Source: Gammaproteobacteria bacterium
GTDB taxonomy: Bacteria > Pseudomonadota > Gammaproteobacteria > GCA-001735895
Assembly (NCBI GenBank): GCA_050292965.1
Contig: JBNKMF010000011.1
Location: forward strand, 5,010 to 69,009
Direction of reading: 5' to 3'
DNA: 64,000 nucleotides
This document shows, one piece after another, positions 1-64,000 of this stretch (positions within the stretch are counted from its first letter, which is position 1; each line of letters starts with the position of its first letter). The notes below the pieces were generated by a model, which was not told where the DNA came from, did no database searches, and worked only from the letters and a program-made list of their open reading frames with translations. A program made the translations under genes and the position numbers.

Positions 1-73
1 GGTACTTCTGCAGCAGAACTATTAACAGGACGACCAGTATTAGACTGGTGGTACTGAATAGAGCTATTAACAT
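1..73 (-). CDS. 5-prime end of an unidentified gene that runs off the window; hydrophobic N-terminus (MLIALFSTTSLILVVLLIVLLQKY...)
   Basis: Minus-strand ATG at 73-71 with GGAG 6 nt upstream. The frame is open to the window edge. Too short to name. Confidence 0.3.
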   Translation of the reverse strand, partial: MLIALFSTTSLILVVLLIVLLQKY

Positions 74-930
74 ATTATTCTCCAATACTACGGCAGGGCT
101 CACTTAAAAAAACCGAGTAAGTAAACAGATTTCTCTGCTATTACTGGTCCGGTTTTTCAAGCATTCCCGTAATTTCTAATTTATGCCAAATGGACGGGCT
201 AAATAGGGACTGAACGCGTTGAGCACCCCATTGACGCCCCTGACAAGCTGAACAAGAAACACCTTTTTGCAGCACCTGCACATCTGGATTGCTTATTTTT
301 ACTTACCAATGGATTTTACTTTTATATCCTGACCACTCAGGTTTAACTGCTTTAAGATACTCCAGGCCTTCTTTCAACCAGAGTTCAAATTGAAACCTGG
401 TTTAATAGTTAAAAGACAGCATTTGTTAGCTTCACTGATGCCTGTTTATCCTGCTTGATATATTCCGATCTTCCAGCCCGCCCCCCTGACGGCCACATAA
501 AATTCATCAGCGCACAACACCGCTCACCTTCTCTAATAGCAAGAAAAATCGGCCAACAATTCATTTTTGATAAACGCTCTGGCACTGAGCATGGATTTTT
601 TGTTTAGTCGCGGCTACAGCTGTGTTCCATAAAACTACCTCATGACACTTGAAACTCGTCTAATTTAATGCTGTTAAAAAAATACTTACCACAGAGAGGG
701 AAAGTTGGTCCGATTGTTATCCCGTTTTAATCGGACCAACAATTTGATATTAGAGAAATATTTTGAAATGTAAATGTAAACATTTTCACTTTCCACCCAA
801 TCAAGGATGATGAAAACGTTCTAAAATCAAAATAGCGAAAACTCAGGAACAATCAGACAAAACTATAAACTGCCAGAGCTAACAGCAGCTATTGTATTTC
901 CAGCTGCCTGGCTGACCGTAAACGCGGCTA

Positions 931-980
931 CGGAACAGTGGGTTACCCTCTACCGTGAGCGGTCAACTGCGGAATCCAGG
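931..980. mobile_element. Solo right end of the MITE family seen at 3741, 25128 and 33231
   Basis: GGAACAGTGGGTTACCCTCTACCGTGAGCGGTCAACTGCGGAATCCAGG closely matches the right ends at 3895-3943 and 33705-33753. No matching left terminus was found upstream. Confidence 0.65.
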
Positions 981-1106
981 TTGATTCCAACACATCACGA
1001 ACCACAGGCACTTTGAGCAGGAATTCCTGGAAAACTTCGAAGCATAATCCTGCATCCAGTAAGTTTCGCGGTATTCTTTTACACCCGCATCGTTGACTTT
1101 CGCCAT
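963..1106 (-). pseudogene. cbbL: Relic of the RuBisCO form I large-subunit gene; only about 21 N-terminal codons are recognisable (1106-1044)
   Basis: GAGG Shine-Dalgarno then ATG. Translation MAKVNDAGVKEYRETYWMQDY matches the conserved AGVK-x-Y-x-x-TYW N-terminus of form I CbbL. Similarity then stops and the frame runs into the MITE end, stopping at 963. The gene is divergent from a CbbR-like LysR gene. Confidence 0.55.
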
Positions 1107-1305
1107 TGCATTTACCTCAAAATTTATAGGGTTAATAGTTTTAACCTGTTAAGCCGTAGCTCGCTTAAATTTGGACTATATCTATGCTGTCGCCGTCATT
1201 CAGGTGATCAAATATAATGACTTAAATAAATATTATTCGCAGTTTTTAATGAACTACATAAGTAATTTATTATAATGAAACAATAATTATCAATTTTCAT
1301 TTCTC

Positions 1306-2223
1306 ATGAATATTACGATCAGACAACTTAAAGTGTTCTCAGAAGTCGCCAGGCATAGAACCTTTACGCTGGCGGCCAGGCATTTACACCTGACCCAGCC
1401 AGCCGTCTCCATGCAGGTCAAACAACTGGAAGACATGGTGGGTGCTCCCTTGCTAAACAAACAGGGAAGAAAGATTCAACTGACTGATGCAGGCGAAGAA
1501 ATGCTACTGCTTAGTCTCAATGTACTGCAGCAGATTGAGCAAACCGAACAACACCTGAAACTGATCAATGAAGGTCATCAGGGAAAATTAAAACTGGTTG
1601 TTGCGTCCACGGTATCAGCGGTTGCCACCAGGCTACTTGCCAGCTTTAATGCACTCAACCCTGACATGCACATCAGCTTTGATGTGACTAATCGTGCAGG
1701 ATTGATCGAGCAACTGACTAATAATCAGGCCGATATCGTATTGATGGGCCAACCACCTGAAAATATGAACCTGCATACCGTTGCATTTCTGGAGAATCCA
1801 CTAGTCGTCATTGCCTCACCGGAGCACCAGCTATACCAGCAAAAGCACCCTGCCACCATTAATCAGTTACTTGAGCACGGCTTTGTAGTGCGCGAACCAG
1901 GCTCAGGTACCCGGCAGGCAATGGAGCGCTTCTTTAATGAAAATGATAAAGTCTTAAATTCAACCATGGAAATGAACAGTAATGAAGCAATCAAGCAGGC
2001 TGTAGCTGTCGGCCTGGGACTTGGTGTGGTATCGATTCACACACTGGAACATGAACTTAAGGAAAATCGGCTGAAAATTATCAATGCTGAGGGTTTTCCG
2101 ATAATACGCTCCTGGTATCTGGTTCAACGCAAGGATAAACGCCTGTCCCCCCTGGCAGAAAAGTTTCGCCAGTATGTGATTCAGCAAGCTCCATTATTTA
2201 AGGCCTCGATTAAAACTCGCTAA
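1306..2223 (+). CDS. cbbR: LysR-family transcriptional regulator, CbbR-like
   Basis: N-terminal wHTH FTLAARHLHLTQPAVSMQVKQLE plus a LysR substrate-binding domain. Divergently placed from the cbbL relic. Confidence 0.8.
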   Translation: MNITIRQLKVFSEVARHRTFTLAARHLHLTQPAVSMQVKQLEDMVGAPLLNKQGRKIQLTDAGEEMLLLSLNVLQQIEQTEQHLKLINEGHQGKLKLVVASTVSAVATRLLASFNALNPDMHISFDVTNRAGLIEQLTNNQADIVLMGQPPENMNLHTVAFLENPLVVIASPEHQLYQQKHPATINQLLEHGFVVREPGSGTRQAMERFFNENDKVLNSTMEMNSNEAIKQAVAVGLGLGVVSIHTLEHELKENRLKIINAEGFPIIRSWYLVQRKDKRLSPLAEKFRQYVIQQAPLFKASIKTR

Positions 2224-2281
2224 ACAAAAAATTCACCTTCATTTTTTTATACTGCTAATAATTATTATTAAAACCAGCTAG

Positions 2282-3568
2282 ATGAATCCATACACTATTT
2301 TACTTTCCCCCATTACGCGATTACTTCAAGTTGTGCTGATCTGTTTCTTACCATTGATCAATGCGCATGCCGAAGTAGATTGCACAACCACCATTCAAAG
2401 TATTGAAATAAAAGGTAATAATAAGATTCAACCTGAATATCTACTGAAGTGGTCAAACTTGCATACAGGCCAGCAAATTTCTCAGTCAGACCTGATAAGA
2501 GCAAGGCAGGATATTCTAAATACTGGTTACTTTTCGGAGGTCAGCTTACTACACGATGGGTTGTGCCGAGATAAGGCCCCCATAACCATTCAAATCAAGG
2601 AGAAAAGATATCACCTGATCTATCCACGTCTGAGCCGCAACGGTGACGGCGATATTGAAAAAGGTCTCAGGTATCGAGGTTACCAGCTATTTGGAGTGGA
2701 TCAGAACCTGTCTATGTTAGTTGCCAGAAAAGATTATGCAGATGGTAACACTGCTGATCGTCTCGGTATTGACTATGAACTGAATCTGCTCAACCTTCCC
2801 TATCTGTTACGTTGGGGCTATCAAACAATTGAGACCCTGCTAACAGAAACAATAAACCCGGTTATAGTTCAGGATGAAGAATTCTCTTTTCTGGTCGGTA
2901 GAGAATGGCATCCCCCCTGGACCACTCATCCAGTTGGCGTTTTTACAAAATTGAACTTACACGCTAAATCCAGTGATGGAACCGATACGAACGTGGATAT
3001 CGATTCTGGTGACTACAACACAATTGGTGCAAAGCTCGAATATAATAGAGTGAACGATGAAGTTATTCGGCACACAGGTTACTACCACAGTATAGAGCTA
3101 AGTAAAGGCCTGAATTCATTAGCTAGTGATTCAACTGCCTATCGCTTGCGTTTTGAAACTCGATATTACCATGCATTGAACCAACTGGATAACCTGAATG
3201 CACGATTTATTTTTGACCTCACCTCTGAAAAGGTTTTCAACCAATACAATTATTCAATCGGAGGCTCTGATAGTTTACGCGGTATCGAAAGAGGAAGTAT
3301 AACTGGCAATAATCTCTGGCTGGCCAATATTGAGTATGTCATTGGGTATAAGCAGTGGCCTTCATTTCGTAGCTCACTTTTTACTGATGTGGGTTATGTG
3401 TTTAAGGATTACACTTCCATCAATGACCATGACTGGAGGCAAACAGTTGGTTTCGGGCTACGGTGGAAGCTTACCTCCTTTGTCAAAACAGACCTTGTTA
3501 TCGATTATGGATACGACCCAAAAAATAATTTTTCAAAAATCTACCTGTCCACCTCACTACCTTTCTGA
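2282..3568 (+). CDS. Omp85/BamA-family outer-membrane protein (one POTRA domain plus a surface-antigen beta-barrel)
   Basis: Signal peptide; POTRA-like IQSIEIKGNNKI...ILNTGYF; barrel motif GGSDSLRGIERGS; C-terminal aromatic residue (…SLPF). Confidence 0.7.
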   Translation: MNPYTILLSPITRLLQVVLICFLPLINAHAEVDCTTTIQSIEIKGNNKIQPEYLLKWSNLHTGQQISQSDLIRARQDILNTGYFSEVSLLHDGLCRDKAPITIQIKEKRYHLIYPRLSRNGDGDIEKGLRYRGYQLFGVDQNLSMLVARKDYADGNTADRLGIDYELNLLNLPYLLRWGYQTIETLLTETINPVIVQDEEFSFLVGREWHPPWTTHPVGVFTKLNLHAKSSDGTDTNVDIDSGDYNTIGAKLEYNRVNDEVIRHTGYYHSIELSKGLNSLASDSTAYRLRFETRYYHALNQLDNLNARFIFDLTSEKVFNQYNYSIGGSDSLRGIERGSITGNNLWLANIEYVIGYKQWPSFRSSLFTDVGYVFKDYTSINDHDWRQTVGFGLRWKLTSFVKTDLVIDYGYDPKNNFSKIYLSTSLPF

Positions 3569-3740
3569 CACTGATATTTGCTATCACTTTTGATATTAGA
3601 AAATAAAATATATGATAGATTTAACACTTTCTAAACATTGATTCATTCAGTATCTCAAGCTTTGATCTGCCATACCCCTTTATGTTTAGGACAGAAAATC
3701 TTGGGCACCTCTGATCAATTATGTTATATCTATGTATAAA

Positions 3741-3943
3741 CCTAGAATCCGCAGTTGGACGAGTTGAAGTGTGCGTTTGAGGTGGTGCAGATCAAGGAGT
3801 TACAACGAAGAGATACGCCGCCTCAAACGTGCAATTCAGTTCGTAGCGGGATGCACCGATTGGGTGATTATACACATCAATTGTAATGGTTTATGAAACA
3901 GTGGGTTAACCTCTATTGCGAGCGGTCAACTGCGGAATCTAGG
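3741..3943. mobile_element. MITE, 203 bp, non-coding
   Basis: Terminal inverted repeats CCTAGAATCCGCAGTTGGACG and reverse-complement CCTAGATTCCGCAGTTGACCG. Flanked by ATAAA/TTAAA. Contains an internal stem GTGCGTTTGAGGTGG...CCGCCTCAAACGTGCA. Confidence 0.75.
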
Positions 3944-4148
3944 TTAAACAGACTGATGCACAATCAGGACGCATCTTTGTCGGCATGCGCCTACCAGGCA
4001 AGAAGTTGTAAAGCTTAGTGCTTACAGCTCCCGCCCCTCACCTGCATCCATGTAGGCGACGAAGTGTAGGCCCAGCCTGTAAGCCCTGTCAGAGATATAG
4101 CTGAGCCATAAAGTTTTACTTATCGAACAACTGGATTTTTCCTCACCA

Positions 4149-5762
4149 ATGAAACCGCGTATTGCCAGTAAACTAAATCTTGAACTCAGCGCAAACAAAC
4201 TTATCATTTTTTGCGCGCTGTTTATCAGCATTTTCCTGAATTTTTCATTTTATAGCCATGCTTTGGCAATTTACTCCATCAACTTAAGCAATATTGCTTT
4301 TCTATTCGCTATCTTTCTTTTCCAGTTTTTTTTCAGCATACTTTTTCTGAGCCTGTTTGGTTTTAGACCGCTACTACGTCCTGCCATTTTTCTGATCCTG
4401 ATACTGTCATCAGTCATGGCTTACTACATGGATAGTTTCGGCATCCTTATTGATGAGGATATGATCCGCAATGTAGTGCAAACTCAAATTGCTGAAGCAG
4501 CGGATCTGCTTACACCCAAGCTAATGATATATGCAGTGTTTTTAGGAATCATCCCCGGCTTGCTCCTGTATAAATCAAGCGATAAACGATATTCCTTCAA
4601 ACGTGAACTTTTTTTGCGCATCAAACTGATAGCCATCACCATGGCACTACTCATCCTGGTAGTTTTTATATTTTACAAACCCTTCGCTTCTTTTTTCCGA
4701 GAGCACAAAACGGTGAGGTATTACTCCAATCCTCTATACCCAATGTATTCTCTAGTAAAATTCACATACGGCAAGCTGGATACAGCTCAACACAGTTTTA
4801 AAATAATCGCACAGGATGCCAGAATTGATCATCAGAGTGACAACCGGAAACTCGTTATTTTCGTGGTAGGAGAAACCGCGCGTGCCGACCATTTCTCTCT
4901 AAACGGTTACTCAAGAAACACTAATCCACTGTTGAGTAAAGAATCCCTGTTCAACTTCACAAACATGACATCCTGCGGTACTTCAACCGCCATATCTGTA
5001 CCCTGTATGTTTTCAATTCTGGGCAGCTATGACTTCTCTACCAGTAATGCAGACTATACTGAAAATATTTTGGATATCCTGCACAAAGCTGGAGTGAATG
5101 TGCTCTGGAGAGATAACAATTCCAGCTCTAAAGGTGTCGCAAATAGAGTCACCGCTGAAGACTATCGTGATCCTTCCATCAACCCTGTCTGTGATATTGA
5201 ATGCCGTGATACCGGCATGCTGGAAGGCTTGCAAAGCTATATTGATAAGCAAAAGGAAGGCGATATTCTGATAGTTCTGCATTCCATGGGCAACCATGGG
5301 CCTGCCTATTACAAACGCTACACTAAAGATTTTGAAGTTTTCAAACCCGCTTGCCAGACCGCACAGCTTGAAGATTGCAGCGTTGAGGAAATCAATAATG
5401 CCTACGACAATGCAATTCTATATACCGACTACTTCTTATCGCAGTCGATTCAACTGCTTAAACAAAATTCAGGCAAATTCAATACCGCCCTGTTATATGC
5501 CAGCGATCATGGTGAGTCGTTAGGAGAAAATGGTGTCTATCTGCACGGCTTACCCAATTTTATCGCGCCCGAAGCACAAACTCATGTACCCGCCTTTCTG
5601 TGGTTAAGCGATAATTTTCAAAATGTAGATCGATCTGCCATCAGACGTAAGGCAGACTCAGCGCTTAGTCATGATAATTTTTTTCATACCCTGCTCGGTT
5701 TGTTTGAAGTAAAAACCTCTGTTTACGATAAAAGTCTGGATATAGTTTCTGAAAATGATTAG
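4149..5762 (+). CDS. eptA: Phosphoethanolamine--lipid A transferase (EptA/MCR family)
   Basis: Five N-terminal TM helices plus a sulfatase-type domain with VGETARADHFSLNGY, SCGTSTAISVPCMF, HSMGNHGPAYYKRY, YDNAILYTDYF and ASDHGESLGE. Confidence 0.85.
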   Translation: MKPRIASKLNLELSANKLIIFCALFISIFLNFSFYSHALAIYSINLSNIAFLFAIFLFQFFFSILFLSLFGFRPLLRPAIFLILILSSVMAYYMDSFGILIDEDMIRNVVQTQIAEAADLLTPKLMIYAVFLGIIPGLLLYKSSDKRYSFKRELFLRIKLIAITMALLILVVFIFYKPFASFFREHKTVRYYSNPLYPMYSLVKFTYGKLDTAQHSFKIIAQDARIDHQSDNRKLVIFVVGETARADHFSLNGYSRNTNPLLSKESLFNFTNMTSCGTSTAISVPCMFSILGSYDFSTSNADYTENILDILHKAGVNVLWRDNNSSSKGVANRVTAEDYRDPSINPVCDIECRDTGMLEGLQSYIDKQKEGDILIVLHSMGNHGPAYYKRYTKDFEVFKPACQTAQLEDCSVEEINNAYDNAILYTDYFLSQSIQLLKQNSGKFNTALLYASDHGESLGENGVYLHGLPNFIAPEAQTHVPAFLWLSDNFQNVDRSAIRRKADSALSHDNFFHTLLGLFEVKTSVYDKSLDIVSEND

Positions 5763-6049
5763 TTTTTAACAGAATCCAGTCCAGACAATAAAAAAGAGAA
5801 CAAAAAATGCAATATGGCAAGTATTTAGTCTATCAATAAACCAAATATTTAATTATAATAATATATTGATTTACCAATATGATCCTTCACCCTCCAGGAT
5901 CTCTGCTAAATCGAATTATTTGTTTAACAATCAAGCAGTTCCACAAAGTGTATCGGGACTGAAACTACTAACTTTAACAACTCACACTCCTCAGTTTATG
6001 AGCCATAGCCCCATAAACTCTGTGAACCTGTAAATTATTTGTACATACT

Positions 6050-7780
6050 ATGAATTTATTAACTTTTCTGCCTTTTTTAAAATGGTTCCGATTAGTATCC
6101 AAAGACACGATTAAGGCAGATCTATCAGCCGGTCTGACCGGTGCTGTGATTGTACTACCACAGGGTGTCGCGTTTGCCACTATTGCTGGCCTGCCACCTG
6201 AGTATGGACTATACACAGCGATGGTTACACCGATTATCGCTGCTCTTTTTGGCTCATCCTTTCACCTGGTGTCCGGCCCTACCACTGCGATTTCTATCGT
6301 TGTTTTTTCCGCCATCAGCAATCATGCTGATCCGGGGTCAGCTGAATTCATCTCTTTATCCCTGACGCTTACCTTTCTTGCTGGCATCTATCAGCTGGGG
6401 TTTGGTTTAGCCCGACTTGGTGTGCTGGTTAATTTTGTTTCGCATACCGTAGTAATAGGATTTACCGCTGGTGCGGCTATTTTGATAGCAACCAGCCAGA
6501 TGAAGAGTATTACCGGTATTTACGTACCCAAAGGAGAATCTTTTTTACATACCTGGATTGATATGTTTAATGGTATTGGGAACACCAACCCCTATCTATT
6601 CGCTATAGCATTAATCACCCTGATCACTGCTTTGGCAGTAAAAAAATACACTCCAAAGATACCGAATTTACTCGCTGGCATGGTAGTTGGAAGTCTGCTT
6701 GCCCTGATATTAAAAAACTATACCGACAGCATCAAACTGGTCGGTGAAATACCTGCACACTTACCTCCTTTCTCCATTCCCGAATTCAGCCTGGAAACCA
6801 TCCGCATGTTGGCCCCTGAGGCTTTCGCGGTTGCACTTCTTGGTCTTATTGAAGCGGTATCAATAAGTCGTGCAGTTGCCACAAAATCCAGCCAGCGCAT
6901 CGATGCAAATCAGGAGTTTATTGGACAGGGGCTTTCTAATACCGTCGGAAGCTTCTTCTCCAGTTATGCGGGATCGGGATCTTTTACGCGTTCAGGTATC
7001 AACTATGATGCGGGTGCCAAAACACCTATGTCAGCTATCTTTGCTGCACTCTCACTAATGATCATTGTATTACTCATTGCTCCCCTAACCGCCTATCTTC
7101 CAATTGCTGCAATGGGTGGCGTCATTCTTCTGGTTGCTTATAATCTGGTGGATGTTCACCATATCAAAACCACCCTGGCTTTAAGTAAATCTGAATCTGC
7201 AGTATTGCTGACGACCTTTTTTGCCACCTTATTCCTGGAGCTGGAATTTGCCATTTATCTCGGCGTATTACTGTCATTAATTTTCTTTCTGGCTAAAACA
7301 TCTACTCCAAGAATTCCTACACTATCTTTTAATGAGCCACCCGGTGCCGCCCATCGTAAACTGGTTAATATATACAGCAAACCTGTTAAGCAATGTCCTC
7401 AACTTAAGATCATCCGAATTGATATGTCGATCTATTTCGGATCGATCAATCATATTCAAAAACGACTCACTGCCATTGTCGATAACGAAAGGATTTACCA
7501 TATATTAGTCATTGGTAGTGGTATCAATTTTATCGACCTTGCGGGCATCGAAGCCCTGGAAGCTGAGCAAATACGACTTAAGAAACTTGGAGGAGGTTTA
7601 TATTTTCTGGGTCTTAAATCATCTGTGTATGAATTCGCCGCTCGCGCTGGATTTATCAAACATGTGGGTAGTAGCAATTTCTTTGATTCTAAAACTCACG
7701 CGATTAAAACTATCTACAAAAAAATGGATTCAGAAGTTTGCCTGAAATGTCACTCCCAGATATTTGAGGAATGTCCCTGA
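6050..7780 (+). CDS. SulP-family anion transporter with a C-terminal STAS domain
   Basis: LSAGLTGAVIVLPQGVAFATIAGLPPEYGLYTA signature; polytopic core; cytoplasmic STAS-like tail. Confidence 0.85.
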   Translation: MNLLTFLPFLKWFRLVSKDTIKADLSAGLTGAVIVLPQGVAFATIAGLPPEYGLYTAMVTPIIAALFGSSFHLVSGPTTAISIVVFSAISNHADPGSAEFISLSLTLTFLAGIYQLGFGLARLGVLVNFVSHTVVIGFTAGAAILIATSQMKSITGIYVPKGESFLHTWIDMFNGIGNTNPYLFAIALITLITALAVKKYTPKIPNLLAGMVVGSLLALILKNYTDSIKLVGEIPAHLPPFSIPEFSLETIRMLAPEAFAVALLGLIEAVSISRAVATKSSQRIDANQEFIGQGLSNTVGSFFSSYAGSGSFTRSGINYDAGAKTPMSAIFAALSLMIIVLLIAPLTAYLPIAAMGGVILLVAYNLVDVHHIKTTLALSKSESAVLLTTFFATLFLELEFAIYLGVLLSLIFFLAKTSTPRIPTLSFNEPPGAAHRKLVNIYSKPVKQCPQLKIIRIDMSIYFGSINHIQKRLTAIVDNERIYHILVIGSGINFIDLAGIEALEAEQIRLKKLGGGLYFLGLKSSVYEFAARAGFIKHVGSSNFFDSKTHAIKTIYKKMDSEVCLKCHSQIFEECP

Positions 7781-7810
7781 TCCTTAAACTCAGGCGACAG
7801 GATTAAGAGA

Positions 7811-9232
7811 TCAGGTGAATAAAGTAGCATTCAACCAAAGATGGGTAACAATACTGCCGATGTAACCCAAAGCAATGACAGGTGCCCATTTGAGGTGGCC
7901 AAAGAAAGTATATTTACCTCTTGCCTGCCCCATAAGCGCTACTCCAGCAGCCGAACCAATTGACAGTAGAGACCCACCCACACCGGCTGTCAGAGTAACT
8001 AACAACCATTGCCCCTGCGACATCTCTGGCAGCATAGTGAGTACAGCAAACATAACCGGAATATTATCAACGATTGCCGACAACAGGCCGACCGTAATAT
8101 TGGCTGAAGTCGCACCCCACTGTGTGTACATCAATTCTGATACCAATTCCAGATAACCTATAAAGCCAAGCCCTCCCACGCAGGCAACCACACCATAAAA
8201 GAACAACAAGGTATCCCACTCTGCTCGTGCTACTCCCTGAAAAACATCGAAGGGTACAACATCGCCCACTGCAGGATGCAGAGTAGCTGGCTCGTTTTCA
8301 TCAGCGCCATTTTTATGCGTGATTTTTAGATAATACCCAAACACCTTTAGATAGCCCAGACCGGTCAGCATTCCGATGACCGGAGGCAGGTGCAGGTAGT
8401 TATGGAAGCTTACGGCAGTGATGATGGTACAGAGAAATAACAGCATTATTCGCCTGGCACCGCGTTTCACCTTTACCTTATCGCCTGTAGCTACCGGGTG
8501 CTCGTTGGGTACCGCAAAGTGCATAAAAGCGGCTGGCACCAGATAATTAACCATTGAAGGAACAAACAGCGCAAAGAATCCCCAGAAATCTATGATCCCT
8601 TTTTGCCACACCATCAGGGTAGTGATATCCCCAAATGGAGAAAAAGCACCACCCGCATTTGCCGCAACTACTATATTGATGCAGCCCAATAAAACAAAAC
8701 GATTATTATCCCCTGCCACCGCAATAACCACAGCACACATCAGTAATGCGGTAGTCAGGTTATCAGCCACTGGCGAGATAAAAAAAGACAGCGTGCCTGT
8801 AATCCAGAATAAGCTACGAAAACCAAACCCCATTGCAACCAGCTTCGAGCGTAGCGCTTCGAACACATTGCGCTCATCCATAGCGTTGATATAGGTCATC
8901 GCTGCCAGCAGAAACAACATCAATTCTGCGTACTCTAGCAGGTTATGACGTACTGCATTCTCTGGCAGAATTTCCATACCAGGATGAGAACGATATACCC
9001 AAGCAATGGAAGCCCAGATAATACCGGCGGCAATAATGACTGGTTTGGATTTTCGCAGATGGGTAAACTCCTCGGCCATGACCAGGAGATAGGCCAAAAT
9101 AAAAACGATTAAGGAGAAGATGCCGACAGTGCTAGCAGTAAGATCCAGGGCTATCAATTCTTTAATAGCAAAACTGCTGATGGGAAACAGACAAAGCAAT
9201 ATAAATGCTGGTACCAATGTCAGTCTACTCAT
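7811..9232 (-). CDS. nhaD: NhaD-family Na+/H+ antiporter (copy 1)
   Basis: FFISPVADNLTTALLMC and AANAGGAFSPFGDITTLMVWQ motifs; about 12 TM helices. Close paralog of 9397..10806. Confidence 0.8.
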   Translation of the reverse strand: MSRLTLVPAFILLCLFPISSFAIKELIALDLTASTVGIFSLIVFILAYLLVMAEEFTHLRKSKPVIIAAGIIWASIAWVYRSHPGMEILPENAVRHNLLEYAELMLFLLAAMTYINAMDERNVFEALRSKLVAMGFGFRSLFWITGTLSFFISPVADNLTTALLMCAVVIAVAGDNNRFVLLGCINIVVAANAGGAFSPFGDITTLMVWQKGIIDFWGFFALFVPSMVNYLVPAAFMHFAVPNEHPVATGDKVKVKRGARRIMLLFLCTIITAVSFHNYLHLPPVIGMLTGLGYLKVFGYYLKITHKNGADENEPATLHPAVGDVVPFDVFQGVARAEWDTLLFFYGVVACVGGLGFIGYLELVSELMYTQWGATSANITVGLLSAIVDNIPVMFAVLTMLPEMSQGQWLLVTLTAGVGGSLLSIGSAAGVALMGQARGKYTFFGHLKWAPVIALGYIGSIVTHLWLNATLFT

Positions 9233-9396
9233 AAACCTGGACTACCCTGTAAAATATGCGAATAAGACACTATCTTGCTTAGTTGAAATTGCAGTGTCAA
9301 GACAGGCTAATTTTTTACGGGAAAGATTGACCAGTTAATGCTCAACAGCCCAGACACTTTCCCCGTGTATGGACTGTTAAAAAATTTAACCTCGTT

Positions 9397-10806
9397 TTAA
9401 AACAGTGAGGCGTTAATCAAAAAATGCACCCAGATGCTAGCAGCATAACCCAGCGCGATAACCGGCATCCATTTCAAATGACCAAAAAAGGTATACTGTC
9501 CTCGTGCCTGTCCCATCAAAGCAACACCTGCCGCTGATCCAATTGAGAGCAATGAACCACCTACACCCGCAGTCAAGGTAACCAGCAACCATTGACCGGT
9601 AACCATTTCCGGATTCATGGTCAACACTGCAAACATAACCGGAATATTATCGACGATGGCAGAAAGTACCCCGACAGTCACATTGGCTGTAGTAGCGCCC
9701 CATTGCGTATACATCAGCTCAGACACCAGACCTAGATATCCCAGAAATCCCAGGCCGCCCACACAGGCTACCACTCCGTAGAAAAACAGCAGCGTATCCC
9801 ACTCTGCACGAGCCACAGGCACAAACACATCAAAGGGTACAATCTCTCCCAGTGAATTATTCGGTCCTGCCTGAGCCATCTTGTTGGTCTTTTTCAGGTA
9901 ATAGCCAAAGATTTGCAGATAGGAAAGCCCCGTCAACATGCCTATCACTGGAGGCAAGTGCAGAAAGTTATGAAAAGAAACCGCTGTAATAATCGTTAGC
10001 AGAAAAAGCATGATAATGCGTTTCGCACCACGTTTCATTTGAATATCTTCAGTATTCGGCTCAGGTGTTTCATTCGGTATGGCGAAATGCATAAAAGCCG
10101 CTGGTACCAGAAAGTTTACCGCCGCAGGCACAAATAACGCAAAAAAGCCCCAGAAATGAACAAAACCTTTCTGCCAAACCATCAGGGTCGTAATATCGCC
10201 AAACGGTGAAAATGCGCCACCCGCATTTGCGGCGACAACAATATTTATACAGGACAAAGTGACAAATTTAGTATTACTACCACCTACAGCCATCACTACG
10301 GCGCACATCAATAATGCCGTTGTCAGATTATCCGCAACCGGTGAGATGAAAAATGCCAACAGGCCTGTTATCCAGAACACTGCTCTAAACCCCAGACCAG
10401 AGCTAACCAGCTTAACTCTTAAGACGTCAAAAACCCTATGCTCATCCATGCTGTTTACATAGGTCATAGCAACCAGCAGGAATAGCATTAATTCTGCGTA
10501 TTCGAGGAGGTTATGGCGGATCGCATGTTCCGGTAGCGCTTCCATCCCCGGATACCCCTGATACACCAGTGCAATCATTCCCCAGATCAGGCCTGCAGCC
10601 AGTATCACTGGCTTGGATTTACGCAAATGGGTAAATTCCTCAGCCATAACAAACAGGTAGGCCACCACAAAGATTAATATGGCGGCATAGCCCACTGTAC
10701 TGGACGTGAGATCCAGCGGTTTTTCAATAACTTCGGCCGCAGCTACACTTATTCCCGGGATAATCATAGCGACCACCCCTGATAACAACACCAGCAATTT
10801 ATTCAT
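9397..10806 (-). CDS. nhaD: NhaD-family Na+/H+ antiporter (copy 2)
   Basis: Same motifs as copy 1. Collinear over the full length. Confidence 0.8.
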   Translation of the reverse strand: MNKLLVLLSGVVAMIIPGISVAAAEVIEKPLDLTSSTVGYAAILIFVVAYLFVMAEEFTHLRKSKPVILAAGLIWGMIALVYQGYPGMEALPEHAIRHNLLEYAELMLFLLVAMTYVNSMDEHRVFDVLRVKLVSSGLGFRAVFWITGLLAFFISPVADNLTTALLMCAVVMAVGGSNTKFVTLSCINIVVAANAGGAFSPFGDITTLMVWQKGFVHFWGFFALFVPAAVNFLVPAAFMHFAIPNETPEPNTEDIQMKRGAKRIIMLFLLTIITAVSFHNFLHLPPVIGMLTGLSYLQIFGYYLKKTNKMAQAGPNNSLGEIVPFDVFVPVARAEWDTLLFFYGVVACVGGLGFLGYLGLVSELMYTQWGATTANVTVGVLSAIVDNIPVMFAVLTMNPEMVTGQWLLVTLTAGVGGSLLSIGSAAGVALMGQARGQYTFFGHLKWMPVIALGYAASIWVHFLINASLF

Positions 10807-10819
10807 ACCATTCTGAAAC

Positions 10820-12826
10820 CTAAAAAATCAAACCCATCATCAGCATCATAACGACCAAAAACAGCACGGTCATGATGCCACCTGCTTTCATAAAATCAGG
10901 GACTCTATACCCTGCAGGTCCCATGATCAATGCATTAACTTGATGAGTTGGTATGATAAAAGAATTGGAAGTAGCAATAGCGACTGTTAAAGCAAACAAT
11001 GCTGGGCTGGCACCCACGCCTATCGCAATATTTACCGCCAATGGCACCAGTAAAACCGTCGCCCCGACATTAGACATGACCAGTGTAAAAAATGTCGCCA
11101 GTGCCGCCACTGATAACTGGATGACCCAAATTGATGCATCGCCGACCACATAAAGCACCTGTTCAGCAATCCATTTAGCGGTTCCACTGGTTTCAACAGC
11201 TAGCCCCAAGGGGATTAATGAAGCCAGCAGAAAAACCGTTTTCCAGCTCACCGCCTCATAGGCTTCTTCAATCTTCAACACCCCCGATAACACCATTCCG
11301 ATGGCACCGGTTAACAGTGCAATCGACAGGCGGAGATCAGAAAATAAAACGAGTCCTAGCGCGATGGAAAAAAACAGGCCTGCCCACTTTAATTTTTCTG
11401 GACGCAGCTTTTCTTCGTGTGGGTATTCGGTGGTTACCACCACAAAATTTCGGTCATGGCTCAGTCGTTCAAGTGATAACCAGGTGGTATGCACGACCAG
11501 TGTATCACCCGCATTAAAAGGCATGTCTCGGATATAATCCCCTTCACGTAGCGTTTCCCCATTTCGATGCAGGGCAACCAGTGCCAGACCATAGGTTTTA
11601 CGCATCCAGACATCGCGCGCTGACTTTCCTACCAGATTAGAGCCTGGGGGAATAACTACTTCTGCGATACCTGCCTTGGCAGTGGATAAAACTTCCACAA
11701 ATGTTCTTAACGAATCGCGTTTGAGTAGCTGATATTTTTCAACAAAGTGCTCAAGATGTCCTGGTGCCGCCACAACACCCAGTACCATACCCGGCTGAAA
11801 CTCGGTATCACGCGCCAGGGTACCTGGCCCCACCTGACTTTCCTGTCCACCTATCTTGTTTGCAATAATACGAATACGATATTTGGTTTCAACATCATCC
11901 AGTTTCTGGCCGATCAATTTACTGGTATCGGGAACCACGACTTCGTACAGGGAGTACTCAATATTGTAGACCTCGCGAAAATATTTCATTGGATCAGAAG
12001 ACTTGCCTTTCTCTGACTTGCTAACCGGTAAAACAAAACGACCAGCCAGCACAAAATAAATGATACCCGTCACCACCAATGCCAGCCCGACCGGCGTAAC
12101 CGAAAACAGGCCCCAGGTTTCCATCTGGTGTTCATCTGGCAATGCTTTATTGGAAGTAAGAATTAAATCGTTCAACAAAATCAAAGGGCTGGAACCAACC
12201 ATAGTGACCGTACCCCCAAGGATTGCAGTAAACCCCATAGGCATCAGCAAGCGTGACATAGGCAGTCCCGAACGCGATGAAATCCGGCTCACTACTGGCA
12301 GAAATAACGCTGCTGCACCCACATTTTGCATAAATGAAGAAATAATTCCGACTGTACCTGAGATGATAGGGATTATTCGCGTCTCAGTTGTTCCCCCAAT
12401 TCTTAGAATAAAGGACGCCACCTTACTCATTAAACCGGTTCGATCCAGACCAGATCCGATAATCATGACGGCAATAATCGACATAACCGCATTGGAACTG
12501 AAGCCATCAAAAAGATGGTTGGTATCAACCAGGCCCTGCTCCAACCCCATATAGGGCGCTAATAGTGAGGTTAATCCCAATAAAACCATGATCGACGCAG
12601 CCGCCACGTCAACACCAACAACCTCAAAGGCAAAAAGATAAATGGTTAGCATCAGGATGCCAGTGACCCAGGCAATCTGCACAGAAGGAACAACAGTCGC
12701 GAGATACCCCCCCAGTAGTACAAACACTAAAGCAGCAATTATCTGTTTAGGTGAAAAGTAGGAAGTTACAGATGATGACGAAGTACTGTCTGAAGAGGAC
12801 GCAACAGACTGTGTTGATGCATTCAT
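10820..12826 (-). CDS. SLC13/DASS-type permease with central TrkA-C (RCK-C) domains
   Basis: Two polytopic halves separated by a soluble insert of about 200 aa (…IGQKLDDVETKYRIRIIAN…, …VGKSARDVWMRKTYGLALVALHR…). Only 13 nt upstream of nhaD copy 2. Confidence 0.7.
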   Translation of the reverse strand: MNASTQSVASSSDSTSSSSVTSYFSPKQIIAALVFVLLGGYLATVVPSVQIAWVTGILMLTIYLFAFEVVGVDVAAASIMVLLGLTSLLAPYMGLEQGLVDTNHLFDGFSSNAVMSIIAVMIIGSGLDRTGLMSKVASFILRIGGTTETRIIPIISGTVGIISSFMQNVGAAALFLPVVSRISSRSGLPMSRLLMPMGFTAILGGTVTMVGSSPLILLNDLILTSNKALPDEHQMETWGLFSVTPVGLALVVTGIIYFVLAGRFVLPVSKSEKGKSSDPMKYFREVYNIEYSLYEVVVPDTSKLIGQKLDDVETKYRIRIIANKIGGQESQVGPGTLARDTEFQPGMVLGVVAAPGHLEHFVEKYQLLKRDSLRTFVEVLSTAKAGIAEVVIPPGSNLVGKSARDVWMRKTYGLALVALHRNGETLREGDYIRDMPFNAGDTLVVHTTWLSLERLSHDRNFVVVTTEYPHEEKLRPEKLKWAGLFFSIALGLVLFSDLRLSIALLTGAIGMVLSGVLKIEEAYEAVSWKTVFLLASLIPLGLAVETSGTAKWIAEQVLYVVGDASIWVIQLSVAALATFFTLVMSNVGATVLLVPLAVNIAIGVGASPALFALTVAIATSNSFIIPTHQVNALIMGPAGYRVPDFMKAGGIMTVLFLVVMMLMMGLIF

Positions 12827-13051
12827 TTATTTACCTCAGTTGTTACAGACTTATCAGCAAAATCAATCCGGAGATTTTGCCTGCACACTCTGTGCGTCTG
12901 TTTTATTTATATATGAGACCATTCCTGGCAGAGAATGTAAAACGTCCAAAAGGAATATATCTAACTATATTTTACTATCCAAAAAAACTTAGAAATCATG
13001 AATATTATTAGTGGAAACATCAAATGATATAGAATACATTAATATTCCAAT

Positions 13052-13960
13052 ATGGAATATAGAAACCTCCCTGACTTAAAAGGCCTGGCAGCATTACGTG
13101 CTGTTGTTGAACTAGGCGGCACCGAACAGGCGGCTAATTTTTTACACATTGGTCAACCAGCCGTGACCAAGCGTTTGCGTGCTCTGGATGAATGCTACGG
13201 CAGCTCGTTAATGCTGCGCAAAGGTCGCAAACTGGAACTGACTGCAGCCGGAGACCGGGTATATGCATTTGCTCGCTTGGCTCTCGACCACCAGACAACA
13301 CTGCTGGAGGATCTGCAGAGCCTGACTCAGGGAAAGAACAAGTTACGCCTGGAAGTTACTTTTGCTATTGGCGAACACCTGCTTCCAGAGCTGCTGCTTA
13401 GCTTTTCTGACAACTTCCCTGAATATCAGATTCAAAGTCGCATGGGGTATTCACGCAGGATTCAAACCCGACTGGCAACCGGTCTGGTCGATCTGGCATT
13501 ACTGGAGCTGGCACCAGACCACCCTGACATTCTGGTACAGAAATGGATTGATGATGAGTTAATCCTGGTGTGCGCACCCAATCATGCACTCAGTGGGTAT
13601 GACAGTATTTCTCTACAGCAATTGAATGAACAGAAATTTGTGCTACGCGAGACCAATTCATCTATACGTAGAATTCTTGACCAAGTTTTGCGGGACGCAG
13701 GGATTGGAAGTCTGGATATTTCGCTTGAGGTAGGGTCTACCGACACGATTGTTGAAATACTCAACCGAGGAAGGCATATGAGTTTTCTACCCAGATTTGC
13801 AGTAGCCGATGCACTAGCCAATCATCAGTTACAACAAATCAGGGTCGAACCACTCAAAATAATCATCACGCTATGGATTGCGCGTAACCGTGCCAACATC
13901 AACAACCCTGTAGCCGAAGCCTTTGTACAATCGGTCAGAAACTTAACTTCTAAAAATTAG
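13052..13960 (+). CDS. LysR-family transcriptional regulator
   Basis: wHTH AANFLHIGQPAVTKRLRALDE plus a LysR effector domain. Divergent from the SLC13-nhaD-nhaD block. Confidence 0.85.
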   Translation: MEYRNLPDLKGLAALRAVVELGGTEQAANFLHIGQPAVTKRLRALDECYGSSLMLRKGRKLELTAAGDRVYAFARLALDHQTTLLEDLQSLTQGKNKLRLEVTFAIGEHLLPELLLSFSDNFPEYQIQSRMGYSRRIQTRLATGLVDLALLELAPDHPDILVQKWIDDELILVCAPNHALSGYDSISLQQLNEQKFVLRETNSSIRRILDQVLRDAGIGSLDISLEVGSTDTIVEILNRGRHMSFLPRFAVADALANHQLQQIRVEPLKIIITLWIARNRANINNPVAEAFVQSVRNLTSKN

Positions 13961-13962
13961 TT

Positions 13963-14670
13963 TTAATTCTGTAGCTTCTGAAACATTAAATCCCACACTC
14001 CATGCCCCAGACGGTGTCCACGGCGTTCAAACCGGGTCACAGGTCGATAATCGGGTTTAGCGCAATACCCCTGAGCATCACCAAGATTTTTAAAGCGAGA
14101 ATCTGAGAATAGATCTGCCGCCATATGCTTAGCATACTCCTGCCAGTCAGTCGCCATATGTAAAACGCCTTCAGGCTTTAATGAGCGGAACAATAAATCG
14201 CGAAACTGCTGATTTACAATACGCCGCTTGTGATGCCTTTTCTTATGCCAGGGATCGGGGAAAAACAGAAATACACGCTCGAGGCTTTGTGCAGGCATCA
14301 TATTTTGCAAAACCTCAATCGCATCATGCGTCATCAGTTTTAAATTATGGATGCCGCCCTCATGAATCAGTTTCAGACAATGACCGACACCAGGCTCATG
14401 CACTTCTATGCCAATATAGGCGGAACCTGGATCGGCTGCCGCCATCTGCACCAACGATTCACCATTACCAAAACCGATCTCTAGCTTCAAGCGATTCAGG
14501 CCTGGAAAAAGCTGTTGAATATCAATCGGCACTTCAGGGTTATAGTCGACTCCATAAAGTGGCCAATATTCCGTTAGCGCAAACTCCTGCCCGCTGGTTA
14601 GGCGACCTGTACGCTTAACAAAACTTCTGATTGAACGCTTTTTTAGCGCTACCTGATCATCTAAATTCAT
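13963..14670 (-). CDS. trmB: tRNA (guanine46-N7)-methyltransferase
   Basis: FPDPWHKKRHHKRR and EIGFGNGE motifs. Conserved thiG-trmB linkage. Confidence 0.9.
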   Translation of the reverse strand: MNLDDQVALKKRSIRSFVKRTGRLTSGQEFALTEYWPLYGVDYNPEVPIDIQQLFPGLNRLKLEIGFGNGESLVQMAAADPGSAYIGIEVHEPGVGHCLKLIHEGGIHNLKLMTHDAIEVLQNMMPAQSLERVFLFFPDPWHKKRHHKRRIVNQQFRDLLFRSLKPEGVLHMATDWQEYAKHMAADLFSDSRFKNLGDAQGYCAKPDYRPVTRFERRGHRLGHGVWDLMFQKLQN

Positions 14671-14684
14671 ACGACGTAATTAGT

Positions 14685-15473
14685 TTAGGAAATAACACCT
14701 TCAATGGGCGAAGAAGCCGATGCATAGCGCTTTTTCGGCATACGCCCAGCGAGGAATGCTTCGCGTCCCGCCTGAATACCTTTTTTCATTGCCGACGCCA
14801 TTAACACAGGATCTTTTGCTGCAGCTATGGCGGTATTCATTAACACACCATCACAACCCAGCTCCATCGCAATTGCTGCATCTGACGCCGTACCCACACC
14901 GGCATCAACAATGACAGGCACATTGGCATTTTCAATAATTTCCAGAATATTGTAGGGGTTTCGAATACCCAGACCAGAACCTATCGGAGCGGCCAGCGGC
15001 ATCACTGCAACACAACCAATCTCTTCCAGTAATTTTGCGATAACAGGATCATCATTGGTATAAACCATAACATCAAAACCATCTGCCACCAGCGTCTCAG
15101 CCGCCTTCAAGGTATCCAGAACCTGTGGAAACAGCGTCTTCTGATCTGCTAATACTTCCAGTTTGACCAGATTGTGACCATCCAGTAATTCGCGTGCAAG
15201 CTGACAGGTACGTACAGCATCTTTGGCATTAAAGCAGCCTGCTGTGTTGGGCAAAATGGTGTAGCGATCAGGTGGTACCACATCCAGCAAATTAGGCTCA
15301 CCAGCATTCTGGCCAATATTGGTTCGACGTATTGCTACGGTAATAATCTCAGCCTCACTGGCTTCAGTCGCCAGCCGAGTTTCCTGCAGATCTTTATACT
15401 TTCCGGAACCCACCAGTAAACGTGAGTGATACTGCTTACCTGCGATCGTTAAAATATCTTTTGAACCGGCCAC
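14685..15473 (-). CDS. thiG: Thiazole synthase
   Basis: [17 protein letters not shown] and GSGLG motifs. Immediately downstream of thiS. Confidence 0.9.
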
Positions 15474-15674
15474 TTAGCCTCCTCCAATTGCATGAATAAT
15501 TTCGATTTTGTCATCCTGATAGATAACCGTAGCGTCGTGCTGACTTTTAGGCACAATGGATTCATTGATTTCTACCGCTATGCGTTTGCCTGAAATCCCC
15601 AGCTGAGTTAACAATGTAGAAAGCAAGATGCCATCATTTAATGTATGGCCTTCACCATTGATTATGACCTGCAT
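15474..15674 (-). CDS. thiS: Sulfur-carrier protein ThiS
   Basis: 66 aa with a ubiquitin-like fold signature and a C-terminal GG. Abuts thiG. Confidence 0.85.
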   Translation of the reverse strand: MQVIINGEGHTLNDGILLSTLLTQLGISGKRIAVEINESIVPKSQHDATVIYQDDKIEIIHAIGGG

Positions 15675-15765
15675 TGACTGACTCCCAATAAACCGGTGTG
15701 CGATTTTACACCAAAAGCGATATCATGTGAGCGCATATTCATCCTTAAATAATCAGAATAAATAA

Positions 15766-16842
15766 ATGAAAAAAGTAATAGTCGTCGGTGGAGGAATCAT
15801 CGGCTTATTCAGCGCGTATGAGTTAGAAAAAAGCGGCTTTGAAGTCACCGTCATAGACCGTCAACAATTTGGTCAGGAATCTTCCTGGGCCGGTGGCGGA
15901 ATTATCTCTCCCCTGTTCCCCTGGCGCTATCCTGATGAAATTACTGATCTGGCCAGCATCAGTCAGCAACTTTATCCAGACGTCATAGATGAAATGCAAC
16001 AGGCTACCGGTCTTGAGGCAGAGTACCTGCCTAGTGGTATGCTTGTTGTCGGCGATTATGACTCTGAAAATCCCTATGAGTGGACTCAACGCACCCAAAT
16101 CAATATGCAACAGGTAGATAAGACAGAATTGAGTCAGCTTGCTCCTGAACTATCTGATACCTATCAAAAAGGTTACTGGTTCCCACAGGTGCACCAGGTG
16201 CGCAACCCACGATTAGTCGCTCTGGCCTTAGCCTATTTAAAGCTATGCAATATTCGCCTGATCGAAAACCAACCCGTGGACGAAATCCTCACCCAAACTG
16301 GCAAGATCACTGGTGTTAAGACACAACAGGGCACTTATGATGCAGATGCCGTAGTAGTTTCCGGTGGTGCCTGGACTTCAAACATTATTGATAAACAAGC
16401 AATCGACAGAACGATTAAACCCATTAAAGGCCAGATGCTATTACTCAAAGGCAAACCCAATACTGTTAGACGTATCATCCTGTCAGATGATCGATACATA
16501 ATTCCAAGAAAAGATGGGCGCATACTGGTAGGGAGTACCACCGAAGATGCGGGATTCGACAAAAAAACTACCATCTCGGCAAAGCAGGAGTTATACGATT
16601 ATGCTATATCAACCATACCTGAGCTAAGACAATACGAAATCGAGAGACACTGGGCGGGCTTACGCCCCTCACCCTCTGATGGAATACCTGTTATAGGACA
16701 ACACCCTGAACTCGAAAACCTTTTTATCAATAGCGGTCACTATCGAAATGGCGTTGTCATGGCTCCCGCGTCGGTACGTTTATTAGCTGAAATCATGACT
16801 CATAAAAACACCTCTCTGCCCCAGCAAAACTACGCGCCATGA
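15766..16842 (+). CDS. thiO: FAD-dependent glycine oxidase (ThiO-like)
   Basis: N-terminal Rossmann motif VIVVGGGIIGL, a DAO-family body, and divergent placement from thiSG. Confidence 0.75.
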   Translation: MKKVIVVGGGIIGLFSAYELEKSGFEVTVIDRQQFGQESSWAGGGIISPLFPWRYPDEITDLASISQQLYPDVIDEMQQATGLEAEYLPSGMLVVGDYDSENPYEWTQRTQINMQQVDKTELSQLAPELSDTYQKGYWFPQVHQVRNPRLVALALAYLKLCNIRLIENQPVDEILTQTGKITGVKTQQGTYDADAVVVSGGAWTSNIIDKQAIDRTIKPIKGQMLLLKGKPNTVRRIILSDDRYIIPRKDGRILVGSTTEDAGFDKKTTISAKQELYDYAISTIPELRQYEIERHWAGLRPSPSDGIPVIGQHPELENLFINSGHYRNGVVMAPASVRLLAEIMTHKNTSLPQQNYAP

Positions 16843-16947
16843 GAACTTATTCACGACCTGAATTTGATGATAGACCGTTTATCCTAACAAACAAGACCCC
16901 TATCTATGGGTAGGTGATATTTTTCCAGACTAATCTAGGATTCAATT

Positions 16948-17472
16948 ATGAAAACATTACGCCCACATGGTTTTACATTACTGGAATTGATGGTCACTTT
17001 AGCGATCTCGGGTATCGTTATTGGGTTTGCAATTCCAGGCATGAACCAGTTTATAAAAAATGATCGCCTGACATCTTTTCGCAACGAGTTATTTACAGCC
17101 CTACAGTATGCTCGCAGTACTTCCGTACAACGCAACCAGCCAGTAATAGTCTGTGTCAGCTCAAATCAAACAAGCTGTACAGCTGGAACTTTTCAGGATG
17201 GCTGGATTGTCGGCATAGATCTAGATGACAGCGGAACCATTGATAACGCTAATGAACTATTGAAAGTCCAACAATCCATTAAAGCGAAGACTGCCGAGAT
17301 TCAATTTTTCAGCGACTTTGGTACATCTATTAATTTTGATAACCGTGGGTTTAGCCCTGATACCCATGGACGCATATCCGTTTGTGACGCCAGAGGAGAC
17401 GATTTTGGACAGGTGATAACCGTTTCGGTAACCGGCAGAGTCGGACGAGGGGATAACGCAACATGTTCATAA
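16948..17472 (+). CDS. fimT: Type IV pilus minor pilin, GspH/FimT/FimU family
   Basis: Prepilin leader ending in G followed by FTLLELMVTLAI. First gene of the minor-pilin operon. Confidence 0.8.
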   Translation: MKTLRPHGFTLLELMVTLAISGIVIGFAIPGMNQFIKNDRLTSFRNELFTALQYARSTSVQRNQPVIVCVSSNQTSCTAGTFQDGWIVGIDLDDSGTIDNANELLKVQQSIKAKTAEIQFFSDFGTSINFDNRGFSPDTHGRISVCDARGDDFGQVITVSVTGRVGRGDNATCS

Positions 17473-17948
17473 ATATCAATAAAATGAACCATCAAATGGG
17501 TCTAAGCCTGATTGAATCATTGATCACTTTGCTGGTGATATCCATCGGCTTGCTGGGTATAGCTTCTTTGCAAATGGCCAGTATGCAACAAACTGCCAGT
17601 GCTCAATGGCACAGTCAGGCGGCATGGTTCAGCTACGAAATGACTGATCGCATTTTCGCGAACTCTACAAACTTTGATCTTTATGACGGCATTGATACGG
17701 ATAACGCATCCAGCACGGATTGCAAAGCCAGCTCCTGTACAGCGGATCAAATCATGGCCGCAGATAACTGGGACTGGAGTGAAATGATCAAAGACCTTCC
17801 CGGTGGAAAAGGTGTTATCTACTCAACCGCCCCAGACACCTTAACTGTTTCCGTCATGTGGGATGATAATTCTGGCGAAAGCAACTGCACTAATGGTGAA
17901 CCAGCCTCTAAAACTCAATCCTGTTTCACGGTGACCATTACAAAATGA
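17463..17948 (+). CDS. pilV: Type IV pilus minor pilin PilV
   Basis: …QMG/LSLIESLITLLVISIGLLGIASLQ is typical of PilV. The start could instead be the internal ATG at 17484. Confidence 0.8.
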   Translation: MFININKMNHQMGLSLIESLITLLVISIGLLGIASLQMASMQQTASAQWHSQAAWFSYEMTDRIFANSTNFDLYDGIDTDNASSTDCKASSCTADQIMAADNWDWSEMIKDLPGGKGVIYSTAPDTLTVSVMWDDNSGESNCTNGEPASKTQSCFTVTITK

Positions 17949-19015
17949 AGAATTCAACCTCAAGACAATCCGGACTATCTCTAGTAGAGATTTTAGTAGC
18001 ACTGGTCATCAGCCTGTTCCTACTAGGCGGCATTATTCAGGTCTATATTGGCAACAAAGCTAACTATAACTTTTCAGATGCATCCTCGCGACTGCAGGAA
18101 AATGGACGTTTCGCGCTAGACAAAATTACTACTGATGTTCGCCTTGCTGGATTTTTTGGCTGCATTTCCTTAGACACTGCTAGCGATTTGATACAAAATC
18201 ATCTAAACAAAGCATCAGCTAACTATAACCCCGATATACATGACTTTATCAATTCAGCGCCTATCCAAATCACAGGTCATACTGGTCTGGATGGCTTATC
18301 AGATGAGTTGACCATAAGAGGCAGCAAACCCGGTCAGGCCACGGTTTCTACTACACTGAACAAGCCCGGGTCTGCCCCTATTCAGGTTAAAGGGAGCACA
18401 CCATTTAAAAGTCACGATATCGTGCTGATTACCAATTGCTGGACTTCAGATATTTTTGAAGCCAACTCCGCAAGTACTTCAAATACTGGCGTAACTACAC
18501 TAACTCATACCACGGCCGTCCCTGATCACACACCTGGCAACATGGATCTTAATGGTTGCGGTGCAAACTGCCTTATTGATGTAAATAGTGAAGATAGTAA
18601 TCTAGAGAGCGCCTATATGGAAAACAACTCGTCAGTCTATTCACTGCAAACCGTCACATACTCAATAAAACCAGCAACCAGCGATAAGACAATACCCGCT
18701 CTTTGGCGTGAGGAAAATGGTAACGACCAGGAACTTATCGAAGGCATTGAACAAATGATCGTATTATATGGTGTTGATAATTCTGTTGCTAATCCTGGTG
18801 AGGTAAAAACTCCCAATCAATACTTTGACAGCAACGAGCCAGCTGTAAATTTATCCGCGGTCACTGCCATTCGGGTATTTCTGGTAGCTCGTTCTGAACG
18901 TGATTTTGTACTGGAAGATAATCAGCACTACACAGTGAATGGTGTCGAGAAAACTGCTCCCGACTTACGTCGACGCCAGGTTTTCTCTGTCACTATCGAC
19001 CTACGCAACAGGTAA
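17945..19015 (+). CDS. pilW: Type IV pilus minor pilin PilW
   Basis: SG/LSLVEILVALVISLFLLGG…LQENGRFAL…DVRLAGFFGC. Overlaps the pilV stop (ATGA). Confidence 0.8.
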   Translation: MKNSTSRQSGLSLVEILVALVISLFLLGGIIQVYIGNKANYNFSDASSRLQENGRFALDKITTDVRLAGFFGCISLDTASDLIQNHLNKASANYNPDIHDFINSAPIQITGHTGLDGLSDELTIRGSKPGQATVSTTLNKPGSAPIQVKGSTPFKSHDIVLITNCWTSDIFEANSASTSNTGVTTLTHTTAVPDHTPGNMDLNGCGANCLIDVNSEDSNLESAYMENNSSVYSLQTVTYSIKPATSDKTIPALWREENGNDQELIEGIEQMIVLYGVDNSVANPGEVKTPNQYFDSNEPAVNLSAVTAIRVFLVARSERDFVLEDNQHYTVNGVEKTAPDLRRRQVFSVTIDLRNR

Positions 19016-19019
19016 TCTC

Positions 19020-19535
19020 ATGATGCCATATACTATTAAAAAGCAAACCGGAGCCGCACTAATCATCAGCCTTATTCTTCTACTGGCTATGACAATAATA
19101 TCCGTAACCTCAATGAAAGGAACAACAACCGAGCTCGCTATGGCCGGAAATTTGCGAGAATCTGCTATCACCTTTCAGGCTGCAGAAGTGGGGTTAAAAA
19201 CGGCTGAAGCATTACTTGATAAAGAAAATGAACCAGGCAATGTCATAGACAAAGATGCAATTGATCCTGATTATCTGGATGATAACACCTGGACTTCCTC
19301 CGCAGCTACCACGGTATCCGTATCTCTGCCAAACATTTCCAACAACCCTCAATTCATTATTAAAAACCTGGGGCAATGGGATCCTGATAAAAAAGTAAGC
19401 GTGGAAATTACAGGATACGATGAACAATCGCCTGCTCCAAAAGTTGATTATTTTAGATCAACAGCTCGAGGTTACGGAGTTACCGGCAACACTTATAGAA
19501 CCGTCCAGTCTTTTTATGGTCGGCCTGCCAAATAA
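19020..19535 (+). CDS. pilX: Type IV pilus minor pilin PilX
   Basis: Start taken at the ATG at 19020, just after the pilW stop (the ORF track extends upstream into pilW). GAALIISLILLLAMTIISVTSM lacks Glu5, as PilX does. Confidence 0.75.
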   Translation: MMPYTIKKQTGAALIISLILLLAMTIISVTSMKGTTTELAMAGNLRESAITFQAAEVGLKTAEALLDKENEPGNVIDKDAIDPDYLDDNTWTSSAATTVSVSLPNISNNPQFIIKNLGQWDPDKKVSVEITGYDEQSPAPKVDYFRSTARGYGVTGNTYRTVQSFYGRPAK

Positions 19536-19555
19536 CACAAGCATGGTGAAACACT

Positions 19556-22500
19556 ATGAATGCTAAAACTCATAAAATTGGACTTTCAACTGCTTTAACA
19601 ATGCTGATACTTTTCACAGGCAACACAGCATTTGCAGCCCCTGGCGTATTGTCTGACGCACCACTTTTTATCACTACTGCTGTTGAACCGAATATATTTT
19701 TCACGCTGGACGATTCTGGCAGCATGGATTGGGAAGCAGTGGTTCCGGACACCGATCTTTTTGATTATTGGTACAATGGTGCCACCCGCTACCACAATTT
19801 GTATCAGGCCTACTACCACCCCGGCTGGTCAGATTATAGATATGATCCTGGCTGGTTTGTTAACACGTACGATTTAAATATTATTCCTCCTGCAGGCTAT
19901 TCAAACAATTCAACCAACCCTTTAGTAAAAAAGTGGTGGGTAATGCAGAACCACAACTTCAATACGACTTATTACAACCCCCTGACTGATTATAAACCCT
20001 GGCCCGGTGTTGACAGTATCGGCAACCCACTTTACCCAGCAGCCAATCCTTATCACGTTTACAGAGACCCCAATAGAAGAGGTACTGGCGATGACTTCGT
20101 AGATCTAACCCAACACTATGACTACTTTGACACCTTAAATGGCGGCTCCTGGCAATTACTCACTGGAATTGCCTACCTGCCCAGCTATTACACCTGGACT
20201 GATGATAATACTGACGGCGTTTTACAGGCCACCGAAGGCCACACTCTGGTAGAAATTACACCTGGAACCCAGACTTACAGTCACCAGGATCAAGATGGAA
20301 ACATTGTTAAAACTCGCAGCGCTACAGATGAGCTACAAAACTTTGCCAACTGGTTTGAATATTACCGCAAACGTGAATTCGCCACAAAGGCAGCTATAGG
20401 CGCCGTTATCACAAAAGCGAGTGGGTCCCGCATGGGATACCGACTCATCAACAATGGTCATAAAATCAATTTAAAAACCATGACGAATGCGACAAGTAAA
20501 CTAGAGCTTCTCCAATCTTTTTACAATATCGACTCTAACGGTGGCACCCCCTTAAGAGGGGCGCTTAAATCAACAGGTGAGATGTTTAAAGCTACCACAT
20601 ATAACAACGGCAAAGTCATTCTCCCTGCCTCTGAAGGTGGAGAATGCCAACAAAATTTTTCTCTGTTAATGACCGATGGCTTCTGGAACGGATATACACC
20701 CTCCTATATCGGAAATACCGATAGAAGCACTGACAGCACAGGGTTTGACGGTGATGAAAATGAATCCAATGATGGCGGCAATTATGAAGATGACGTCTCA
20801 GACACCCTTGCCGATGTCGCAATGAAGTACTATGAAACCGATCTGCGAACAGACTTAGCCAACAAGGTACCTATAACAGAGGGCGTTGATGAGGCCACCC
20901 ACCAGCACATGGTCACCTACACCATCTCATTTGGTGTAAAAGGTACCCTGGATATTGATACCTACGACCCACTTGCCAGCGGATTTTCCTGGCCCAGCCC
21001 CTTCAGCGACCCCACAGATCCTCACAGGATAGATGACTTACTGCATGCTGCTTATAATGGGCGCGGACTTTACCTGAGCGCACAAAACCCAGTTGAACTG
21101 GTATCATCTCTTTCTGCAGCTCTAGCCGACATAGAAGATCGCAGTAGCTCTCAATCTGCTGTATCGGTGAGTTCAGCCGAGATAACCACTGACACTGTTG
21201 TCTATGCTACTGAATTCAATACCAGCGGCTGGCAGGGCAATATATTCGCCTACCCAATTGTTAAAAAAATTGTTAACAATAAAGAGGTGTTTTCAATTGA
21301 TATTCCTACAGAACCTATGGATGCGTTAAATGCCGCTGAAGTACTGGCCTCTCAGGTTAAAAGTGACGGTTTTAATTCTGGCAGAACCATTCTTACCAAA
21401 AATGGTACCAGCGGTGTACCTTTCAAATGGTCCAGTATTTCCAATGAGATGAAAGCGGATCTACGTATTAACTCTGGAGGTACCATAGATTCAGACACTA
21501 CTGCTCAAGCCCGCCTTGACTACTTACGTGGCGACACTTCCAATGAAGGTGCTGGCTTACAATTTCGGCTACGTGCCGAGTTCGCACCAGATCCAGCAAC
21601 CCCCAAGTCAACTGTAACCAATATACTGGGTGACATTGTTCACTCTAGCGCAGTTTATATTGCCAAACCACTGCTGAACTGGCCTGACGATGCACCTTTC
21701 CCGACAGGAGACGAAGCTTATTCAAAATTTAAAGAAAACCATGAATCCAGGGACGGCATGATTTATGTTGGAGCTAACGATGGTATGATTCATGGGTTTT
21801 CAGCATCAGATTTAAAAGAAAAGTTAGCATATGTTCCCAGTAATCTGGTATCTACCGAAACCAATAAAGGGCTGCACTATTTAACTAACCCCAGCTATCA
21901 GCATCGTTATTACAATGACCTGACTCCCTCTTTTTCAGACATTTATATAAATGGAAGCTGGCACACTATCGCTATTTTTGGGCAGGGTGCAGGCGGACGT
22001 GGCTACTCAGCACTTGATATTACAAACCCTGTTTTTAGCGAAGCCACTGCCACTAATACCGTGATGTGGGAGTTTAGTAGTAATGATGATGCAGATCTGG
22101 GCTATACCTTCAGCAAGCCAATTATCGGCCTGGCCAACAATGGTGAGTGGGTTGCAGTTTTTGGTAATGGCTACAACAGTGACGGAAATGGCCAGGCCGC
22201 ATTATTTATAGTTAAAATTAGAGCAGGGCTAGATGGTTCCTGGGATGTTAGCGATTACTGGAAAATCTCTACTGGATCTGGGGATTCCTCCAATCCCAAT
22301 GGCCTGTCGACACCTGCTCTAGCCGACATAAATGGCGATGGAACCATTGATCGGGTTTATGCTGGTGACTTAAGGGGACAAATGTGGGCTTTTGATCTGT
22401 CAGATAATTCTCCTTCTAACTGGCAGTTAGCTCATGGTTCAACTCCCCTGTTTACAACCATCGGTCAACGTCCCATCACCACACAACCATCGTTATCTTT

Positions 22501-23128
22501 ACATCCGTCCATTGACACTGATAGCTCAAATACTCCAAATATTATGTTAGCCTTCGGGACAGGACAATACCTGGTCGATGCGGATAAAAATTCGAGCCAT
22601 GACAACTACTTCTATGGCGTTTGGGATAAGGGGGATGACAGCGCTAATCTAACCGCTAGCAACCTGCAGGAGCAAACCTTTACCAGCTCTAGCCCTCGCA
22701 TATTAACCCGAAACTCAGTTGATTATTTGACTAAATTTGGCTGGTATATCTCCCTTGATATCACCCATGAGCGCTCCGTAACTGACTCCTTTATTCGTGC
22801 TGGCTATGTTTTCTTTAACACCGCTATACCAAGTAGCGATACCTGCCAGTCTGATGCATACGGTTACCGATTTATTGTGGATCTTAAAACAGGGGGAACC
22901 CCGAACGAGCCTGTGATTGACACAGATGGTAATGGCGTGGTGGATAGTAACGATGAGTTAGCAGCAGCCTACGAAATGGGCGGCGATGGCGGCATACCTA
23001 CTGCAGACAAACAAACTCGAGAGCACCTTATTGGTGCTGATGAGGATGGAAAAATAAAAGCGTCACAATTAAAACCCTACCCGCATCGTAAAACAGGTCG
23101 TGTATCCTGGCAGGAGTTATTAAAATGA
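19556..23128 (+). CDS. pilY1: PilY1 tip adhesin / pilus biogenesis factor
   Basis: 1190 aa with a signal peptide. N-terminal vWA MIDAS-like DDSGSMD (19709-19729). C-terminal propeller with the Ca-site-like DINGDGTID (22325-22351). Confidence 0.85.
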   Translation: MNAKTHKIGLSTALTMLILFTGNTAFAAPGVLSDAPLFITTAVEPNIFFTLDDSGSMDWEAVVPDTDLFDYWYNGATRYHNLYQAYYHPGWSDYRYDPGWFVNTYDLNIIPPAGYSNNSTNPLVKKWWVMQNHNFNTTYYNPLTDYKPWPGVDSIGNPLYPAANPYHVYRDPNRRGTGDDFVDLTQHYDYFDTLNGGSWQLLTGIAYLPSYYTWTDDNTDGVLQATEGHTLVEITPGTQTYSHQDQDGNIVKTRSATDELQNFANWFEYYRKREFATKAAIGAVITKASGSRMGYRLINNGHKINLKTMTNATSKLELLQSFYNIDSNGGTPLRGALKSTGEMFKATTYNNGKVILPASEGGECQQNFSLLMTDGFWNGYTPSYIGNTDRSTDSTGFDGDENESNDGGNYEDDVSDTLADVAMKYYETDLRTDLANKVPITEGVDEATHQHMVTYTISFGVKGTLDIDTYDPLASGFSWPSPFSDPTDPHRIDDLLHAAYNGRGLYLSAQNPVELVSSLSAALADIEDRSSSQSAVSVSSAEITTDTVVYATEFNTSGWQGNIFAYPIVKKIVNNKEVFSIDIPTEPMDALNAAEVLASQVKSDGFNSGRTILTKNGTSGVPFKWSSISNEMKADLRINSGGTIDSDTTAQARLDYLRGDTSNEGAGLQFRLRAEFAPDPATPKSTVTNILGDIVHSSAVYIAKPLLNWPDDAPFPTGDEAYSKFKENHESRDGMIYVGANDGMIHGFSASDLKEKLAYVPSNLVSTETNKGLHYLTNPSYQHRYYNDLTPSFSDIYINGSWHTIAIFGQGAGGRGYSALDITNPVFSEATATNTVMWEFSSNDDADLGYTFSKPIIGLANNGEWVAVFGNGYNSDGNGQAALFIVKIRAGLDGSWDVSDYWKISTGSGDSSNPNGLSTPALADINGDGTIDRVYAGDLRGQMWAFDLSDNSPSNWQLAHGSTPLFTTIGQRPITTQPSLSLHPSIDTDSSNTPNIMLAFGTGQYLVDADKNSSHDNYFYGVWDKGDDSANLTASNLQEQTFTSSSPRILTRNSVDYLTKFGWYISLDITHERSVTDSFIRAGYVFFNTAIPSSDTCQSDAYGYRFIVDLKTGGTPNEPVIDTDGNGVVDSNDELAAAYEMGGDGGIPTADKQTREHLIGADEDGKIKASQLKPYPHRKTGRVSWQELLK

Positions 23129-23430
23129 TCACTACAACCAAACAATTAACAAAATACTGGATACTTTCTGTGCTACTACTTGTATCTAATCCATCATGGT
23201 CACAGGAGGAGTTTAATGCTAACGCAAGAGTTCGACTCGAAGACGTAGGGCCAAATTTTATTATTATTAGAGATACCAGACATGCTACATTTTCAACAGT
23301 CAAGGTATTTCTTCCCAACAATAAACCTGGCCGAATGCAGGATCTAAAAAAAGGTGATTTTGTCAACGTAACTCTACTAAAAGTTGGAAAAGTTGAGTAC
23401 GCTGACACCATACGTTTACTGCCTAAGTAA
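23125..23430 (+). CDS. Small secreted protein in the position occupied by pilY2 in Pseudomonas
   Basis: 101 aa with a signal peptide. ATGA overlap with the pilY1 stop. No recognisable motif. Confidence 0.45.
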   Translation: MITTTKQLTKYWILSVLLLVSNPSWSQEEFNANARVRLEDVGPNFIIIRDTRHATFSTVKVFLPNNKPGRMQDLKKGDFVNVTLLKVGKVEYADTIRLLPK

Positions 23431-23605
23431 TATCTGAACCCGTGCTTTCAGGGCGAGTTCATGGCGTAAGAGATTGATTTCACGGTGGAGTTAAAAAATC
23501 TTAGCTTCACCTATAACCTTCATGGAATCAGTAACTTGCGTCAGGGACCGACATAAAGCTACGGATTCAGATAATAGTTAAAATATGATAAAACAGAGGC
23601 AAATC

Positions 23606-24013
23606 ATGAAATATAATAATGCTCAAAAAGGCTTCACCTTAATCGAAGTAGTAATTGTCATTGCAATTATTGGCATTCTTGGAGCAGTTGCCATGAGTGC
23701 TTATAGCGATTATATATTGAAAGCAAAATGTACAGAAGGGCGTGATGCTTTACTTTCAGCCGCTGCTTCTTTAGATAAATGCAAATCGCTTTATGGCGTA
23801 TATAATAGTGGAAACTGCAAAAATATAGATAACTTTTTAGGCCCCACAAAGAATGGCTACTTTGATGTTCAAAAGACAATATTTACTGACAAAACCTTTA
23901 CTCTAACTGCCTCTGGTCAAACTATTATGGCAGCAGCTAATAATAAATACTGCCCTACTATTACGCTTAATCACTTAGGCGTGCAAGGTGGAACAGGGGA
24001 AGAACCCTGGTAA
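23606..24013 (+). CDS. pilE: Type IV minor pilin PilE
   Basis: Start at the ATG at 23606 (AGAGG upstream). [29 protein letters not shown] plus Cys pairs. Confidence 0.8.
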
Positions 24014-24038
24014 TTCAATACAGGCATTCCTTTCTAAA

Positions 24039-24070
24039 AGGGCTCTGATATAATCAGCAGCCCTTTTTTT
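24039..24070 (+). terminator. Rho-independent terminator after pilE
   Basis: GGGCTCTGAT…ATCAGCAGCCC stem followed by T7. Confidence 0.6.
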
Positions 24071-24083
24071 ATGCCAAAACCTA

Positions 24084-25127
24084 ATGACTCGAAAAGCTGT
24101 TGCTCTTATATCCGGTGGACTGGACTCTTTACTCGCCGCTAAAGTTATCCAGCAACAGGGAGTGCACGTTGAAGGGATCAACTTCTTTACAGGCTTTTGT
24201 GTAGAGGGGCATACCCATGCCATCCGTAAACAGGACAAGGCAAAACCTAAACGCAATAATGCACTCTGGGTCGCGGAGCAACTCGGCATCAAATTGCACA
24301 TTATCGATATCGTTGAAGAATATAAGGATGTGGTGATCAATCCCAGTCATGGTTATGGAGCTAATTTGAACCCCTGCCTTGATTGCAAAATATTCATGGT
24401 AAAAAAAGCTCAGCAGTGGATTGAAAAAAACAACTTCGACTTTATCATCACTGGTGAAGTTATTGGGCAAAGACCCATGTCCCAGCGTAAGGATACCATG
24501 CCAATAATTTCCAATGAATCCGGTGCCGACGACCGTTTGCTGCGACCATTATGCGCTCTTAACCTGCCTCCAACCCTGCCTGAAAGAGAAAAGTGGGTTG
24601 AGCGCGAACAATTACATGGCTTTTCAGGAAGATCTCGTAAACCTCAAATAGAGCTTGCTGCAAAATTTGGATTTGAGGATTACGCTCAACCGGCAGGCGG
24701 TTGCTGTTTTCTAACCGATGAAAACTACTCAGTACGATTACAGGATCTTTGGGATAACCGAGGACAGAAAAAATATGACCTCGACGACATTATGCTACTT
24801 AAGGTAGGTCGGCATATCAGACCAGAGGCTGGATTTAAACTCATTATCGCGCGCGAAGAAGGTGAAACCCTTTTTTTAAGCGGATACAGGAATCAGTTCC
24901 AGGCGATAAAAACCATCAGCCATAGCGGCCCACTCGCACTGGTTGAAGGCGAAATGCTCAATCCGCAACAGATTGAACTGGCCTGCGCCATTGTTGCCCG
25001 CTTTAGCAAGGGTAAGAATGCCGATCAGGTAGAGCTTAGCTATAGTGCACCCAAAACCGATCCGATTTTTATTAAAGTAAAAGCGTTAGCAGCTCACCAG
25101 ATGCCGCAAAGCTGGTATCTTGTTTAA
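24084..25127 (+). CDS. PP-loop ATP pyrophosphatase, ThiI/TtuA/MnmA-like putative tRNA sulfurtransferase
   Basis: N-terminal SGGLDS PP-loop. Cys motifs CLDC and GGCCF. No THUMP or rhodanese domain is evident. Confidence 0.6.
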   Translation: MTRKAVALISGGLDSLLAAKVIQQQGVHVEGINFFTGFCVEGHTHAIRKQDKAKPKRNNALWVAEQLGIKLHIIDIVEEYKDVVINPSHGYGANLNPCLDCKIFMVKKAQQWIEKNNFDFIITGEVIGQRPMSQRKDTMPIISNESGADDRLLRPLCALNLPPTLPEREKWVEREQLHGFSGRSRKPQIELAAKFGFEDYAQPAGGCCFLTDENYSVRLQDLWDNRGQKKYDLDDIMLLKVGRHIRPEAGFKLIIAREEGETLFLSGYRNQFQAIKTISHSGPLALVEGEMLNPQQIELACAIVARFSKGKNADQVELSYSAPKTDPIFIKVKALAAHQMPQSWYLV

Positions 25128-25455
25128 CCTGGGTTCCACAGTTGACCGCTAATTTCTAACGCAAGTTATTGATATGTTAAACCAATTAATGATTTTTCTT
25201 TTCACCCACCGGGTTTTCAGCATAGATGCTGTTATTTCGCGAAAGCATGGATACATAGAAGCATGAACCCAATAACACTACCAGCATTTGTGAAAAACCC
25301 CAGCACACCCTGCTGCGTCGCCTACACGGATGTAGTTGAGGGACGTGAGCAGGATGCGGGTAGCCTGGCCATTCTTGTTAAGGGAGTAGCCATTAACGGC
25401 AAACGACGACTCGCAGGGATTTCCCACAAATCCATGTTCAACTGCAGATTCCAGG
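25128..25455. mobile_element. MITE, 328 bp, diverged mosaic copy
   Basis: Termini CCTGGGTTCCACAGTTGACCG and reverse-complement CCTGGAATCTGCAGTTGAAC. Perfect TTTAA direct repeats at 25123-25127 and 25456-25460. Shares an internal module with the 33231 copy. Confidence 0.75.
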
Positions 25456-25465
25456 TTTAAATGAT

Positions 25466-25696
25466 ATGACGATTCAAGTTGACGCACGACGCTTACTTTG
25501 CCCCATGCCAGTGATCCGCCTTCAGGATGCGGTCAATCAGGCGGAGATTGGCGACATCATCGAAATTACCTGCACTGACCCCGGTGTAAAAAACGATATT
25601 CCAGCCTGGTGCCGCATCAATGGGCAGCAACTGGAAAATATCACTGATGGCGATTACGAAATCATTATTAGCGTGAGAAAATGTAACGATGATTGA
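25466..25696 (+). CDS. tusA: TusA/SirA-family sulfur-carrier protein
   Basis: 76 aa with the active-site context LLCPMPVIRL (CPxP). Confidence 0.8.
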   Translation: MTIQVDARRLLCPMPVIRLQDAVNQAEIGDIIEITCTDPGVKNDIPAWCRINGQQLENITDGDYEIIISVRKCNDD

Positions 25697-26816
25697 TAAG
25701 CGTCATACCGTCATCAAACGTGTGACCTATGCTGGTATTCTGGTCAACATACTGCTTTCTGCAGCACAGATAGTATCTGGTTTTTTTGCTAATAGTCAGG
25801 CATTGATCGCTGATGGGATACACACCCTGGCCGACTTATTGAGTGATTTTGTCGTACTATTTACCGCTCAACATGCCTCCAAGGCAGCCGATGAAGACCA
25901 TCCTTATGGCCATGGACGGTTCGAAACACTGACATCAATCTTCCTCGGTATTGCTCTGGTTGCAGTAGCTCTGGGTATAGGCTACCGAGGCATTCTTTCC
26001 ATCGCGAACCCATCACCTTATGTAGTAGAACCCTACGCGCTCTTTTTCGCTTTTTTAGCGATATTGAGTAAAGAATTTCTCTATCGCTACACCATAAAAG
26101 CCGCCCGGGAAATTAAATCTACACTACTCGAAAGTAATGCCCTGCATCACCGCTCTGATGTTTTTTCTTCCATCGTAGTTGTCGCGGGCGTAGGCGCTCA
26201 ATTATTTGGGGCTCAACACATGGATGCCCTGGCCGCAATTATTGTTGCAGTGATGATTTCTCTGATGGGACTACACCTGGTTAAAAAATCTTTTGCCGAA
26301 TTAATCGACACCAGCCTTGATCAGGAATTACTTGATAAGGTTAAGCAGCACATTTTGAATACAGGTGGCGTTGTAGCAATACACAGCCTTCGCTCTCGAT
26401 CAATGGGCGGCATGGGTTATATCGATACTGAAATACGTGTAAACCCCAGACTGAGCGTGTCTGAAGCTCATTACATATCGCTGCATTTAGAGCAGTCGGT
26501 AAAAAAAACCTTCAACGAAATCTCAGATATAACAGTTCACATAGATCCAGTCGCAGACATTGATCACGATAGCATCGTAAAATTACCCTCGCGCTCAGAA
26601 CTATTGTTTTCACTTTTCTCATCCTGGGAAAGCATCGAAGGCTCGGATAAGATTCTCAATATTCATCTTCATTACTTAAGCGACCAGGTTGAAATCGACA
26701 TTATCCTACCGATCAGCATGGCCTGCGGAGAAGATCAGTCACTGGCAACAAACTTGATTGAAGCCGCTAATCACTTAAATTTTATCGGAAAAATCAACAC
26801 CTACTACGCGCAATAA
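25689..26816 (+). CDS. Cation-diffusion-facilitator (CDF) metal efflux transporter
   Basis: Six TM helices with HTLADLLSD and HHRSDVFSS metal-site motifs, plus a C-terminal cytoplasmic domain. The start overlaps the tusA stop (ATGATTGA). Confidence 0.8.
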   Translation: MIDKRHTVIKRVTYAGILVNILLSAAQIVSGFFANSQALIADGIHTLADLLSDFVVLFTAQHASKAADEDHPYGHGRFETLTSIFLGIALVAVALGIGYRGILSIANPSPYVVEPYALFFAFLAILSKEFLYRYTIKAAREIKSTLLESNALHHRSDVFSSIVVVAGVGAQLFGAQHMDALAAIIVAVMISLMGLHLVKKSFAELIDTSLDQELLDKVKQHILNTGGVVAIHSLRSRSMGGMGYIDTEIRVNPRLSVSEAHYISLHLEQSVKKTFNEISDITVHIDPVADIDHDSIVKLPSRSELLFSLFSSWESIEGSDKILNIHLHYLSDQVEIDIILPISMACGEDQSLATNLIEAANHLNFIGKINTYYAQ

Positions 26817-27005
26817 CAGTGCACAGAAATCGCTTTAGCCTTATATTGGTGCATATTGCTATTTTAGTGCATCTGTTGCTCAAGTATTCACTGTTAACAA
26901 TTGGCTAGCTTTGATTTATCTGTACAATGCGTACTGTTTTAATCGCTTTATGAGCGGTTTAATCCTTATCAATTTTCTTACCTGAACTCTTTGGAGGATA
27001 ACTAC

Positions 27006-28415
27006 ATGTCACCAGCTGACGTAATCAACATGATCAATGAACAGGGCGTTAAATTTGTCGATTTACGCTTTACAGACACCCATGGAAAAGAACAACACGT
27101 AACCGTTCCTGCACACATACTCGATGAAGACATGTTTACCGAAGGAAAAATGTTCGATGGCTCATCTATCGCTGGCTGGAAAGGCATCAACGAATCAGAC
27201 ATGATCATGCGCCTGGATGCTTCAACCGCCGTACTTGACCCATTTACTGATGAAGCTACTGTTAACATTACCTGCGACATTCTAGAGCCCTCCACTGGTG
27301 AAGGTTACGAGCGTGACCCTCGCTCAATCGCAAAACGCGCAGAAGCCTACCTGAATGCTTCTGGTATTGGTGATACCGCTTACTTCGGCCCTGAAAACGA
27401 ATTTTTCGTATTTGACGACGTTAAATGGGGCAATGAAATGGGCCATGTTTTCTATCAGGTCGACTCGCAGGAATCCGCATGGAATACTTCAAAGCACTAT
27501 GCTGAAGGCAACATGGGCCACCGTCCTGGCGTAAAAGGTGGTTATTTCCCAGTTCCTCCTGTTGATTCGTTACACGACCTACGTTCCGCTATGTGTCTGG
27601 CCATTGAAGAAATGGGGCAGAAAGTTGAAGTTCATCACCACGAAGTAGCGACTGCTGGACAGTGCGAAATAGGTGTATCTTTCAATACTCTGGTGAAAAA
27701 AGCAGACGAAGTACAGACTCTAAAATACTGCGTTCATAACGTCGCGCATAGCTATGGCAAGACCGCCACATTCATGCCTAAGCCACTGGTTGGCGACAAT
27801 GGTAACGGTATGCACGTTCACGTATCAATCGCCAAAGGTGGCGAAAACCTGTTCTCTGGTGACGAATACGGCGGTTTATCTGAGACTGCACTATTTTTCA
27901 TCGGCGGCGTTATCAAACACGCTAAAGCCATTAACGCTTTTGCCAATGCCTCTACCAACAGCTACAAGCGACTGGTTCCAGGATTCGAAGCTCCTGTTAT
28001 GCTGGCCTATTCGGCTCGCAACCGTTCTGCGTCAATCCGTATTCCTTTCGTTAGCAGCCCTAAGGGACGCCGCATCGAAGTTCGTTTCCCTGACTCCACA
28101 GCCAACCCTTACCTGGCCTTCTCAGCCATTCTGATGGCTGGCCTTGATGGAATCAAAAACAAAATGCACCCTGGCGAAGCGATGGATAAAGATCTATATG
28201 ACCTGCCTGCTGAAGAAGAAAAGGCCATACCACAGGTTGCTTTCTCTTTTGACGAAGCACTCAAAGCACTGGACGCTGACCGCGACTTCCTGAAAGAAGG
28301 TGGCGTTTTCACTGATGATGTTATCGATGGCTACATCGATCTTAAGAATGAAGAAGTACAGGCTGTGAGACTGGCCACCAACCCTGTTGAATTTGATCTG
28401 TACTACAGCGTATAA
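27006..28415 (+). CDS. glnA: Glutamine synthetase type I
   Basis: Start at the ATG at 27006 (GGAGG upstream). GNGMHVHVS, an adenylylation-site-like KDLYDLP, and NPYL motifs. Confidence 0.95.
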
Positions 28416-28440
28416 ATCAAACACTCAACTTCGGTTATAC

Positions 28441-28467
28441 AAAGGCCCCGCAAAGGGGCCTTTTTTT
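28441..28467 (+). terminator. Rho-independent terminator after glnA
   Basis: AAAGGCCCC-GCAAA-GGGGCCTTT followed by a T-run. Confidence 0.8.
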
Positions 28468-28629
28468 ATCCTGCATTCAGCCCCAAAATCGCCTCCTAAC
28501 TTTGCTTACTGCTTTGCGCACTGTTTTTGGGCATAATCATTGATACAATACGATAGACTGACTCCTGAAAAGAGCCACATAACTGTCTTTGCTCACCTTT
28601 TAATTATTGGTCAAATAATTGCATAATCT

Positions 28630-29706
28630 ATGCCCATGTCCTTAATCAGCTCAAACAAAATTCTCGACTATCTAGATAGCACTATCATCTGCATGAATTC
28701 GAATCTACAAATTAAACAAGTTAACGCCACTGCCGAAGTTTTTTTCGACACCAGTGAAAGCGTGTTACTTGATAAAAAATTCTCAGATTTGCTGAGCAAA
28801 AAAGAAACGAACTCTATCCAGTCTTCGCTAGAATTTAGCGCTGCAAACAATCATCAGGTTACCGAACACGAGGCCGTACTTACCCTGAGCAATGGAAAAC
28901 TTATTTCCTGCGACTATTCGATTCACCCCATCATAGAACTTGATTCGCTTAATTTGCTGCTGGAAATTCGACCGTTGGATCGACATCTGGAAATAGCTCA
29001 GGAAGGGCAGCGTATAGCTCAGCAGCTAGCCAGCCAACAACTGGCTCGAGGCATGGCTCACGAGATAAAAAACCCTCTCGGCGGCATTAGAGGGGCCGCT
29101 CAACTTCTCGAAAGGGAAATCAACAATCCAGAACTTAAAGAATACACCGATGTCATCATTCATGAAGTTGACCGACTTCAGGTACTACTCAATAGCATGC
29201 TGGGACCGAACCGGAAAATAACCAAGGCCCCTGTCAATATCCTTGAAGTTCTGGAACACGTAAGCAGCGTGGTACTTGCCGAGTTTACACACAATCTGGA
29301 AATTATTCGCGACTATGACCCCAGTCTCCCTGATATCTACGCTGATAAAAACCAGCTAATACAGGCCTTCCTGAATATTGTGAGAAATGCAGCGCAGTCT
29401 GTTGCCGACCAGGAGCGAGGAACTATAACCCTCAGAACCCGAGTTTCACGTCAGCACACGATTTTAAATAAGCGGCACAAACTTGTGATGCAAATTGACG
29501 TCATAGATAACGGACCGGGTATCTCGCCAGAATTAATTGAGAACATTTTTTTACCGATGGTGACCGATAAAGCCGATGGCTCGGGCTTAGGTCTACCCAT
29601 CGCACAACAAATTATTACCGGCCACGAAGGCATTATTCAGTGCAACAGCTCAAGTGGCTCGACCGAATTTAATACATTATTACCTTTAGAGGCAGAACAT
29701 GAGTAA
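28630..29706 (+). CDS. ntrB: Nitrogen-regulation sensor kinase NtrB
   Basis: PAS-like N-terminus, H-box AHEIKNPLGGIRGAAQLL, HATPase N/G boxes. Follows glnA. Confidence 0.9.
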   Translation: MPMSLISSNKILDYLDSTIICMNSNLQIKQVNATAEVFFDTSESVLLDKKFSDLLSKKETNSIQSSLEFSAANNHQVTEHEAVLTLSNGKLISCDYSIHPIIELDSLNLLLEIRPLDRHLEIAQEGQRIAQQLASQQLARGMAHEIKNPLGGIRGAAQLLEREINNPELKEYTDVIIHEVDRLQVLLNSMLGPNRKITKAPVNILEVLEHVSSVVLAEFTHNLEIIRDYDPSLPDIYADKNQLIQAFLNIVRNAAQSVADQERGTITLRTRVSRQHTILNKRHKLVMQIDVIDNGPGISPELIENIFLPMVTDKADGSGLGLPIAQQIITGHEGIIQCNSSSGSTEFNTLLPLEAEHE

Positions 29707-31147
29707 CACGCCAATGAATGAAGCCTGTATCTGGATCATCGACGATGACCAGTCAATACGCTGGGTTCTGGAAAAAGCCTTAAAACAGTCCAACTACAAG
29801 GTTCATAGTTTCGAATCAGCATCAGTGGCGCTAACACGACTCAAACGACAACAAACCGATCAACCAGACACCATTATCACCGATGTGCGCATGCCGGGTA
29901 TCGACGGGTTTGAATTCATGAAGCAGGTACATAACTTCGACCCTGATCTGCCGATTATTATCATGACCGCTTATTCAGACCTCGACACCACCGTGCAGGC
30001 CTATCAGGAAGGCGCTTTTGAATACCTGTCAAAACCCTTTGATATCGATGAAGCCATAGCACTTGCAGCATCTGCAATTCAAAAACGATTCGAAACTTCG
30101 CCCAAGGCAACCAGCAACGAAATTACCAATGATATTATTGGCGACTCCCCCGCCATGCAGGAGGTTTTCCGGGTAATTGGTCGGCTATCACGCTCTAATA
30201 TCAGCGTATTGATTAATGGTGAGTCGGGCACTGGCAAGGAACTGGCTGCCCACGCCTTACATAAACATAGCCCACGCGCCACCCAGCCCTTCATTGCCAT
30301 CAACACTGCGGCCATCCCCAGTGAATTGCTAGAGTCAGAACTGTTTGGTCATGAAAAAGGGGCTTTTACCGGTGCTCAAGGCCAGCACAAGGGGCGCTTC
30401 GAACAGGCAGACGGTGGCACGCTATTTCTAGATGAAATCGGCGATATGCCGATGGAACTACAAACCCGCCTGTTACGCGTACTAGCTGAAGGTGAGTTCT
30501 TTCGAGTTGGCGGCATCACCTCGATAAAATCCGATGTTCGCATTATTGCAGCAACCCATCAGAACCTGAAGGAGCTGGTCATACAAGGGCGTTTCAGAGA
30601 AGATCTATACCACCGTCTGAATGTCATCAAAATCCATCTACCGGCTTTACGAGAGCGAAAAGAAGATATACCGCTACTACTCAGTCATTTCATGCATCAA
30701 TGCGCTTTAGAGCTTAACGAAGCGCCAAAAAATTTAAGCAAAGAGGTCGTTCAATACCTGAGCAATTATGAGTGGAGCGGAAACGTACGCCAATTAGAGA
30801 ACACCTGCCGATGGTTCAGCGTCATGGCTACAGGTAATACCATTAACATGTCCGACCTGCCGGAAGAATTACAGAACGTATCAGCAGGCACAGCAACCGA
30901 TACCGAATCCCCCACGCCACAATATAGCGACCAAAACAGCTGGTCCGACCAGCTTTATCAGTGGACCCGATTGCATATTAATGCGGGTGAAACGGATATT
31001 TTATCGCAGGCATTACCGCAATTTGAAAAAACACTGCTTGAATGTGCGCTTGAGAAAACAGGAGGTCGAAAGATAGAAGCCGCTAAAATTCTGGGTTGGG
31101 GCAGAAATACTTTAACCCGAAAATTAAAAGAACTATACACCGACTAA
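29699..31147 (+). CDS. ntrC: Nitrogen-regulation sigma54 activator NtrC
   Basis: Receiver domain, AAA+ domain (GESGTGKE, GAFTGA), C-terminal Fis-type HTH. Overlaps ntrB. Confidence 0.9.
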   Translation: MSNTPMNEACIWIIDDDQSIRWVLEKALKQSNYKVHSFESASVALTRLKRQQTDQPDTIITDVRMPGIDGFEFMKQVHNFDPDLPIIIMTAYSDLDTTVQAYQEGAFEYLSKPFDIDEAIALAASAIQKRFETSPKATSNEITNDIIGDSPAMQEVFRVIGRLSRSNISVLINGESGTGKELAAHALHKHSPRATQPFIAINTAAIPSELLESELFGHEKGAFTGAQGQHKGRFEQADGGTLFLDEIGDMPMELQTRLLRVLAEGEFFRVGGITSIKSDVRIIAATHQNLKELVIQGRFREDLYHRLNVIKIHLPALRERKEDIPLLLSHFMHQCALELNEAPKNLSKEVVQYLSNYEWSGNVRQLENTCRWFSVMATGNTINMSDLPEELQNVSAGTATDTESPTPQYSDQNSWSDQLYQWTRLHINAGETDILSQALPQFEKTLLECALEKTGGRKIEAAKILGWGRNTLTRKLKELYTD

Positions 31148-31155
31148 GCCGAAAA

Positions 31156-31887
31156 CTACTCGGTTTCGGTTTCAGAGATGCAACTCATATAGGCCTGTTC
31201 CAGTGTATTGGTTTGATAACGATTAATACACTCGGCAGGCGTACCATCAAACACAATCCTGCCCTGATGCAGAATCCCAAAGCGATCACAAATCTCTTCC
31301 GCATCGGCCAGCAAATGAGTACTGTAGAAGATGGTTCTGTTGTACTCCCGCTCCTGTTTCAATAGTTGTTTGAAACTAAAACGCGCACCAGGATCCAGAC
31401 CGCTTAAGGGTTCATCCAGAATTACCATAGAACTATCCAGCATAAAACAACTCACCAGCCCGAGCTTTTGCAGCATACCCTTGGAATAATCACCAATCTT
31501 ATGGTCAAGTCGAGAATAATCGAGACAGAGTGCATCACATAAAGTGATCACTCGTTCCTGACTGAGCTTTTTCTGATACATCCCGTATATAAACCTGAGA
31601 TATTGCCAACCGGTCACTTCTTTGATGATATTGAATTTTTCGGGCAGATAGGCGATTACATTACGTGAAGATAGATTACGGTTAGACTGACCATCGATGT
31701 AAATCACACCACGTTGTACACCTCGAATAAGGTCCAGGATAATTTTAATCAGGGTAGATTTACCAGCACCATTTTCACCAGCTAGCGCATAATACTGACC
31801 CGCCGGAACATTAAGGTGAAGATCATCCAGTATCAATGCATTTCCAATCCGGTAACTTAGCTCATTTATCTCCAACATTTCAAGCAC
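31156..31887 (-). CDS. ABC transporter ATP-binding protein (ABC-2 exporter type)
   Basis: Walker A GENGAGKST, signature YSKGMLQKL, Walker B MVILDEP. Confidence 0.85.
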   Translation of the reverse strand: MLEMLEINELSYRIGNALILDDLHLNVPAGQYYALAGENGAGKSTLIKIILDLIRGVQRGVIYIDGQSNRNLSSRNVIAYLPEKFNIIKEVTGWQYLRFIYGMYQKKLSQERVITLCDALCLDYSRLDHKIGDYSKGMLQKLGLVSCFMLDSSMVILDEPLSGLDPGARFSFKQLLKQEREYNRTIFYSTHLLADAEEICDRFGILHQGRIVFDGTPAECINRYQTNTLEQAYMSCISETETE

Positions 31888-31967
31888 TCAAAATAGTAAC
31901 TCTAACGACTAAACCCTATCAGTTTCACCCGTGCAAAACTAATTAAATATATCTTTTTATCCTGATT

Positions 31968-31995
31968 AAAAAAAAGCCTGATTATCAGGCCTTTT
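31968..31995 (-). terminator. Terminator after pilin-like gene B
   Basis: The minus strand reads GCCTGA-TAA-TCAGGC followed by a T8 run. Confidence 0.7.
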
Positions 31996-32017
31996 GGTTT
32001 TCTAAATCAAAATATGG

Positions 32018-32677
32018 CTACAAACGGAATGCCATATTATATCTTTTAGCATCGGCATAAGTTGTGCCAGCAGAAGATGTAGTCTTTTTATCCATCTTAA
32101 CACCTGCTTTATTTTCATTAGACTGAATTCGTCCAGCAGAGGGATTCCCATCATCCAGACGCCCTTCAATAATCTTGGCAATCGGTCCCTCAATAGCTCC
32201 AAAAATCGTCACATGCCCGGCAATAGCTAAAGAACCATCCTGAACACCAATTTGCCCACCATAAGCATTTGTAGGCCTGGTTGAATCTTTTGCACCACCA
32301 GGAATCAGCCCAGCCGCTCTCAAATGCCCGAAAAATTTTAAAGTTTCCTGTTTCCCATCTTCCCAGCTAACTACTGCTGCATTCCAATCTGTACCAGCAC
32401 CAATAGTGCCATTACCCTCTCCATTAGGATTATCTGAAGAATCATAAGCATTAAAGCGACCCAGTGCACCACTATCATCACCCGGCAACTGAAGATACCG
32501 ATCCTGATAGGAAAACATTGCGGCAGCTATACCAGCATTATCAGATTCAATCCGCTTCAGCTTGGCGTTGGTGATCATTTCCTGCCCTTTTAGTACGCCA
32601 CCAATCAACAGACCAACAATAACCAGCACTATGGCGATTTCCACCAGGGTAAAACCTTTATTTGTTTGAATTTTCAT
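32018..32677 (-). CDS. Prepilin-type N-terminal methylation-domain protein, cysteine-free, candidate major subunit (copy B)
   Basis: Start at the ATG at 32677 (GGAGG upstream). Short leader MKIQTNKG/FTLVEIAIVLVIVGLLIGG with Glu5. No Cys. Has its own sigma54 promoter and terminator. Confidence 0.75.
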   Translation of the reverse strand: MKIQTNKGFTLVEIAIVLVIVGLLIGGVLKGQEMITNAKLKRIESDNAGIAAAMFSYQDRYLQLPGDDSGALGRFNAYDSSDNPNGEGNGTIGAGTDWNAAVVSWEDGKQETLKFFGHLRAAGLIPGGAKDSTRPTNAYGGQIGVQDGSLAIAGHVTIFGAIEGPIAKIIEGRLDDGNPSAGRIQSNENKAGVKMDKKTTSSAGTTYADAKRYNMAFRL

Positions 32678-32706
32678 ATAATCCTCCATTTTTCACGTTG
32701 CTAACC

Positions 32707-32724
32707 AAGCATTAAATATGCCAA
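32707..32724 (-). promoter_or_regulatory. Sigma54 (-24/-12) promoter of pilin-like gene B
   Basis: The minus strand reads TTGGCATATTTAATGCTT. GG and GC sit at the canonical spacing, about 30 nt upstream of the ATG. Confidence 0.55.
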
Positions 32725-32781
32725 ATCAGGCATTCCCTTATTCATCTAACCTATTGTCCGCACTTTTGTTCTCAACTGAGA

Positions 32782-32905
32782 TTACTGTCGATCACTCAAC
32801 ATCGACTGTTGAATTTTCAACAGTCTTGACTGTAAAAAGCTTATTTCATTATCACAAACCAATACCTGGCTCAGCGAAGATGCGTGGGGGGACAAAATTA
32901 CGCTG
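32782..32905 (-). pseudogene. Duplicated 3-prime fragment of the 243-aa gene (34619..35350)
   Basis: Encodes …DNEISFLQSRLLKIQQSMLSDRQ*, against …DNDEIRFLQSRLLKIQQQMLSGRQ* in the intact gene. Nucleotide similarity fades upstream. Confidence 0.7.
32806..32833. promoter_or_regulatory. Candidate enhancer (UAS) palindromes upstream of the pilin B promoter
   Basis: CTGTTGAA-TT-TTCAACAG overlaps ACAGTC-TT-GACTGT. Same sequence and same distance (about 92 nt from the -24 element) as at 34643-34670. Confidence 0.35.
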
Positions 32906-32924
32906 ACTGAAAATTTTAAGAGCC

Positions 32925-33225
32925 ATATACCGACAAAGCAGAAACTGTTTCGGAAGCTGGATGGCTTATGCAACACCTGTAGGCCTGCTCTAGCGTATCG
33001 ACCTGAAAGTGCTGGATGCATTCATCCGGTATTCCATCAAATACTATCTTCTCTGATGTAGAATTGCTAAGTACCCACAGATCTCATCCGCATCAACCAG
33101 TATATGAGGTCAATAGAAAATCGTACGCCTTGATTCACGCTCCCGCTTCAGTAACCGCTTGAAGCTATAACGAGCATCAGGATCAATCCCACTTAAGGGT
33201 TCATCAAGTATCATGAATGGCATGC
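32925..33225 (-). pseudogene. Decayed 3-prime third of a duplicated ABC ATPase gene, truncated by the MITE
   Basis: Collinear nucleotide similarity to 31160-31430 (for example …GGATCAATCCCACTTAAGGGTTCATCAAG against GGATCCAGACCGCTTAAGGGTTCATCCAG). Ends at the MITE terminus at 33231. Confidence 0.7.
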
Positions 33226-33330
33226 TTTAACCTGGAATCAGCAGTAGGACGTGTTGTAGTGCGTTTGTGGTGGTGTAGATCAAGGCGTGACGACGCGGAA
33301 TAGCGAACTATTCCAGAGAGTTACAAAGCT

Positions 33331-33468
33331 CCCGCGTCCTGCTCACGCCCCTTACCTATGTCCCTATTGGCAAGGCTTCCGCGTCCTGCTCACGCCCCTT
33401 GCCTATGTCCCTATTGGCAAGGCTTCCGCGTCCTGCTCACGCCCCTTGCCTATGTCCCTATAGGCAAC
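33331..33468. repeat. 47-bp tandem repeat, about 2.9 copies, inside the MITE
   Basis: The unit TCCGCGTCCTGCTCACGCCCCTTGCCTATGTCCCTATTGGCAAGGCT starts at 33331, 33378 and 33425. Confidence 0.85.
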
Positions 33469-33525
33469 GCTGAGATACACCGCCTCAAACGTGCAATTCA
33501 GCTCGTAACGGGATTCACCTTCAGG

Positions 33526-33620
33526 GTTTTCAGCATGGATGCTGTTATTTCGCGAATGCATGGACGCATAGGAGCGTTTTCAGCATGGACGCTGTTATTT
33601 CGCGAATGCATGGACGCCTA
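33526..33620. repeat. 50-bp tandem repeat, about 1.9 copies, inside the MITE
   Basis: The unit GTTTTCAGCATGGATGCTGTTATTTCGCGAATGCATGGACGCATAGGAGC starts at 33526 and 33576. A single related unit is present at about 25213-25255. Confidence 0.8.
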
Positions 33621-33807
33621 CATGGACGTAGGCGTTAGAGCGAAGCAGGAGGCCAGAGCCGATGCATAGGAGCGGGAAAAGATAAATAGACTGTAGTGAT
33701 TAACGAAACAGTGGGTTACCTTATAATGCGAGCGGTCAACTGCGTAATACAGGTTTAACAGAAAACTAACCGCGAGACTTGCTAAACACAAGTTAAAGAC
33801 ATCAATT

Positions 33808-33840
33808 AAAAAAAGGCCTGAACACAGGCCTTTTTATTTT
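33808..33840 (-). terminator. Terminator after pilin-like gene A
   Basis: AGGCCTG-AACA-CAGGCCT with A/T runs on both sides. The minus strand reads a stem followed by T7. Confidence 0.7.
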
Positions 33841-33862
33841 ATCTCAACTTAAACAGGAAATA

Positions 33863-34513
33863 TTATAAACGAAAAGCCATATCATACCGCTTGGCGTCAT
33901 CATAAGCTGTAGCAGCAGTTCCTCCACTATCCATAGACTGTTTGGATTCAGCAGATTGAATTCTTCCACCATCCGGCTTCTGATCATCCAGACGTCCTTC
34001 AATAATCTTGGCAATAGGCCCCTCAATCGCTCCGAATATGGTTACATGACCGGATATCTGAAGAGAACCATCCTGGATACCTATTTGCCCGCCATATGCA
34101 TTGGTTGGTCTGGTCGAATCATTAGCACCACCAGGAATAAGACCAGCAGCTCTCAGATGACCGAAGAACTTTAATGTTTCCTGAGTATTCCCTTTAACCC
34201 AAGCAGTAGAAGTGTCCTCATCCCAGTCTTTACCATCACCAATAGTTCCGTCGCCACCGCCATTAGCTGTATCTGTTGTATAAGCATTAAATCTATCTTT
34301 AGCTCCACTATCATCACCCGGTAATTGTAGGTAACGATCCTGATAAGAGAACATGGCAGCAGCAATACCGGCATTATCCGATTCAATCCGCTTCAGTTTG
34401 GCATTGGTGATCATTTCCTGCCCTTTCAGCACACCACCAATCAACAGGCCAACAATAACCAGTACTATAGCGATTTCTACCAGGGTAAAACCTTTATTTG
34501 TTTGAACTTTCAT
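33863..34513 (-). CDS. Prepilin-type N-terminal methylation-domain protein, cysteine-free, candidate major subunit (copy A)
   Basis: Start at the ATG at 34513 (GGAG upstream; the ORF track starts at an upstream TTG). MKVQTNKG/FTLVEIAIVLVIVGLLIGG. No Cys. Confidence 0.75.
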   Translation of the reverse strand: MKVQTNKGFTLVEIAIVLVIVGLLIGGVLKGQEMITNAKLKRIESDNAGIAAAMFSYQDRYLQLPGDDSGAKDRFNAYTTDTANGGGDGTIGDGKDWDEDTSTAWVKGNTQETLKFFGHLRAAGLIPGGANDSTRPTNAYGGQIGIQDGSLQISGHVTIFGAIEGPIAKIIEGRLDDQKPDGGRIQSAESKQSMDSGGTAATAYDDAKRYDMAFRL

Positions 34514-34542
34514 ATCTTTCTCCAATTACTATGCAATTAAAA

Positions 34543-34560
34543 AAGCATTAAATGTGCCAA
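34543..34560 (-). promoter_or_regulatory. Sigma54 (-24/-12) promoter of pilin-like gene A
   Basis: The minus strand reads TTGGCACATTTAATGCTT, a good match to TGGCAC-N5-TTGCW with correct GG/GC spacing. Confidence 0.6.
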
Positions 34561-34618
34561 AGTAAATATTTACAGAGAAAACAAACATGTGAAATAGTTC
34601 TTTTTTTATGAAGCGAGT

Positions 34619-35350
34619 TTACTGTCGACCACTCAACATCTGCTGTTGAATTTTCAACAGTCTGGACTGTAAAAACCGTATCTCATCATTATCGGTAATC
34701 GATCCACTTTGCAGCATAGAGGAGATTAAAATCTGCGCGGATTCAAGTTCATTCAGCTCGTCGAGCAATATTATTTTCATGTCTCTGGCCCAGAATGGCA
34801 AGGTAATTGAATCTGGCAGAGCAGCAACCTTAGAGGCTAATTTTAGCGCCAGATCAAGATCATTTAACCGGTGTTTGGCCAGTAGACAGGCTTCGGTCAT
34901 ACGTCGCCAGTGCAACGCTGGGGCTTGCTCAAACAATTGATCAATAACATCGATAATCATCCTTATCTTTTCTGGGTCATCCACCTGGCTATACACTCTT
35001 GCCGCCAGAAAAGCCGGGTAATCTGACTGCTGATTCAGTTGCGACAGGGTCAGTAGCCATTGCCCCAGAGTTTTGTAATCAAGATTTTTATAGTTTTCAT
35101 GTCGGCCACGCTGATTATCATGCAACTGAACTTTAAACATTAACAGGTAACTCCACAGATCTTCAGAACCTTGCGTCAGCGAACGATAGAAATCTATTTC
35201 AAGTGGTGACTTGAGATGTTCAAAATCTCGTTGCAAGGATGATTTTAAATAAATCTGGTGGGTAACCTGAACTACGAATGCCAATAAAAATCCGACCAAC
35301 AGGATACGTGGCAGTTGCTGCAGACCTCTTTCGTTTGACTGAGTGATCAT
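34619..35350 (-). CDS. Membrane-anchored all-helical protein of unknown function
   Basis: One N-terminal TM helix (ILLVGFLLAFVVQV) followed by a helical-repeat-like domain. Lies between the ABC-2 permease and pilin A. Confidence 0.5.
   Translation of the reverse strand: MITQSNERGLQQLPRILLVGFLLAFVVQVTHQIYLKSSLQRDFEHLKSPLEIDFYRSLTQGSEDLWSYLLMFKVQLHDNQRGRHENYKNLDYKTLGQWLLTLSQLNQQSDYPAFLAARVYSQVDDPEKIRMIIDVIDQLFEQAPALHWRRMTEACLLAKHRLNDLDLALKLASKVAALPDSITLPFWARDMKIILLDELNELESAQILISSMLQSGSITDNDEIRFLQSRLLKIQQQMLSGRQ
34643..34670. promoter_or_regulatory. Candidate enhancer (UAS) palindromes upstream of the pilin A promoter, inside the 3-prime end of the 243-aa gene
   Basis: CTGTTGAA-TT-TTCAACAG (34643-34660) overlaps ACAGTC-TG-GACTGT (34657-34670). 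Confidence 0.35.
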
Positions 35351-35373
35351 GAATTTTCCATCCAGCTAAAAAC

Positions 35374-36153
35374 TCAACTTCTTATTTCCTTGCGATAAAA
35401 ATCAACCAGTATCACAAGAAAAATAAATAAGCCATACACCATTAATGAAGAAGTTTGTGTAAACAGCAAATGCAAGAAATCAGAAGATTCGAACAGTGCA
35501 TTATTCTGGGCAAAAACCGACATATCAGGCAACACAAAAGAGATGCCCTGCATCATCATATTCCCGAGTTGAAAACCGGTTTCATCCTGATAATACATAG
35601 ATGACTTATTAAATATATAGTTGATCAAAGGCACCAGTTTTGAAAACAGATAAACCACGAAGCTAAAAACCAAAGCTATTGGCAGTTTTTCCAGGCTCAA
35701 GGCTGCCAATATCGAAAACAGCCCCACCAGGATCAATTCAAGAAAAACAGCTGTTGACCAGTACACAGCAATAGCGCCGTCTGCAGTAAAAAACAGCAAT
35801 AGAAAGACCACTAAATTCATAGCCAATGCAAACACCAGCACAACAAAAAACTCGGCCAGCACATATTGCCAACGAGCGATAGGCATAGCCAGCAATCGGT
35901 TAAACTGGCCCAGCTCATAATCCTGACTAATTTGATGACAAACGCTGATCATCAAAAACAGCACCAGGCTATAACGAAGAAACTCTGCCAACACTGCAAG
36001 ACCAATAACATCGCTATTGATAATAGCCAGCTCTGCTGAAAAACGGCTCAATAAAAAAGAGGCTAAATATATACTGCAAAAAACAATCATGTTTTTTGTA
36101 TTTATAAGGCTCAGCAACTGATACCTGAACAATGCTATAGTTTGTGAAAACAT
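35374..36153 (-). CDS. ABC-2-family transporter permease
   Basis: Six TM helices and an ABC-2-like QDYELGQFNRLLAMPIARWQYVLAEF loop after TM2. Confidence 0.6.
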   Translation of the reverse strand: MFSQTIALFRYQLLSLINTKNMIVFCSIYLASFLLSRFSAELAIINSDVIGLAVLAEFLRYSLVLFLMISVCHQISQDYELGQFNRLLAMPIARWQYVLAEFFVVLVFALAMNLVVFLLLFFTADGAIAVYWSTAVFLELILVGLFSILAALSLEKLPIALVFSFVVYLFSKLVPLINYIFNKSSMYYQDETGFQLGNMMMQGISFVLPDMSVFAQNNALFESSDFLHLLFTQTSSLMVYGLFIFLVILVDFYRKEIRS

Positions 36154-36186
36154 TTATAACGCCTAATTTTCGTCCGACAACATGAA

Positions 36187-37869
36187 ATGAAACTGGTTAA
36201 ACTTCTAATACAGCTAGAACAGCAGATACTCGCAACAATTTTACTTTTACTGCATGGCCTCACATGGAACTTTACAGATAAGTTTATCTATTTTTCCATG
36301 GTGCTTGTACTTTATGGACTGTTTTTTTTGTGGCAACCCTTATGGGGCAAAGATACCAAAATAAGCACCACCCGGTCCTTCATTATCATAATTTTATTAC
36401 TGACTTTCAGTTACTTTTATCATAATGAATCACTAATTTTGTTCTGTCTGATTGTTTCTGGCCTAATAGGTAGCAGGCTATTTAGTCACAATACCTCAAG
36501 AGCCTTCGATTTGCTCGCTATCTCTATTCTGATCATTGAAATGGCCATAGGCATTATCCCGAATACCTTTGCGCAAATTAATCTTCCCGTTCAATTTACC
36601 TCGTTAATCCAATCCCTGATATTAATTCCCATCCTGGGATTTTTCTTTGCCCCTAGCCCTGATAGAGCACAGCAACCACGCAGTCAGATTGACTTTATGC
36701 ATGGTCTGCTAACCGCCACTTTAATCTTCATCGCCTTACTGGGTGGTATAGTTATCAATTTATTATACGGTGTTGACTACCTGGACGGCCTGCTTTTAAC
36801 GGTTTTCATTGTATCAACACTTTCAATCGGTATAAGCTGGTTCTGGAACCCGGGCGTTGGTTATTCAGGTCTGGGGGTGCTCTGGAACCGTTATGCAATG
36901 ACTATTGGAGGGCCTTTTGAAACCTGGATAAACACCTTAACTACGCTGATTGAAGAGTCCTATATATCAGCATCCGAGTTCCTGCAAGCTGCCTGTGAAC
37001 ACTTAATTGAGAATGACTGGCTAAACGGTATTCAGTGGCAATTCAAAGGCTTTACCATAGCATCAGGTTCCAGAAGAGGTGCCATATTCCATCACAAATT
37101 AACTGAACAAATACTGGTCACCATATACTTTAAATCAGACCCAGGAAAAGCATTACGACAGCATACCATTCTATTAATTCGTATGGCTTATCAATTTTAT
37201 CTTGCTAAATTGAATCAGGATAAAATGAGAGCCCAGGAGCATTTTGAAACCATTCACCACACCGGTGCCCGATTGACGCATGACATAAAAAATATCCTTC
37301 AATCCATTAAAACATCAATCGATATCGTGCAGGCCACTCCTGATGACAAAAAACAGAAATCCAATAAGCTACTCAGACAAAACCTCGATCGAATCAGCAG
37401 TCGACTCGAATCTACCCTTGATAAGCTAAAGTCACCCGAAATATCAACATCCATTAGAATCATCAGTCTCGAAGAATGGGTTAGACGATTTCAGTCAGAA
37501 CATGCCTACCCCTGGTTAACAGTAAACCAGGACATCAGTCTTAACCATGCAGTCCCATGCGAGTTATTTGATAGCGTCATCAGTAATCTGATATCGAACA
37601 CCCAGAATAAAAAAAATGTAAGCAGGGTAATCATTGATATCACCGCAAATAGTGAAATGATTGTTGTTACCGTATGTGATAATGGTGAACAAATGAATCC
37701 TGACCTGGAAAGTAATATTTTTATAAAGCCAATATCGTCAGGAGAAGGGATGGGTATAGGTCTTTATCAATCAGCCATTATGGCAAGATCTTTTAACTTT
37801 GAGCTGGAGCTTGCGAATAATGAAAATGGCAGGGTTTGCTTTAGTTTATTTCAGCATTTAGGTGAATAG
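36187..37869 (+). CDS. Polytopic sensor histidine kinase (possibly PrsK-like)
   Basis: About 7 N-terminal TM helices and a linker domain. H-box ARLTHDIKNILQSI, N-box LISNLISNTQN, G-boxes DNGEQM and GEGMGIGLYQS. Confidence 0.8.
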   Translation: MKLVKLLIQLEQQILATILLLLHGLTWNFTDKFIYFSMVLVLYGLFFLWQPLWGKDTKISTTRSFIIIILLLTFSYFYHNESLILFCLIVSGLIGSRLFSHNTSRAFDLLAISILIIEMAIGIIPNTFAQINLPVQFTSLIQSLILIPILGFFFAPSPDRAQQPRSQIDFMHGLLTATLIFIALLGGIVINLLYGVDYLDGLLLTVFIVSTLSIGISWFWNPGVGYSGLGVLWNRYAMTIGGPFETWINTLTTLIEESYISASEFLQAACEHLIENDWLNGIQWQFKGFTIASGSRRGAIFHHKLTEQILVTIYFKSDPGKALRQHTILLIRMAYQFYLAKLNQDKMRAQEHFETIHHTGARLTHDIKNILQSIKTSIDIVQATPDDKKQKSNKLLRQNLDRISSRLESTLDKLKSPEISTSIRIISLEEWVRRFQSEHAYPWLTVNQDISLNHAVPCELFDSVISNLISNTQNKKNVSRVIIDITANSEMIVVTVCDNGEQMNPDLESNIFIKPISSGEGMGIGLYQSAIMARSFNFELELANNENGRVCFSLFQHLGE

Positions 37870-37870
37870 A

Positions 37871-38665
37871 TCAGGGTAACCTACCAGCTTCAACCAGTTT
37901 AGAAAGCAAAAGATTTGTTGATAGCCAACGTATCAGATCATCATACTCAGCACCACTTTGGTTACTACGCTGAGCGTAGACAAAGATTCGATCCATTGTC
38001 GCAGCAACATTAAAGTTATCCAGATTCTCAGCCTGAATATTGGATGTTGAGTTCGCTTGATCTTTGCCTGTAGAAATTACAACAGCGGCAACTCGGGACA
38101 TGACTTCTTTCGTTCCAACAGGGCAGACAATCTGATCCCCTATTGCTGGACTATCATCACATATATGGATATCTCCAACCATATTACCGAAAACCTGAGC
38201 TTTAATATTTACCCGGTCTATAAAATCATCATTCGCCCCAGCCCCGTCAGATACTGCATATAAATAGGGTTTTCCCCACGGGTCGAGCAACCTGCCCATA
38301 TCATCATAACGACCTTGAATACCTAAAGTTTTCCCAGGTAAATATGCGAAGTCAGAATCGCAATCCCAGGTAACATTAACATCTTCTTCCCCATCAAAAT
38401 CAGTTGCTACCACCGTACTATCTGGGCAGGGCAAACGCCCATCAACCTGAGCAAAGCGGATCAGGTATTTTATGATAGAGTCCATTTCTTCATTTGCTGT
38501 TTCATATTGCTTCACATCATGCTGTGCAGGATAAATACCGACTGTGTAGCCTAACAATATAGTAACTATTAAAAACACCAGCGTCACCTCAACCAGTGTA
38601 AAACCAGATATTGCTTTAGGATTTATTGAATTAGAAAAGAATTTATACGGCTGCATGATATGCAT
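37871..38665 (-). CDS. Large prepilin-type protein (264 aa) with the GRLPCPD motif
   Basis: Leader …KAISG/FTLVEVTLVFLIV with Glu5. DGRLPCPD. Four Cys in the same pattern as the 258-aa paralog. Confidence 0.7.
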   Translation of the reverse strand: MHIMQPYKFFSNSINPKAISGFTLVEVTLVFLIVTILLGYTVGIYPAQHDVKQYETANEEMDSIIKYLIRFAQVDGRLPCPDSTVVATDFDGEEDVNVTWDCDSDFAYLPGKTLGIQGRYDDMGRLLDPWGKPYLYAVSDGAGANDDFIDRVNIKAQVFGNMVGDIHICDDSPAIGDQIVCPVGTKEVMSRVAAVVISTGKDQANSTSNIQAENLDNFNVAATMDRIFVYAQRSNQSGAEYDDLIRWLSTNLLLSKLVEAGRLP

Positions 38666-38693
38666 AGATTTAGTAATTAAATTATCATGCTAA

Positions 38694-39470
38694 TTATAAC
38701 TGCCCAGCATCTATCATTTTTGAATACAGAATATTCGGACTAATCCATTTCACGATATCATCATACTCAGCTCCTTTTACATCACTACGAGAAGTTTTTA
38801 CAAAAATTCGATCATTACTTGTCGCAGTCAGGCCTGCGTCTGTATTTTCTTTTTGAATATCCGAGTCAACCCGCCCCCTGTCTTTACCCAACGAAAGGAT
38901 AACAGCAGGCACATTTTCTGCTACAGCACCTGAGGCACCTCCAGGGCAAGTCAACTGAGTGCCTCCAACAGGCCCATTGGTTATACAGATAGACAGATCG
39001 GGAGCTAATCCAGCTATACCGACTGCTTTAATATCACCTGTGATAACAAAATCACCACCTGCACCCATTCCTGTATCATCTGATGTAACCTGATATCGAT
39101 AGGGCGACCCCCAGGGGTCTTGCAGTGAAAAATTACCATCCAAGCTACCATCTAAACCTAGTGTTTTAGTAGGAACATATCCGTACCACTCAGTGCAATC
39201 TGTGGTACCACCAGTTGGGTCCTCTACTCCATCAGGGGCATCCATATCATCGGCACACGGTAATCGTCCATTCACCTGTGCGAAGGCATACAGAGCATTC
39301 AGGATTTGATCCATTTCAGCATTCGCTTTACGGTATTGTTTCAACTCCTGCTGCACAGGGACCATGGCGACGGTATAACCCAACAGAATGGTGACAATAA
39401 TCAACACGATTGCAATTTCAATCAATGTGAAGCCTGTCATTTTATTCGCTTTTGGGCTCATCAGATGCAA
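38694..39470 (-). CDS. Large prepilin-type protein (258 aa) with the GRLPCAD motif
   Basis: Leader …NKMTG/FTLIEIAIVLIIV with Glu5. NGRLPCAD. C-terminus …YDDIVKWISPNILYSKMIDAGQL parallels the 264-aa paralog. Confidence 0.7.
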   Translation of the reverse strand: MHLMSPKANKMTGFTLIEIAIVLIIVTILLGYTVAMVPVQQELKQYRKANAEMDQILNALYAFAQVNGRLPCADDMDAPDGVEDPTGGTTDCTEWYGYVPTKTLGLDGSLDGNFSLQDPWGSPYRYQVTSDDTGMGAGGDFVITGDIKAVGIAGLAPDLSICITNGPVGGTQLTCPGGASGAVAENVPAVILSLGKDRGRVDSDIQKENTDAGLTATSNDRIFVKTSRSDVKGAEYDDIVKWISPNILYSKMIDAGQL

Positions 39471-41038
39471 CCCGTAACTTTAAGAGGGGGTGTAGTAGAT
39501 GGATCTACAACGATACAATACAGGAGATCATTAATATCACCAGTTGTAGGATCCGACCCTTTATAATACATAGTATCATTGCCGGTATAGGCAATATCTG
39601 AAGGATACTGATGCGCATTACTCTCAGTGGTCACGGTCGCAGAAGATTTGGCATCCAGATAGTTAGAGAGCTGGTTTTTTTCATCTGTAGACTCCAATGG
39701 TTCCGCATCTCTGGACTGAGTCGACACGATACTATCAGAATAAAAAACGATACCCGCTACTTTAGTACCCGCCGTTATTCCATTCACCGTTACACAATCA
39801 GTAGAGGTAATGCATCGGCTGTTTAACGAAGAAGTAGAGCCCCCCATTTGAAAATCAGAAGACACCACATAGAAAAAATGATCTTTCCAGTTTTGCCAGA
39901 GTTTCTTTTCAGCATCGGGGGTAGCACTAGTTCCTGCGCTTGTAGGCAGACAGCCAGCCTCCGAAATTATATCCTGCATATTAGCGAATACTTGTACGGG
40001 ACTAGATGTCACAGTGTTTTCTTTGTCGTTACTGTCTTTTATATTGAATGGAAAGCGTCCCATTAATAATGCAGGGCTATCCTGATCGTCATAATTTGAA
40101 TCGCTCCGATACTCACTCAAATCGATTGGTGCAGGCCAGGGTAACCAGTGATGTTCATTATTAGTATCATTCGCATAATTTGCCAAACATTGCGCCAGAG
40201 CTTTTGTGAGCTGATTAATCCCCTTTGTGCTATCACTGGTATCAAGATCTTTCTGAGCTTTAATCGCAGCCCAGTATTCTGATTTTGTGATCCACACCAT
40301 GCGGTCATTATATGCGCTATTTTCAAGATTTTTGCCTGCTGATGCATAGAGGTAGGTCCAAATGGTATCTGCGACTTTGGCATGATCGCTTGTATAATCT
40401 ATAACACCTCCTGATTCAAGATAATTACCTTCATCATAATTACCTCGACAAAGTCTCATACTGGGATCATCCAGACTTCTATCCTGATCACCCAAAGTAG
40501 CTCTGGGTGCAAAAATAATGGCAATAGGTCGATCCTCTGGATTGTTACCATAATACAGATTACCATCTTCATCTTGAATATCGAGTAATCCATTAGTATC
40601 TTCATTCAACATATCAGCTTTTGGCATGTCTTTATACTCACCCGAAACCACGTACCAGAGACACTCCCCTGCACTGTCTTTCAAGGCTTCTATACCCAGT
40701 GTTTTCCATGGTAAAAAACCCACTGAATTCACATGCTTACCACCACAAGAGGTATCCTGAGCACCTTCTGAGACGCCAGGGGAGGCTTCAAACTTGTGAT
40801 CGGGACAGGGTAGACGCCCCATTTCATCCAGTTTACTTGTTTTTTTATACTCCACAGCATAACTTAACAAAGCCTGTTTTGCTTTTCTTAACACAGCCTG
40901 ATCATGCTCAACCTTTTCAATATAGACGGTTTTTGTTTTATTCTGCATTAAGTTAGACCCAACAACACCGGCAAAGCCCAGCAGCACTACAATAAAAATC
41001 AACAGGGCAAAACCAGATTGATTAATTTGGATTCGCAT
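39461..41038 (-). CDS. Giant (525 aa) pilin-like protein lacking Glu5, GspK/PilX-like role
   Basis: MRIQINQSG/FALLIFIVVLLGFAG has no Glu at +5. MGRLPCPD motif. Overlaps the next gene by 10 nt. Confidence 0.6.
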   Translation of the reverse strand: MRIQINQSGFALLIFIVVLLGFAGVVGSNLMQNKTKTVYIEKVEHDQAVLRKAKQALLSYAVEYKKTSKLDEMGRLPCPDHKFEASPGVSEGAQDTSCGGKHVNSVGFLPWKTLGIEALKDSAGECLWYVVSGEYKDMPKADMLNEDTNGLLDIQDEDGNLYYGNNPEDRPIAIIFAPRATLGDQDRSLDDPSMRLCRGNYDEGNYLESGGVIDYTSDHAKVADTIWTYLYASAGKNLENSAYNDRMVWITKSEYWAAIKAQKDLDTSDSTKGINQLTKALAQCLANYANDTNNEHHWLPWPAPIDLSEYRSDSNYDDQDSPALLMGRFPFNIKDSNDKENTVTSSPVQVFANMQDIISEAGCLPTSAGTSATPDAEKKLWQNWKDHFFYVVSSDFQMGGSTSSLNSRCITSTDCVTVNGITAGTKVAGIVFYSDSIVSTQSRDAEPLESTDEKNQLSNYLDAKSSATVTTESNAHQYPSDIAYTGNDTMYYKGSDPTTGDINDLLYCIVVDPSTTPPLKVTGCI

Positions 41039-41046
41039 GGCTCAAA

Positions 41047-41502
41047 TTATTGCTGAATAGTTCGAAGGTAGGTCAAATCAAGAACTTCACCACTGACAGC
41101 CGAGTAATTTTTACCATCGGGGGCTGTAATAACGACAGAGCTGTTCTTAATCCTGATCTTAGATCCATCATCCATGACTTCTCCAGATTCATACGCCTGA
41201 CCATTTATCCATGCGGTCTTACTTCCCTCGTTATTCGTAGAAACTCCTGATATTTTGTAAGTTAATACTACCTCTTCCTTTTTTACCTCGCGCTCTGCAT
41301 CAACATTCTGTTGCTCTGGTTCAACTTGAGGCTGTATATTCTCAACCGGTTTATCCTCTTTATAACGATTGCTATCAATGATCTGGCGCTCCTTAGCGGT
41401 AGTAAACAGGGTTTGCATCTGCGATAGATCTTGCGATGAAACCTTTGCGCTATAACCGCATAAGAGCACGAGAACAAATAAAATATTTTTAACTTTTAGC
41501 AT
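41047..41502 (-). CDS. PilP/MshK/GspC-HR-like periplasmic protein
   Basis: Signal peptide, charged linker, and a C-terminal beta domain (…ISGVSTNNEGSKTAWINGQAYESGEVMDDGSKIRIKNSSVVI…). Confidence 0.5.
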   Translation of the reverse strand: MLKVKNILFVLVLLCGYSAKVSSQDLSQMQTLFTTAKERQIIDSNRYKEDKPVENIQPQVEPEQQNVDAEREVKKEEVVLTYKISGVSTNNEGSKTAWINGQAYESGEVMDDGSKIRIKNSSVVITAPDGKNYSAVSGEVLDLTYLRTIQQ

Positions 41503-42091
41503 CGATACTAATCCAGCGAATCACACAGTTTGAATTCAAGTTAGCTTTTTGTGTATCAAACCTTTTACCTACGGCTCCCAGTAAAGTCATACTGCAACTA
41601 TCTACTGTAAAAAGATTACTTATTGATGAACTCAGGCCATCCAGTAAGGCGAATAAATCTTCCTCATGTAATAAGGACATAGTCAATTCCATAGGTGAGC
41701 TTTTCACTTCGACCTTATTTTCAACTTTTAATTTTGGACGTTCAAAATCTTCCTGTGGTAATAAATTAAAGCTTAGCCTGGGCAGTTTAAGCACTGAATT
41801 GGTTGATCGCAGGCTTTCTATCCAGCTCAACCTGCGCTCTCCACCCACTAAACCACTAGCCTTATAATCCGAATACTTGACCGTATATTGTTCCAGCAAA
41901 TCTATATCCTTAACCAGATTTTTGTATTTCTTATGCGTTGCTCTCAGACTTGCTGTTCCCTTCTGATAAGCTGTTACCTGGGCTTCTTCGTATTGCAAAC
42001 CCGAGTACACCAGAGCAACTGATAAAATAACCGCTACCAAAAGAAATATCAGGGTTCGCTTAAGAAAAAGAAAGTCGATTTTATTTTTCAT
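41489..42091 (-). CDS. PilO/MshJ/GspM-like bitopic assembly protein
   Basis: Single TM helix, coiled-coil segment, small C-terminal domain. Its position between the PilM-N-like and PilP-like genes supports the call. Confidence 0.5.
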   Translation of the reverse strand: MKNKIDFLFLKRTLIFLLVAVILSVALVYSGLQYEEAQVTAYQKGTASLRATHKKYKNLVKDIDLLEQYTVKYSDYKASGLVGGERRLSWIESLRSTNSVLKLPRLSFNLLPQEDFERPKLKVENKVEVKSSPMELTMSLLHEEDLFALLDGLSSSISNLFTVDSCSMTLLGAVGKRFDTQKANLNSNCVIRWISIDAKS

Positions 42092-43670
42092 CTGTTATTA
42101 CCTTTCTTACAACCCGAATAGAAAACTCTGCCTTATTCTCACTTCTCTTTATATCGGAACTGACATCACCCGATAATCGGTTATTAGACTCAATATCTAA
42201 CGGACGTTTTAAAACAGTTACCGAGTCAAAATCATTTGACACTTTCATAGCATCTTCCAGATCGTCGACAGCACTTAATGCATATCGATAATTCCCATCA
42301 AACTCCAGGAATTCACCCGATATAACCGCTACTTCATATAGATCTTTTCCTACTGCTGCTGTTGATCTATTTCGACCACGCCCCGAGTTCTTCCCTCCCC
42401 ATGAAACATCGCTAATTGATATAGCATCTGCAGAGTTAGATATAAACCAGTCAAGTTTTTTTAAACGCATTAAATCAAACAGTGACAGGTGCTGGCTGAT
42501 TTTGACGAGCAAGTCTTCTGGTCGAGCCTGATAAAACCTGTCAATCTTCTCTACCGTTTTCACCACTGCCTGCATAGTTGTTGTACTGGTACTAGAATCC
42601 GTTCGACTGGCTGAAAGCTGATTAAATTTGGATTGATATTTTTGTTCGACTAACTGCATTTCATTTACAGTCTTACCATATAACATTCCCTTAACAACCG
42701 ATGTAGCAAAAAGTCCAGTTGACGTAGCAATCAATATAATACTAATAACTTTAGTAGTAACTGCTGCAAGATGATGATAAAAATATTTTTTCTCGGTGGC
42801 ATTTGCATAATGATTAGCTAGCATTTTTTTTGACGCATGGTAGCAAAATAAAATTGAGCTAAAGTCCTGTTCTTCATTAATCTCAATTTTTTCCTCATCT
42901 ATAACATCATTTACATTATGGATGTGATAATCAAAATACTCATCTTCTGCACACTTAATAGTTAGTTTATCTTTATGCCTTTCATTACAGAGTATATGCA
43001 CCGATATTACATCAGTCCGGTCTATAATCCTCTGACTAAAAAGATAGCGCTGGGTACCTTCTACATCTCGAACAACATCAGAGGCATAATCACCCTGATA
43101 AAAACTGGCAATAGGAACCAGGCGGCTGAGAATTAATTTACCATTAATGAAAACGGATTGACGAAGATTGCTGGGTACCTGTTGAGTCACCAGAATTATG
43201 CACTCATGATCGCCTTTAAACCTGGCGATAAAGTCTTCACTGATTAATGGCAGACTTAATATACCGGATAATGGGGTACGAGTAGAATCAATAATATCCA
43301 GCCAGGGTTTTAACAGGTACTGGTTAGTCAGCCCCATTAATAACAGATGTTCTTCTTTTCTACCTTTTTTTACAACTGACTGAGATTTAGCCAGACGATA
43401 CTCAGAATTTCTAAAAAACTTGGTGAAATTCCTGTTGATGATTTGAATTCTATCCGGACCTCTTAGAAAGGGTATCTTGACCTGACGAAACTCTTCTTCA
43501 ATCAAGTCTATTAATAACCGGACCGGCTCATTTTTAAGTGATTCAAGATAGGCCGTAAATAAATCCAGCCCCTGCTCATCTGGCTCAAAATAAACACTAC
43601 TTTGCAGCTTAGTCCCGGACCACTCCTGGGCAACCATTCTATATCCTGTAAAGTAGAGAACTCTTTTCAT
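42081..43670 (-). CDS. MshI/GspL-like fused PilM-PilN-type assembly protein
   Basis: A cytoplasmic domain of about 300 aa, one TM helix (VTTKVISIILIATSTGLFATSVV), and a periplasmic tail. Immediately downstream of the platform gene. Confidence 0.5.
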   Translation of the reverse strand: MKRVLYFTGYRMVAQEWSGTKLQSSVYFEPDEQGLDLFTAYLESLKNEPVRLLIDLIEEEFRQVKIPFLRGPDRIQIINRNFTKFFRNSEYRLAKSQSVVKKGRKEEHLLLMGLTNQYLLKPWLDIIDSTRTPLSGILSLPLISEDFIARFKGDHECIILVTQQVPSNLRQSVFINGKLILSRLVPIASFYQGDYASDVVRDVEGTQRYLFSQRIIDRTDVISVHILCNERHKDKLTIKCAEDEYFDYHIHNVNDVIDEEKIEINEEQDFSSILFCYHASKKMLANHYANATEKKYFYHHLAAVTTKVISIILIATSTGLFATSVVKGMLYGKTVNEMQLVEQKYQSKFNQLSASRTDSSTSTTTMQAVVKTVEKIDRFYQARPEDLLVKISQHLSLFDLMRLKKLDWFISNSADAISISDVSWGGKNSGRGRNRSTAAVGKDLYEVAVISGEFLEFDGNYRYALSAVDDLEDAMKVSNDFDSVTVLKRPLDIESNNRLSGDVSSDIKRSENKAEFSIRVVRKVITDEK

Positions 43671-43676
43671 AATTAT

Positions 43677-44882
43677 TTAAAAGTCTATGGTGCTAATAGT
43701 GTCATAAATTGGACCCAGTACAGAGAGCGCTAACCAAAGTACAATAATGCCAATTACTGCCATTAGTGAGGTTTGCAAAATGGGTTCAAGCTTATCGATC
43801 TCGTCATTTATATCTCTTTCATAAAAATAGCTTACATTTTTTAACGATTCATCCATTCGACCAGTAGATTCTCCCACGCGCAGCATTCGAATGACCAGAG
43901 GGGGAAATATCCCAATATTCTGGAAGCTTTCACTGATACTGCCACCTTCTGATATTTGAACCCACGCACGGTCAATACCATCTTCCAGCACTAGATTACT
44001 AACTACAGATTTACTCATTTTGATTGCATCGAGAACGGTAATTCCTGAAGCAAACATTAAGGCGAAGTACCTGGTAAAACGAGAAATTTTTATTTTTTCA
44101 TTCACATCACCAATGGGCCAGGCCCTGAGCAATATGCCATCCATTTTAAATCGAAATTTAGCGTTATTTTTATAAAAATGACTGATAACAAAGATCAGGG
44201 CTATGGGAGTCGCAATTACGATATACCAGTAATTAATCAAGAACCCTGATACTGCCATAAGCGCTCTGGTTTCCAACGGTATTTCTCCACCCAGAGATAC
44301 AATCGCACTCATTATGTCGGGCACGACAAATATCATCAGGAACATAATAACAGCCATAATCAATGAACCGATCACTGCTGGATAGGTCATGATTTTCCTT
44401 GCCTTACCGATTATTTCATCTTGCCATTTAAGGGTTTCTGTAATATCAGATAGTACTTCAGCCATTTTACCGCTGCGCTCTCCAACCTTAACCAGGCTGA
44501 CGAAGACGTTGTCAAACACCCTGGGATAGATTGCTAATGCTTTGGAGAAGGAATTACCACCCTCAACCGCTTCTATCACACTGGCAATAACATCACGGAA
44601 GCCTGGATTTTCTTCGCTTTCTCTCAAGTCTTTCAAGCCATCAAGGATAGGCACGCCTGATCGGGTTAACTGCTCAAGGTGAAAGCTAAAGTTTATAAGA
44701 TCACGGCGCTTAATTTTATTGCGTCCAAAAATATCTGCCCCGGGTTCTTTTTGCTTGAAAGTAATCAGGTCGAGGCTCATTTTTTCCAGACGTAATTCCA
44801 GATCGGCAATATTACCCGCGTCCAGACTCCCCTGAATAAATTTACCCGTCTTATCTATGGCTTTATATTTATATAGTGGCAT
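43677..44882 (-). CDS. GspF/PilC/MshG-family inner-membrane platform protein
   Basis: MPLYKYKAIDKTGK… N-terminus, two T2SSF repeats and three TM helices. Confidence 0.85.
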   Translation of the reverse strand: MPLYKYKAIDKTGKFIQGSLDAGNIADLELRLEKMSLDLITFKQKEPGADIFGRNKIKRRDLINFSFHLEQLTRSGVPILDGLKDLRESEENPGFRDVIASVIEAVEGGNSFSKALAIYPRVFDNVFVSLVKVGERSGKMAEVLSDITETLKWQDEIIGKARKIMTYPAVIGSLIMAVIMFLMIFVVPDIMSAIVSLGGEIPLETRALMAVSGFLINYWYIVIATPIALIFVISHFYKNNAKFRFKMDGILLRAWPIGDVNEKIKISRFTRYFALMFASGITVLDAIKMSKSVVSNLVLEDGIDRAWVQISEGGSISESFQNIGIFPPLVIRMLRVGESTGRMDESLKNVSYFYERDINDEIDKLEPILQTSLMAVIGIIVLWLALSVLGPIYDTISTIDF

Positions 44883-44886
44883 AGCG

Positions 44887-46602
44887 CTAGGTCATCCTGT
44901 CGGTCAGGTCAGTTACACGCGATATTTCTTCAATAGAAGTAATACCGCTTAGAACATGCCGTATCCCATCATCAGCAAGGGTGAAAAAACCTTGTTGATA
45001 AGCAACCTCTTTAATTTCTTTAGTTGTTGCACCATGCGCCAACATATCATCAAGATCAGAATTCATCTTGAGAATTTCCATCAGTGCCATACGCCCTTTA
45101 TAACCCGAGTTTTCGCAGGCTGAACAACCTTTGGCGCGATATATTTTATTTGGCCTAATGCCATCAGGGTTAGTTAAAAGCCTGAGCTCATGCTCGTCAG
45201 GATGGTATGCCTCCTTACAGTATTTGCACAATTTACGTATCAAGCGTTGCGCAATAACACCAATTATATTACCCGCCATAATTTCAGGCATAATGCCAAT
45301 ATCCCTTAACCGGGGCAGAGCACCAATGGCTGAGTTCGTGTGCAGTGTAGAATAAACCTGATGACCAGTCATTGCTGCGCGAAATGCCATTTCAGCTGTA
45401 TCTTCATCACGAATCTCACCGACTAGAATAATATCAGGATCCTGTCGCATTAAGGATTTAATACCATCTGCAAAGTTCATACCTGCCATATCACTGACCG
45501 AAGTTTGCCGAATCAATGGAAAGGGGTATTCAACCGGATCTTCCAGGGTCATGACATTAACTTTTTCTGTACTCATATGATTGAGTAGTGAGTAAAGCGT
45601 GGTAGTTTTACCACTACCTGTGGGGCCGGTTACCAAAATCATACCTTCTGGCCGAGACATCATAATTTTCAGCATTCGCATCGAGGCTTCAGGTAGCTCC
45701 AATCCATCCAGTGGAATGACGCCTTTTTCCCTGTCCAGCACACGCAGAACGATATTTTCACCATGAATGGTTGGCTGCGATGCCACACGAAAATCTATCT
45801 GTCGACCAATGATAATTCTTGAAATTCGTCCATCCTGAGGTGATCGGGTCTCAGCAATATTCATATCTGCCATGACCTTTAAGCGAACCGCAATTGCGGC
45901 CCAATAGGTTTTGTGCAGGCTTCGAATCTGCCTTAAAACACCATCTATTCGGTATCGAATGCGCAGGAAGCTTTCTTCTGGTTCAAAGTGAATATCTGAT
46001 GCGCCTCGCTTTACCGCATCCGCCATCATGACATCCACCAGTCTTACCAGCGGCTGACTGTATTCTTCAATATCACCCTGATAATTAGTGTAATCAGCTT
46101 CACCTGTCTCGATTTCACGCAAGATGCCATCGATGGACAGCTCATATCCATAGAACTGGTCTATGGCATTCGAAATTTCTGTTTCTCCAGCCAGTACTGG
46201 TGTGATATCAACATGCTGTCCAATCTGAATACGAATACGATCCAGTGTAAAAAGATTAAACGTATCCGACATAGCAATGGTTAGACTGCCTGTCGCACTG
46301 TTGTAATTAAGAGGGATAACCTTGTGTTTGCGCGCGGTCTCTGAGTCTATTAAAGTGATCGCTTCGGGATCTGGTACCACATTGGCAAGATCAACACTGT
46401 CCTGCTCCAGAGCTTCACCTAGTGCCGAACGCATTATAGCTTCGGTAGCAAACCCTAGATTTACCAGCAGCTTACCTAATGGTAAGTCGACTTTTTTCTG
46501 CTCAGTAAGAGCTATATTCAATTGATCAGGAGTGATAACTCCTTCATCGATGAGTATTTCACCCAGCCTTTTTGGCTTGTTTGGAGCATGCACAGTTTTC
46601 AC
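44887..46602 (-). CDS. GspE/PilB/MshE-family assembly ATPase with an MshEN-type N-terminus
   Basis: Walker A GPTGSGKTT, Asp and His boxes, a tetracysteine motif (CKYC…CSAC). N-terminal RLGEILIDEGVITPDQLNIALTEQ plus LGKLLVNLGF. Confidence 0.9.
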   Translation of the reverse strand: MKTVHAPNKPKRLGEILIDEGVITPDQLNIALTEQKKVDLPLGKLLVNLGFATEAIMRSALGEALEQDSVDLANVVPDPEAITLIDSETARKHKVIPLNYNSATGSLTIAMSDTFNLFTLDRIRIQIGQHVDITPVLAGETEISNAIDQFYGYELSIDGILREIETGEADYTNYQGDIEEYSQPLVRLVDVMMADAVKRGASDIHFEPEESFLRIRYRIDGVLRQIRSLHKTYWAAIAVRLKVMADMNIAETRSPQDGRISRIIIGRQIDFRVASQPTIHGENIVLRVLDREKGVIPLDGLELPEASMRMLKIMMSRPEGMILVTGPTGSGKTTTLYSLLNHMSTEKVNVMTLEDPVEYPFPLIRQTSVSDMAGMNFADGIKSLMRQDPDIILVGEIRDEDTAEMAFRAAMTGHQVYSTLHTNSAIGALPRLRDIGIMPEIMAGNIIGVIAQRLIRKLCKYCKEAYHPDEHELRLLTNPDGIRPNKIYRAKGCSACENSGYKGRMALMEILKMNSDLDDMLAHGATTKEIKEVAYQQGFFTLADDGIRHVLSGITSIEEISRVTDLTDRMT

Positions 46603-48833
46603 TGACTTAACACCTTAATACGTTGCATAACAACTGGCTCACTGAATGAAGCTAACCCATTGGCCCTGTTCTCTAGTGCTCGCTGATAAAACGTGATCGC
46701 TGAAGCTATTTTTTCCAGATGTTCAAGACTGATCGCCATGTTATACGCATAGTTAGGGTCATTGGGTTTGTACTGTAGCGCTTTAAAATATTCACTTTGC
46801 GCTTCCGGCCAACGATTCTGATTACCAAACATATTACCTAATGCAAAATGCAGATAAGGGGAATCTGGTAACTCAGTCAATAGCCGTTTTATTTCCGTTT
46901 CTCCAACCTGCGGATCTACATTAGCTACTGAGATAAGTGATGTCATCGCCAAATCATCCTTCGGATTGGCAAGTAAAAGCTTCTGATATAAAGTAATAGC
47001 ATTCTCAAATTGATTATCATAAACATGAATAGCAGCCCTGCCTAATAATGCATCCCTGTTCTCCGGGTCAAGGGCGATTACCTGCTGATATTTCTTCCTG
47101 GCTTCACTAATATTTCCAGATTCATAGGCAGCATAAGCTTCAGCCAATAGCTTATCTTTTTTAGAAACACGATTATTTGAAGAAATTCGCAAAGAAGTCT
47201 GTTTAGTAGGAGATGCTGATGGTTGTTTTTTTGAACTTGGCGCAGTCTTCGTAGCAGGTGGCTTCTGCGCCTGGCTTCTCAAAGAGACTACTGAGTCTTT
47301 TTGTGCCTGAGTTTGGGCGGCTGTAGCGCCTTTATCTTCTGTGCTAGCCTGCTGGAGCTCACCCGAAACACCTTCATTAATGGCATTTGCGTTCTCTATC
47401 ACCTTAATCGCTTTATTATCAACCTGCGGAACAGATGAAAACAGCTTAACCGGTTCAGGTTGATCTTTAGGTTTAATAATTCCCGGCATAGGGTCTCTCT
47501 TTAAAGCAATCAAATTATTATCGATTGATTCAGATTCAGACTGGATTTGAAAAAGACCCCAGATAACAACGGCCAGTAAGATACTTAAAGCAACACCGGC
47601 ATAAACTTTGTAGTAATAGTTCTTAACACCGCGAGATTTGCTGATAAATACCTTTTTAGCATAGTCTGGCGTCATCACAGAGTCAGTCTCTGACCTCATC
47701 CCTGGAAATATACGGGAGACATCATTTTCTGACAGCTTCATCAATGTCCTGTCGTAATTGTCAGGTGCAAAGGTACGTGTAAAAGTATTATCTTTTATGG
47801 TTACCGTTTCATCATTGGTTAATTTTTCAATATTTACTGTAGATGAAGCTCCATCAGCGTTCTGTAACGTCGAACTTTCATCATCAAGCTGGTCTGCATT
47901 TGAATGATCATTAGCGTGATCCTGTAAAGACTGCTCACCAACGAAGCCACTATAGGTAGCAGATTCAGTTCGGGTTGAGTCCTGCCCCGATGGATATTCC
48001 TGATCATCCATCTTGTCCTGTTCTAATTCATCCTGAGCTATATCTGCCAGAGTTAGAGAATCTGAATTTGAAATTGTTGTATCATCAGGCCCTATATGAC
48101 TGACCGGCGTTGGTTTTGAGTCCTGAGGGTAATGACCATCACCAAGAAACTCTGTAATATCGTCAGGCGTTAAAACTTCGGTTTCATCTTCTACAGGCGT
48201 ATCATCTTCATCATCTAGAAATGATAAAACCTGATCATCATCTGAATCCCAGTGGGAATTTTCCTCTGCAGCTAGTTGAGATAAATCCAGCTTACTTATA
48301 TCCAGTTCCAGAGTAGACTCCTGACTGACCTGATCCAGTTGACTACTTTCTACCTGAGTAGAACCTGTTTTCAAGGTTGTATCAGTCGCCTTTTTATCCC
48401 GCTGTGAAGCATCCAACTCAACTGCATCAAGCTGGGTAGCATCTACCCGAGTTTCTTCATCACTAGAAGCGGACTTTAGGGGATCCAGTTCGCTAGCCTC
48501 TGGAGCCTGAGTAAACTGCTGGCTGGAGTGATCTAATTGGGTGACATCTATCTGAGCAGGATCAATTTTTAGAGTCGTGTCAGTAGCTGTTTTATCCAGA
48601 TGGGTTGCTTCTAACTCAGTTGCATCTAACTCAGTTGCATCAATCTGGGTGGCATCAAGTTTTTCAGCACTCAGCTCAGTTTCCGTCATCGCCACTGTTT
48701 TATCTGCGATGGTTTCGTCATCTGATAACTGAGTTTTAGTCAGAACATCTGTTTTTTCTACCGATGTATTTTCAGCATCTTTCTGCGCTTTCTTCTCAGC
48801 GGCTTTTTTCAATGCATCTAATAGTAAACTCAT
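46599..48833 (-). CDS. GspB/MshN-like bitopic TPR protein with a long acidic repeat region
   Basis: N-terminus MSLLLDALKKAAEK (GspB/MshN-type). About 350 aa of D/E/T/Q-rich repeats (LDATQIDATELDATELEAT…). One TM helix around 47555-47620. C-terminal TPR repeats. Confidence 0.6.
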   Translation of the reverse strand: MSLLLDALKKAAEKKAQKDAENTSVEKTDVLTKTQLSDDETIADKTVAMTETELSAEKLDATQIDATELDATELEATHLDKTATDTTLKIDPAQIDVTQLDHSSQQFTQAPEASELDPLKSASSDEETRVDATQLDAVELDASQRDKKATDTTLKTGSTQVESSQLDQVSQESTLELDISKLDLSQLAAEENSHWDSDDDQVLSFLDDEDDTPVEDETEVLTPDDITEFLGDGHYPQDSKPTPVSHIGPDDTTISNSDSLTLADIAQDELEQDKMDDQEYPSGQDSTRTESATYSGFVGEQSLQDHANDHSNADQLDDESSTLQNADGASSTVNIEKLTNDETVTIKDNTFTRTFAPDNYDRTLMKLSENDVSRIFPGMRSETDSVMTPDYAKKVFISKSRGVKNYYYKVYAGVALSILLAVVIWGLFQIQSESESIDNNLIALKRDPMPGIIKPKDQPEPVKLFSSVPQVDNKAIKVIENANAINEGVSGELQQASTEDKGATAAQTQAQKDSVVSLRSQAQKPPATKTAPSSKKQPSASPTKQTSLRISSNNRVSKKDKLLAEAYAAYESGNISEARKKYQQVIALDPENRDALLGRAAIHVYDNQFENAITLYQKLLLANPKDDLAMTSLISVANVDPQVGETEIKRLLTELPDSPYLHFALGNMFGNQNRWPEAQSEYFKALQYKPNDPNYAYNMAISLEHLEKIASAITFYQRALENRANGLASFSEPVVMQRIKVLSQ

Positions 48834-48855
48834 AGCAATCCCCTGTCGGTTGTCG

Positions 48856-50430
48856 CTATTCTGCTAACAGACGGGGTTTAAGGTAGCGTTGAAAATCAGT
48901 CAAATCGCCATTCAAACTCGCACTATCGATAATTCTGGGTCTGAGAAAAATAACCAGTTCAGTCTTGTTAGTATTTTTTGCCTGTGTCCCAAAAAGGACG
49001 CCGACACCTTTCACGTCATGCAATCCGGGGATACCTGCACTATTCTGATCGGTGCTATTTTCCATCAAGCCCCCAATGATCGCCGTTTCTCCATTGGAAA
49101 CTCTGAGTACCGACTCCATCTCTCGCACCTGAATCTCAGGCACCTTATTAGAAGAAGCAGTATTTACTCCGTCTGGCATTGGTGCCTCTATGAATCCAAG
49201 AATTCTGGATATGGTAGGACGAATATTTAAAATGATTTCTTCACTATCGGTAATAAAAGGAGTGACGCTCATAACAAACCCAACAGGCACAGTATGGACC
49301 GTAGAAGTAAAAGTCGTCGTTTTTCCGGTATTATTATTGATAGCAGCCTCTTCTTTGACCTTGGTTGTAAAATAAACACGGTTGTCTACCACTTTTAATA
49401 TTGAAGTCTGGTTGTTAATCGCCATGATTTTGGGACTGGACATGACTGATACATCGCCAAATGAGTCAAGCGCTTTAAGGGCCGCAGTTATTTTTCCATC
49501 ACTATTATTCCTGATATAGCTTGCTGTCAAACTGGGGGGAGAACCCAGCGTGTTTCCAAGTACCTCTTGCTTAATGGTCCAACCGTTTCCATTAGCAATT
49601 CTTTCCCAGTCGACGCCTGCCTGAAACTCATCGCTAAGGGTCACTTCAACAACGGTAGCTTCAATTAATACCTGTTTGCGTACACTGGACATAACCTGAT
49701 CGATAAAGGCCTGAATTGCATCATGATTCGAAGCTGTAGTCATAACAGAAATGGTTCCGCCCTCTTTATTCACAATCACCGTACTCTCAGCACCATTACT
49801 GCCCGCTATAGCTATAAGGTTAGCCTCCATAGTCTTCCAGAAGCTATTATCGCTCTTATTTGTGATATCAGTAGAGGAGTTACTGCCACCACCGCCACCG
49901 CCTTCCGCACTGGACCCGGTTGAAGCAATCTGAGTTGCAATGGATACACCGGAGGTAGTTGATCTTTCCATATTCAGATAATTGATCTGATAGTTACGCA
50001 TAAACGGTAAATCTCGTTCTACCACCAGATTAGGGCCATCAATGTAGTAATGCAGATTAATTTGCCGAGAAATTCTTTTAAGGATCTGTGGCAATGTTTG
50101 ATCTATCGCATTAATACTCACATTTCCAGAAATTGCGGGGTCGATATCCAGATTCAGACGAGCGTCTCTGGCTAAGGCAAACAACAACTCATTAGCTGGC
50201 AAATCAGTGGCAACTACAGTAAATACCTGTAATTTTTTAGTTGGTTTGGGGGCTTCCACTATGGGTAATTGATGCACTACGGCTGGAATATCCTGCTTTA
50301 TCGCAGGTTTTTCGGGAACAGCATTGCCTAAATGCCCGGTCGATACGGACATGCGATCATCAGTACCTTTCGATACAGTCTGGCAGGCCACAAGACTGAA
50401 TAGCACCGTTATAAAAGTTAGATATTTCAT
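48856..50430 (-). CDS. Secretin, MshL-like lipoprotein
   Basis: Lipobox LVAC, N-terminal domain, poly-Gly/Ser linker, secretin core VLIEATVVEVTLSDEFQAGVDW…GIPGL…LVIFLRPRI. Confidence 0.85.
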   Translation of the reverse strand: MKYLTFITVLFSLVACQTVSKGTDDRMSVSTGHLGNAVPEKPAIKQDIPAVVHQLPIVEAPKPTKKLQVFTVVATDLPANELLFALARDARLNLDIDPAISGNVSINAIDQTLPQILKRISRQINLHYYIDGPNLVVERDLPFMRNYQINYLNMERSTTSGVSIATQIASTGSSAEGGGGGGSNSSTDITNKSDNSFWKTMEANLIAIAGSNGAESTVIVNKEGGTISVMTTASNHDAIQAFIDQVMSSVRKQVLIEATVVEVTLSDEFQAGVDWERIANGNGWTIKQEVLGNTLGSPPSLTASYIRNNSDGKITAALKALDSFGDVSVMSSPKIMAINNQTSILKVVDNRVYFTTKVKEEAAINNNTGKTTTFTSTVHTVPVGFVMSVTPFITDSEEIILNIRPTISRILGFIEAPMPDGVNTASSNKVPEIQVREMESVLRVSNGETAIIGGLMENSTDQNSAGIPGLHDVKGVGVLFGTQAKNTNKTELVIFLRPRIIDSASLNGDLTDFQRYLKPRLLAE

Positions 50431-50465
50431 TGTTTTTCCCAGTCCTTACAAGAACCTGTTCAAAT

Positions 50466-52136
50466 TTATAACAACTCTTCCTGCATTCGGTTGATAGAAT
50501 GCAAATAGGGTGAATTGACTCGCAACGATTCGGGTAATTGTTTAATGCTCAAATTCCCCAAAGTAACGGTAGGGTACTCACCATAGAATACCCGGTAAAT
50601 ACTGCTATCCTTCAACTTGACTTCATATAGATATGTTTTATCCAGATCCAGAGGCCAGTCATTTTGCAGATACATTGCGAGCTCTTTCATCGCTACCTTG
50701 CTGCGCATCATTACCTGAATAGAAACACCACTCCTGTTAGCTGCATTCAACCATTTTTTACTCTGTCGTATTTTACTCTGTAACCATGCGTCATAGTTTT
50801 GAGTTATTTTACTTGAAGACTGCGCTTCAAGAGGCTGATTTCCAGTAACTTTATCAAGTTTAACTCCTGATTGTTGATTTTTTTTTGAACTACCCGACTT
50901 TTTATCAAGTGGATTTATCTTATCGGCATTTGCCACCTGTAACTGCAAGGTTTGTTTTTTGCCCGTCTTACCATCTTCTATAGCAGCATTATTTTTTTCT
51001 GCTACCCTTAACTCTGGCTCAATAACTTCTAGCTCTGGCTCAATAACTTCAGGTCCAGCCAATTGATGATCCACCTCTTCAACGTAGGACTGAATTTCAG
51101 AAGAAGCGGCAGCCTTATTCATCTTTTCTTCAACAGGCGCTGTAGCAAATGTGTTTTTTGAGTTTTCTTTTTCAGGCGCTCCAATTAACCCTACTATTTC
51201 TGTGCTCAACTTCGCCAGCGCCCCCTGCTTATACCCGATGTAGGCCGCCAGCAAGATTAACAGGGCAAATATCCCTGAAACCATCAGCATTATTATTGAC
51301 GGTGATTTGTTCTGTTTATAATGCAGCTCACTAAACCCACTATCTCTCACCGCATTCATCAGGTGCTTGCTAGTAATATTATGAGTGTCATCAGCAAATG
51401 CCGACAGGAGCATCTTATCAGCCAGAATATTTATGCGCCTTAACAAACCAGCCGAGTGCTTCGCCATCCCCTGAGCCAGCTTTTTACTGATAAGCTCAGG
51501 CCCTGTATAACCGACTTCTCGCATTCTGAAATTCAGGTATTTATGAATCTCTTCAGCGGTTAAAGGTGAAAGCTTAAAATCGTGGGTAATCCTTTCGCGT
51601 AACTGGCGAATAGATTTATTAGCCAGATTCTCATCCAGCTCAGGCTGACCGAACAGGATAATTTGCAATAATTTATGCTGATCAGTTTCAAGGTTGGATA
51701 ACAGTCGTATCTCTTCGAGCGTTTCCAGCGGCATTCCCTGAGCCTCTTCAACAAACAATACGACTTGCTTATTTTCAGCATGCCTTTTTAAAAGATAGTT
51801 CTGCAGCATGCTAACCAGCTCATGCTTGGAGGCATCGCGCTTCACATCAAACTTGAGCTCATCAGCTATCACAAAAAGAATATCTTCTGGGGACACAGAT
51901 GGGTTAGCGATATAGATAATCTCAACATCGTCAGGCAGTTCAATTTGAAGCATACGGCATAGCATGGTTTTACCACTTCCCACTTCACCAACTACCTTAA
52001 CAATACCTTCGCCTCGGTGAACGGCATATACCAGCGCCCCAAGAATATCTCCACGATGTCCACCGTCAAAGAATAGAGAAGTATCCGGCGTGATGCGGAA
52101 TGGTTGTCGAGCTAATCCAAAGTACTCTTCATACAC
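50466..52136 (-). CDS. ExeA/GspA/MshM-like AAA+ ATPase fused to a TM segment and a C-terminal SPOR-like domain
   Basis: MYEEYFGL…PF, Walker A GEVGSGKT, TM helix IIMLMVSGIFALLILLAAYIGY. C-terminus …VSIQVMMRSKVAMKELAMYLQ…IYRVFYGEYPT… resembles SPOR. Confidence 0.7.
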   Translation of the reverse strand: MYEEYFGLARQPFRITPDTSLFFDGGHRGDILGALVYAVHRGEGIVKVVGEVGSGKTMLCRMLQIELPDDVEIIYIANPSVSPEDILFVIADELKFDVKRDASKHELVSMLQNYLLKRHAENKQVVLFVEEAQGMPLETLEEIRLLSNLETDQHKLLQIILFGQPELDENLANKSIRQLRERITHDFKLSPLTAEEIHKYLNFRMREVGYTGPELISKKLAQGMAKHSAGLLRRINILADKMLLSAFADDTHNITSKHLMNAVRDSGFSELHYKQNKSPSIIMLMVSGIFALLILLAAYIGYKQGALAKLSTEIVGLIGAPEKENSKNTFATAPVEEKMNKAAASSEIQSYVEEVDHQLAGPEVIEPELEVIEPELRVAEKNNAAIEDGKTGKKQTLQLQVANADKINPLDKKSGSSKKNQQSGVKLDKVTGNQPLEAQSSSKITQNYDAWLQSKIRQSKKWLNAANRSGVSIQVMMRSKVAMKELAMYLQNDWPLDLDKTYLYEVKLKDSSIYRVFYGEYPTVTLGNLSIKQLPESLRVNSPYLHSINRMQEELL

Positions 52137-52197
52137 AGGTAATCACCCTAACCCTTTATTGTTGAAACCCAGAATATTTCTCATACCAGTTACTTTA

Positions 52198-53586
52198 TTA
52201 TTCTCCTGAACGCCCCATACGCCCATACAGTGTCGAGCGATTGACACCCAGTAGCGCAGCCGCTTTACTCATGTTATTGGAGCTTTCTTTTAGCGCAAGT
52301 TCGATATAGCGCTGTTCTAGACGTTTTAACTCTTCATTTAACTGGAAATCTCCTGAATGCAGGTTTTTCAGAAAGATCTCATCCTCGTTCATCCCAGCAT
52401 TGCGTACCCTTTTACCCGTCATCTCAATATCCAGCACCGAGCGCTTGATGGTTTGGCCGGGATACTTAGCTGATAGTCGAATGACTATATTGCGCAATTC
52501 ACGCACATTGCCGGGGAATTCATATTCCATCCACAGAGATTTCGCGTCTTCATCCAGCACAAAACCCTGAGTTTGGGGGTTTACTAATTGCTGAAAATGA
52601 TCAAGCAATACCAGCTTATCCTCTTTTCGCTCATGCAGACCAGGAACTCGCAATGTAAGCACACTGAGTCGGTGGTAAAGATCTTCTCTAAATTCCCCCC
52701 TATCTATAGCGGCCAGCAAATCTTTATTGCTAGCAGCCAGCACTCTAGCTGTAGAGGTACGCGCTCGAGTTTCTCCAAGGCGGTAGTATTCACCGTTTTC
52801 CAGTACGCGTAGTAATTTAGCCTGCAAATCGAGCGGTAAATCGGCGATTTCATCAAGCAACAACGTGCCGTCACCAGCCTCTTCAAAAAAACCATTTTTT
52901 GAATCAGTTGCCCCGGTAAATGCGCCTCGCACATGACCAAACAACTGAGACTCCAGTAACTCCCCATTAAAAGCGGCACAATTTAATGTAAAAAAAGGGC
53001 TGGATTCTCTAATACTTAAGTTATGCAAATAATGAGCAGCCAACTCCTTACCACTACCCGAAGCCCCTTCTATTAACACCGGGTAAGGAGAGTCGGCCAA
53101 CTGTTTGATCTGCATGCGTAATAATTCAATAGCTGGACTCTCACCGACTATGCCTTTTAGTGGACGTTGCTCAGGCTCGTCATTTTGATCTTTACTCAGG
53201 TAGGGGCTTAAGCGTGCTTTAAGAGCTGCTACATCACAGGGCTTGGAAATAAAATCAACAGCGCCCAGCTTTTTGGCACTTTCGACATATTTATGATCAT
53301 CCTGACCCGATAAAACAATAATCTGAGTCATTGGAAAATGTTCATGAATATACTCAATGACCGCAAAGCCTTCATCGGGTTTATGAGTGTCTGGAGGCAG
53401 CCCCAGATCAACCAGGGCCAGCATGGGTGGGGTCTGATAGCAAGCTAAAACCTGGATACAATTGAGTCGATCATAAGCAATTTTCACATCGTACTCATCA
53501 CTTAAGACGTACTCGAGGCTCTCTGCAATAATCGAATCATCATCGACCAATAAAAGTGTGGGATGCTGGATTGACTCGGAATTCAT
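52198..53586 (-). CDS. Sigma54-dependent response regulator (NtrC family, possibly PrsR-like)
   Basis: Receiver domain with VDLGLPPD, AAA+ domain with GASGSGKE and GAFTGA, C-terminal HTH AAALLGVNRSTLYGRM. Confidence 0.85.
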   Translation of the reverse strand: MNSESIQHPTLLLVDDDSIIAESLEYVLSDEYDVKIAYDRLNCIQVLACYQTPPMLALVDLGLPPDTHKPDEGFAVIEYIHEHFPMTQIIVLSGQDDHKYVESAKKLGAVDFISKPCDVAALKARLSPYLSKDQNDEPEQRPLKGIVGESPAIELLRMQIKQLADSPYPVLIEGASGSGKELAAHYLHNLSIRESSPFFTLNCAAFNGELLESQLFGHVRGAFTGATDSKNGFFEEAGDGTLLLDEIADLPLDLQAKLLRVLENGEYYRLGETRARTSTARVLAASNKDLLAAIDRGEFREDLYHRLSVLTLRVPGLHERKEDKLVLLDHFQQLVNPQTQGFVLDEDAKSLWMEYEFPGNVRELRNIVIRLSAKYPGQTIKRSVLDIEMTGKRVRNAGMNEDEIFLKNLHSGDFQLNEELKRLEQRYIELALKESSNNMSKAAALLGVNRSTLYGRMGRSGE

Positions 53587-53687
53587 GGGGTATCACTAAA
53601 AAATAGTACCACAGTATACTGTTGAAATCTCAACAACTCAAACTGTACGCGAACACTTACAGGGAAATTATTGATATTCCGAGTGTT

Positions 53688-54149
53688 TTAGGGTGGCGGA
53701 TTTGAAACTGTTGCGCGTATTCTGCGCGAAACATAATCAGGGTTGGCTCTTCCACCCAATATATAAACGCCACTGCTTGCTGTGGCAGTCAACTCATAAA
53801 CAATCACGTCCACGGTACCTTCCCGATGAGTTGATTGAGCGCAATTTAAATCGACAGTAAAAGGCTTTAAGGCTGGCTCAGCCGCTCCAAAAGCGACAGT
53901 AGTCGTGTCAATACTGGAAGCAGCACCGGTCGCATCGATACAGACCGCATTACTTACCAAAAGCCGGTAAATCGCATAATCCAGTGCCGAGCGTGCCGCC
54001 TGCATTGCCTGAGCACCTCTAACTGACATCGCAACGGTACTATGCTGAACAACACTCATATTGACCATATAACCCAACAGGCCCGCCACGACCACCAACA
54101 GAAAGATGGCAGTAACCAGCGAAAAGCCTTTTTGTGTCGCTCTTATCAT
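53688..54149 (-). CDS. mshP: MSHA minor pilin-like protein MshP
   Basis: QKG/FSLVTAIFLLVVVAGLLG without Glu5. Last gene of the msh pilin set. Confidence 0.6.
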   Translation of the reverse strand: MIRATQKGFSLVTAIFLLVVVAGLLGYMVNMSVVQHSTVAMSVRGAQAMQAARSALDYAIYRLLVSNAVCIDATGAASSIDTTTVAFGAAEPALKPFTVDLNCAQSTHREGTVDVIVYELTATASSGVYILGGRANPDYVSRRIRATVSNPPP

Positions 54150-55039
54150 GGCAGGTTATCCACATGCACCTGCTGTAACAGGCTGACAGTTTCACCCTGA
54201 GCATCACTTATTGAAATTCCAAGTGTTATCAAGCCACCCCGTTGCGCCGTTCCCGGCTGATAGTCGATGCTACACGAACTTACCTGAGTGGCTACAGTTC
54301 CCCCAACCGCCCCAACTAGCTTAGAAAGTTTTAGCACCGAATCAGTACTAGCATGTGCCGCCTGAAAGGCATATCCAGTATATCGGTATAATTGCCTTGT
54401 CGTGGTATCACAGATATAACTCACAGGTCCATCAACTAGAAAAACCCTCTGCTCTGGTGATTGAAAACTGAATTGATGTTCCTGAGCTAATGTGACCCTT
54501 TGCTCATCATCCTCTGGTTTTGCATTGCCTCCATCATCACCAGTTAGAGTTACATCCCCTGTTGCACTAATAATACCGTTATTCGAATTCGCTGCCGCAT
54601 CGTTATAGATCGACGCGCTAGTATTGTAAATAACTAGTCGTAAACCTGAAAGCGTGCCTGTTGGCACGTTAGAAAAGCGTCCTAGTAGATTAAAAGCTTT
54701 ATCTGCAACTGTAAAATCCAGGATCTGATCAGGTTGTAAAAAATCCCCACCCGCTTCATCTCGATATCGCGCGCCATCAACCGTATTGACCAGCTCCAAA
54801 GCCCAACTAACTGGTGCAGCACTGGTAATACGAATACTATTTGGCAGCGCTCTTCGGATATCTGTAGTAATCTTACGCAAAGACATTTCAGCCGAATCTA
54901 CCAGCTGCTGCCTGCGCAACTGGTCGCTATAGGCTTCAATGGGTTTAGAAATTAACAGTCCGGCACCGGCAGCCATAATACCCAGCAGCACAACTACGAC
55001 GATTAATTCGATTAAGGTGAAAGCGTGCTGCCTGTTCAT
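54146..55039 (-). CDS. mshO: MSHA minor pilin MshO
   Basis: …HA/FTLIELIVVVVLLGIMAAG. Its size (297 aa) and position fit MshO. Confidence 0.6.
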   Translation of the reverse strand: MNRQHAFTLIELIVVVVLLGIMAAGAGLLISKPIEAYSDQLRRQQLVDSAEMSLRKITTDIRRALPNSIRITSAAPVSWALELVNTVDGARYRDEAGGDFLQPDQILDFTVADKAFNLLGRFSNVPTGTLSGLRLVIYNTSASIYNDAAANSNNGIISATGDVTLTGDDGGNAKPEDDEQRVTLAQEHQFSFQSPEQRVFLVDGPVSYICDTTTRQLYRYTGYAFQAAHASTDSVLKLSKLVGAVGGTVATQVSSCSIDYQPGTAQRGGLITLGISISDAQGETVSLLQQVHVDNLP

Positions 55040-55497
55040 CTATAACTCGTCCTGAAACTGGACAGGGTGATGGGGGCTATAGCTGGATGAGTCACCACCA
55101 CATCTATGCGCACTGAATTTGCTACTCCGATAGTTTCAAGAGGCTGCCCTGCCACAGTCACCGATACGCTATAAGACGATAAGGAAAGGATCTCAGCACC
55201 ATTTTGGTCTCTCACTTTTGTATCAGGCAGTCCGTTATAGTCCTGAACATTATCAAAGTTCGCCCGCGCTTCACCACCAATCCCATCCGGGTCAGTAAAT
55301 GCCTTTAGACGAATTTCCTCCATATAAGCTTCTGCAATCGCCAATGCCTGTTGCTGGATAATTGGGTCGGCGCTTTTAGCTACCATATTGCTATACACAC
55401 CCATTAATACGGTGCCTGCAATACTGATCACCACAATAGTGATCAGTATTTCGATCAGGGTAAAAGCCGAAAGTTTGCGAATGGAATTATTGCGCAT
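55036..55497 (-). CDS. mshD: MSHA minor pilin MshD
   Basis: …SA/FTLIEILITIVVISIAG…ALAIAEAYMEEI. Confidence 0.6.
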   Translation of the reverse strand: MRNNSIRKLSAFTLIEILITIVVISIAGTVLMGVYSNMVAKSADPIIQQQALAIAEAYMEEIRLKAFTDPDGIGGEARANFDNVQDYNGLPDTKVRDQNGAEILSLSSYSVSVTVAGQPLETIGVANSVRIDVVVTHPAIAPITLSSFRTSYR

Positions 55498-55963
55498 CGA
55501 TTAAACCTGAAAGCGGGAACACAGTGAGTTTTCGATCATCAATCTTAAAATCCGTGTCAGCTGCAAGACCCGTTACCGTGGATTGAGGCGTGAATTGAAA
55601 AACCGCAGTTGGACTTATAGTGATACCACTTCCCGGAGGCACGTTGGCAGTATAATTTTGCACTCGATTTGCAGGATTAAGCACCGGTAGGTTATAAGCG
55701 CCAGTAATACAATCTGTATTATGCTGATGCAATGCATAACTATTAACGGTCAGTGTTACCTGCACATTACACCCCGTACTAATCGCTAATTTTTGCGCAT
55801 ATCTCAGCGCATTTACCGTATCGTTATAAAAAGCGCGGGATTTATAATTATTCATGTTATCCAGTCGTGATAATGCGACTACACTTAGAATAGACAACAG
55901 AATGACCACCGAAATCAACTCGATCAAGGTAAAACCATTGTCATATCTGTCTTGCAATTGCAT
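55487..55963 (-). CDS. mshC: MSHA minor pilin MshC (GspH-like)
   Basis: …NG/FTLIELISVVILLSIL…TVNALRYAQKLAISTG. Confidence 0.6.
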   Translation of the reverse strand: MQLQDRYDNGFTLIELISVVILLSILSVVALSRLDNMNNYKSRAFYNDTVNALRYAQKLAISTGCNVQVTLTVNSYALHQHNTDCITGAYNLPVLNPANRVQNYTANVPPGSGITISPTAVFQFTPQSTVTGLAADTDFKIDDRKLTVFPLSGLIDAQ

Positions 55964-56103
55964 TTTATATGGTCTTTTGATTTTTTTATGGTCTATTTTA
56001 TTGTAAAATCATTTACTTAAAGCATACTATAAGTATATTGCTTTAACTTAAAAAGTTAAAACTAACTGCTAAATCCATTTTACACTTTCAAAGGAATTAT
56101 ATT

Positions 56104-56610
56104 ATGAAAAGATCACAAAGCGGTTTCACACTCATTGAGCTGGTGGTGGTAATCGTGTTACTAGGTATTCTTGGTGTTACCGCAATGGGTAAGTTTCAGG
56201 ATTTGTCAGGCAGGGCAGAACAAGCTTCCCTAAATGGTATCGCGACTGAATTAACTGGTTCAGCAACCGTCAACTATGCAGGAAGCCTTTTAACTTCAGC
56301 TGCTGGTGACTTTTTCTTAAACATAGGTGATTCGCCTAAGGGCCATGGTGTTAACAGCATGGTAACTGACCCCGCTGATTCTGCCTGCACCGAAGCTGCT
56401 TTAGCCCATTTACTTACTGGTGCGGGAGCTACCTTACCTAACGTTGGAACAACAGATACAACTGTGACTGCAACTGCTTTTCAAGCAGGGTCTACCACCG
56501 CAATCGCAGATGCTGACTTATGCGCTAATCCTGGCGACACATTTAGTTGTCAAATAAATGGGGGTAGTACTTCAGCAACAGCATTAGTCACTTTAATCTG
56601 TACTGAATAA
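56104..56610 (+). CDS. mshA: MSHA-type major pilin
   Basis: MKRSQSG/FTLIELVVVIVLLGILGVTAMGKFQDL with C-terminal Cys pairs. It is on the opposite strand to the rest of the cluster. Confidence 0.7.
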   Translation: MKRSQSGFTLIELVVVIVLLGILGVTAMGKFQDLSGRAEQASLNGIATELTGSATVNYAGSLLTSAAGDFFLNIGDSPKGHGVNSMVTDPADSACTEAALAHLLTGAGATLPNVGTTDTTVTATAFQAGSTTAIADADLCANPGDTFSCQINGGSTSATALVTLICTE

Positions 56611-56642
56611 AAAATAAATTTATAGAAGCGAGAATATCTGAT

Positions 56643-56664
56643 GGGGCTCTTTCGGTTGAGCCCC
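56643..56664. terminator. Hairpin between the convergent mshA and mshF-like genes
   Basis: GGGGCTC-TTTCGGTT-GAGCCCC. There is no clear T-tract on either side. Confidence 0.35.
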
Positions 56665-56667
56665 AAC

Positions 56668-57117
56668 TCATTGAATTTTTAGTTCCAGTCGCCCCACTCC
56701 ATTTTTTTCCTTTACATAATCCATTACATAAAGTTGACGCTTTCCCTTAGTGGTATAAACAACTCTTTGATTTTTATAATCGTAATACCATCCATCTTTA
56801 ACATCTAAACCCAACCCACTTGTCTCACCATGATAATTCAGAGGTATGACGCTGTAATCACGCATCAAGTCAAAAGGATTCCCATTCTTATACATCACTA
56901 ACTTATCCTGCTTACCTTTTATCGTAAAATCATATAATGCCATGGCTAGAGAATACTTAATATCAGTAATCACCTGGTCTCGAGCGATAAGCTGTGCTTT
57001 TTCTGACAAATGATTAGAGAGATATAAAAAACTGGAAATACATATCAGTACAATAATGATCACCACTATCGTTCTGAATGGTATCGCCTCTGGTAAAGAT
57101 GAGATTTGTTTACTCAA
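56668..57117 (-). CDS. mshF: MshF-like small bitopic protein
   Basis: 149 aa with one TM helix. Sits directly after mshG, as in Vibrio. Confidence 0.5.
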   Translation of the reverse strand: MSKQISSLPEAIPFRTIVVIIIVLICISSFLYLSNHLSEKAQLIARDQVITDIKYSLAMALYDFTIKGKQDKLVMYKNGNPFDLMRDYSVIPLNYHGETSGLGLDVKDGWYYDYKNQRVVYTTKGKRQLYVMDYVKEKNGVGRLELKIQ

Positions 57118-57171
57118 AATATCTCTTATTGTCCATCATGTGTTCAAATATCCTGGTAAAGCCATGTCATA

Positions 57172-58392
57172 TTAACCCGCCATTTTGGATATATCCCACA
57201 TTGGGACAAAAATACCCATTGCGAGTACCAGAACCAGCGCACCCACAAATACATAAATTAGCGGCTCCAATTTATCTGACAGAGTCTTGATATCATAATC
57301 CACTTCTTCTTCATAAAAGTCAGCAATGTAATCCATCATCTCTTCCAGATTTCCGGCTTCCTCACCCACTGCAAACATTTGCATAACCACCGGGGTAAAC
57401 ATACCGGTTTTCTGTGCGGTTAAAGTTAGCGGCTCACCTCGCTCAATACCTTCGCGCATATTAGATACATGGTCGGCAATAAAATCATTGCCTACAGAGC
57501 GCGCAATCACACCCATACCCTGCACTATCGGAACCCCTGCCCCATAAGCCATAGAGAATGAACGCGCAAAACGCGCCAGATAGGCGCGTAATAAAATATC
57601 CCCAATTACAGGCATTTTAAGAATAAAATGATGCCATTTATAACGACCGGGCACGGTTGAAATATATCTTTTAAATCCAAACCAGGCTATGACGGCCAAT
57701 ATTGATATATGTCCCCAGTATTCGACGAAAAAATTGGAGGTATTAAGTAAGACTATAGTTTGCCAGGGCAGATCTAAATTGTTCGCTTCAAAGAATGATG
57801 CAAACTTGGGAATCACAAATAAATTCACAATTCCCAACGCAATAACAATTGCCATTATCACTATTGTCGGATAACGCAAAGCTGCAGAAATATTGTGACT
57901 CATGCGACGGTTACGATCTATATAGGAAGCCATCTGCGCAAACGCTCCATCCAGCATGCCTGTATTCTCCCCCACCTGGATCATACTGATATACAGGTTA
58001 CTAAATACCTTGGGATGTCTTGCAAAAGCTATCGACAGGCTGCGCCCTGACTCCAGTTGTTCGGTGGTATCCTTTAGTGCCTTGATCAACAATGGATTAC
58101 TGATCGACTGCAGTATGCCGATTATCGCGCGGGTTACCGGTATACCCGCCTTGATCAATGCAGACATCTGCCGCGTAAACATCAATAATTCTTCGATGCT
58201 GACCTTATACAGATCCAGCTTTTCGTTGATCTGATGCATCACATCGACTGATTGCTTTTTTTCGGTAATGGTTAAAGGCGTGACCCCTTTATCCATTAAC
58301 TGCCCTGCTACTGCATTGCTATTAGCTGCTTCCAGCTCCCCTTCAGTCAACGATCCGTTTGCTGAGCGTCCCTTGTAGCTATACAGAGGCAT
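57172..58392 (-). CDS. mshG: MSHA platform protein MshG (GspF family)
   Basis: MPLYSYKGRSANG… with two T2SSF repeats. Confidence 0.85.
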   Translation of the reverse strand: MPLYSYKGRSANGSLTEGELEAANSNAVAGQLMDKGVTPLTITEKKQSVDVMHQINEKLDLYKVSIEELLMFTRQMSALIKAGIPVTRAIIGILQSISNPLLIKALKDTTEQLESGRSLSIAFARHPKVFSNLYISMIQVGENTGMLDGAFAQMASYIDRNRRMSHNISAALRYPTIVIMAIVIALGIVNLFVIPKFASFFEANNLDLPWQTIVLLNTSNFFVEYWGHISILAVIAWFGFKRYISTVPGRYKWHHFILKMPVIGDILLRAYLARFARSFSMAYGAGVPIVQGMGVIARSVGNDFIADHVSNMREGIERGEPLTLTAQKTGMFTPVVMQMFAVGEEAGNLEEMMDYIADFYEEEVDYDIKTLSDKLEPLIYVFVGALVLVLAMGIFVPMWDISKMAG

Positions 58393-60140
58393 TATTCACC
58401 AGGCTCCAGCTCAAGATCTAGCACACTGTCTTCAAGCAACTCTTCACGCGACTGACCCGCCAGTTTCAGTACTTCATCAATCGTTGTTAAACCTAAAGTC
58501 GCATAATCATGCGCTACATTGACCAATGGCTGGTAGCCTGGCGCTCGTGCTGCGGCTTCGACAAACCCCTGGGTATCATCCCGCCGTAATGCCTCGGCCA
58601 GCTCTGAATTCATTTCCAGTAATTCGTATACCCCCATGCGTCCGACATAACCGGTATGCCCGCAGTGCATACAGCCTTTTCCCTTTTTATATTGAAACTT
58701 TGTTATATCAATATGTAAGCGATCCCTTAACCAGGTGCTTTCAAAAGCGTCCGGCTGATACACATCTGCACAGTTTGAACAGAGCTTTCGTACCAGGCGT
58801 TGCGCTATAACCGAGCGCAAGGTGGTTGCCAGTAGATATCCTTCCACTCCCATATCTAGCAAACGTGTTGCGGTTGAAACGGTGTCGTTGGTGTGCAGGG
58901 TGGATAGCACCAGGTGCCCCGTCATGGCTGCGCTGACCCCTATTTCTACGGTTTCGCGGTCACGCATTTCACCCACCATGATAATGTCCGGATCCTGACG
59001 TAGCGCAGAACGCAATACCGATGCAAAATTCAACCCGATCTTTTGATGCACCTGCACCTGGCTGATACGGCTTAATCGATATTCTACTGGGTCTTCGACG
59101 GTGATTATCTTTGACTCAGCCCTGTTCAATTCACTCAGGGCTGCATACAGGGAAGTGGTTTTACCACTACCAGTGGGTCCGGTCACCAGTACCATACCGT
59201 GCGGTAAATGAAAATTCTTGCGAAAGCGTTTTAATACCTCTGGTGGCATACCCAATTGCTCAATGTTTAATGCTCCGCGAGTCTGGTCAAGCAAACGCAT
59301 GACTACCGACTCTCCAAATTGCACCGGCATGGTGGAAAGACGCACATCAATTTCACGACCGTTCACCACCATCTGAAAACGACCATCCTGGGGCAATCTT
59401 TTTTCCGATATATTAAGGCCTGCCATGAGCTTCAGGCGCACTACTACAGCTGGTGCGATTTGAATCTCCTTCATCACCTGCTCGTGCAGTATGCCATCGA
59501 TACGTTGACGCACCCGGATCACATCCTTATCCGGTTCGATATGGATATCCGAAGCATTGACCTGTACCGCGTCTTCGAAAATAGACTGCAACAATTTGGC
59601 AACCGGCGCATCGGTCATTTCAGCTTGCAGTAGGTTGGTCAGTTCTTCGCTGCCACTAGACAGCTCCTGACCCAGTTCCTCTGCCAGGGCACTGATTTCT
59701 TCGGTGCGACGATAAACCTTATCAAAGGTAAGTAATAAATCTCCTTCGCGTACTATCGCCTGACTCACCGGCTTTGATAGCTTTTCCTGAATTTCATCCA
59801 GCGCATATAGATCGGTTGGATCAGCCATACCTACGAGATAATCAGCAGCCCTGTCTTCAAGTACTATGGCGCGATATCTTCTCGCAATACTTTCGGAGAG
59901 CGTTCTAACTACATTTTCATCGTAGGTGTAATTTTTTAAATCAACCAGTGGAATCGCCAGCTGGGCAGACAGCAGGTTTAAAATGCTCTGTTCATCGATC
60001 ATTCCCAGCTCAACCAGGGTGCCGCCCAGCTTTCGGCCAAGCTTCTTTTGCTCCTGCAACGCTAGTTTTAACTGATCTTCAGTGATTAAATCCTTCTCTA
60101 CCAGCAGATCGCCTAAGCGTATTTTTTTGCGGAAAGCCAT
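58392..60140 (-). CDS. mshE: MSHA assembly ATPase MshE with an MshEN c-di-GMP-binding motif
   Basis: RLGDLLVEKDLITEDQLKLALQEQ…LGGTLVELGMI, Walker A GPTGSGKTT, and CSNC…CMHC. Confidence 0.9.
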   Translation of the reverse strand: MAFRKKIRLGDLLVEKDLITEDQLKLALQEQKKLGRKLGGTLVELGMIDEQSILNLLSAQLAIPLVDLKNYTYDENVVRTLSESIARRYRAIVLEDRAADYLVGMADPTDLYALDEIQEKLSKPVSQAIVREGDLLLTFDKVYRRTEEISALAEELGQELSSGSEELTNLLQAEMTDAPVAKLLQSIFEDAVQVNASDIHIEPDKDVIRVRQRIDGILHEQVMKEIQIAPAVVVRLKLMAGLNISEKRLPQDGRFQMVVNGREIDVRLSTMPVQFGESVVMRLLDQTRGALNIEQLGMPPEVLKRFRKNFHLPHGMVLVTGPTGSGKTTSLYAALSELNRAESKIITVEDPVEYRLSRISQVQVHQKIGLNFASVLRSALRQDPDIIMVGEMRDRETVEIGVSAAMTGHLVLSTLHTNDTVSTATRLLDMGVEGYLLATTLRSVIAQRLVRKLCSNCADVYQPDAFESTWLRDRLHIDITKFQYKKGKGCMHCGHTGYVGRMGVYELLEMNSELAEALRRDDTQGFVEAAARAPGYQPLVNVAHDYATLGLTTIDEVLKLAGQSREELLEDSVLDLELEPGE

Positions 60141-60163
60141 ATATGTTGGTTATCCTCAGCCCT

Positions 60164-61531
60164 TCAATTCGATAACTGTTTAATTTTAGCTTGCACAAAA
60201 TCATGCAGACGCTGGTTCATTGGTCCACTGCGCAAAGCCATTTGATACGAGTTCAACGCCGGTTCGCGTTGAAGTAAATTCTGTTGAGATATCGCAAGAC
60301 TAATCCACAACCGTGGCTGCTGGGGGTTAATCTTTAATGCTGATATGAAATGATCTGCAGCCAACTCGTGCTGATTCGTCCTCTGATAGCTGGTGGCCAG
60401 CAGGCTTAGTAGTTCAGCATTTTGAGTATGTGTTTTAAATTTTTCAATTAAAGTCAGGTACTGCTTTTGTGCAAATAAGCGATTAGCTTCATACAGTAAA
60501 AACACCCTGTCCTGTGGATATTTTTGCAACGAGTCTGACAAAAGCCCGGGGAAACCCTGCCCATCACTCTGCTTGCTCAAGAGACCCAATAGCTGAATTC
60601 TAGCCTGTCGATCAAATTCTCCACCAATCAGCTTCTTTAATTGTTTTTTTGCCACATCTATATCACCTGATTTTGCTGCCTGTATAGCTGCATTCAGTTT
60701 CACTTTAGCAGTGGGTTTATTTTGTACGGGGCGAATCTGTAATTTTACCGGCGCTACCGACACTTCTTCCTCTTGCATCGCTTGATTAGTTTGCTTTGAA
60801 TGGCTCGATGATATAATGGGCGGCGCATTCATCACGGTGTTAGGCGTTGCGCTGGAATTGCTTTCTTTTTCGCCAGGGGCAGTCAAAACCTCTAATGATT
60901 TTTTTAACCTGATCAGCCAATAGAAGGCAGAATCTCCTCGACTATCCTGGGTATCCACCAGAACGCCCTGCTGTGTATCGAAGAGAATTTCAACATCTTC
61001 TCCTGATGTTGAAATTTGAATCTGTTTAAGCCAGGGATTGCCACTAATTTGAGGGGTGACAATTGAATTAGCCACTTTTTTGATCACAAAAACATATCGA
61101 TTATTTGAGCGCTGTTTCAGAAAACTTGGCGTGAACTTCGTTAACTGAAACTCTAATTCCATAAACTCTTCGTTTTCTCTTATCTGTAATCCACTAATTT
61201 GATTTGGTTCAGGAATCTTCCCCGTATCCACCTGCTGGATAACAATACGGCTATCGTCTATCTGGGGATCTGACTGCTCAATCTCTTTTGGTGGTTGCTG
61301 GATATTCGATGTTGCTTCGACCGGTTTAGCTACCTGATCCTGTTTAGCAATATCGTAATAACGACCCCAGAAAACAATAGCTAGAAGGATCACAATGACA
61401 GGTAGCAGCAGCCAATACCATCTTGTATTTTTTTCCCTGCTATCTAGCGCTGTTACTGTATCAAGCTCCAGGGGTGTAAACGCCGAAGGTTTTTGATCCA
61501 GCTCCTTGAGTACGCTATTGATTACACTCAT
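60164..61531 (-). CDS. mshN: MshN (bitopic TPR protein)
   Basis: MSVINSVLKELDQK N-terminus, TM helix WYWLLLPVIVILLAIVFW, C-terminal TPR repeats. Confidence 0.7.
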   Translation of the reverse strand: MSVINSVLKELDQKPSAFTPLELDTVTALDSREKNTRWYWLLLPVIVILLAIVFWGRYYDIAKQDQVAKPVEATSNIQQPPKEIEQSDPQIDDSRIVIQQVDTGKIPEPNQISGLQIRENEEFMELEFQLTKFTPSFLKQRSNNRYVFVIKKVANSIVTPQISGNPWLKQIQISTSGEDVEILFDTQQGVLVDTQDSRGDSAFYWLIRLKKSLEVLTAPGEKESNSSATPNTVMNAPPIISSSHSKQTNQAMQEEEVSVAPVKLQIRPVQNKPTAKVKLNAAIQAAKSGDIDVAKKQLKKLIGGEFDRQARIQLLGLLSKQSDGQGFPGLLSDSLQKYPQDRVFLLYEANRLFAQKQYLTLIEKFKTHTQNAELLSLLATSYQRTNQHELAADHFISALKINPQQPRLWISLAISQQNLLQREPALNSYQMALRSGPMNQRLHDFVQAKIKQLSN

Positions 61532-62427
61532 AGCATTGCCTGGGTAATCGGCTGCAGTAGCATTGAAATGATATAGAACACCGTCAGCTGGCGCACGACT
61601 CCTGCCACACTGAACATTGCTATCTTAGTTTGATGACTGTCTTTGGCAGCCTGTTTAACATGCTCGGCATTCACATAAAAACTACCACTGGAATATGCAA
61701 GCATCAGGGCTTTATTGCTGATCAAATTAATCAGACGAGGCACGCCTCGTGATTTTTTATACAGCAGCTTTAAAGCGCTCTTATCAAATAAACCGGGGCC
61801 ATTATAACCTGCTGACTTGAGTCGATGGCTGACATATATTTCCAGCGTATCATTGCTCAGGGTTGATAACTCACAGGCATGCACAATACGTTGTTGTAAC
61901 TGCCGGATAGTATTATCCATAAGCTTTTTGTTTAGCTCTGGCTGACCGAAAAGTACGATCTGTACCAGTTTGTTTTTCTCTGTCTCCAGATTACTTAACA
62001 AGCGGATAGCTTCCAGGCTTTCAACTGGTAACGACTGTGCCTCATCTAATAATATGACGGTTTTACGCCCAGCCTGAGCATTGTTGATTAATTTTTTATT
62101 GATGGCGGACAGATAGTTACCGTTCTGAACTTCATCCAGTAAGTCCATTTCTTCAACTACAGCTCTAAGTAAGGCATCACAGCTCATATAGGGATTAGGG
62201 ATATAAACCGTGTCAAAGCTATCATCCAGCAGATTCAATAGCTTGCGGCAAAGCAGGGTTTTTCCAGTGCCCACCTCGCCGGTTAATTTAATAAAACCAT
62301 CACCATTTTTGATCGCCACCAGAAGCGTATTTAACGCATCCTGATGGGTTAACGTCTTACAATAAAAATCAGTATCAGGCGTCAGATTAAAGGGTTTTTC
62401 CAACAGGCCATAGTATTGTTCATACAT
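61528..62427 (-). CDS. mshM: MshM (ExeA-like AAA+ ATPase)
   Basis: MYEQYYGLLEKPF with Walker A GEVGTGKT. 299 aa, with no periplasmic domain. Confidence 0.8.
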   Translation of the reverse strand: MYEQYYGLLEKPFNLTPDTDFYCKTLTHQDALNTLLVAIKNGDGFIKLTGEVGTGKTLLCRKLLNLLDDSFDTVYIPNPYMSCDALLRAVVEEMDLLDEVQNGNYLSAINKKLINNAQAGRKTVILLDEAQSLPVESLEAIRLLSNLETEKNKLVQIVLFGQPELNKKLMDNTIRQLQQRIVHACELSTLSNDTLEIYVSHRLKSAGYNGPGLFDKSALKLLYKKSRGVPRLINLISNKALMLAYSSGSFYVNAEHVKQAAKDSHQTKIAMFSVAGVVRQLTVFYIISMLLQPITQAML

Positions 62428-64000
62428 TACTCACCTTCTGACTTTTGCCGTTCAGCTTTTTGCAACTGTTGAATGCGTTGTTGACTCTGACGAATATAAC
62501 TGGACCAGGTTTTATTGCTATTCACTACCAAAGGCTTGAGCAGTATAACCAGTTCACTGCGTGTATTAACCTTACGCTTCTGACCAAAAAAGCTTCCCAG
62601 AAAAGGAACCTGGCTAATACCAGGAATGCCTGCATCATCATTAGCGGTTCTATTCTGCATAAGCCCACCAATTACGACTACCTGTCCGCTCATTGCTTTA
62701 ACCACCGAATCTGACTCGCGCACTGTACTTAGCGCCAGCGGTAGCTGCTGACTTTGTCCGCCGATAGTTATATTTTTGGTCTGGTCATTGACTTCGCTAA
62801 CGCTCGGATGAATATGCAGGATAACCTGATCTTGTTTGCTTATCTGAGGCGTTACATCAAGAGCAATACCTGAAAAGAAAGGCGTCAGTGTTACAGTGGG
62901 AGTGGTGACTGTACTAGATGCTCCAGAAGTAGTTGTCGATGAGACCTCGGTAACAAAGAATTCGTCTGAGCCTACTTTTATGACCGCTTTTTGATTATTT
63001 ACTGTTGAGACTCTTGGGCTAGACAGTACCTGAACCTCGCCCTGAGTACTAAGCAACCTGAGCAATACAGCAAAATCATCAACTCCAGCACCAATAGCAA
63101 ACATGTTTGAAAACGAAGAGCCACCAGAAGGTGTTAAGGCTTGTGTTGCATTGAAATCACCATTTGAATTATATAATGTAGCAGCTCCATTTTGAATTCC
63201 GGCAACCCCTCCTACAAGGGTATCACCAGATTTACTCATCAACCCTGCCCAGTCGATACCAGATTGATAACTATCATTTAAAGTAACTTCAATGATTTTA
63301 GCTTCGAGTATGACCTGTCGCTGAAGGCTTTCCTGAGCACTGCTCAAATACGCTTCCACATCACGCAACTCTCCCGGCATTCCTCGAACAACAACCAGTC
63401 CCGAATGCTGATCAACAACTACCGAACGTCCCTCTCCCTCTCCAACAATCGCCTGAATAGTCGCCGCAAGTGTCGACCAGAAGTCAGCCTTACTGGTGGT
63501 TTTAATACTGCTGGACCTTAATGTCTCAGTATTGTTTTGCGATGACGAATTACTATCGTTGTTATTATTGCTAGAACCGCTGTTACTACTACTGGCTATC
63601 TGGCCTGAACTTACTGTCATACTCGACTCACCATCGCGACTGATGTGGAGATAATTGACCTGGAAAATTTTAGACTGAATACGCGCTGGCAAAACGATAT
63701 AACCATTATCTGATTTTCGATATTCGTAGCCGTATACTTCCCGCACCAGCTTCATCACATCTTCCACACTGACTTTTTTCAAATCCAGACTGATGTTTCC
63801 AGATACGCTTGGATGAACCACCATATTAATATCGGTATCAGCGACCAGACTCATAAAAAACACATCCGCAGGAGCATTCGCCACTGAAATATCAAAACGA
63901 GGTTCCGGCTTCATTTCATCTCGCAAACCTGGCACCCGAATACCGGTTTGCGGCATCAGATCATCCATGATTTCGGGTGGTGTTTCTATGGGTTCAGCAA
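62427..64000 (-). CDS. mshL: MshL secretin, 5-prime end beyond the window
   Basis: Secretin core VILEAKIIEVTLNDSYQSGIDW…GIPG…LVILLKPLV. The reading frame stays open upstream of the ATG at 63968 to the window edge, and no signal peptide is seen after that ATG. Confidence 0.85.
   Translation of the reverse strand, partial: AEPIETPPEIMDDLMPQTGIRVPGLRDEMKPEPRFDISVANAPADVFFMSLVADTDINMVVHPSVSGNISLDLKKVSVEDVMKLVREVYGYEYRKSDNGYIVLPARIQSKIFQVNYLHISRDGESSMTVSSGQIASSSNSGSSNNNNDSNSSSQNNTETLRSSSIKTTSKADFWSTLAATIQAIVGEGEGRSVVVDQHSGLVVVRGMPGELRDVEAYLSSAQESLQRQVILEAKIIEVTLNDSYQSGIDWAGLMSKSGDTLVGGVAGIQNGAATLYNSNGDFNATQALTPSGGSSFSNMFAIGAGVDDFAVLLRLLSTQGEVQVLSSPRVSTVNNQKAVIKVGSDEFFVTEVSSTTTSGASSTVTTPTVTLTPFFSGIALDVTPQISKQDQVILHIHPSVSEVNDQTKNITIGGQSQQLPLALSTVRESDSVVKAMSGQVVVIGGLMQNRTANDDAGIPGISQVPFLGSFFGQKRKVNTRSELVILLKPLVVNSNKTWSSYIRQSQQRIQQLQKAERQKSEGE

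Follow-up and report, generated by a model that had tools for sequence, protein, structure and literature searches.

Tandem cysteine-free pilin genes with sigma-54-type promoters as probable major subunits of a second MSHA-type filament system

The two cysteine-free pilin genes described here are understood, with a probability of roughly 0.7, as tandem paralogues encoding the major subunit of a second MSHA-type type IV filament system, the machinery of which is located at 41-53.6 kb of the window (that is, the whole 64-kb stretch of DNA that was analysed). They are best read as major pilins that would be regulated in the style of PilS/PilR, a known design, here in an uncharacterised pilin family. 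Both open reading frames named in the original prediction are present, with the type IVa-like leaders ascribed to them:

33863..34513, minus strand: upstream pilin gene, 216 aa, leader MKVQTNKG, mature start FTLVE, 0 Cys; N_methyl 27.0 bits against a cutoff of 21.2
32018..32677, minus strand: downstream pilin gene, 219 aa, paralogue of the upstream pilin, 79% identical, 0 Cys

GGAG ribosome-binding sites precede both ATGs (at 34513 and 32677). The N-terminal features expected of a type IV pilin, namely a short basic leader ending in Gly, a hydrophobic N-terminal helix and Glu at +5, are all found, the prepilin signature MKVQTNKG|FTLVEIAIVLVIVGLL combining an 8-residue leader with Phe+1 and Glu+5 (the junctions read MKVQTNKG|FTLVE in the upstream and MKIQTNKG|FTLVE in the downstream protein). 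Scores lie above the cutoffs of PF07963 (26.4 and 27.0 bits; cutoff 21.2) and TIGR02532 (24.4; cutoff 16.3), and this N-terminal methylation motif was the only match to the pilins in Pfam, NCBIfam and PHROGs scans. A profile search of the PDB returned helix-only matches (E at least 0.015), with no characterised pilin matched in the globular domain. A pilin head is expected to pack an antiparallel sheet against the C-terminal half of its long helix. The AlphaFold2 model (pLDDT 77) comprises a helix at residues 11-60 and four strands within 143-215; its Foldseek matches in the PDB were weak (type IVb pilins at TM 0.33-0.42, E at least 0.0075), and a fold search among the viral structures of BFVD gave no match. 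Several established identities were considered and set aside. MshA (PDB 9lab_B) matched at residues 4-24 only (E 0.069), and the GspG model TIGR01710 reached 27.0 and 27.9 bits against 88.85, over the N-terminal 65-67 residues only, with no PF08334. Membership in the type IVb class needs a leader of 15-30 aa and a residue other than Phe at +1; here, the leader has 8 residues and Phe at +1. The idea of a conductive e-pilin was dropped because the aromatic content (F+W+Y+H) is ~8% and the subunit is large. Literature searches covering Olavius Gamma 3 pilins and MSHA with sigma-54 turned up nothing specific to this pilin family.

The genes that surround the pilins are as follows:

31156..31887, minus strand: ATPase of an ABC transporter, conserved immediately downstream of the pilin
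34619..35350, minus strand: u243, TPR-like helical-repeat protein with a membrane anchor; conserved immediately upstream of the pilin
35374..36153, minus strand: membrane protein with ~6 TM segments that probably pairs with the ATPase as its ABC-2-type permease
36187..37869, plus strand: histidine kinase, H-box THDIKN, with ~8-9 TM segments among the first 220 aa; proposed to act as a PilS-like sensor
37871..41038, minus strand: three more prepilins, of 525, 258 and 264 aa, that show LPC(P/A)D and a DPWGxPY motif like that of GspG; probable minor/tip pilins
41047..52136, minus strand: MSHA-type machinery, comprising MshM-like ATPase, MshL secretin, TPR protein, MshE-type ATPase with c-di-GMP motif, GspF/PilC platform protein, and membrane proteins of 529, 200 and 151 aa
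52198..53586, minus strand: response regulator of the sigma-54 enhancer-binding type, with receiver, AAA+ (GAFTGA) and Fis-type HTH; opens the machinery operon

Machinery of the MSH type is recognised by an MshL-type secretin, an MshE ATPase with c-di-GMP-binding N-terminus, an MshM-like ATPase and a TPR protein. These are found here, the secretin at a borderline score (TIGR02519, 251.1 bits against a cutoff of 250.2) and the others with NF053729 (59.3 against 38), the MshEN Pfam domain and an AAA_22/TIGR03015-like protein. The regulator carries GAFTGA, a Walker A motif and the HTH. For u243, 392 homologues were retrieved, all annotated as hypothetical, and no Pfam domain; its model (pLDDT 85) gave generic TPR-like fold matches only. 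The putative permease had no match in the family scans. Neither a prepilin peptidase (pilD) nor a retraction ATPase was found in the window, which holds three type IV filament gene sets, among them a canonical MSHA operon at 53.7-64 kb. An NtrB/NtrC pair (28630-31147) lies beside the ABC ATPase, and ntrBC, with glnA beyond, is there in most loci.

Of the 47 loci on contigs long enough to show it, nearly all keep the order T2SSF-u529-u200-u151-pil525-pil258/264-HK-permease-u243-pilin-ABC ATPase; among them are those of the Olavius algarvensis Gamma 3 symbiont and of one closed MAG chromosome. Distant Cys-containing relatives of the pilin likewise terminate clusters of MshE-T2SSF type. The tie to the second system had been proposed from the LPGDD motif of the pilins, said to align with the LPC(P/A)D of their neighbours. 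The motifs are indeed in register, and an HHalign comparison with the pil258/264 family reached 98% probability over residues 2-69 only, hence from the N-terminal helix to the motif. As the alignment stops at residue 69, homology of the globular head is unsupported by it, and the LPGDD/LPCPD motif alone would be weak evidence for the assignment. It is the conserved synteny, together with a palindrome common to the pilin genes and the system's sigma-54 regulator, that argues for the pilins belonging with the second system; in ~40 genomes an orthologue is linked to the same MshL/MshE-type machinery.

Each pilin gene is preceded by a -24/-12 element and followed by an intrinsic terminator:

34544..34559, minus strand: sigma-54 -24/-12 element TGGCACATTTAATGCT, ending 30 nt before the ATG of the upstream pilin
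32708..32723, minus strand: sigma-54 -24/-12 element TGGCATATTTAATGCT, in front of the downstream pilin
33800..33838, minus strand: intrinsic terminator AAAAAGGCCTGTGTTCAGGCCTTTTTTT, ~27 nt after the stop of the upstream pilin
31965..31993, minus strand: intrinsic terminator GGCCTGATAATCAGGC plus T8, after the stop of the downstream pilin

A sigma-54 promoter should show GG and GC elements at fixed spacing (TGGCAC-N5-TTGC) that are kept among orthologues, and should be accompanied by a cognate enhancer-binding protein with upstream sites ~80-150 bp away; the pilin genes display the former, and the cluster offers plausible candidates for the latter. In both TGGCACATTTAATGCT and TGGCATATTTAATGCT, GG and GC are correctly spaced (GG-N10-GC). 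Three strict matches to the pattern exist in the 64-kb window, one of them within coding sequence, so that the two elements preceding the pilins are the only intergenic matches, and no other intergenic sigma-54 promoter was found in a scan across the cluster. Among orthologous pilin loci the element is strictly kept in 28/37, with ~6 more near-variants. A scan for sigma-70 promoters gave promoter-like sites no commoner than in shuffled sequence. Both terminators consist of a GGCCTG-N4-CAGGCC hairpin with a T-run starting ~27 nt past the stop codon, and a terminator is kept in 36 of 39 orthologous loci, its stem sequences varying. The -24/-12 element and the hairpin terminator described for each gene are confirmed as sequence features.

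Upstream of each promoter, two palindromes were found that appear suited as enhancer, and a single copy precedes the regulator gene:

34644-34659 and 34623-34638, no strand: two palindromes TGTYGR-N4-YCRACA, 21 bp apart, proposed UAS of the upstream pilin
32807-32822 and 32786-32801, no strand: palindrome pair of the downstream pilin, retained in the non-coding u243 remnant
53620..53635, no strand: single palindrome copy, 34-49 nt upstream of the ATG of the sigma-54 regulator

The putative UAS sites are centred at ~-97 and ~-118, and the pair at 34623..34659 falls within the last 40 nt of the u243 reading frame. The 16-bp palindromes, spaced by exactly 21 bp and positioned ~65-100 nt upstream of the promoter, recur in 39/40 upstream regions, compared with 0.29 expected from shuffles. 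Changes in one arm are mirrored in the other even as the encoded amino acids differ, and the pair persists in the u243 remnant, which is non-coding, here as well as in one relative. Exact matches in the window number 5 (0.08 expected), the fifth being that of the regulator promoter, where in regulator orthologues the palindrome occupies the 17-nt spacer of TTGAAT-N17-TATACT; the position is kept in 16/16 orthologues (at least 60% identity, upstream sequence present). Since the palindrome is common to the pilin and regulator promoters, one shared regulon is indicated, and from this co-occurrence only we infer the cluster's sigma-54 regulator to be the palindrome binder. The conserved promoter, terminator and palindrome pair (39/40) speak for the promoter-to-terminator layout as that of a major subunit, as had been predicted. 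The genes had also been called stand-alone cassettes. This holds in so far as each has its own promoter and terminator, but not fully, because the 3' end of the neighbouring upstream gene harbours the enhancer sites.

The two cassettes represent a tandem duplication with a period of ~1835 nt, an arrangement that had gone unnoticed in the original prediction. The spacer between them contains a decayed copy of the ABC ATPase gene and the 3' end of u243:

32949..33220, minus strand: ABC ATPase pseudogene remnant, C-terminal ~90 codons with in-frame stop and frameshift (blastx E 2e-27)
32785..32859, minus strand: u243 remnant, last ~26 codons, carrying the palindromes

Relatives, ~40 uncultured Gammaproteobacteria, have a single pilin orthologue in the same slot.

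In the circuit we propose, the multi-TM histidine kinase (36187-37869) would control the sigma-54 response regulator (52198-53586), which would bind the two phased palindromes, ~100 and ~120 bp ahead of the start of each pilin transcript, and activate the -24/-12 promoter, giving a short monocistronic pilin mRNA that ends at the hairpin terminator. By binding the single palindrome in its own sigma-70-type promoter, the regulator would render the machinery operon autoregulated. A prepilin peptidase whose gene lies elsewhere would cut the prepilin behind Gly8; polymerisation of the pilin would fall to the MshE-type ATPase together with the platform protein, and the filament would leave via the MshL secretin. 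Directly observed are the sequence features and their conservation, the gene order and the common cis-element; dependence on rpoN, processing of the prepilins and surface exposure of the filament are parts of the proposal that we infer from the DNA.

Comparison of the paralogues bears out the expected division into a constant and a variable portion. Residues 1-71 differ only at V3I, despite ~24 synonymous (and ~3 non-synonymous) nucleotide differences; a central block is conserved as well, and the variation is placed in two patches at residues ~72-111 (patch 1) and 179-205 (patch 2). Omega between the paralogues is 0.03 in the N-terminal helix and 0.06 in the core, against 0.43 in patch 1 and 0.27 in patch 2, and the core is evidently under strong purifying selection, with two presumed surface patches free to vary, as the original prediction had it. 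For patch 1, omega between orthologues is 0.76 and 1.7, values that have few changes underlying them. Across the clade the pilin is 59-76% identical, and within the cluster the platform protein alone is more conserved. Such conservation is high for an exposed major pilin, and the pattern resembles that of periplasmic pseudopilins.

The prediction that neither protein contains cysteine is correct (0 Cys each), and the window pilins lack the C-terminal disulfide (D-region) of type IV pilins, a bond common but not universal among them. In 77 of 95 family representatives a Cys pair occupies the positions of I159 and A213. Both Cys were lost together in one clade of the pilin family, and the Cys-free state is evidently a derived loss in a family normally holding the pair, with Ile and Ala found instead.

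A different function would follow if the proteins were major pseudopilins of a secretion-type machine, building a short periplasmic endopilus that pushes substrate through the secretin, as GspG does. Very high pilin conservation would suit this, as would the missing disulfide (GspG likewise has none), the GspG-like DPWGxPY motif and weak T2SSG match of the adjacent pilins, and the ABC transporter conserved around the pilin gene. However, the models for GspG and GspH reach 26-28 bits where 80-89 are required, and in the N-terminal helix only; the secretin and ATPase are of MshL/MshE type; the 208 mature residues are far above GspG size; omega rises to 0.4-1.7 in the two variable patches; and phage-borne homologues of the pilin are more easily explained by an exposed receptor. 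We consider the pseudopilin role unlikely relative to that of a filament subunit.

Control and assembly could also be assigned differently within the same locus. Were the adjacent NtrB/NtrC (28630-31147) to control the pilins, the filament would be one of nitrogen limitation, and only the machinery operon would be left to the cluster regulator. NtrC, which has GAFTGA, belongs to the sigma-54 activators, and its gene, together with ntrB and glnA beyond, adjoins the ABC ATPase in most loci; but the palindrome TGTTGA-N4-TCAACA differs from the NtrC consensus TGCACC-N5-GGTGCA known from enteric bacteria, no copy of it turned up in the glnA-ntrBC region even when one mismatch was tolerated, and its identical copy stands at the promoter of the cluster regulator, here and in 16/16 orthologues, which makes control by NtrBC quite improbable. 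Still less probability is given to assembly of the pilins by the type IVa pil system or the canonical MSHA operon (53.7-64 kb), their position in the second system then being inherited synteny. Pilins can be promiscuous between machineries, and three type IV filament gene sets share one window. Against this stand the linkage to the second system in ~40 genomes and in distant Cys-containing relatives, the cis-element common to the pilins and that system's regulator, and the alignment of the helix through LPGDD with that system's pilins (HHalign, 98%).

Regarding known systems, the closest analogy to the major-pilin reading is PilS-PilR-RpoN/pilA of Pseudomonas aeruginosa, Myxococcus and Geobacter, with which there are in common, at the level of a family comparison only, a monocistronic gene for the major pilin, preceded by a sigma-54 promoter, an activator of NtrC type that binds upstream (putatively so here) and a sensor kinase with many TM segments. 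PilS of P. aeruginosa is a sensor with six TM segments that detects PilA within the membrane (PMC6058289). By contrast, the machinery here is MSHA-type rather than type IVa, kinase and regulator are encoded ~14 kb apart on opposite strands, the kinase best matches a PrsK-like family (below cutoff), and the operator, two 16-bp palindromes phased by 21 bp, does not have the hallmarks of PilR sites (PMC6058289). The Vibrio MSHA pilus resembles the present system in its MshL-type secretin, MshM-like ATPase, TPR protein, MshE-type ATPase with N-terminal c-di-GMP motif, and short type IVa-like leader. It differs in that the window pilins are without similarity to MshA past the first ~21 residues and form a larger (208 mature residues), disulfide-free subunit; the gene order is permuted, sigma-54 two-component regulators are the system's own, and a separate canonical MSHA operon lies next door. 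PilGHI of Myxococcus xanthus is said to have been given a role in pilus biogenesis by Wu et al. in 1998. The M. xanthus pilA-pilGHI locus (PilGHI is mentioned in PMC6060248) likewise places a large major pilin gene beside an ABC ATPase, a permease and a family-less accessory protein, along with pilS and pilR; the likeness to u243, permease and ATPase is one of gene neighbourhood. Gene order differs, and the M. xanthus PilA model reaches 18.7 bits against a cutoff of 400.

In the type IVb class, leaders are long and the +1 residue varies. CofA, TcpA and Salmonella PilS of that class gave the best, though weak, fold matches and have a similar size (~190-210 aa), but the TM-scores are 0.33-0.42 and the leader here is short with Phe+1, as in type IVa. 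Mature proteins without Cys are also found in GspG, Streptococcus ComGC (PMC5572924) and Geobacter PilA; those families are small or ancestrally without the Cys pair, unlike the clade-specific loss seen here.

Our analysis does not overturn current understanding: the design is that of the PilS/PilR/sigma-54/pilA pattern, found here in a little-studied pilin family that lost the usual disulfide. It has importance in supplying a candidate major subunit and what appears to be a near-complete cis-regulatory circuit (enhancer pair, sigma-54 promoter, terminator, autoregulated activator) for an unstudied filament system that is spread across many uncultured marine Gammaproteobacteria, a gutless-worm symbiont among them. 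Phage contigs encode full-length homologues of the pilin, which would fit a surface filament serving as phage receptor; they point towards a phage-pilus arms race that may explain the variable patches and the duplication. A farther-reaching proposal, which we regard as improbable, is a distinct, uncharacterised MSHA-derived filament branch, widespread in uncultured sediment and symbiotic Gammaproteobacteria, whose major subunit, large, without disulfide and unusually conserved, would need a dedicated split ABC transporter and the TPR-like membrane protein. Its role could be one beyond ordinary adhesion (secretion or symbiosis-specific attachment, for example), and it would matter enough as a receptor that phages carry decoy pilins. 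The 16-bp palindrome provides a probe to find the regulon in metagenomes, and the paired Cys loss constitutes a natural experiment in how a pilin head is stabilised without its disulfide.

Conserved synteny, together with a putative palindromic operator shared with its sigma-54 response regulator, supports the original prediction that the two prepilins belong with the second, MSHA-type cluster of the window and not with pil or msh. Three type IV filament gene sets are present:

16948-24013: type IVa minor-pilin operon (fimU-pilVWXY1E)
37871-53586: sigma-54-linked MSHA-type system 2, between the other two filament sets
53688-63968: canonical MSHA operon, directly abutting system 2

The components of system 2 are as follows:

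minus strand: sigma-54 response regulator, GAFTGA, Fis-type HTH
minus strand: MshM-like ATPase
minus strand: MshL secretin (251 bits vs cutoff of 250)
minus strand: TPR protein
minus strand: second ATPase, MshE-type, c-di-GMP motif
minus strand: GspF/PilC platform protein
minus strand: three membrane proteins (529, 200 and 151 aa)
minus strand: three prepilins (525, 258 and 264 aa)
opposite strand, past the three prepilins: histidine kinase (HK), about 8-9 TM segments

Beyond the kinase, on the minus strand again, lie a ~6-TM membrane protein (the putative permease), u243, the pilin genes and an ABC ATPase. Scanning species-representative genomes gave 47 loci, all from uncultured Gammaproteobacteria; among them are a closed MAG chromosome and the Gamma 3 symbiont of Olavius algarvensis. 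By tblastn with the window proteins, the order T2SSF-u529-u200-u151-pil525-pil258/264-HK-permease-u243-PILIN-ABC ATPase is kept in nearly all sufficiently long loci. Pilin identity is 59-76% across the locus set, with only the platform protein more conserved among the neighbours, and such conservation is unusual for a major pilin. The u243 family has 392 members, every one annotated hypothetical; for u243 itself, modelling predicts TPR-like helical repeats and a membrane anchor. The 258- and 264-aa pilins (37871-39470) are paralogous to each other, most relatives (L004-L046) having just one. Both contain at least four cysteines and the GspG-like motif DPWGxPYxY, and their C-terminal tail, ...S(K/R)MI(E/D)AGQLP, is conserved to a striking degree.

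Open reading frames were found on the minus strand at exactly the positions first proposed for the pilins, each ATG being preceded by a GGAG ribosome-binding site:

34559..34544, minus: -24/-12 element TGGCACATTTAATGCT, correct spacing, upstream pilin gene
34513..33863, minus: upstream pilin gene, 216 aa, leader MKVQTNKG
32949-33220: decayed ABC ATPase copy in the 1185-nt spacer, C-terminal ~90 codons with in-frame stop and frameshift (blastx E 2e-27)
32785-32859: u243 remnant in the same spacer, last ~26 codons
32723..32708, minus: -24/-12 element TGGCATATTTAATGCT, correct spacing, downstream pilin gene
32677..32018, minus: downstream pilin gene, 219 aa, leader MKIQTNKG

The other cassette features that had been described also hold. 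Both leaders are short and type IVa-like (8 residues, Gly last, then FTLVEIAIVLVIVGLL), presumably marking processed prepilins, and neither protein, at 79% mutual identity, contains a cysteine. The strict -24/-12 pattern has 3 matches in 64 kb, against about one expected, the third lying within coding sequence; 5' of the pilin it recurs in 28 of 37 loci, with near-variants in ~6 more, and the promoters are presumably rpoN-dependent. A GGCCTG-N4-CAGGCC hairpin with T-run begins ~27 nt past each stop codon, and a hairpin and T-run of differing stem sequence follow the pilin in 36/39 loci. Many deeper-branching loci (L002-L045) have an A/T-rich conserved element, roughly CAGAAATATAAGGTTTTTT, abutting the -24 box. 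The window lacks this element, which may serve for bending or as an IHF-type site.

The link to the regulator comes from TGTYGR-N4-YCRACA, two 16-bp palindromes spaced exactly 21 bp (two helical turns) that precede the -24 element by ~65-100 nt in 39 of the 40 upstream regions (0.29 in shuffled sequence). Although they fall in the final 40 nt of the u243 ORF, a DNA-level function would account for them better than protein coding, because the arms vary symmetrically (TGTTGAAAATTCAACA, TGTTGGATTTCCAACA, TGTCGGAATCCCGACA) while the encoded residues differ (KI, DF, EF), and because the palindromes are kept in the non-coding u243 remnant before the downstream copy, both in the window and in the related assembly L048. 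Exact matches in the window number 5 (0.08 expected), four being the sites upstream of the pilin genes and the fifth the following:

53620-53635 (region 53586-53690): palindrome TGTTGAGATTTCAACA, then TATACT, 34-49 nt upstream of the sigma-54 regulator ATG

In 16/16 regulator orthologues (metagenomic, >=60% identity, with upstream sequence), whose loci also keep the regulator-MshM-MshL order, the palindrome occupies exactly the 17-nt spacer of TTGAAT-N17-TATACT. Since the same palindrome stands in the pilin upstream regions and the regulator promoter, this putative shared operator would tie the pilins to system 2. The arrangement points to the regulator, the presumed binder, as activator of the pilin genes and as autoregulator of its own operon; the palindrome's position within the promoter spacer suggests that this autoregulation is negative. 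No palindrome copies were found in the glnA-ntrBC region. Across the clade glnA-ntrB-ntrC (28630-31147 in the window) adjoins the ABC ATPase, and a second sigma-54 activator is therefore always next to the pilin locus.

Overlooked in the original prediction, direct repeats (period 1833-1837 nt) mark the two cassettes as a tandem duplication. Because the spacer holds ABC ATPase and u243 remnants, the duplicated unit comprised the u243 3' end, promoter, pilin, terminator and ABC ATPase. The duplication is old (dS ~0.9 between the pilin genes); L048 (GCA_050306155.1) has both copies, more distant relatives one. Three tandem 47-nt and two 50-nt units (33324-33471 and 33523-33620) stand in place of the 5' part of the decayed ATPase copy; they are GC-rich (54% vs 43.5% for the window), found nowhere else in the window and absent from the shorter L048 spacer. 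Many MAG contigs (L001-L046) terminate at the pilin gene or within a few hundred bases, which may reflect assembly breaks from multiple copies or pilin strain variation.

Nei-Gojobori omega between the paralogues is 0.03 for residues 1-72 and 0.06 for the core (112-179), compared to 0.43 and 0.27 for variable patches 1 and 2, in agreement with the proposed purifying core and diversifying patches. Between orthologues, patch 1 gives 0.76 and 1.7, resting on few changes. The values fit constraint on the core and either relaxation or diversification in the patches, which are presumably surface-exposed on the filament; they do not prove positive selection.

Pfam/NCBIfam recognized the pilins solely by the N-terminal methylation motif (26-27 bits vs 21.2 cutoff). 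The main rival reading, a secretion-type pseudopilus, is considered unlikely; in these scans the GspG and GspH models fell far under their cutoffs, with matches confined to the helix. None of the scores tested makes the subunit an MshA, a GspG, a type IVb pilin or a Myxococcus PilA. The AlphaFold2 model (pLDDT 77) shows two helices, the N-terminal one long, and a sheet of four strands; its best PDB matches are type IVb pilins at a weak TM of 0.33-0.42. HHalign against the 258-/264-aa pilins does place LPGDD opposite LPCxD, as had been noted, but the alignment is limited to residues 2-69.

A search with the globular domain only, among 1.84 billion representatives, returned 261 relatives at E <= 0.001 (58 at E <= 1e-10) sharing Y.DRY..LPGDD, NG.GDG.I, E..FW.HLR.AGL, P.N.[FY]GG and LDDG; the DxDxDG-like loop NG.GDG.I might bind calcium. 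Among 95 full-length representatives, 77 carry Cys in both of the columns that correspond to I159 and A213, 16 in neither and just 2 in one. The disulfide is therefore the ancestral state, and the clade of the window pilins has lost the two cysteines together. Disulfide-free pilins are already known, e.g. ComGC (PMC5572924). Distant Cys-containing members also end MshE-T2SSF-type clusters, which have no ABC genes. Because the response regulator embedded in distant loci (L051, L052-L054) is a receiver with HTH_8 and without an AAA+ domain, dependence on sigma-54 may be a trait of the cysteine-free clade alone.

The regulatory design matches PilS/PilR/sigma-54 control of pilA, where a kinase with multiple TM segments monitors pilin within the membrane (PMC6058289), and the machinery is MSHA-type. 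In gene arrangement alone, u243, the ~6-TM protein and the ATPase recall M. xanthus pilA-pilGHI (PMC6060248). We rate the locus as a system variant with an uncharacterised pilin family, following textbook regulatory logic; the initial observation is confirmed, and comparative evidence supports its interpretation.

Full-length cysteine-free prepilins of the same family also occur on two phage contigs. One (L058, IMGVR_UViG_3300024518_005611, 8001-8660; 49% identical) is flanked by an SbcCD-like nuclease, RuvC-like resolvase, helicase and baseplate hub, the other (L055, 3822-4487; 41% identical) by an HNH endonuclease and many tiny ORFs. These phage genes may act as decoys of the pilin or in superinfection exclusion.

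Follow-up and report, generated by a model that had tools for sequence, protein, structure and literature searches.

What is the second set of type IV filament genes that lies directly beside a canonical msh cluster in a 64,000-nt stretch of DNA from an uncultured marine gammaproteobacterium (hereafter the window), and what does it make? An initial annotation had described it as a second, rearranged but complete MSHA-like machine encoded by 12 tightly packed minus-strand genes between 37871 and 53586. Its genes and their order were confirmed. The ORF list of the window agrees that the 12 minus-strand ORFs, from 37871-38665 up to 52198-53586, are all intact, with no frameshifted core gene, and the overlaps of 4-14 nt reported at 39461, 41489, 42081 and 46599 measure 10, 14, 11 and 4 nt, respectively. 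A histidine kinase gene had been said to converge on the block, and this plus-strand ORF (36187-37869) indeed ends with a gap of 1 nt to the last pilin gene. The limits of the block, on the other hand, had to be moved: past the kinase and as far as 31156, further genes encode a membrane protein, a TPR-like protein, a 220-aa pilin in two copies and an ABC ATPase, and the genes at 31156-36153 are syntenic with the block in other genomes. The full locus is 31156-53586, and by gene content it holds a complete type IV filament machine set. Genes for a prepilin peptidase and a retraction ATPase, noted as missing from the block, are absent from the entire window. Most of the domain calls (response regulator, AAA_22, secretin, TPR, T2SSE with MshEN, and T2SSF) were reproduced with Pfam and NCBIfam, the PilO and PilP labels being weakly based. 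Coordinates below are on the minus strand unless otherwise given.

The architecture recurs well beyond this genome. All 80 related loci are colinear in gene order, 63/63 in clade A, to which the window belongs, and 17/17 in clade B. The carriers are mostly uncultured marine Gammaproteobacteria; Massilia sp. MS-15 and the cultured Thiogranum longum have the system as well. In databases, the system-specific proteins are all named "hypothetical" or "uncharacterized" except for two automatic labels, one "pseudopilin PulG" and one beginning "GspL cytoplasmic", and no published description of this system was found in the literature searched, in keeping with the suggestion that the locus is undescribed. 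It represents a real, widespread and unnamed MSHA-related type IV filament family.

The secretin and its accessory proteins indicate where this family belongs. The secretin (48856-50430) is a lipoprotein with Secretin and Secretin_N_2 domains and the lipobox LVAC, and it scores 251.1 bits against the NCBIfam MshL model TIGR02519 (cutoff 250.2) while remaining under cutoff for the GspD (156, cutoff 351) and PilQ (103) models. In a neighbour-joining tree built with few reference sequences, the secretins of the window family group with canonical MshL at 97% bootstrap and fall outside the canonical MshL clade (itself 97%), with only 63% support for their own monophyly. The 556-aa MshM/ExeA-like AAA+ ATPase (50466-52136; AAA_22 2e-28; TIGR03015-like) consists of the AAA+ domain, one TM helix (residues 280-298) and a C-terminal SPOR-like periplasmic domain. 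This fusion, recognized from the outset, is backed by Pfam SPOR matches, E 1.6e-5 at best, in nine of 16 orthologues (with a faint match in the T. longum orthologue), but the window copy itself has no Pfam SPOR match. The third member is a 744-aa MshN/GspB-like bitopic protein (46599-48833) whose cytoplasmic N-terminus is acidic and repetitive and is joined by a TM helix (410-428) to TPR repeats in the periplasm (Pfam TPR families); its clade-B orthologues, at about 400 aa, lack the greater part of the window protein's acidic region. Because the secretin groups with MshL and the accessory set is of the MSH type, the view that the locus cannot be placed in any named class is not sustained, and the system constitutes a sister variant within the MSH/T2SS radiation rather than a new class.

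The extension ATPase (44887-46602; T2SSE 1e-124; MshEN 1e-17; NF053729 59 bits, cutoff 38) bears the exact MshEN c-di-GMP-binding motif RLGEILIDEGVITPDQLNIALTEQ in its N-terminal domain, together with a Walker A motif (GPTGSGKT) and a tetracysteine motif (CKYC/CSAC). In a neighbour-joining tree, likewise with few reference sequences and with a backbone supported at 6-42%, the window-family ATPases form their own clade at 100% bootstrap, separate from the canonical MshE clade (also 100%). The inner-membrane platform protein (43677-44882) belongs to the GspF/PilC/MshG family and contains T2SSF in two copies (E 1e-48).

One explanation would make the locus an unremarkable MSHA cluster that standard models would label MSH, or else a recent copy of the msh genes next to it. 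The secretin does just attain the MshL cutoff, among Aeromonas caviae proteins the ATPase matches MshE best, and the TXSScan MSH profile, with MshM- and MshN-like genes, an MshEN-containing ATPase and no peptidase in a single locus (PMC6668835), is reproduced here. Identity to the adjacent msh products, however, amounts to 37% for the ATPase (MshE), 26% for the platform protein (MshG), 27% for the secretin (MshL) and 38% for the AAA+ protein (MshM, over residues 1-266), which bears out the distance that had been judged by eye and, along with the separate ATPase clade, speaks against recent duplication. The secretins are not part of the canonical MshL clade, the different gene order is fixed in 80/80 loci, no sequence similarity to the Msh counterparts was detected for the pilins or for the I-, J- and K-like proteins, and the locus comes with a SPOR fusion, a two-component system and ABC genes of its own. 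Moreover, the two systems occur side by side in distant genomes: besides the window, loci L002, L038 and L055 and three Thiogranum genomes have the system next to a canonical msh cluster. An ordinary or freshly copied MSHA cluster is thus improbable, and the locus is best read as a distinct, conserved sister lineage that is related to canonical MSHA systems yet stands outside them.

Between the motor and the secretin, three proteins are candidates for an alignment complex. The 529-aa protein (42081-43670), used as the family marker (1963 representative clusters at E<=1e-3), has no sequence match in Pfam, NCBIfam or PDB. Its AF2 model (pLDDT 73) predicts a PilM-like cytoplasmic actin-fold domain, one TM helix and a periplasmic alpha/beta domain, an architecture of the MshI/GspL type, and its top Foldseek matches are PilM structures (5eox, 5eou, 2ych, 3jc8; E 1e-9). 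The PilM half of its original PilM-N/GspL-like description is therefore borne out, but GspL is absent from the Foldseek top 50. The bitopic 200-aa protein (41489-42091; TM helix 14-32), kept in 68 loci, is presumed to be PilO/MshJ/GspM-like from position and topology only and has no match in Pfam or PDB, and the exported 151-aa protein (41047-41502), with a signal-like N-terminus, is presumed from its position to be PilP/MshK-like. Neither has detectable homology to PilO/PilP, MshJ/MshK or GspM/GspC. The topology and gene position of both fit the labels first given to them, but sequence support consists of one weak hhalign match of the 151-aa protein to T. longum MshK (E 0.012 over 41 columns). 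T2SSB also matched in 1 of 12 members of the 151-aa family, which is again weak evidence.

The pilins bear on whether the product is a surface fibre. The 525-aa prepilin-like protein (39461-41038) begins G/FALLI and so lacks Glu5, as had been noted. It has nine Cys that are invariant in 49 homologues, and its AF2 model (pLDDT 87.7, pTM 0.86), searched with Foldseek against PDB and BFVD, matched no structure, neither GspK nor any pilin. Its N-terminal module is common to the 258-aa pilin (38694-39470; N_methyl motif; GspG model weak, 7e-9) and to the 264-aa paralogue of the latter (37871-38665; 45% identical by sequence comparison), which begin G/FTLIE and G/FTLVE. Clades A and B as well as Massilia have the 258-aa pilin, which can be aligned with E. 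coli GspG at GFTLxE, LP..DPWG..Y, S.G.D and DD..W and in which tens of residues are inserted internally and a tail is added at the C-terminus. The 264-aa pilin is restricted to the closest relatives of the window, and among the 63 clade-A loci it was the best match in four; the 264-aa type (pilC) is also scored in a few clade-B loci, there as the sole pilin of this type.

The initial annotation had remarked on the lack of a small major pilin, which is true within 37871-53586. Just beyond the kinase, however, lie two pilin copies of 220-223 aa, and so a candidate for the "missing" major pilin is present. Copy 1 (33863-34525; N_methyl motif) is listed as a 220-aa ORF whose true start is likely MKVQTNKG/FTLVE, and copy 2 (32018-32689) is 79% identical to it. 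In clade A, the first ~70 mature residues of this candidate are nearly invariant and are followed by hypervariable patches. Each copy has a terminator-like hairpin, that of copy 1 lying 3' of the gene at 33810-33835. We infer that the 220-aa pilin is the major subunit.

GspG-type pilins combined with a GspA/GspB-like M/N pair make a secretion role possible, in which a divergent type II secretion system would use a periplasmic pseudopilus to push folded cargo through the secretin. In addition to the hallmark GspG motifs of the 258- and 264-aa pilins, GspG and GspH are the best NCBIfam matches of all pilins, a subunit without Glu5 sits at the GspK position, the platform protein has GspF as its best model, and the ATPase core is as near to GspE (distance 0.58) as to MshE (0.60). 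ExeA/ExeB-like accessories are known in such systems, with E. coli gspA and gspB adjoining gspC-O. Against this, the equivalog models remain far under cutoff (GspD as above, GspE 506/630, GspF 286/424, GspG 36/89), no protein with the HR and PDZ domains of GspC was detected, the cytoplasmic adaptor resembles PilM rather than GspL in fold, the ATPase has MshEN in place of the GspL-binding N1 domain, and the secretin joins MshL instead of GspD. The major pilin forms a duplicated promoter-terminator unit of its own, with a sigma54 promoter, an invariant N-terminal helix and hypervariable patches, which likewise points to a pilus, and no candidate cargo gene was found among the assigned genes mapped as conserved across the 80 loci. 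A type II secretion system is therefore unlikely, albeit worth serious consideration, and a surface pilus for attachment is the most likely product.

The regulatory genes add a further layer. The first gene of the 12-gene block encodes a sigma54-dependent response regulator (52198-53586; REC, AAA+ and HTH_8 in Pfam and NCBIfam) with a GAFTGA motif at residue 221, found in 30 clade-A loci and one clade-B locus (L064). The convergent plus-strand gene (36187-37869) encodes a polytopic sensor histidine kinase (HATPase_c) with about 7-8 TM helices by TM scan, the H-box HDIKN at 365 and a core that is weakly PrsK-like in NCBIfam; it is syntenic in 23 clade-A loci. Sigma54 -24/-12 promoter motifs precede both pilin copies, TGGCACATTTAATGCT at 34544-34559 ahead of copy 1 and TGGCATATTTAATGCT at 32708-32723 ahead of copy 2, the latter followed by the Shine-Dalgarno sequence GGAGGA ahead of ATG-AAA-ATT. 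A motif of this type precedes the pilin gene in 17 of 21 clade-A loci and in none of seven clade-B loci. The same seven clade-B loci are also without the kinase and regulator, and clade-B loci with full flanks lack both the response regulator and the sigma54 pilin promoter.

The remaining genes follow the kinase. A 259-aa polytopic membrane protein (35374-36153; ~6 TM helices), syntenic in 26 loci including some of clade B, has no Pfam or NCBIfam match and is presumed to be the permease partner of the ABC ATPase. It is followed by a 243-aa bitopic protein (34619-35350; syntenic in 25 loci) with an N-terminal TM helix and a helical or TPR-like appearance judged only by eye. The ATP-binding protein (31156-31887; ABC_tran 1e-22; syntenic in 23 loci) is DrrA/GldA-like, of the ABC-2 type, and matches the drrA and GldA models under their cutoffs. 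Between the pilin copies lies a duplication scar (33048-33620) made of an ABC-ATPase gene fragment (33048-33211) and tandem repeats (47 nt x3 and 50 nt x2). T. longum lacks the ABC transporter.

The locus could also be taken for an exopolysaccharide or PEP-CTERM-type exporter, or for a slime-secreting secretin system, and not for a filament machine. PrsK, PrsR, the XrtA-associated ATPase and PrsT are the best or near-best NCBIfam matches of the kinase, regulator, AAA+ and TPR proteins, a GldA-like ABC-2 type ATPase is linked to the locus, and one report (PMC12475490) ties secretins to slime secretion. Those matches are nevertheless far under their cutoffs, canonical MshM also matches TIGR03015, and the locus contains no exosortase, glycosyltransferase or Wza-like gene, whereas a full set of prepilin-type subunits, an extension ATPase and a platform protein is present. 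Such an exporter is highly improbable.

Taken together, these observations lead us to put the probability that the locus encodes a complete type IV filament machine of a distinct MSHA-related lineage, acting in the manner proposed here, at roughly 60%. The analysis establishes gene content, domains, motifs, the fold predicted for the 529-aa protein, the promoter motif, synteny and distribution, whereas we infer every functional step as well as the preference for a pilus over secretion. The prepilins (the 220-aa major pilin, one or two GspG-related pilins of ~260 aa and the large subunit without Glu5) would be cut by a prepilin peptidase encoded elsewhere and polymerised by the hexameric ATPase working on the platform protein. 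The PilM-like/periplasmic fusion and the two small periplasmic proteins would align this inner-membrane motor with the lipoprotein MshL-type secretin, whose insertion through the peptidoglycan may be assisted by the MshM-like SPOR AAA+ protein and the TPR protein in the manner of ExeA/ExeB. Most likely, pilin expression is sigma54-regulated and extension is c-di-GMP-gated: the kinase and regulator would activate the dedicated -24/-12 promoter of the major pilin gene, as with PilS/PilR and pilA, and c-di-GMP bound to the MshEN domain would permit extension. The disulfide-rich 525-aa pilin, presumably a tip or initiator subunit, may prime or cap the fibre.

Several known systems are close to the locus. 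It resembles the MSHA systems of Vibrio, Shewanella and Aeromonas (TXSScan "MSH") in its MshL-type secretin, MshM-like AAA+ and MshN-like TPR proteins, in the MshEN c-di-GMP motif, in a PilM-like fusion comparable to MshI, and in being a single locus without prepilin peptidase or PilT, here adjoining canonical msh. It differs in its order, M-L-N-E-G-I-J-K-pilins as opposed to I-J-K-L-M-N-E-G-F-pilins, in missing MshF, MshH and MshQ, in an MshM longer by a TM helix and SPOR domain, in an MshN longer by a ~400-aa acidic region in the window's clade, in J- and K-like proteins and pilins whose sequences show no relation to MshJ/K and MshA-D/O/P, and in bringing a sigma54 two-component system and ABC transporter genes of its own. 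With T2SS (Gsp/Eps/Exe) it shares the GspG motifs, the GspK-positioned subunit and the GspF-like platform protein, but it is without GspC, a GspL-type adaptor and GspO, an N0-N3 secretin architecture was not detected, and MshEN replaces GspE N1. The pairing of a bitopic AAA+ protein, ending in a peptidoglycan-binding domain, with a partner recalls ExeA/ExeB (GspA/GspB), ExeA carrying PG_binding_1 where the locus protein has SPOR.

As for the pilins, the 525-aa protein is like GspK in its large size, class III signal sequence and missing Glu5, although its confident model has no Foldseek match to GspK and it has nine invariant Cys. It may also resemble the T4b minor pilins CofB/TcpB and, like large initiator minor pilins presumed to prime or cap the fibre, is encoded first among the pilin genes. 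Relative to T4aP, the PilB and PilQ equivalog models are under cutoff, PilM and a PilN-like part are fused, and the locus has no PilT. By arrangement, however, the polytopic kinase and sigma54 enhancer-binding regulator are comparable to PilS/PilR, and the -24/-12 promoter immediately ahead of the major pilin gene to that of pilA. The arrangement also recalls pilS-pilR-pilA-pilG-pilH-pilI of Myxococcus xanthus, in which the ABC transporter genes pilGHI (ATPase, membrane protein and a third protein) lie beside the pilin gene (PMC6060248), as ABC genes do here.

The ORF list reproduced exactly the twelve minus-strand genes that the initial annotation had described, from 52198-53586 down to 37871-38665. 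Their tight packing was borne out as well, with gaps of no more than 61 nt and overlaps of 10 nt at 39461, 14 nt at 41489, 11 nt at 42081 and 4 nt at 46599, as was the histidine kinase gene (36187-37869, +) that stops 1 nt short of the last pilin gene. The GC content of the block (38-46%) is the same as that of the remainder of the window, and its composition is unremarkable. Since the ORF lengths agree with those of orthologues in other genomes, there is no sign of frameshifts in the block, which argues against damaged core genes; readings of the locus as a pseudogenised remnant or as an assembly artefact were likewise rejected. Systems of the type IV filament superfamily are recognized by a GspE/PilB-family ATPase, a GspF/PilC-family platform and subunits with a prepilin (class III) signal, together with a secretin in diderms. 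All of these are present in the MSHA-like locus studied here (31156-53586, hereafter X), as seen in the Pfam E-values for T2SSE (1e-124), T2SSF (1e-48) and Secretin (3e-37) and in five pilin genes whose N-termini carry N_methyl or GFTL(I/V)E. Gene assignments were taken from Pfam and NCBIfam scans, which matched the T2SSE, T2SSF, Secretin, MshEN and AAA_22 domains that had been proposed for the block. X is placed in the type IV filament superfamily, on its MSH side.

The first gene of the block (52198-53586, -) encodes a sigma54 regulator composed of REC, sigma54 AAA+ (Sigma54_activat) and HTH_8 domains, with the GAFTGA motif present. It is followed by an AAA_22 protein (50466-52136, -), termed M after its Msh counterpart, whose residues 1-266 are 38% identical to the adjoining MshM. 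This protein features AAA_22 at residues 41-170, a TM helix at 280-298 and then a conserved C-terminal domain. The window copy of that domain itself scores nothing against Pfam SPOR, and the SPOR-like domain suggested from sequence is backed by its homologues, with matches in 9 of 16 orthologues (best E 1.6e-5) and a faint one in Thiogranum longum. The secretin (48856-50430, -) has the lipobox LVAC and barely reaches the MshL equivalog TIGR02519 (251.1 vs 250.2 bits), scoring far under the GspD and PilQ cutoffs. The 744-aa N protein (46599-48833, -) combines an acidic cytoplasmic half, one TM helix and C-terminal TPR repeats that are weakly similar to MshN; both M and N thus carry extra domains. 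Residues 1-400 of N are cytoplasmic and, in the window copy, highly acidic and repetitive (e.g., DATQIDATELDATELEAT), and the ~400-aa orthologues of Thiogranum lack most of this ~400-residue region. The extension ATPase (44887-46602, -) pairs T2SSE with MshEN, scores above the cutoff of the c-di-GMP motif model, and contains the exact c-di-GMP motif RLGEILIDEGVITPDQLNIALTEQ, Walker A and the tetracysteine motif. The T2SSF platform protein (43677-44882, -) comes next.

The three proteins that follow, I (529 aa), J (200 aa) and K (151 aa), have no sequence matches in Pfam, NCBIfam or PDB, and PDB profile searches of their families stayed at chance level. For I, an AlphaFold model built from 15 homologues (pLDDT 73) predicts an actin-like N-terminal domain, a long TM helix and an alpha/beta C-terminal domain. 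Its best Foldseek matches are PilM of Pseudomonas, Thermus and Myxococcus (E ~1e-9), with FtsA next, and GspL is absent from the first 50. Of the earlier "PilM-N/GspL-like" description, the PilM-like fold is thus retained and the GspL match is not; as modelled, I has the MshI-type architecture of a PilM domain fused to a periplasmic part. J is bitopic and K is exported, and their proposed likeness to PilO/MshJ and PilP/MshK, respectively, lies in position and topology, the sole sequence hint being an hhalign match of K to T. longum MshK (E 0.012). Comparison of the I and J profiles with T. longum MshI2 and MshJ by hhalign gave no signal, single-sequence targets affording little power, and scanning the J and K families against Pfam at relaxed thresholds gave no consistent match.

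The pilins encoded within the block were said to form a family of their own. The N-terminus of the 525-aa pilin reads G/FALLI and is thus without Glu5, and nine cysteines are invariant over 49 homologues. Its AlphaFold model is confident (pLDDT 87.7, pTM 0.86), and a Foldseek search of this model against PDB (best E 2.5) and BFVD found no match, neither GspK nor any pilin. Identity between the 258-aa and 264-aa pilins is 45%, and both have an N-terminal module in common with the 525-aa pilin. In alignment, they keep all hallmarks of E. coli GspG (GFTLxE, LP..DPWG..Y, S.G.D and DD..W), to which they add tens of residues inserted internally and a C-terminal tail of 20 residues. They are therefore recognizably of pseudopilin type, which qualifies the family claim, and at the same time heavily elaborated. 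Similarity between Msh and X pilins is confined to the N-terminal helix.

The conserved unit is larger than originally drawn. In tblastn searches of window proteins against 80 related loci, genes past the kinase also proved to be part of it, namely those for a 259-aa polytopic membrane protein (35374-36153), a 243-aa bitopic protein (34619-35350) and an ABC-2-type ATPase (31156-31887). The absence of a small major pilin accordingly holds only inside 37871-53586, since a candidate, a 220-aa pilin, sits just past the kinase. This gene is present twice, as copy 1 (33863-34525) and a 79% identical copy 2 (32018-32689), because of a 1.84-kb tandem duplication (31259-32852 and 33048-34689, 71-84% identity); in most related loci the copy number is one. 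The stretch separating the two copies contains a pseudogene fragment of an ABC ATPase (33048-33211) and two sets of repeats, one of three 47-nt units in tandem (33324-33471) and one of two 50-nt units (33523-33620). Both copies are preceded by TGGCAC-N5-ATGCT, found within the sigma54 -24/-12 elements TGGCACATTTAATGCT (34544-34559, copy 1) and TGGCATATTTAATGCT (32708-32723, copy 2), and each is followed by a terminator-like hairpin. In copy 2, a GGAGGA ribosome-binding site stands ahead of the ATG of MKIQTNKG/FTLVE. Of 21 loci from clade A (the 63 loci that include the relatives of the window), 17 have the sigma54 motif ahead of the orthologous pilin gene, vs none of seven in the distant clade, which is also without the kinase and the regulator. 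Judged from sequence, the locus appears to hold the parts of a PilS/PilR-type circuit, as it encodes a sensor kinase together with a sigma54 enhancer-binding regulator and has -24/-12 promoters at its pilin copies. Across the 220-aa family, an almost invariant N-terminal region of ~70 residues precedes hypervariable patches, a pattern expected for an exposed major subunit.

Several features of the surroundings deserve mention. Flanking X at 26991-31147 (+) are glnA, an NtrB-like kinase and an NtrC-like sigma54 regulator; an NtrC-like gene follows the ABC ATPase in many related loci, which indicates that the genomic neighbourhood is conserved too. An Rfam scan of the whole window (e.g., for a c-di-GMP riboswitch near the pilins) returned no match. 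A T4aP minor-pilin operon at 16948-24013 (+) encodes a GspH/FimU-like protein (16948-17472), an unassigned 161-aa ORF (17463-17948), PilW (17945-19015), PilX (18939-19535), a 1190-aa PilY1 (19556-23128) and a PilE/ComP-like pilin (23585-24013), all on the plus strand. With this operon, three different type IV filament systems have parts in the window, and the genome thus has filament systems besides X. Within the canonical msh cluster, the MshA-like major pilin gene (56104-56610, +) lies between mshF and mshC, in an orientation opposite to that of every other msh gene; no convincing inverted repeats were found around it, leaving an invertible element unsupported. Farther away, three CitMHS-family transporter genes occur in a row (7811-12826, -), one of them with TrkA_C domains.

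Recurrence of the gene order, a check proposed at the outset, was found throughout. With each GTDB species represented by one genome, a locus scan recovered 80 loci, almost all from uncultured marine Gammaproteobacteria and including the Olavius algarvensis Gamma3 symbiont. The detected genes are colinear with the window in 63/63 loci of clade A and 17/17 of the distant clade (Thiohalobacter and Thiogranum, 23-29% identity). The 529-aa protein has 387 homologues in a word-indexed search; an exhaustive profile search of the family gave 1963 representative clusters at E<=1e-3 and 684 at E<=1e-30, nearly all full length, with Candidatus Kentron as a further carrier. The source names found for this family are all "hypothetical" or "uncharacterized", except for an automatic UniRef label starting "GspL cytoplasmic...". 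Two carriers are cultured, T. longum and the betaproteobacterium Massilia sp. MS-15. The former has M-L-N-E-F-I-J-K-pilins followed directly by canonical mshI-J-K-L-M-N-E, and the latter secretin-TPR-E-F-I-J-K-pilins followed by a different two-component pair. These orders define a minimal module of lipoprotein secretin, TPR protein, ATPase, platform, I, J, K, Glu5-less pilin and GspG-like pilin. A tblastn search of the X ATPase against 72,556 plasmid records found no family member (best identity 39.5%). In two loci, genes seem split or interrupted: the secretin gene in that of Olavius Gamma3 (L011, 2597-5183), and the secretin and ATPase genes in L079 (4088-5709 and 6992-8693). Decay of the system or assembly/frameshift errors could account for these.

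Canonical msh adjoins X in the window (53688-63968) and in three further loci (L002, L038 and L055), and on the other side of X in three Thiogranum genomes (T. longum L084, 2863-21554, and also L074 and L080). It thus stands upstream of the regulator in the window clade vs downstream of the pilins in Thiogranum, and the marker proteins of the two are only ~25% identical. The first gene of the T. longum canonical cluster is PilN-like (201 aa), and no PilM-like gene is called ahead of it. The adjacency of X and msh points to an old tandem duplication that was retained or to functional coupling.

A working model can be assembled from these parts. The X subunits would be processed by a prepilin peptidase encoded outside the window, in which neither a peptidase gene nor a PilT gene for a retraction ATPase was found; the initial annotation had noted the absence of both from the block. 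The fibre would be assembled by an ATPase-platform motor, itself coupled to the secretin by the PilM-like fusion protein and the two small proteins. By analogy with ExeA and ExeB, the SPOR-bearing AAA+ and TPR proteins may aid secretin assembly through peptidoglycan. Extension is probably gated by c-di-GMP on the MshEN domain; for V. cholerae MshE, gating by c-di-GMP binding to MshEN has been shown (PMC4624765, PMC7096442). The major pilin may be driven from its sigma54 promoter by the kinase-regulator pair in the manner of PilS/PilR.

Whether such a machine builds a pilus or secretes is a matter of weighing its parts. A surface pilus is favoured, with a probability of roughly 0.6, because the major pilin gene is stand-alone, strongly signalled, duplicated and hypervariable, and because neither a recognizable GspC nor conserved cargo genes accompany it. 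GspG-type pilins and an ExeAB-like pair would instead suit a secretion pseudopilus, a reading that we consider unlikely given the PilM-type adaptor, MshEN ATPase and MshL-type secretin, which favour the surface pilus.

Type IV filaments have a central part in how bacteria adhere, move, take up DNA and secrete, and to our knowledge the definition of the MSH class draws on very few systems studied by experiment. The novelty of X lies in a widespread and entirely unannotated sister lineage, whose marker protein forms ~2000 representative clusters and whose carriers are mainly uncultured marine Gammaproteobacteria, two symbionts (Olavius Gamma3 and Candidatus Kentron) among them. The proposal of an undescribed filament variant is thereby upheld: the system is real, conserved and unannotated, and no description of it was found in the open-access literature. 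Most unusual are its three assembly-protein families without sequence relatives, its SPOR fusion and its confidently modelled, presumed tip subunit without a structural match. X thus offers new assembly components, a SPOR-type route for a secretin through peptidoglycan and a predicted tip subunit whose model matches no PDB or BFVD structure. It also provides a natural example of a genome that keeps two related pilus machines as neighbours, and the two cultured carriers give experimental access to the system. The known superfamily is extended and no concept is overturned, although specialists may be mildly surprised.

With regard to known systems, the paralogs were rightly called only distantly related, as X and the adjoining msh genes are 26-38% identical. 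By neighbour-joining on 385 columns of the ATPase core, with 200 bootstraps, X ATPases are monophyletic at 100% across the window clade, Thiogranum and Massilia, and canonical MshE (window, Aeromonas and Thiogranum) forms a separate 100% clade in which X is not nested. Together with the low identities, this argues against a recent msh duplicate. The backbone among X, MshE, GspE and PilB is without resolution, the window ATPase being 0.56-0.60 from all three. The secretin tree (neighbour-joining, 368 columns, 100 bootstraps) groups X secretins with canonical MshL at 97%, excluding E. coli GspD and HofQ, and canonical MshL is itself monophyletic at 97% with X outside. Matches fall in three places of an Aeromonas caviae record, and for the X ATPase the best is MshE, in the msh locus.

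The TXSScan definition of MSH has mshA, E, G, L and M as mandatory genes in a single locus without a peptidase (PMC6668835), and compared with it by description, the parts list of X is of the MSH kind. Common to both are the MshL-type secretin (TIGR02519 and the 97% grouping) and counterparts of the MshM AAA+ and MshN TPR proteins. The X ATPase has the MshEN domain with an exact c-di-GMP motif, and its core stands in a clade of its own beside canonical MshE. The order differs: mshI-J-K-L-M-N-E-G-F followed by the mshB-A-C-D-O-P-Q pilins in MSH, and M-L-N-E-G-I-J-K-pilins in 80/80 X loci. The T2SS equivalogs, in contrast, are missed (GspD 156 vs 351, GspE 506 vs 630, GspF 286 vs 424 and GspG 36 vs 89 bits). 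Nor was a GspC/GspL/GspM platform recognized, I matching PilM and J and K having no convincing Pfam match, and in BLAST against the Gsp and Hof proteins of E. coli K-12 similarity is limited to E, F and D, with none for GspA, B, C, L or M. X also falls under the T4aP cutoffs (PilB 518 vs 676 and PilQ 103 vs 284 bits), and unlike the separate PilM/N/O/P of T4aP, its PilM-like domain is fused to a periplasmic part. An XrtA/PEP-CTERM system was rejected (PrsR 316 vs 503, PrsK 59 vs 300, ATPase 221 vs 324.5 and PrsT 36 vs 312 bits), and no exosortase gene was found in the window. The M protein is laid out like ExeA/GspA, its N-terminal AAA+ domain being followed by a single TM helix and by a periplasmic domain of a peptidoglycan-binding type; it shows no BLAST similarity to E. 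coli GspA, the architecture being the same and the domains different. The ABC genes beside the pilin recall, by their arrangement, pilG-H-I of Myxococcus (PMC6060248). A rank equal to MSH, T2SS and T4aP can be suggested tentatively; its marks would be the I/J/K families, a tip subunit whose fold is so far unseen in solved structures, the SPOR-anchored ATPase and the sigma54 and ABC module. X would then be retained next to canonical MSHA in Gammaproteobacteria that are marine and largely uncultured, animal and ciliate symbionts among them, and could let the cells attach to hosts or particles by another adhesive fibre under different regulation. Taken together, the evidence fits a sister lineage of MSH, distinct from the canonical clade and from T2SS alike.
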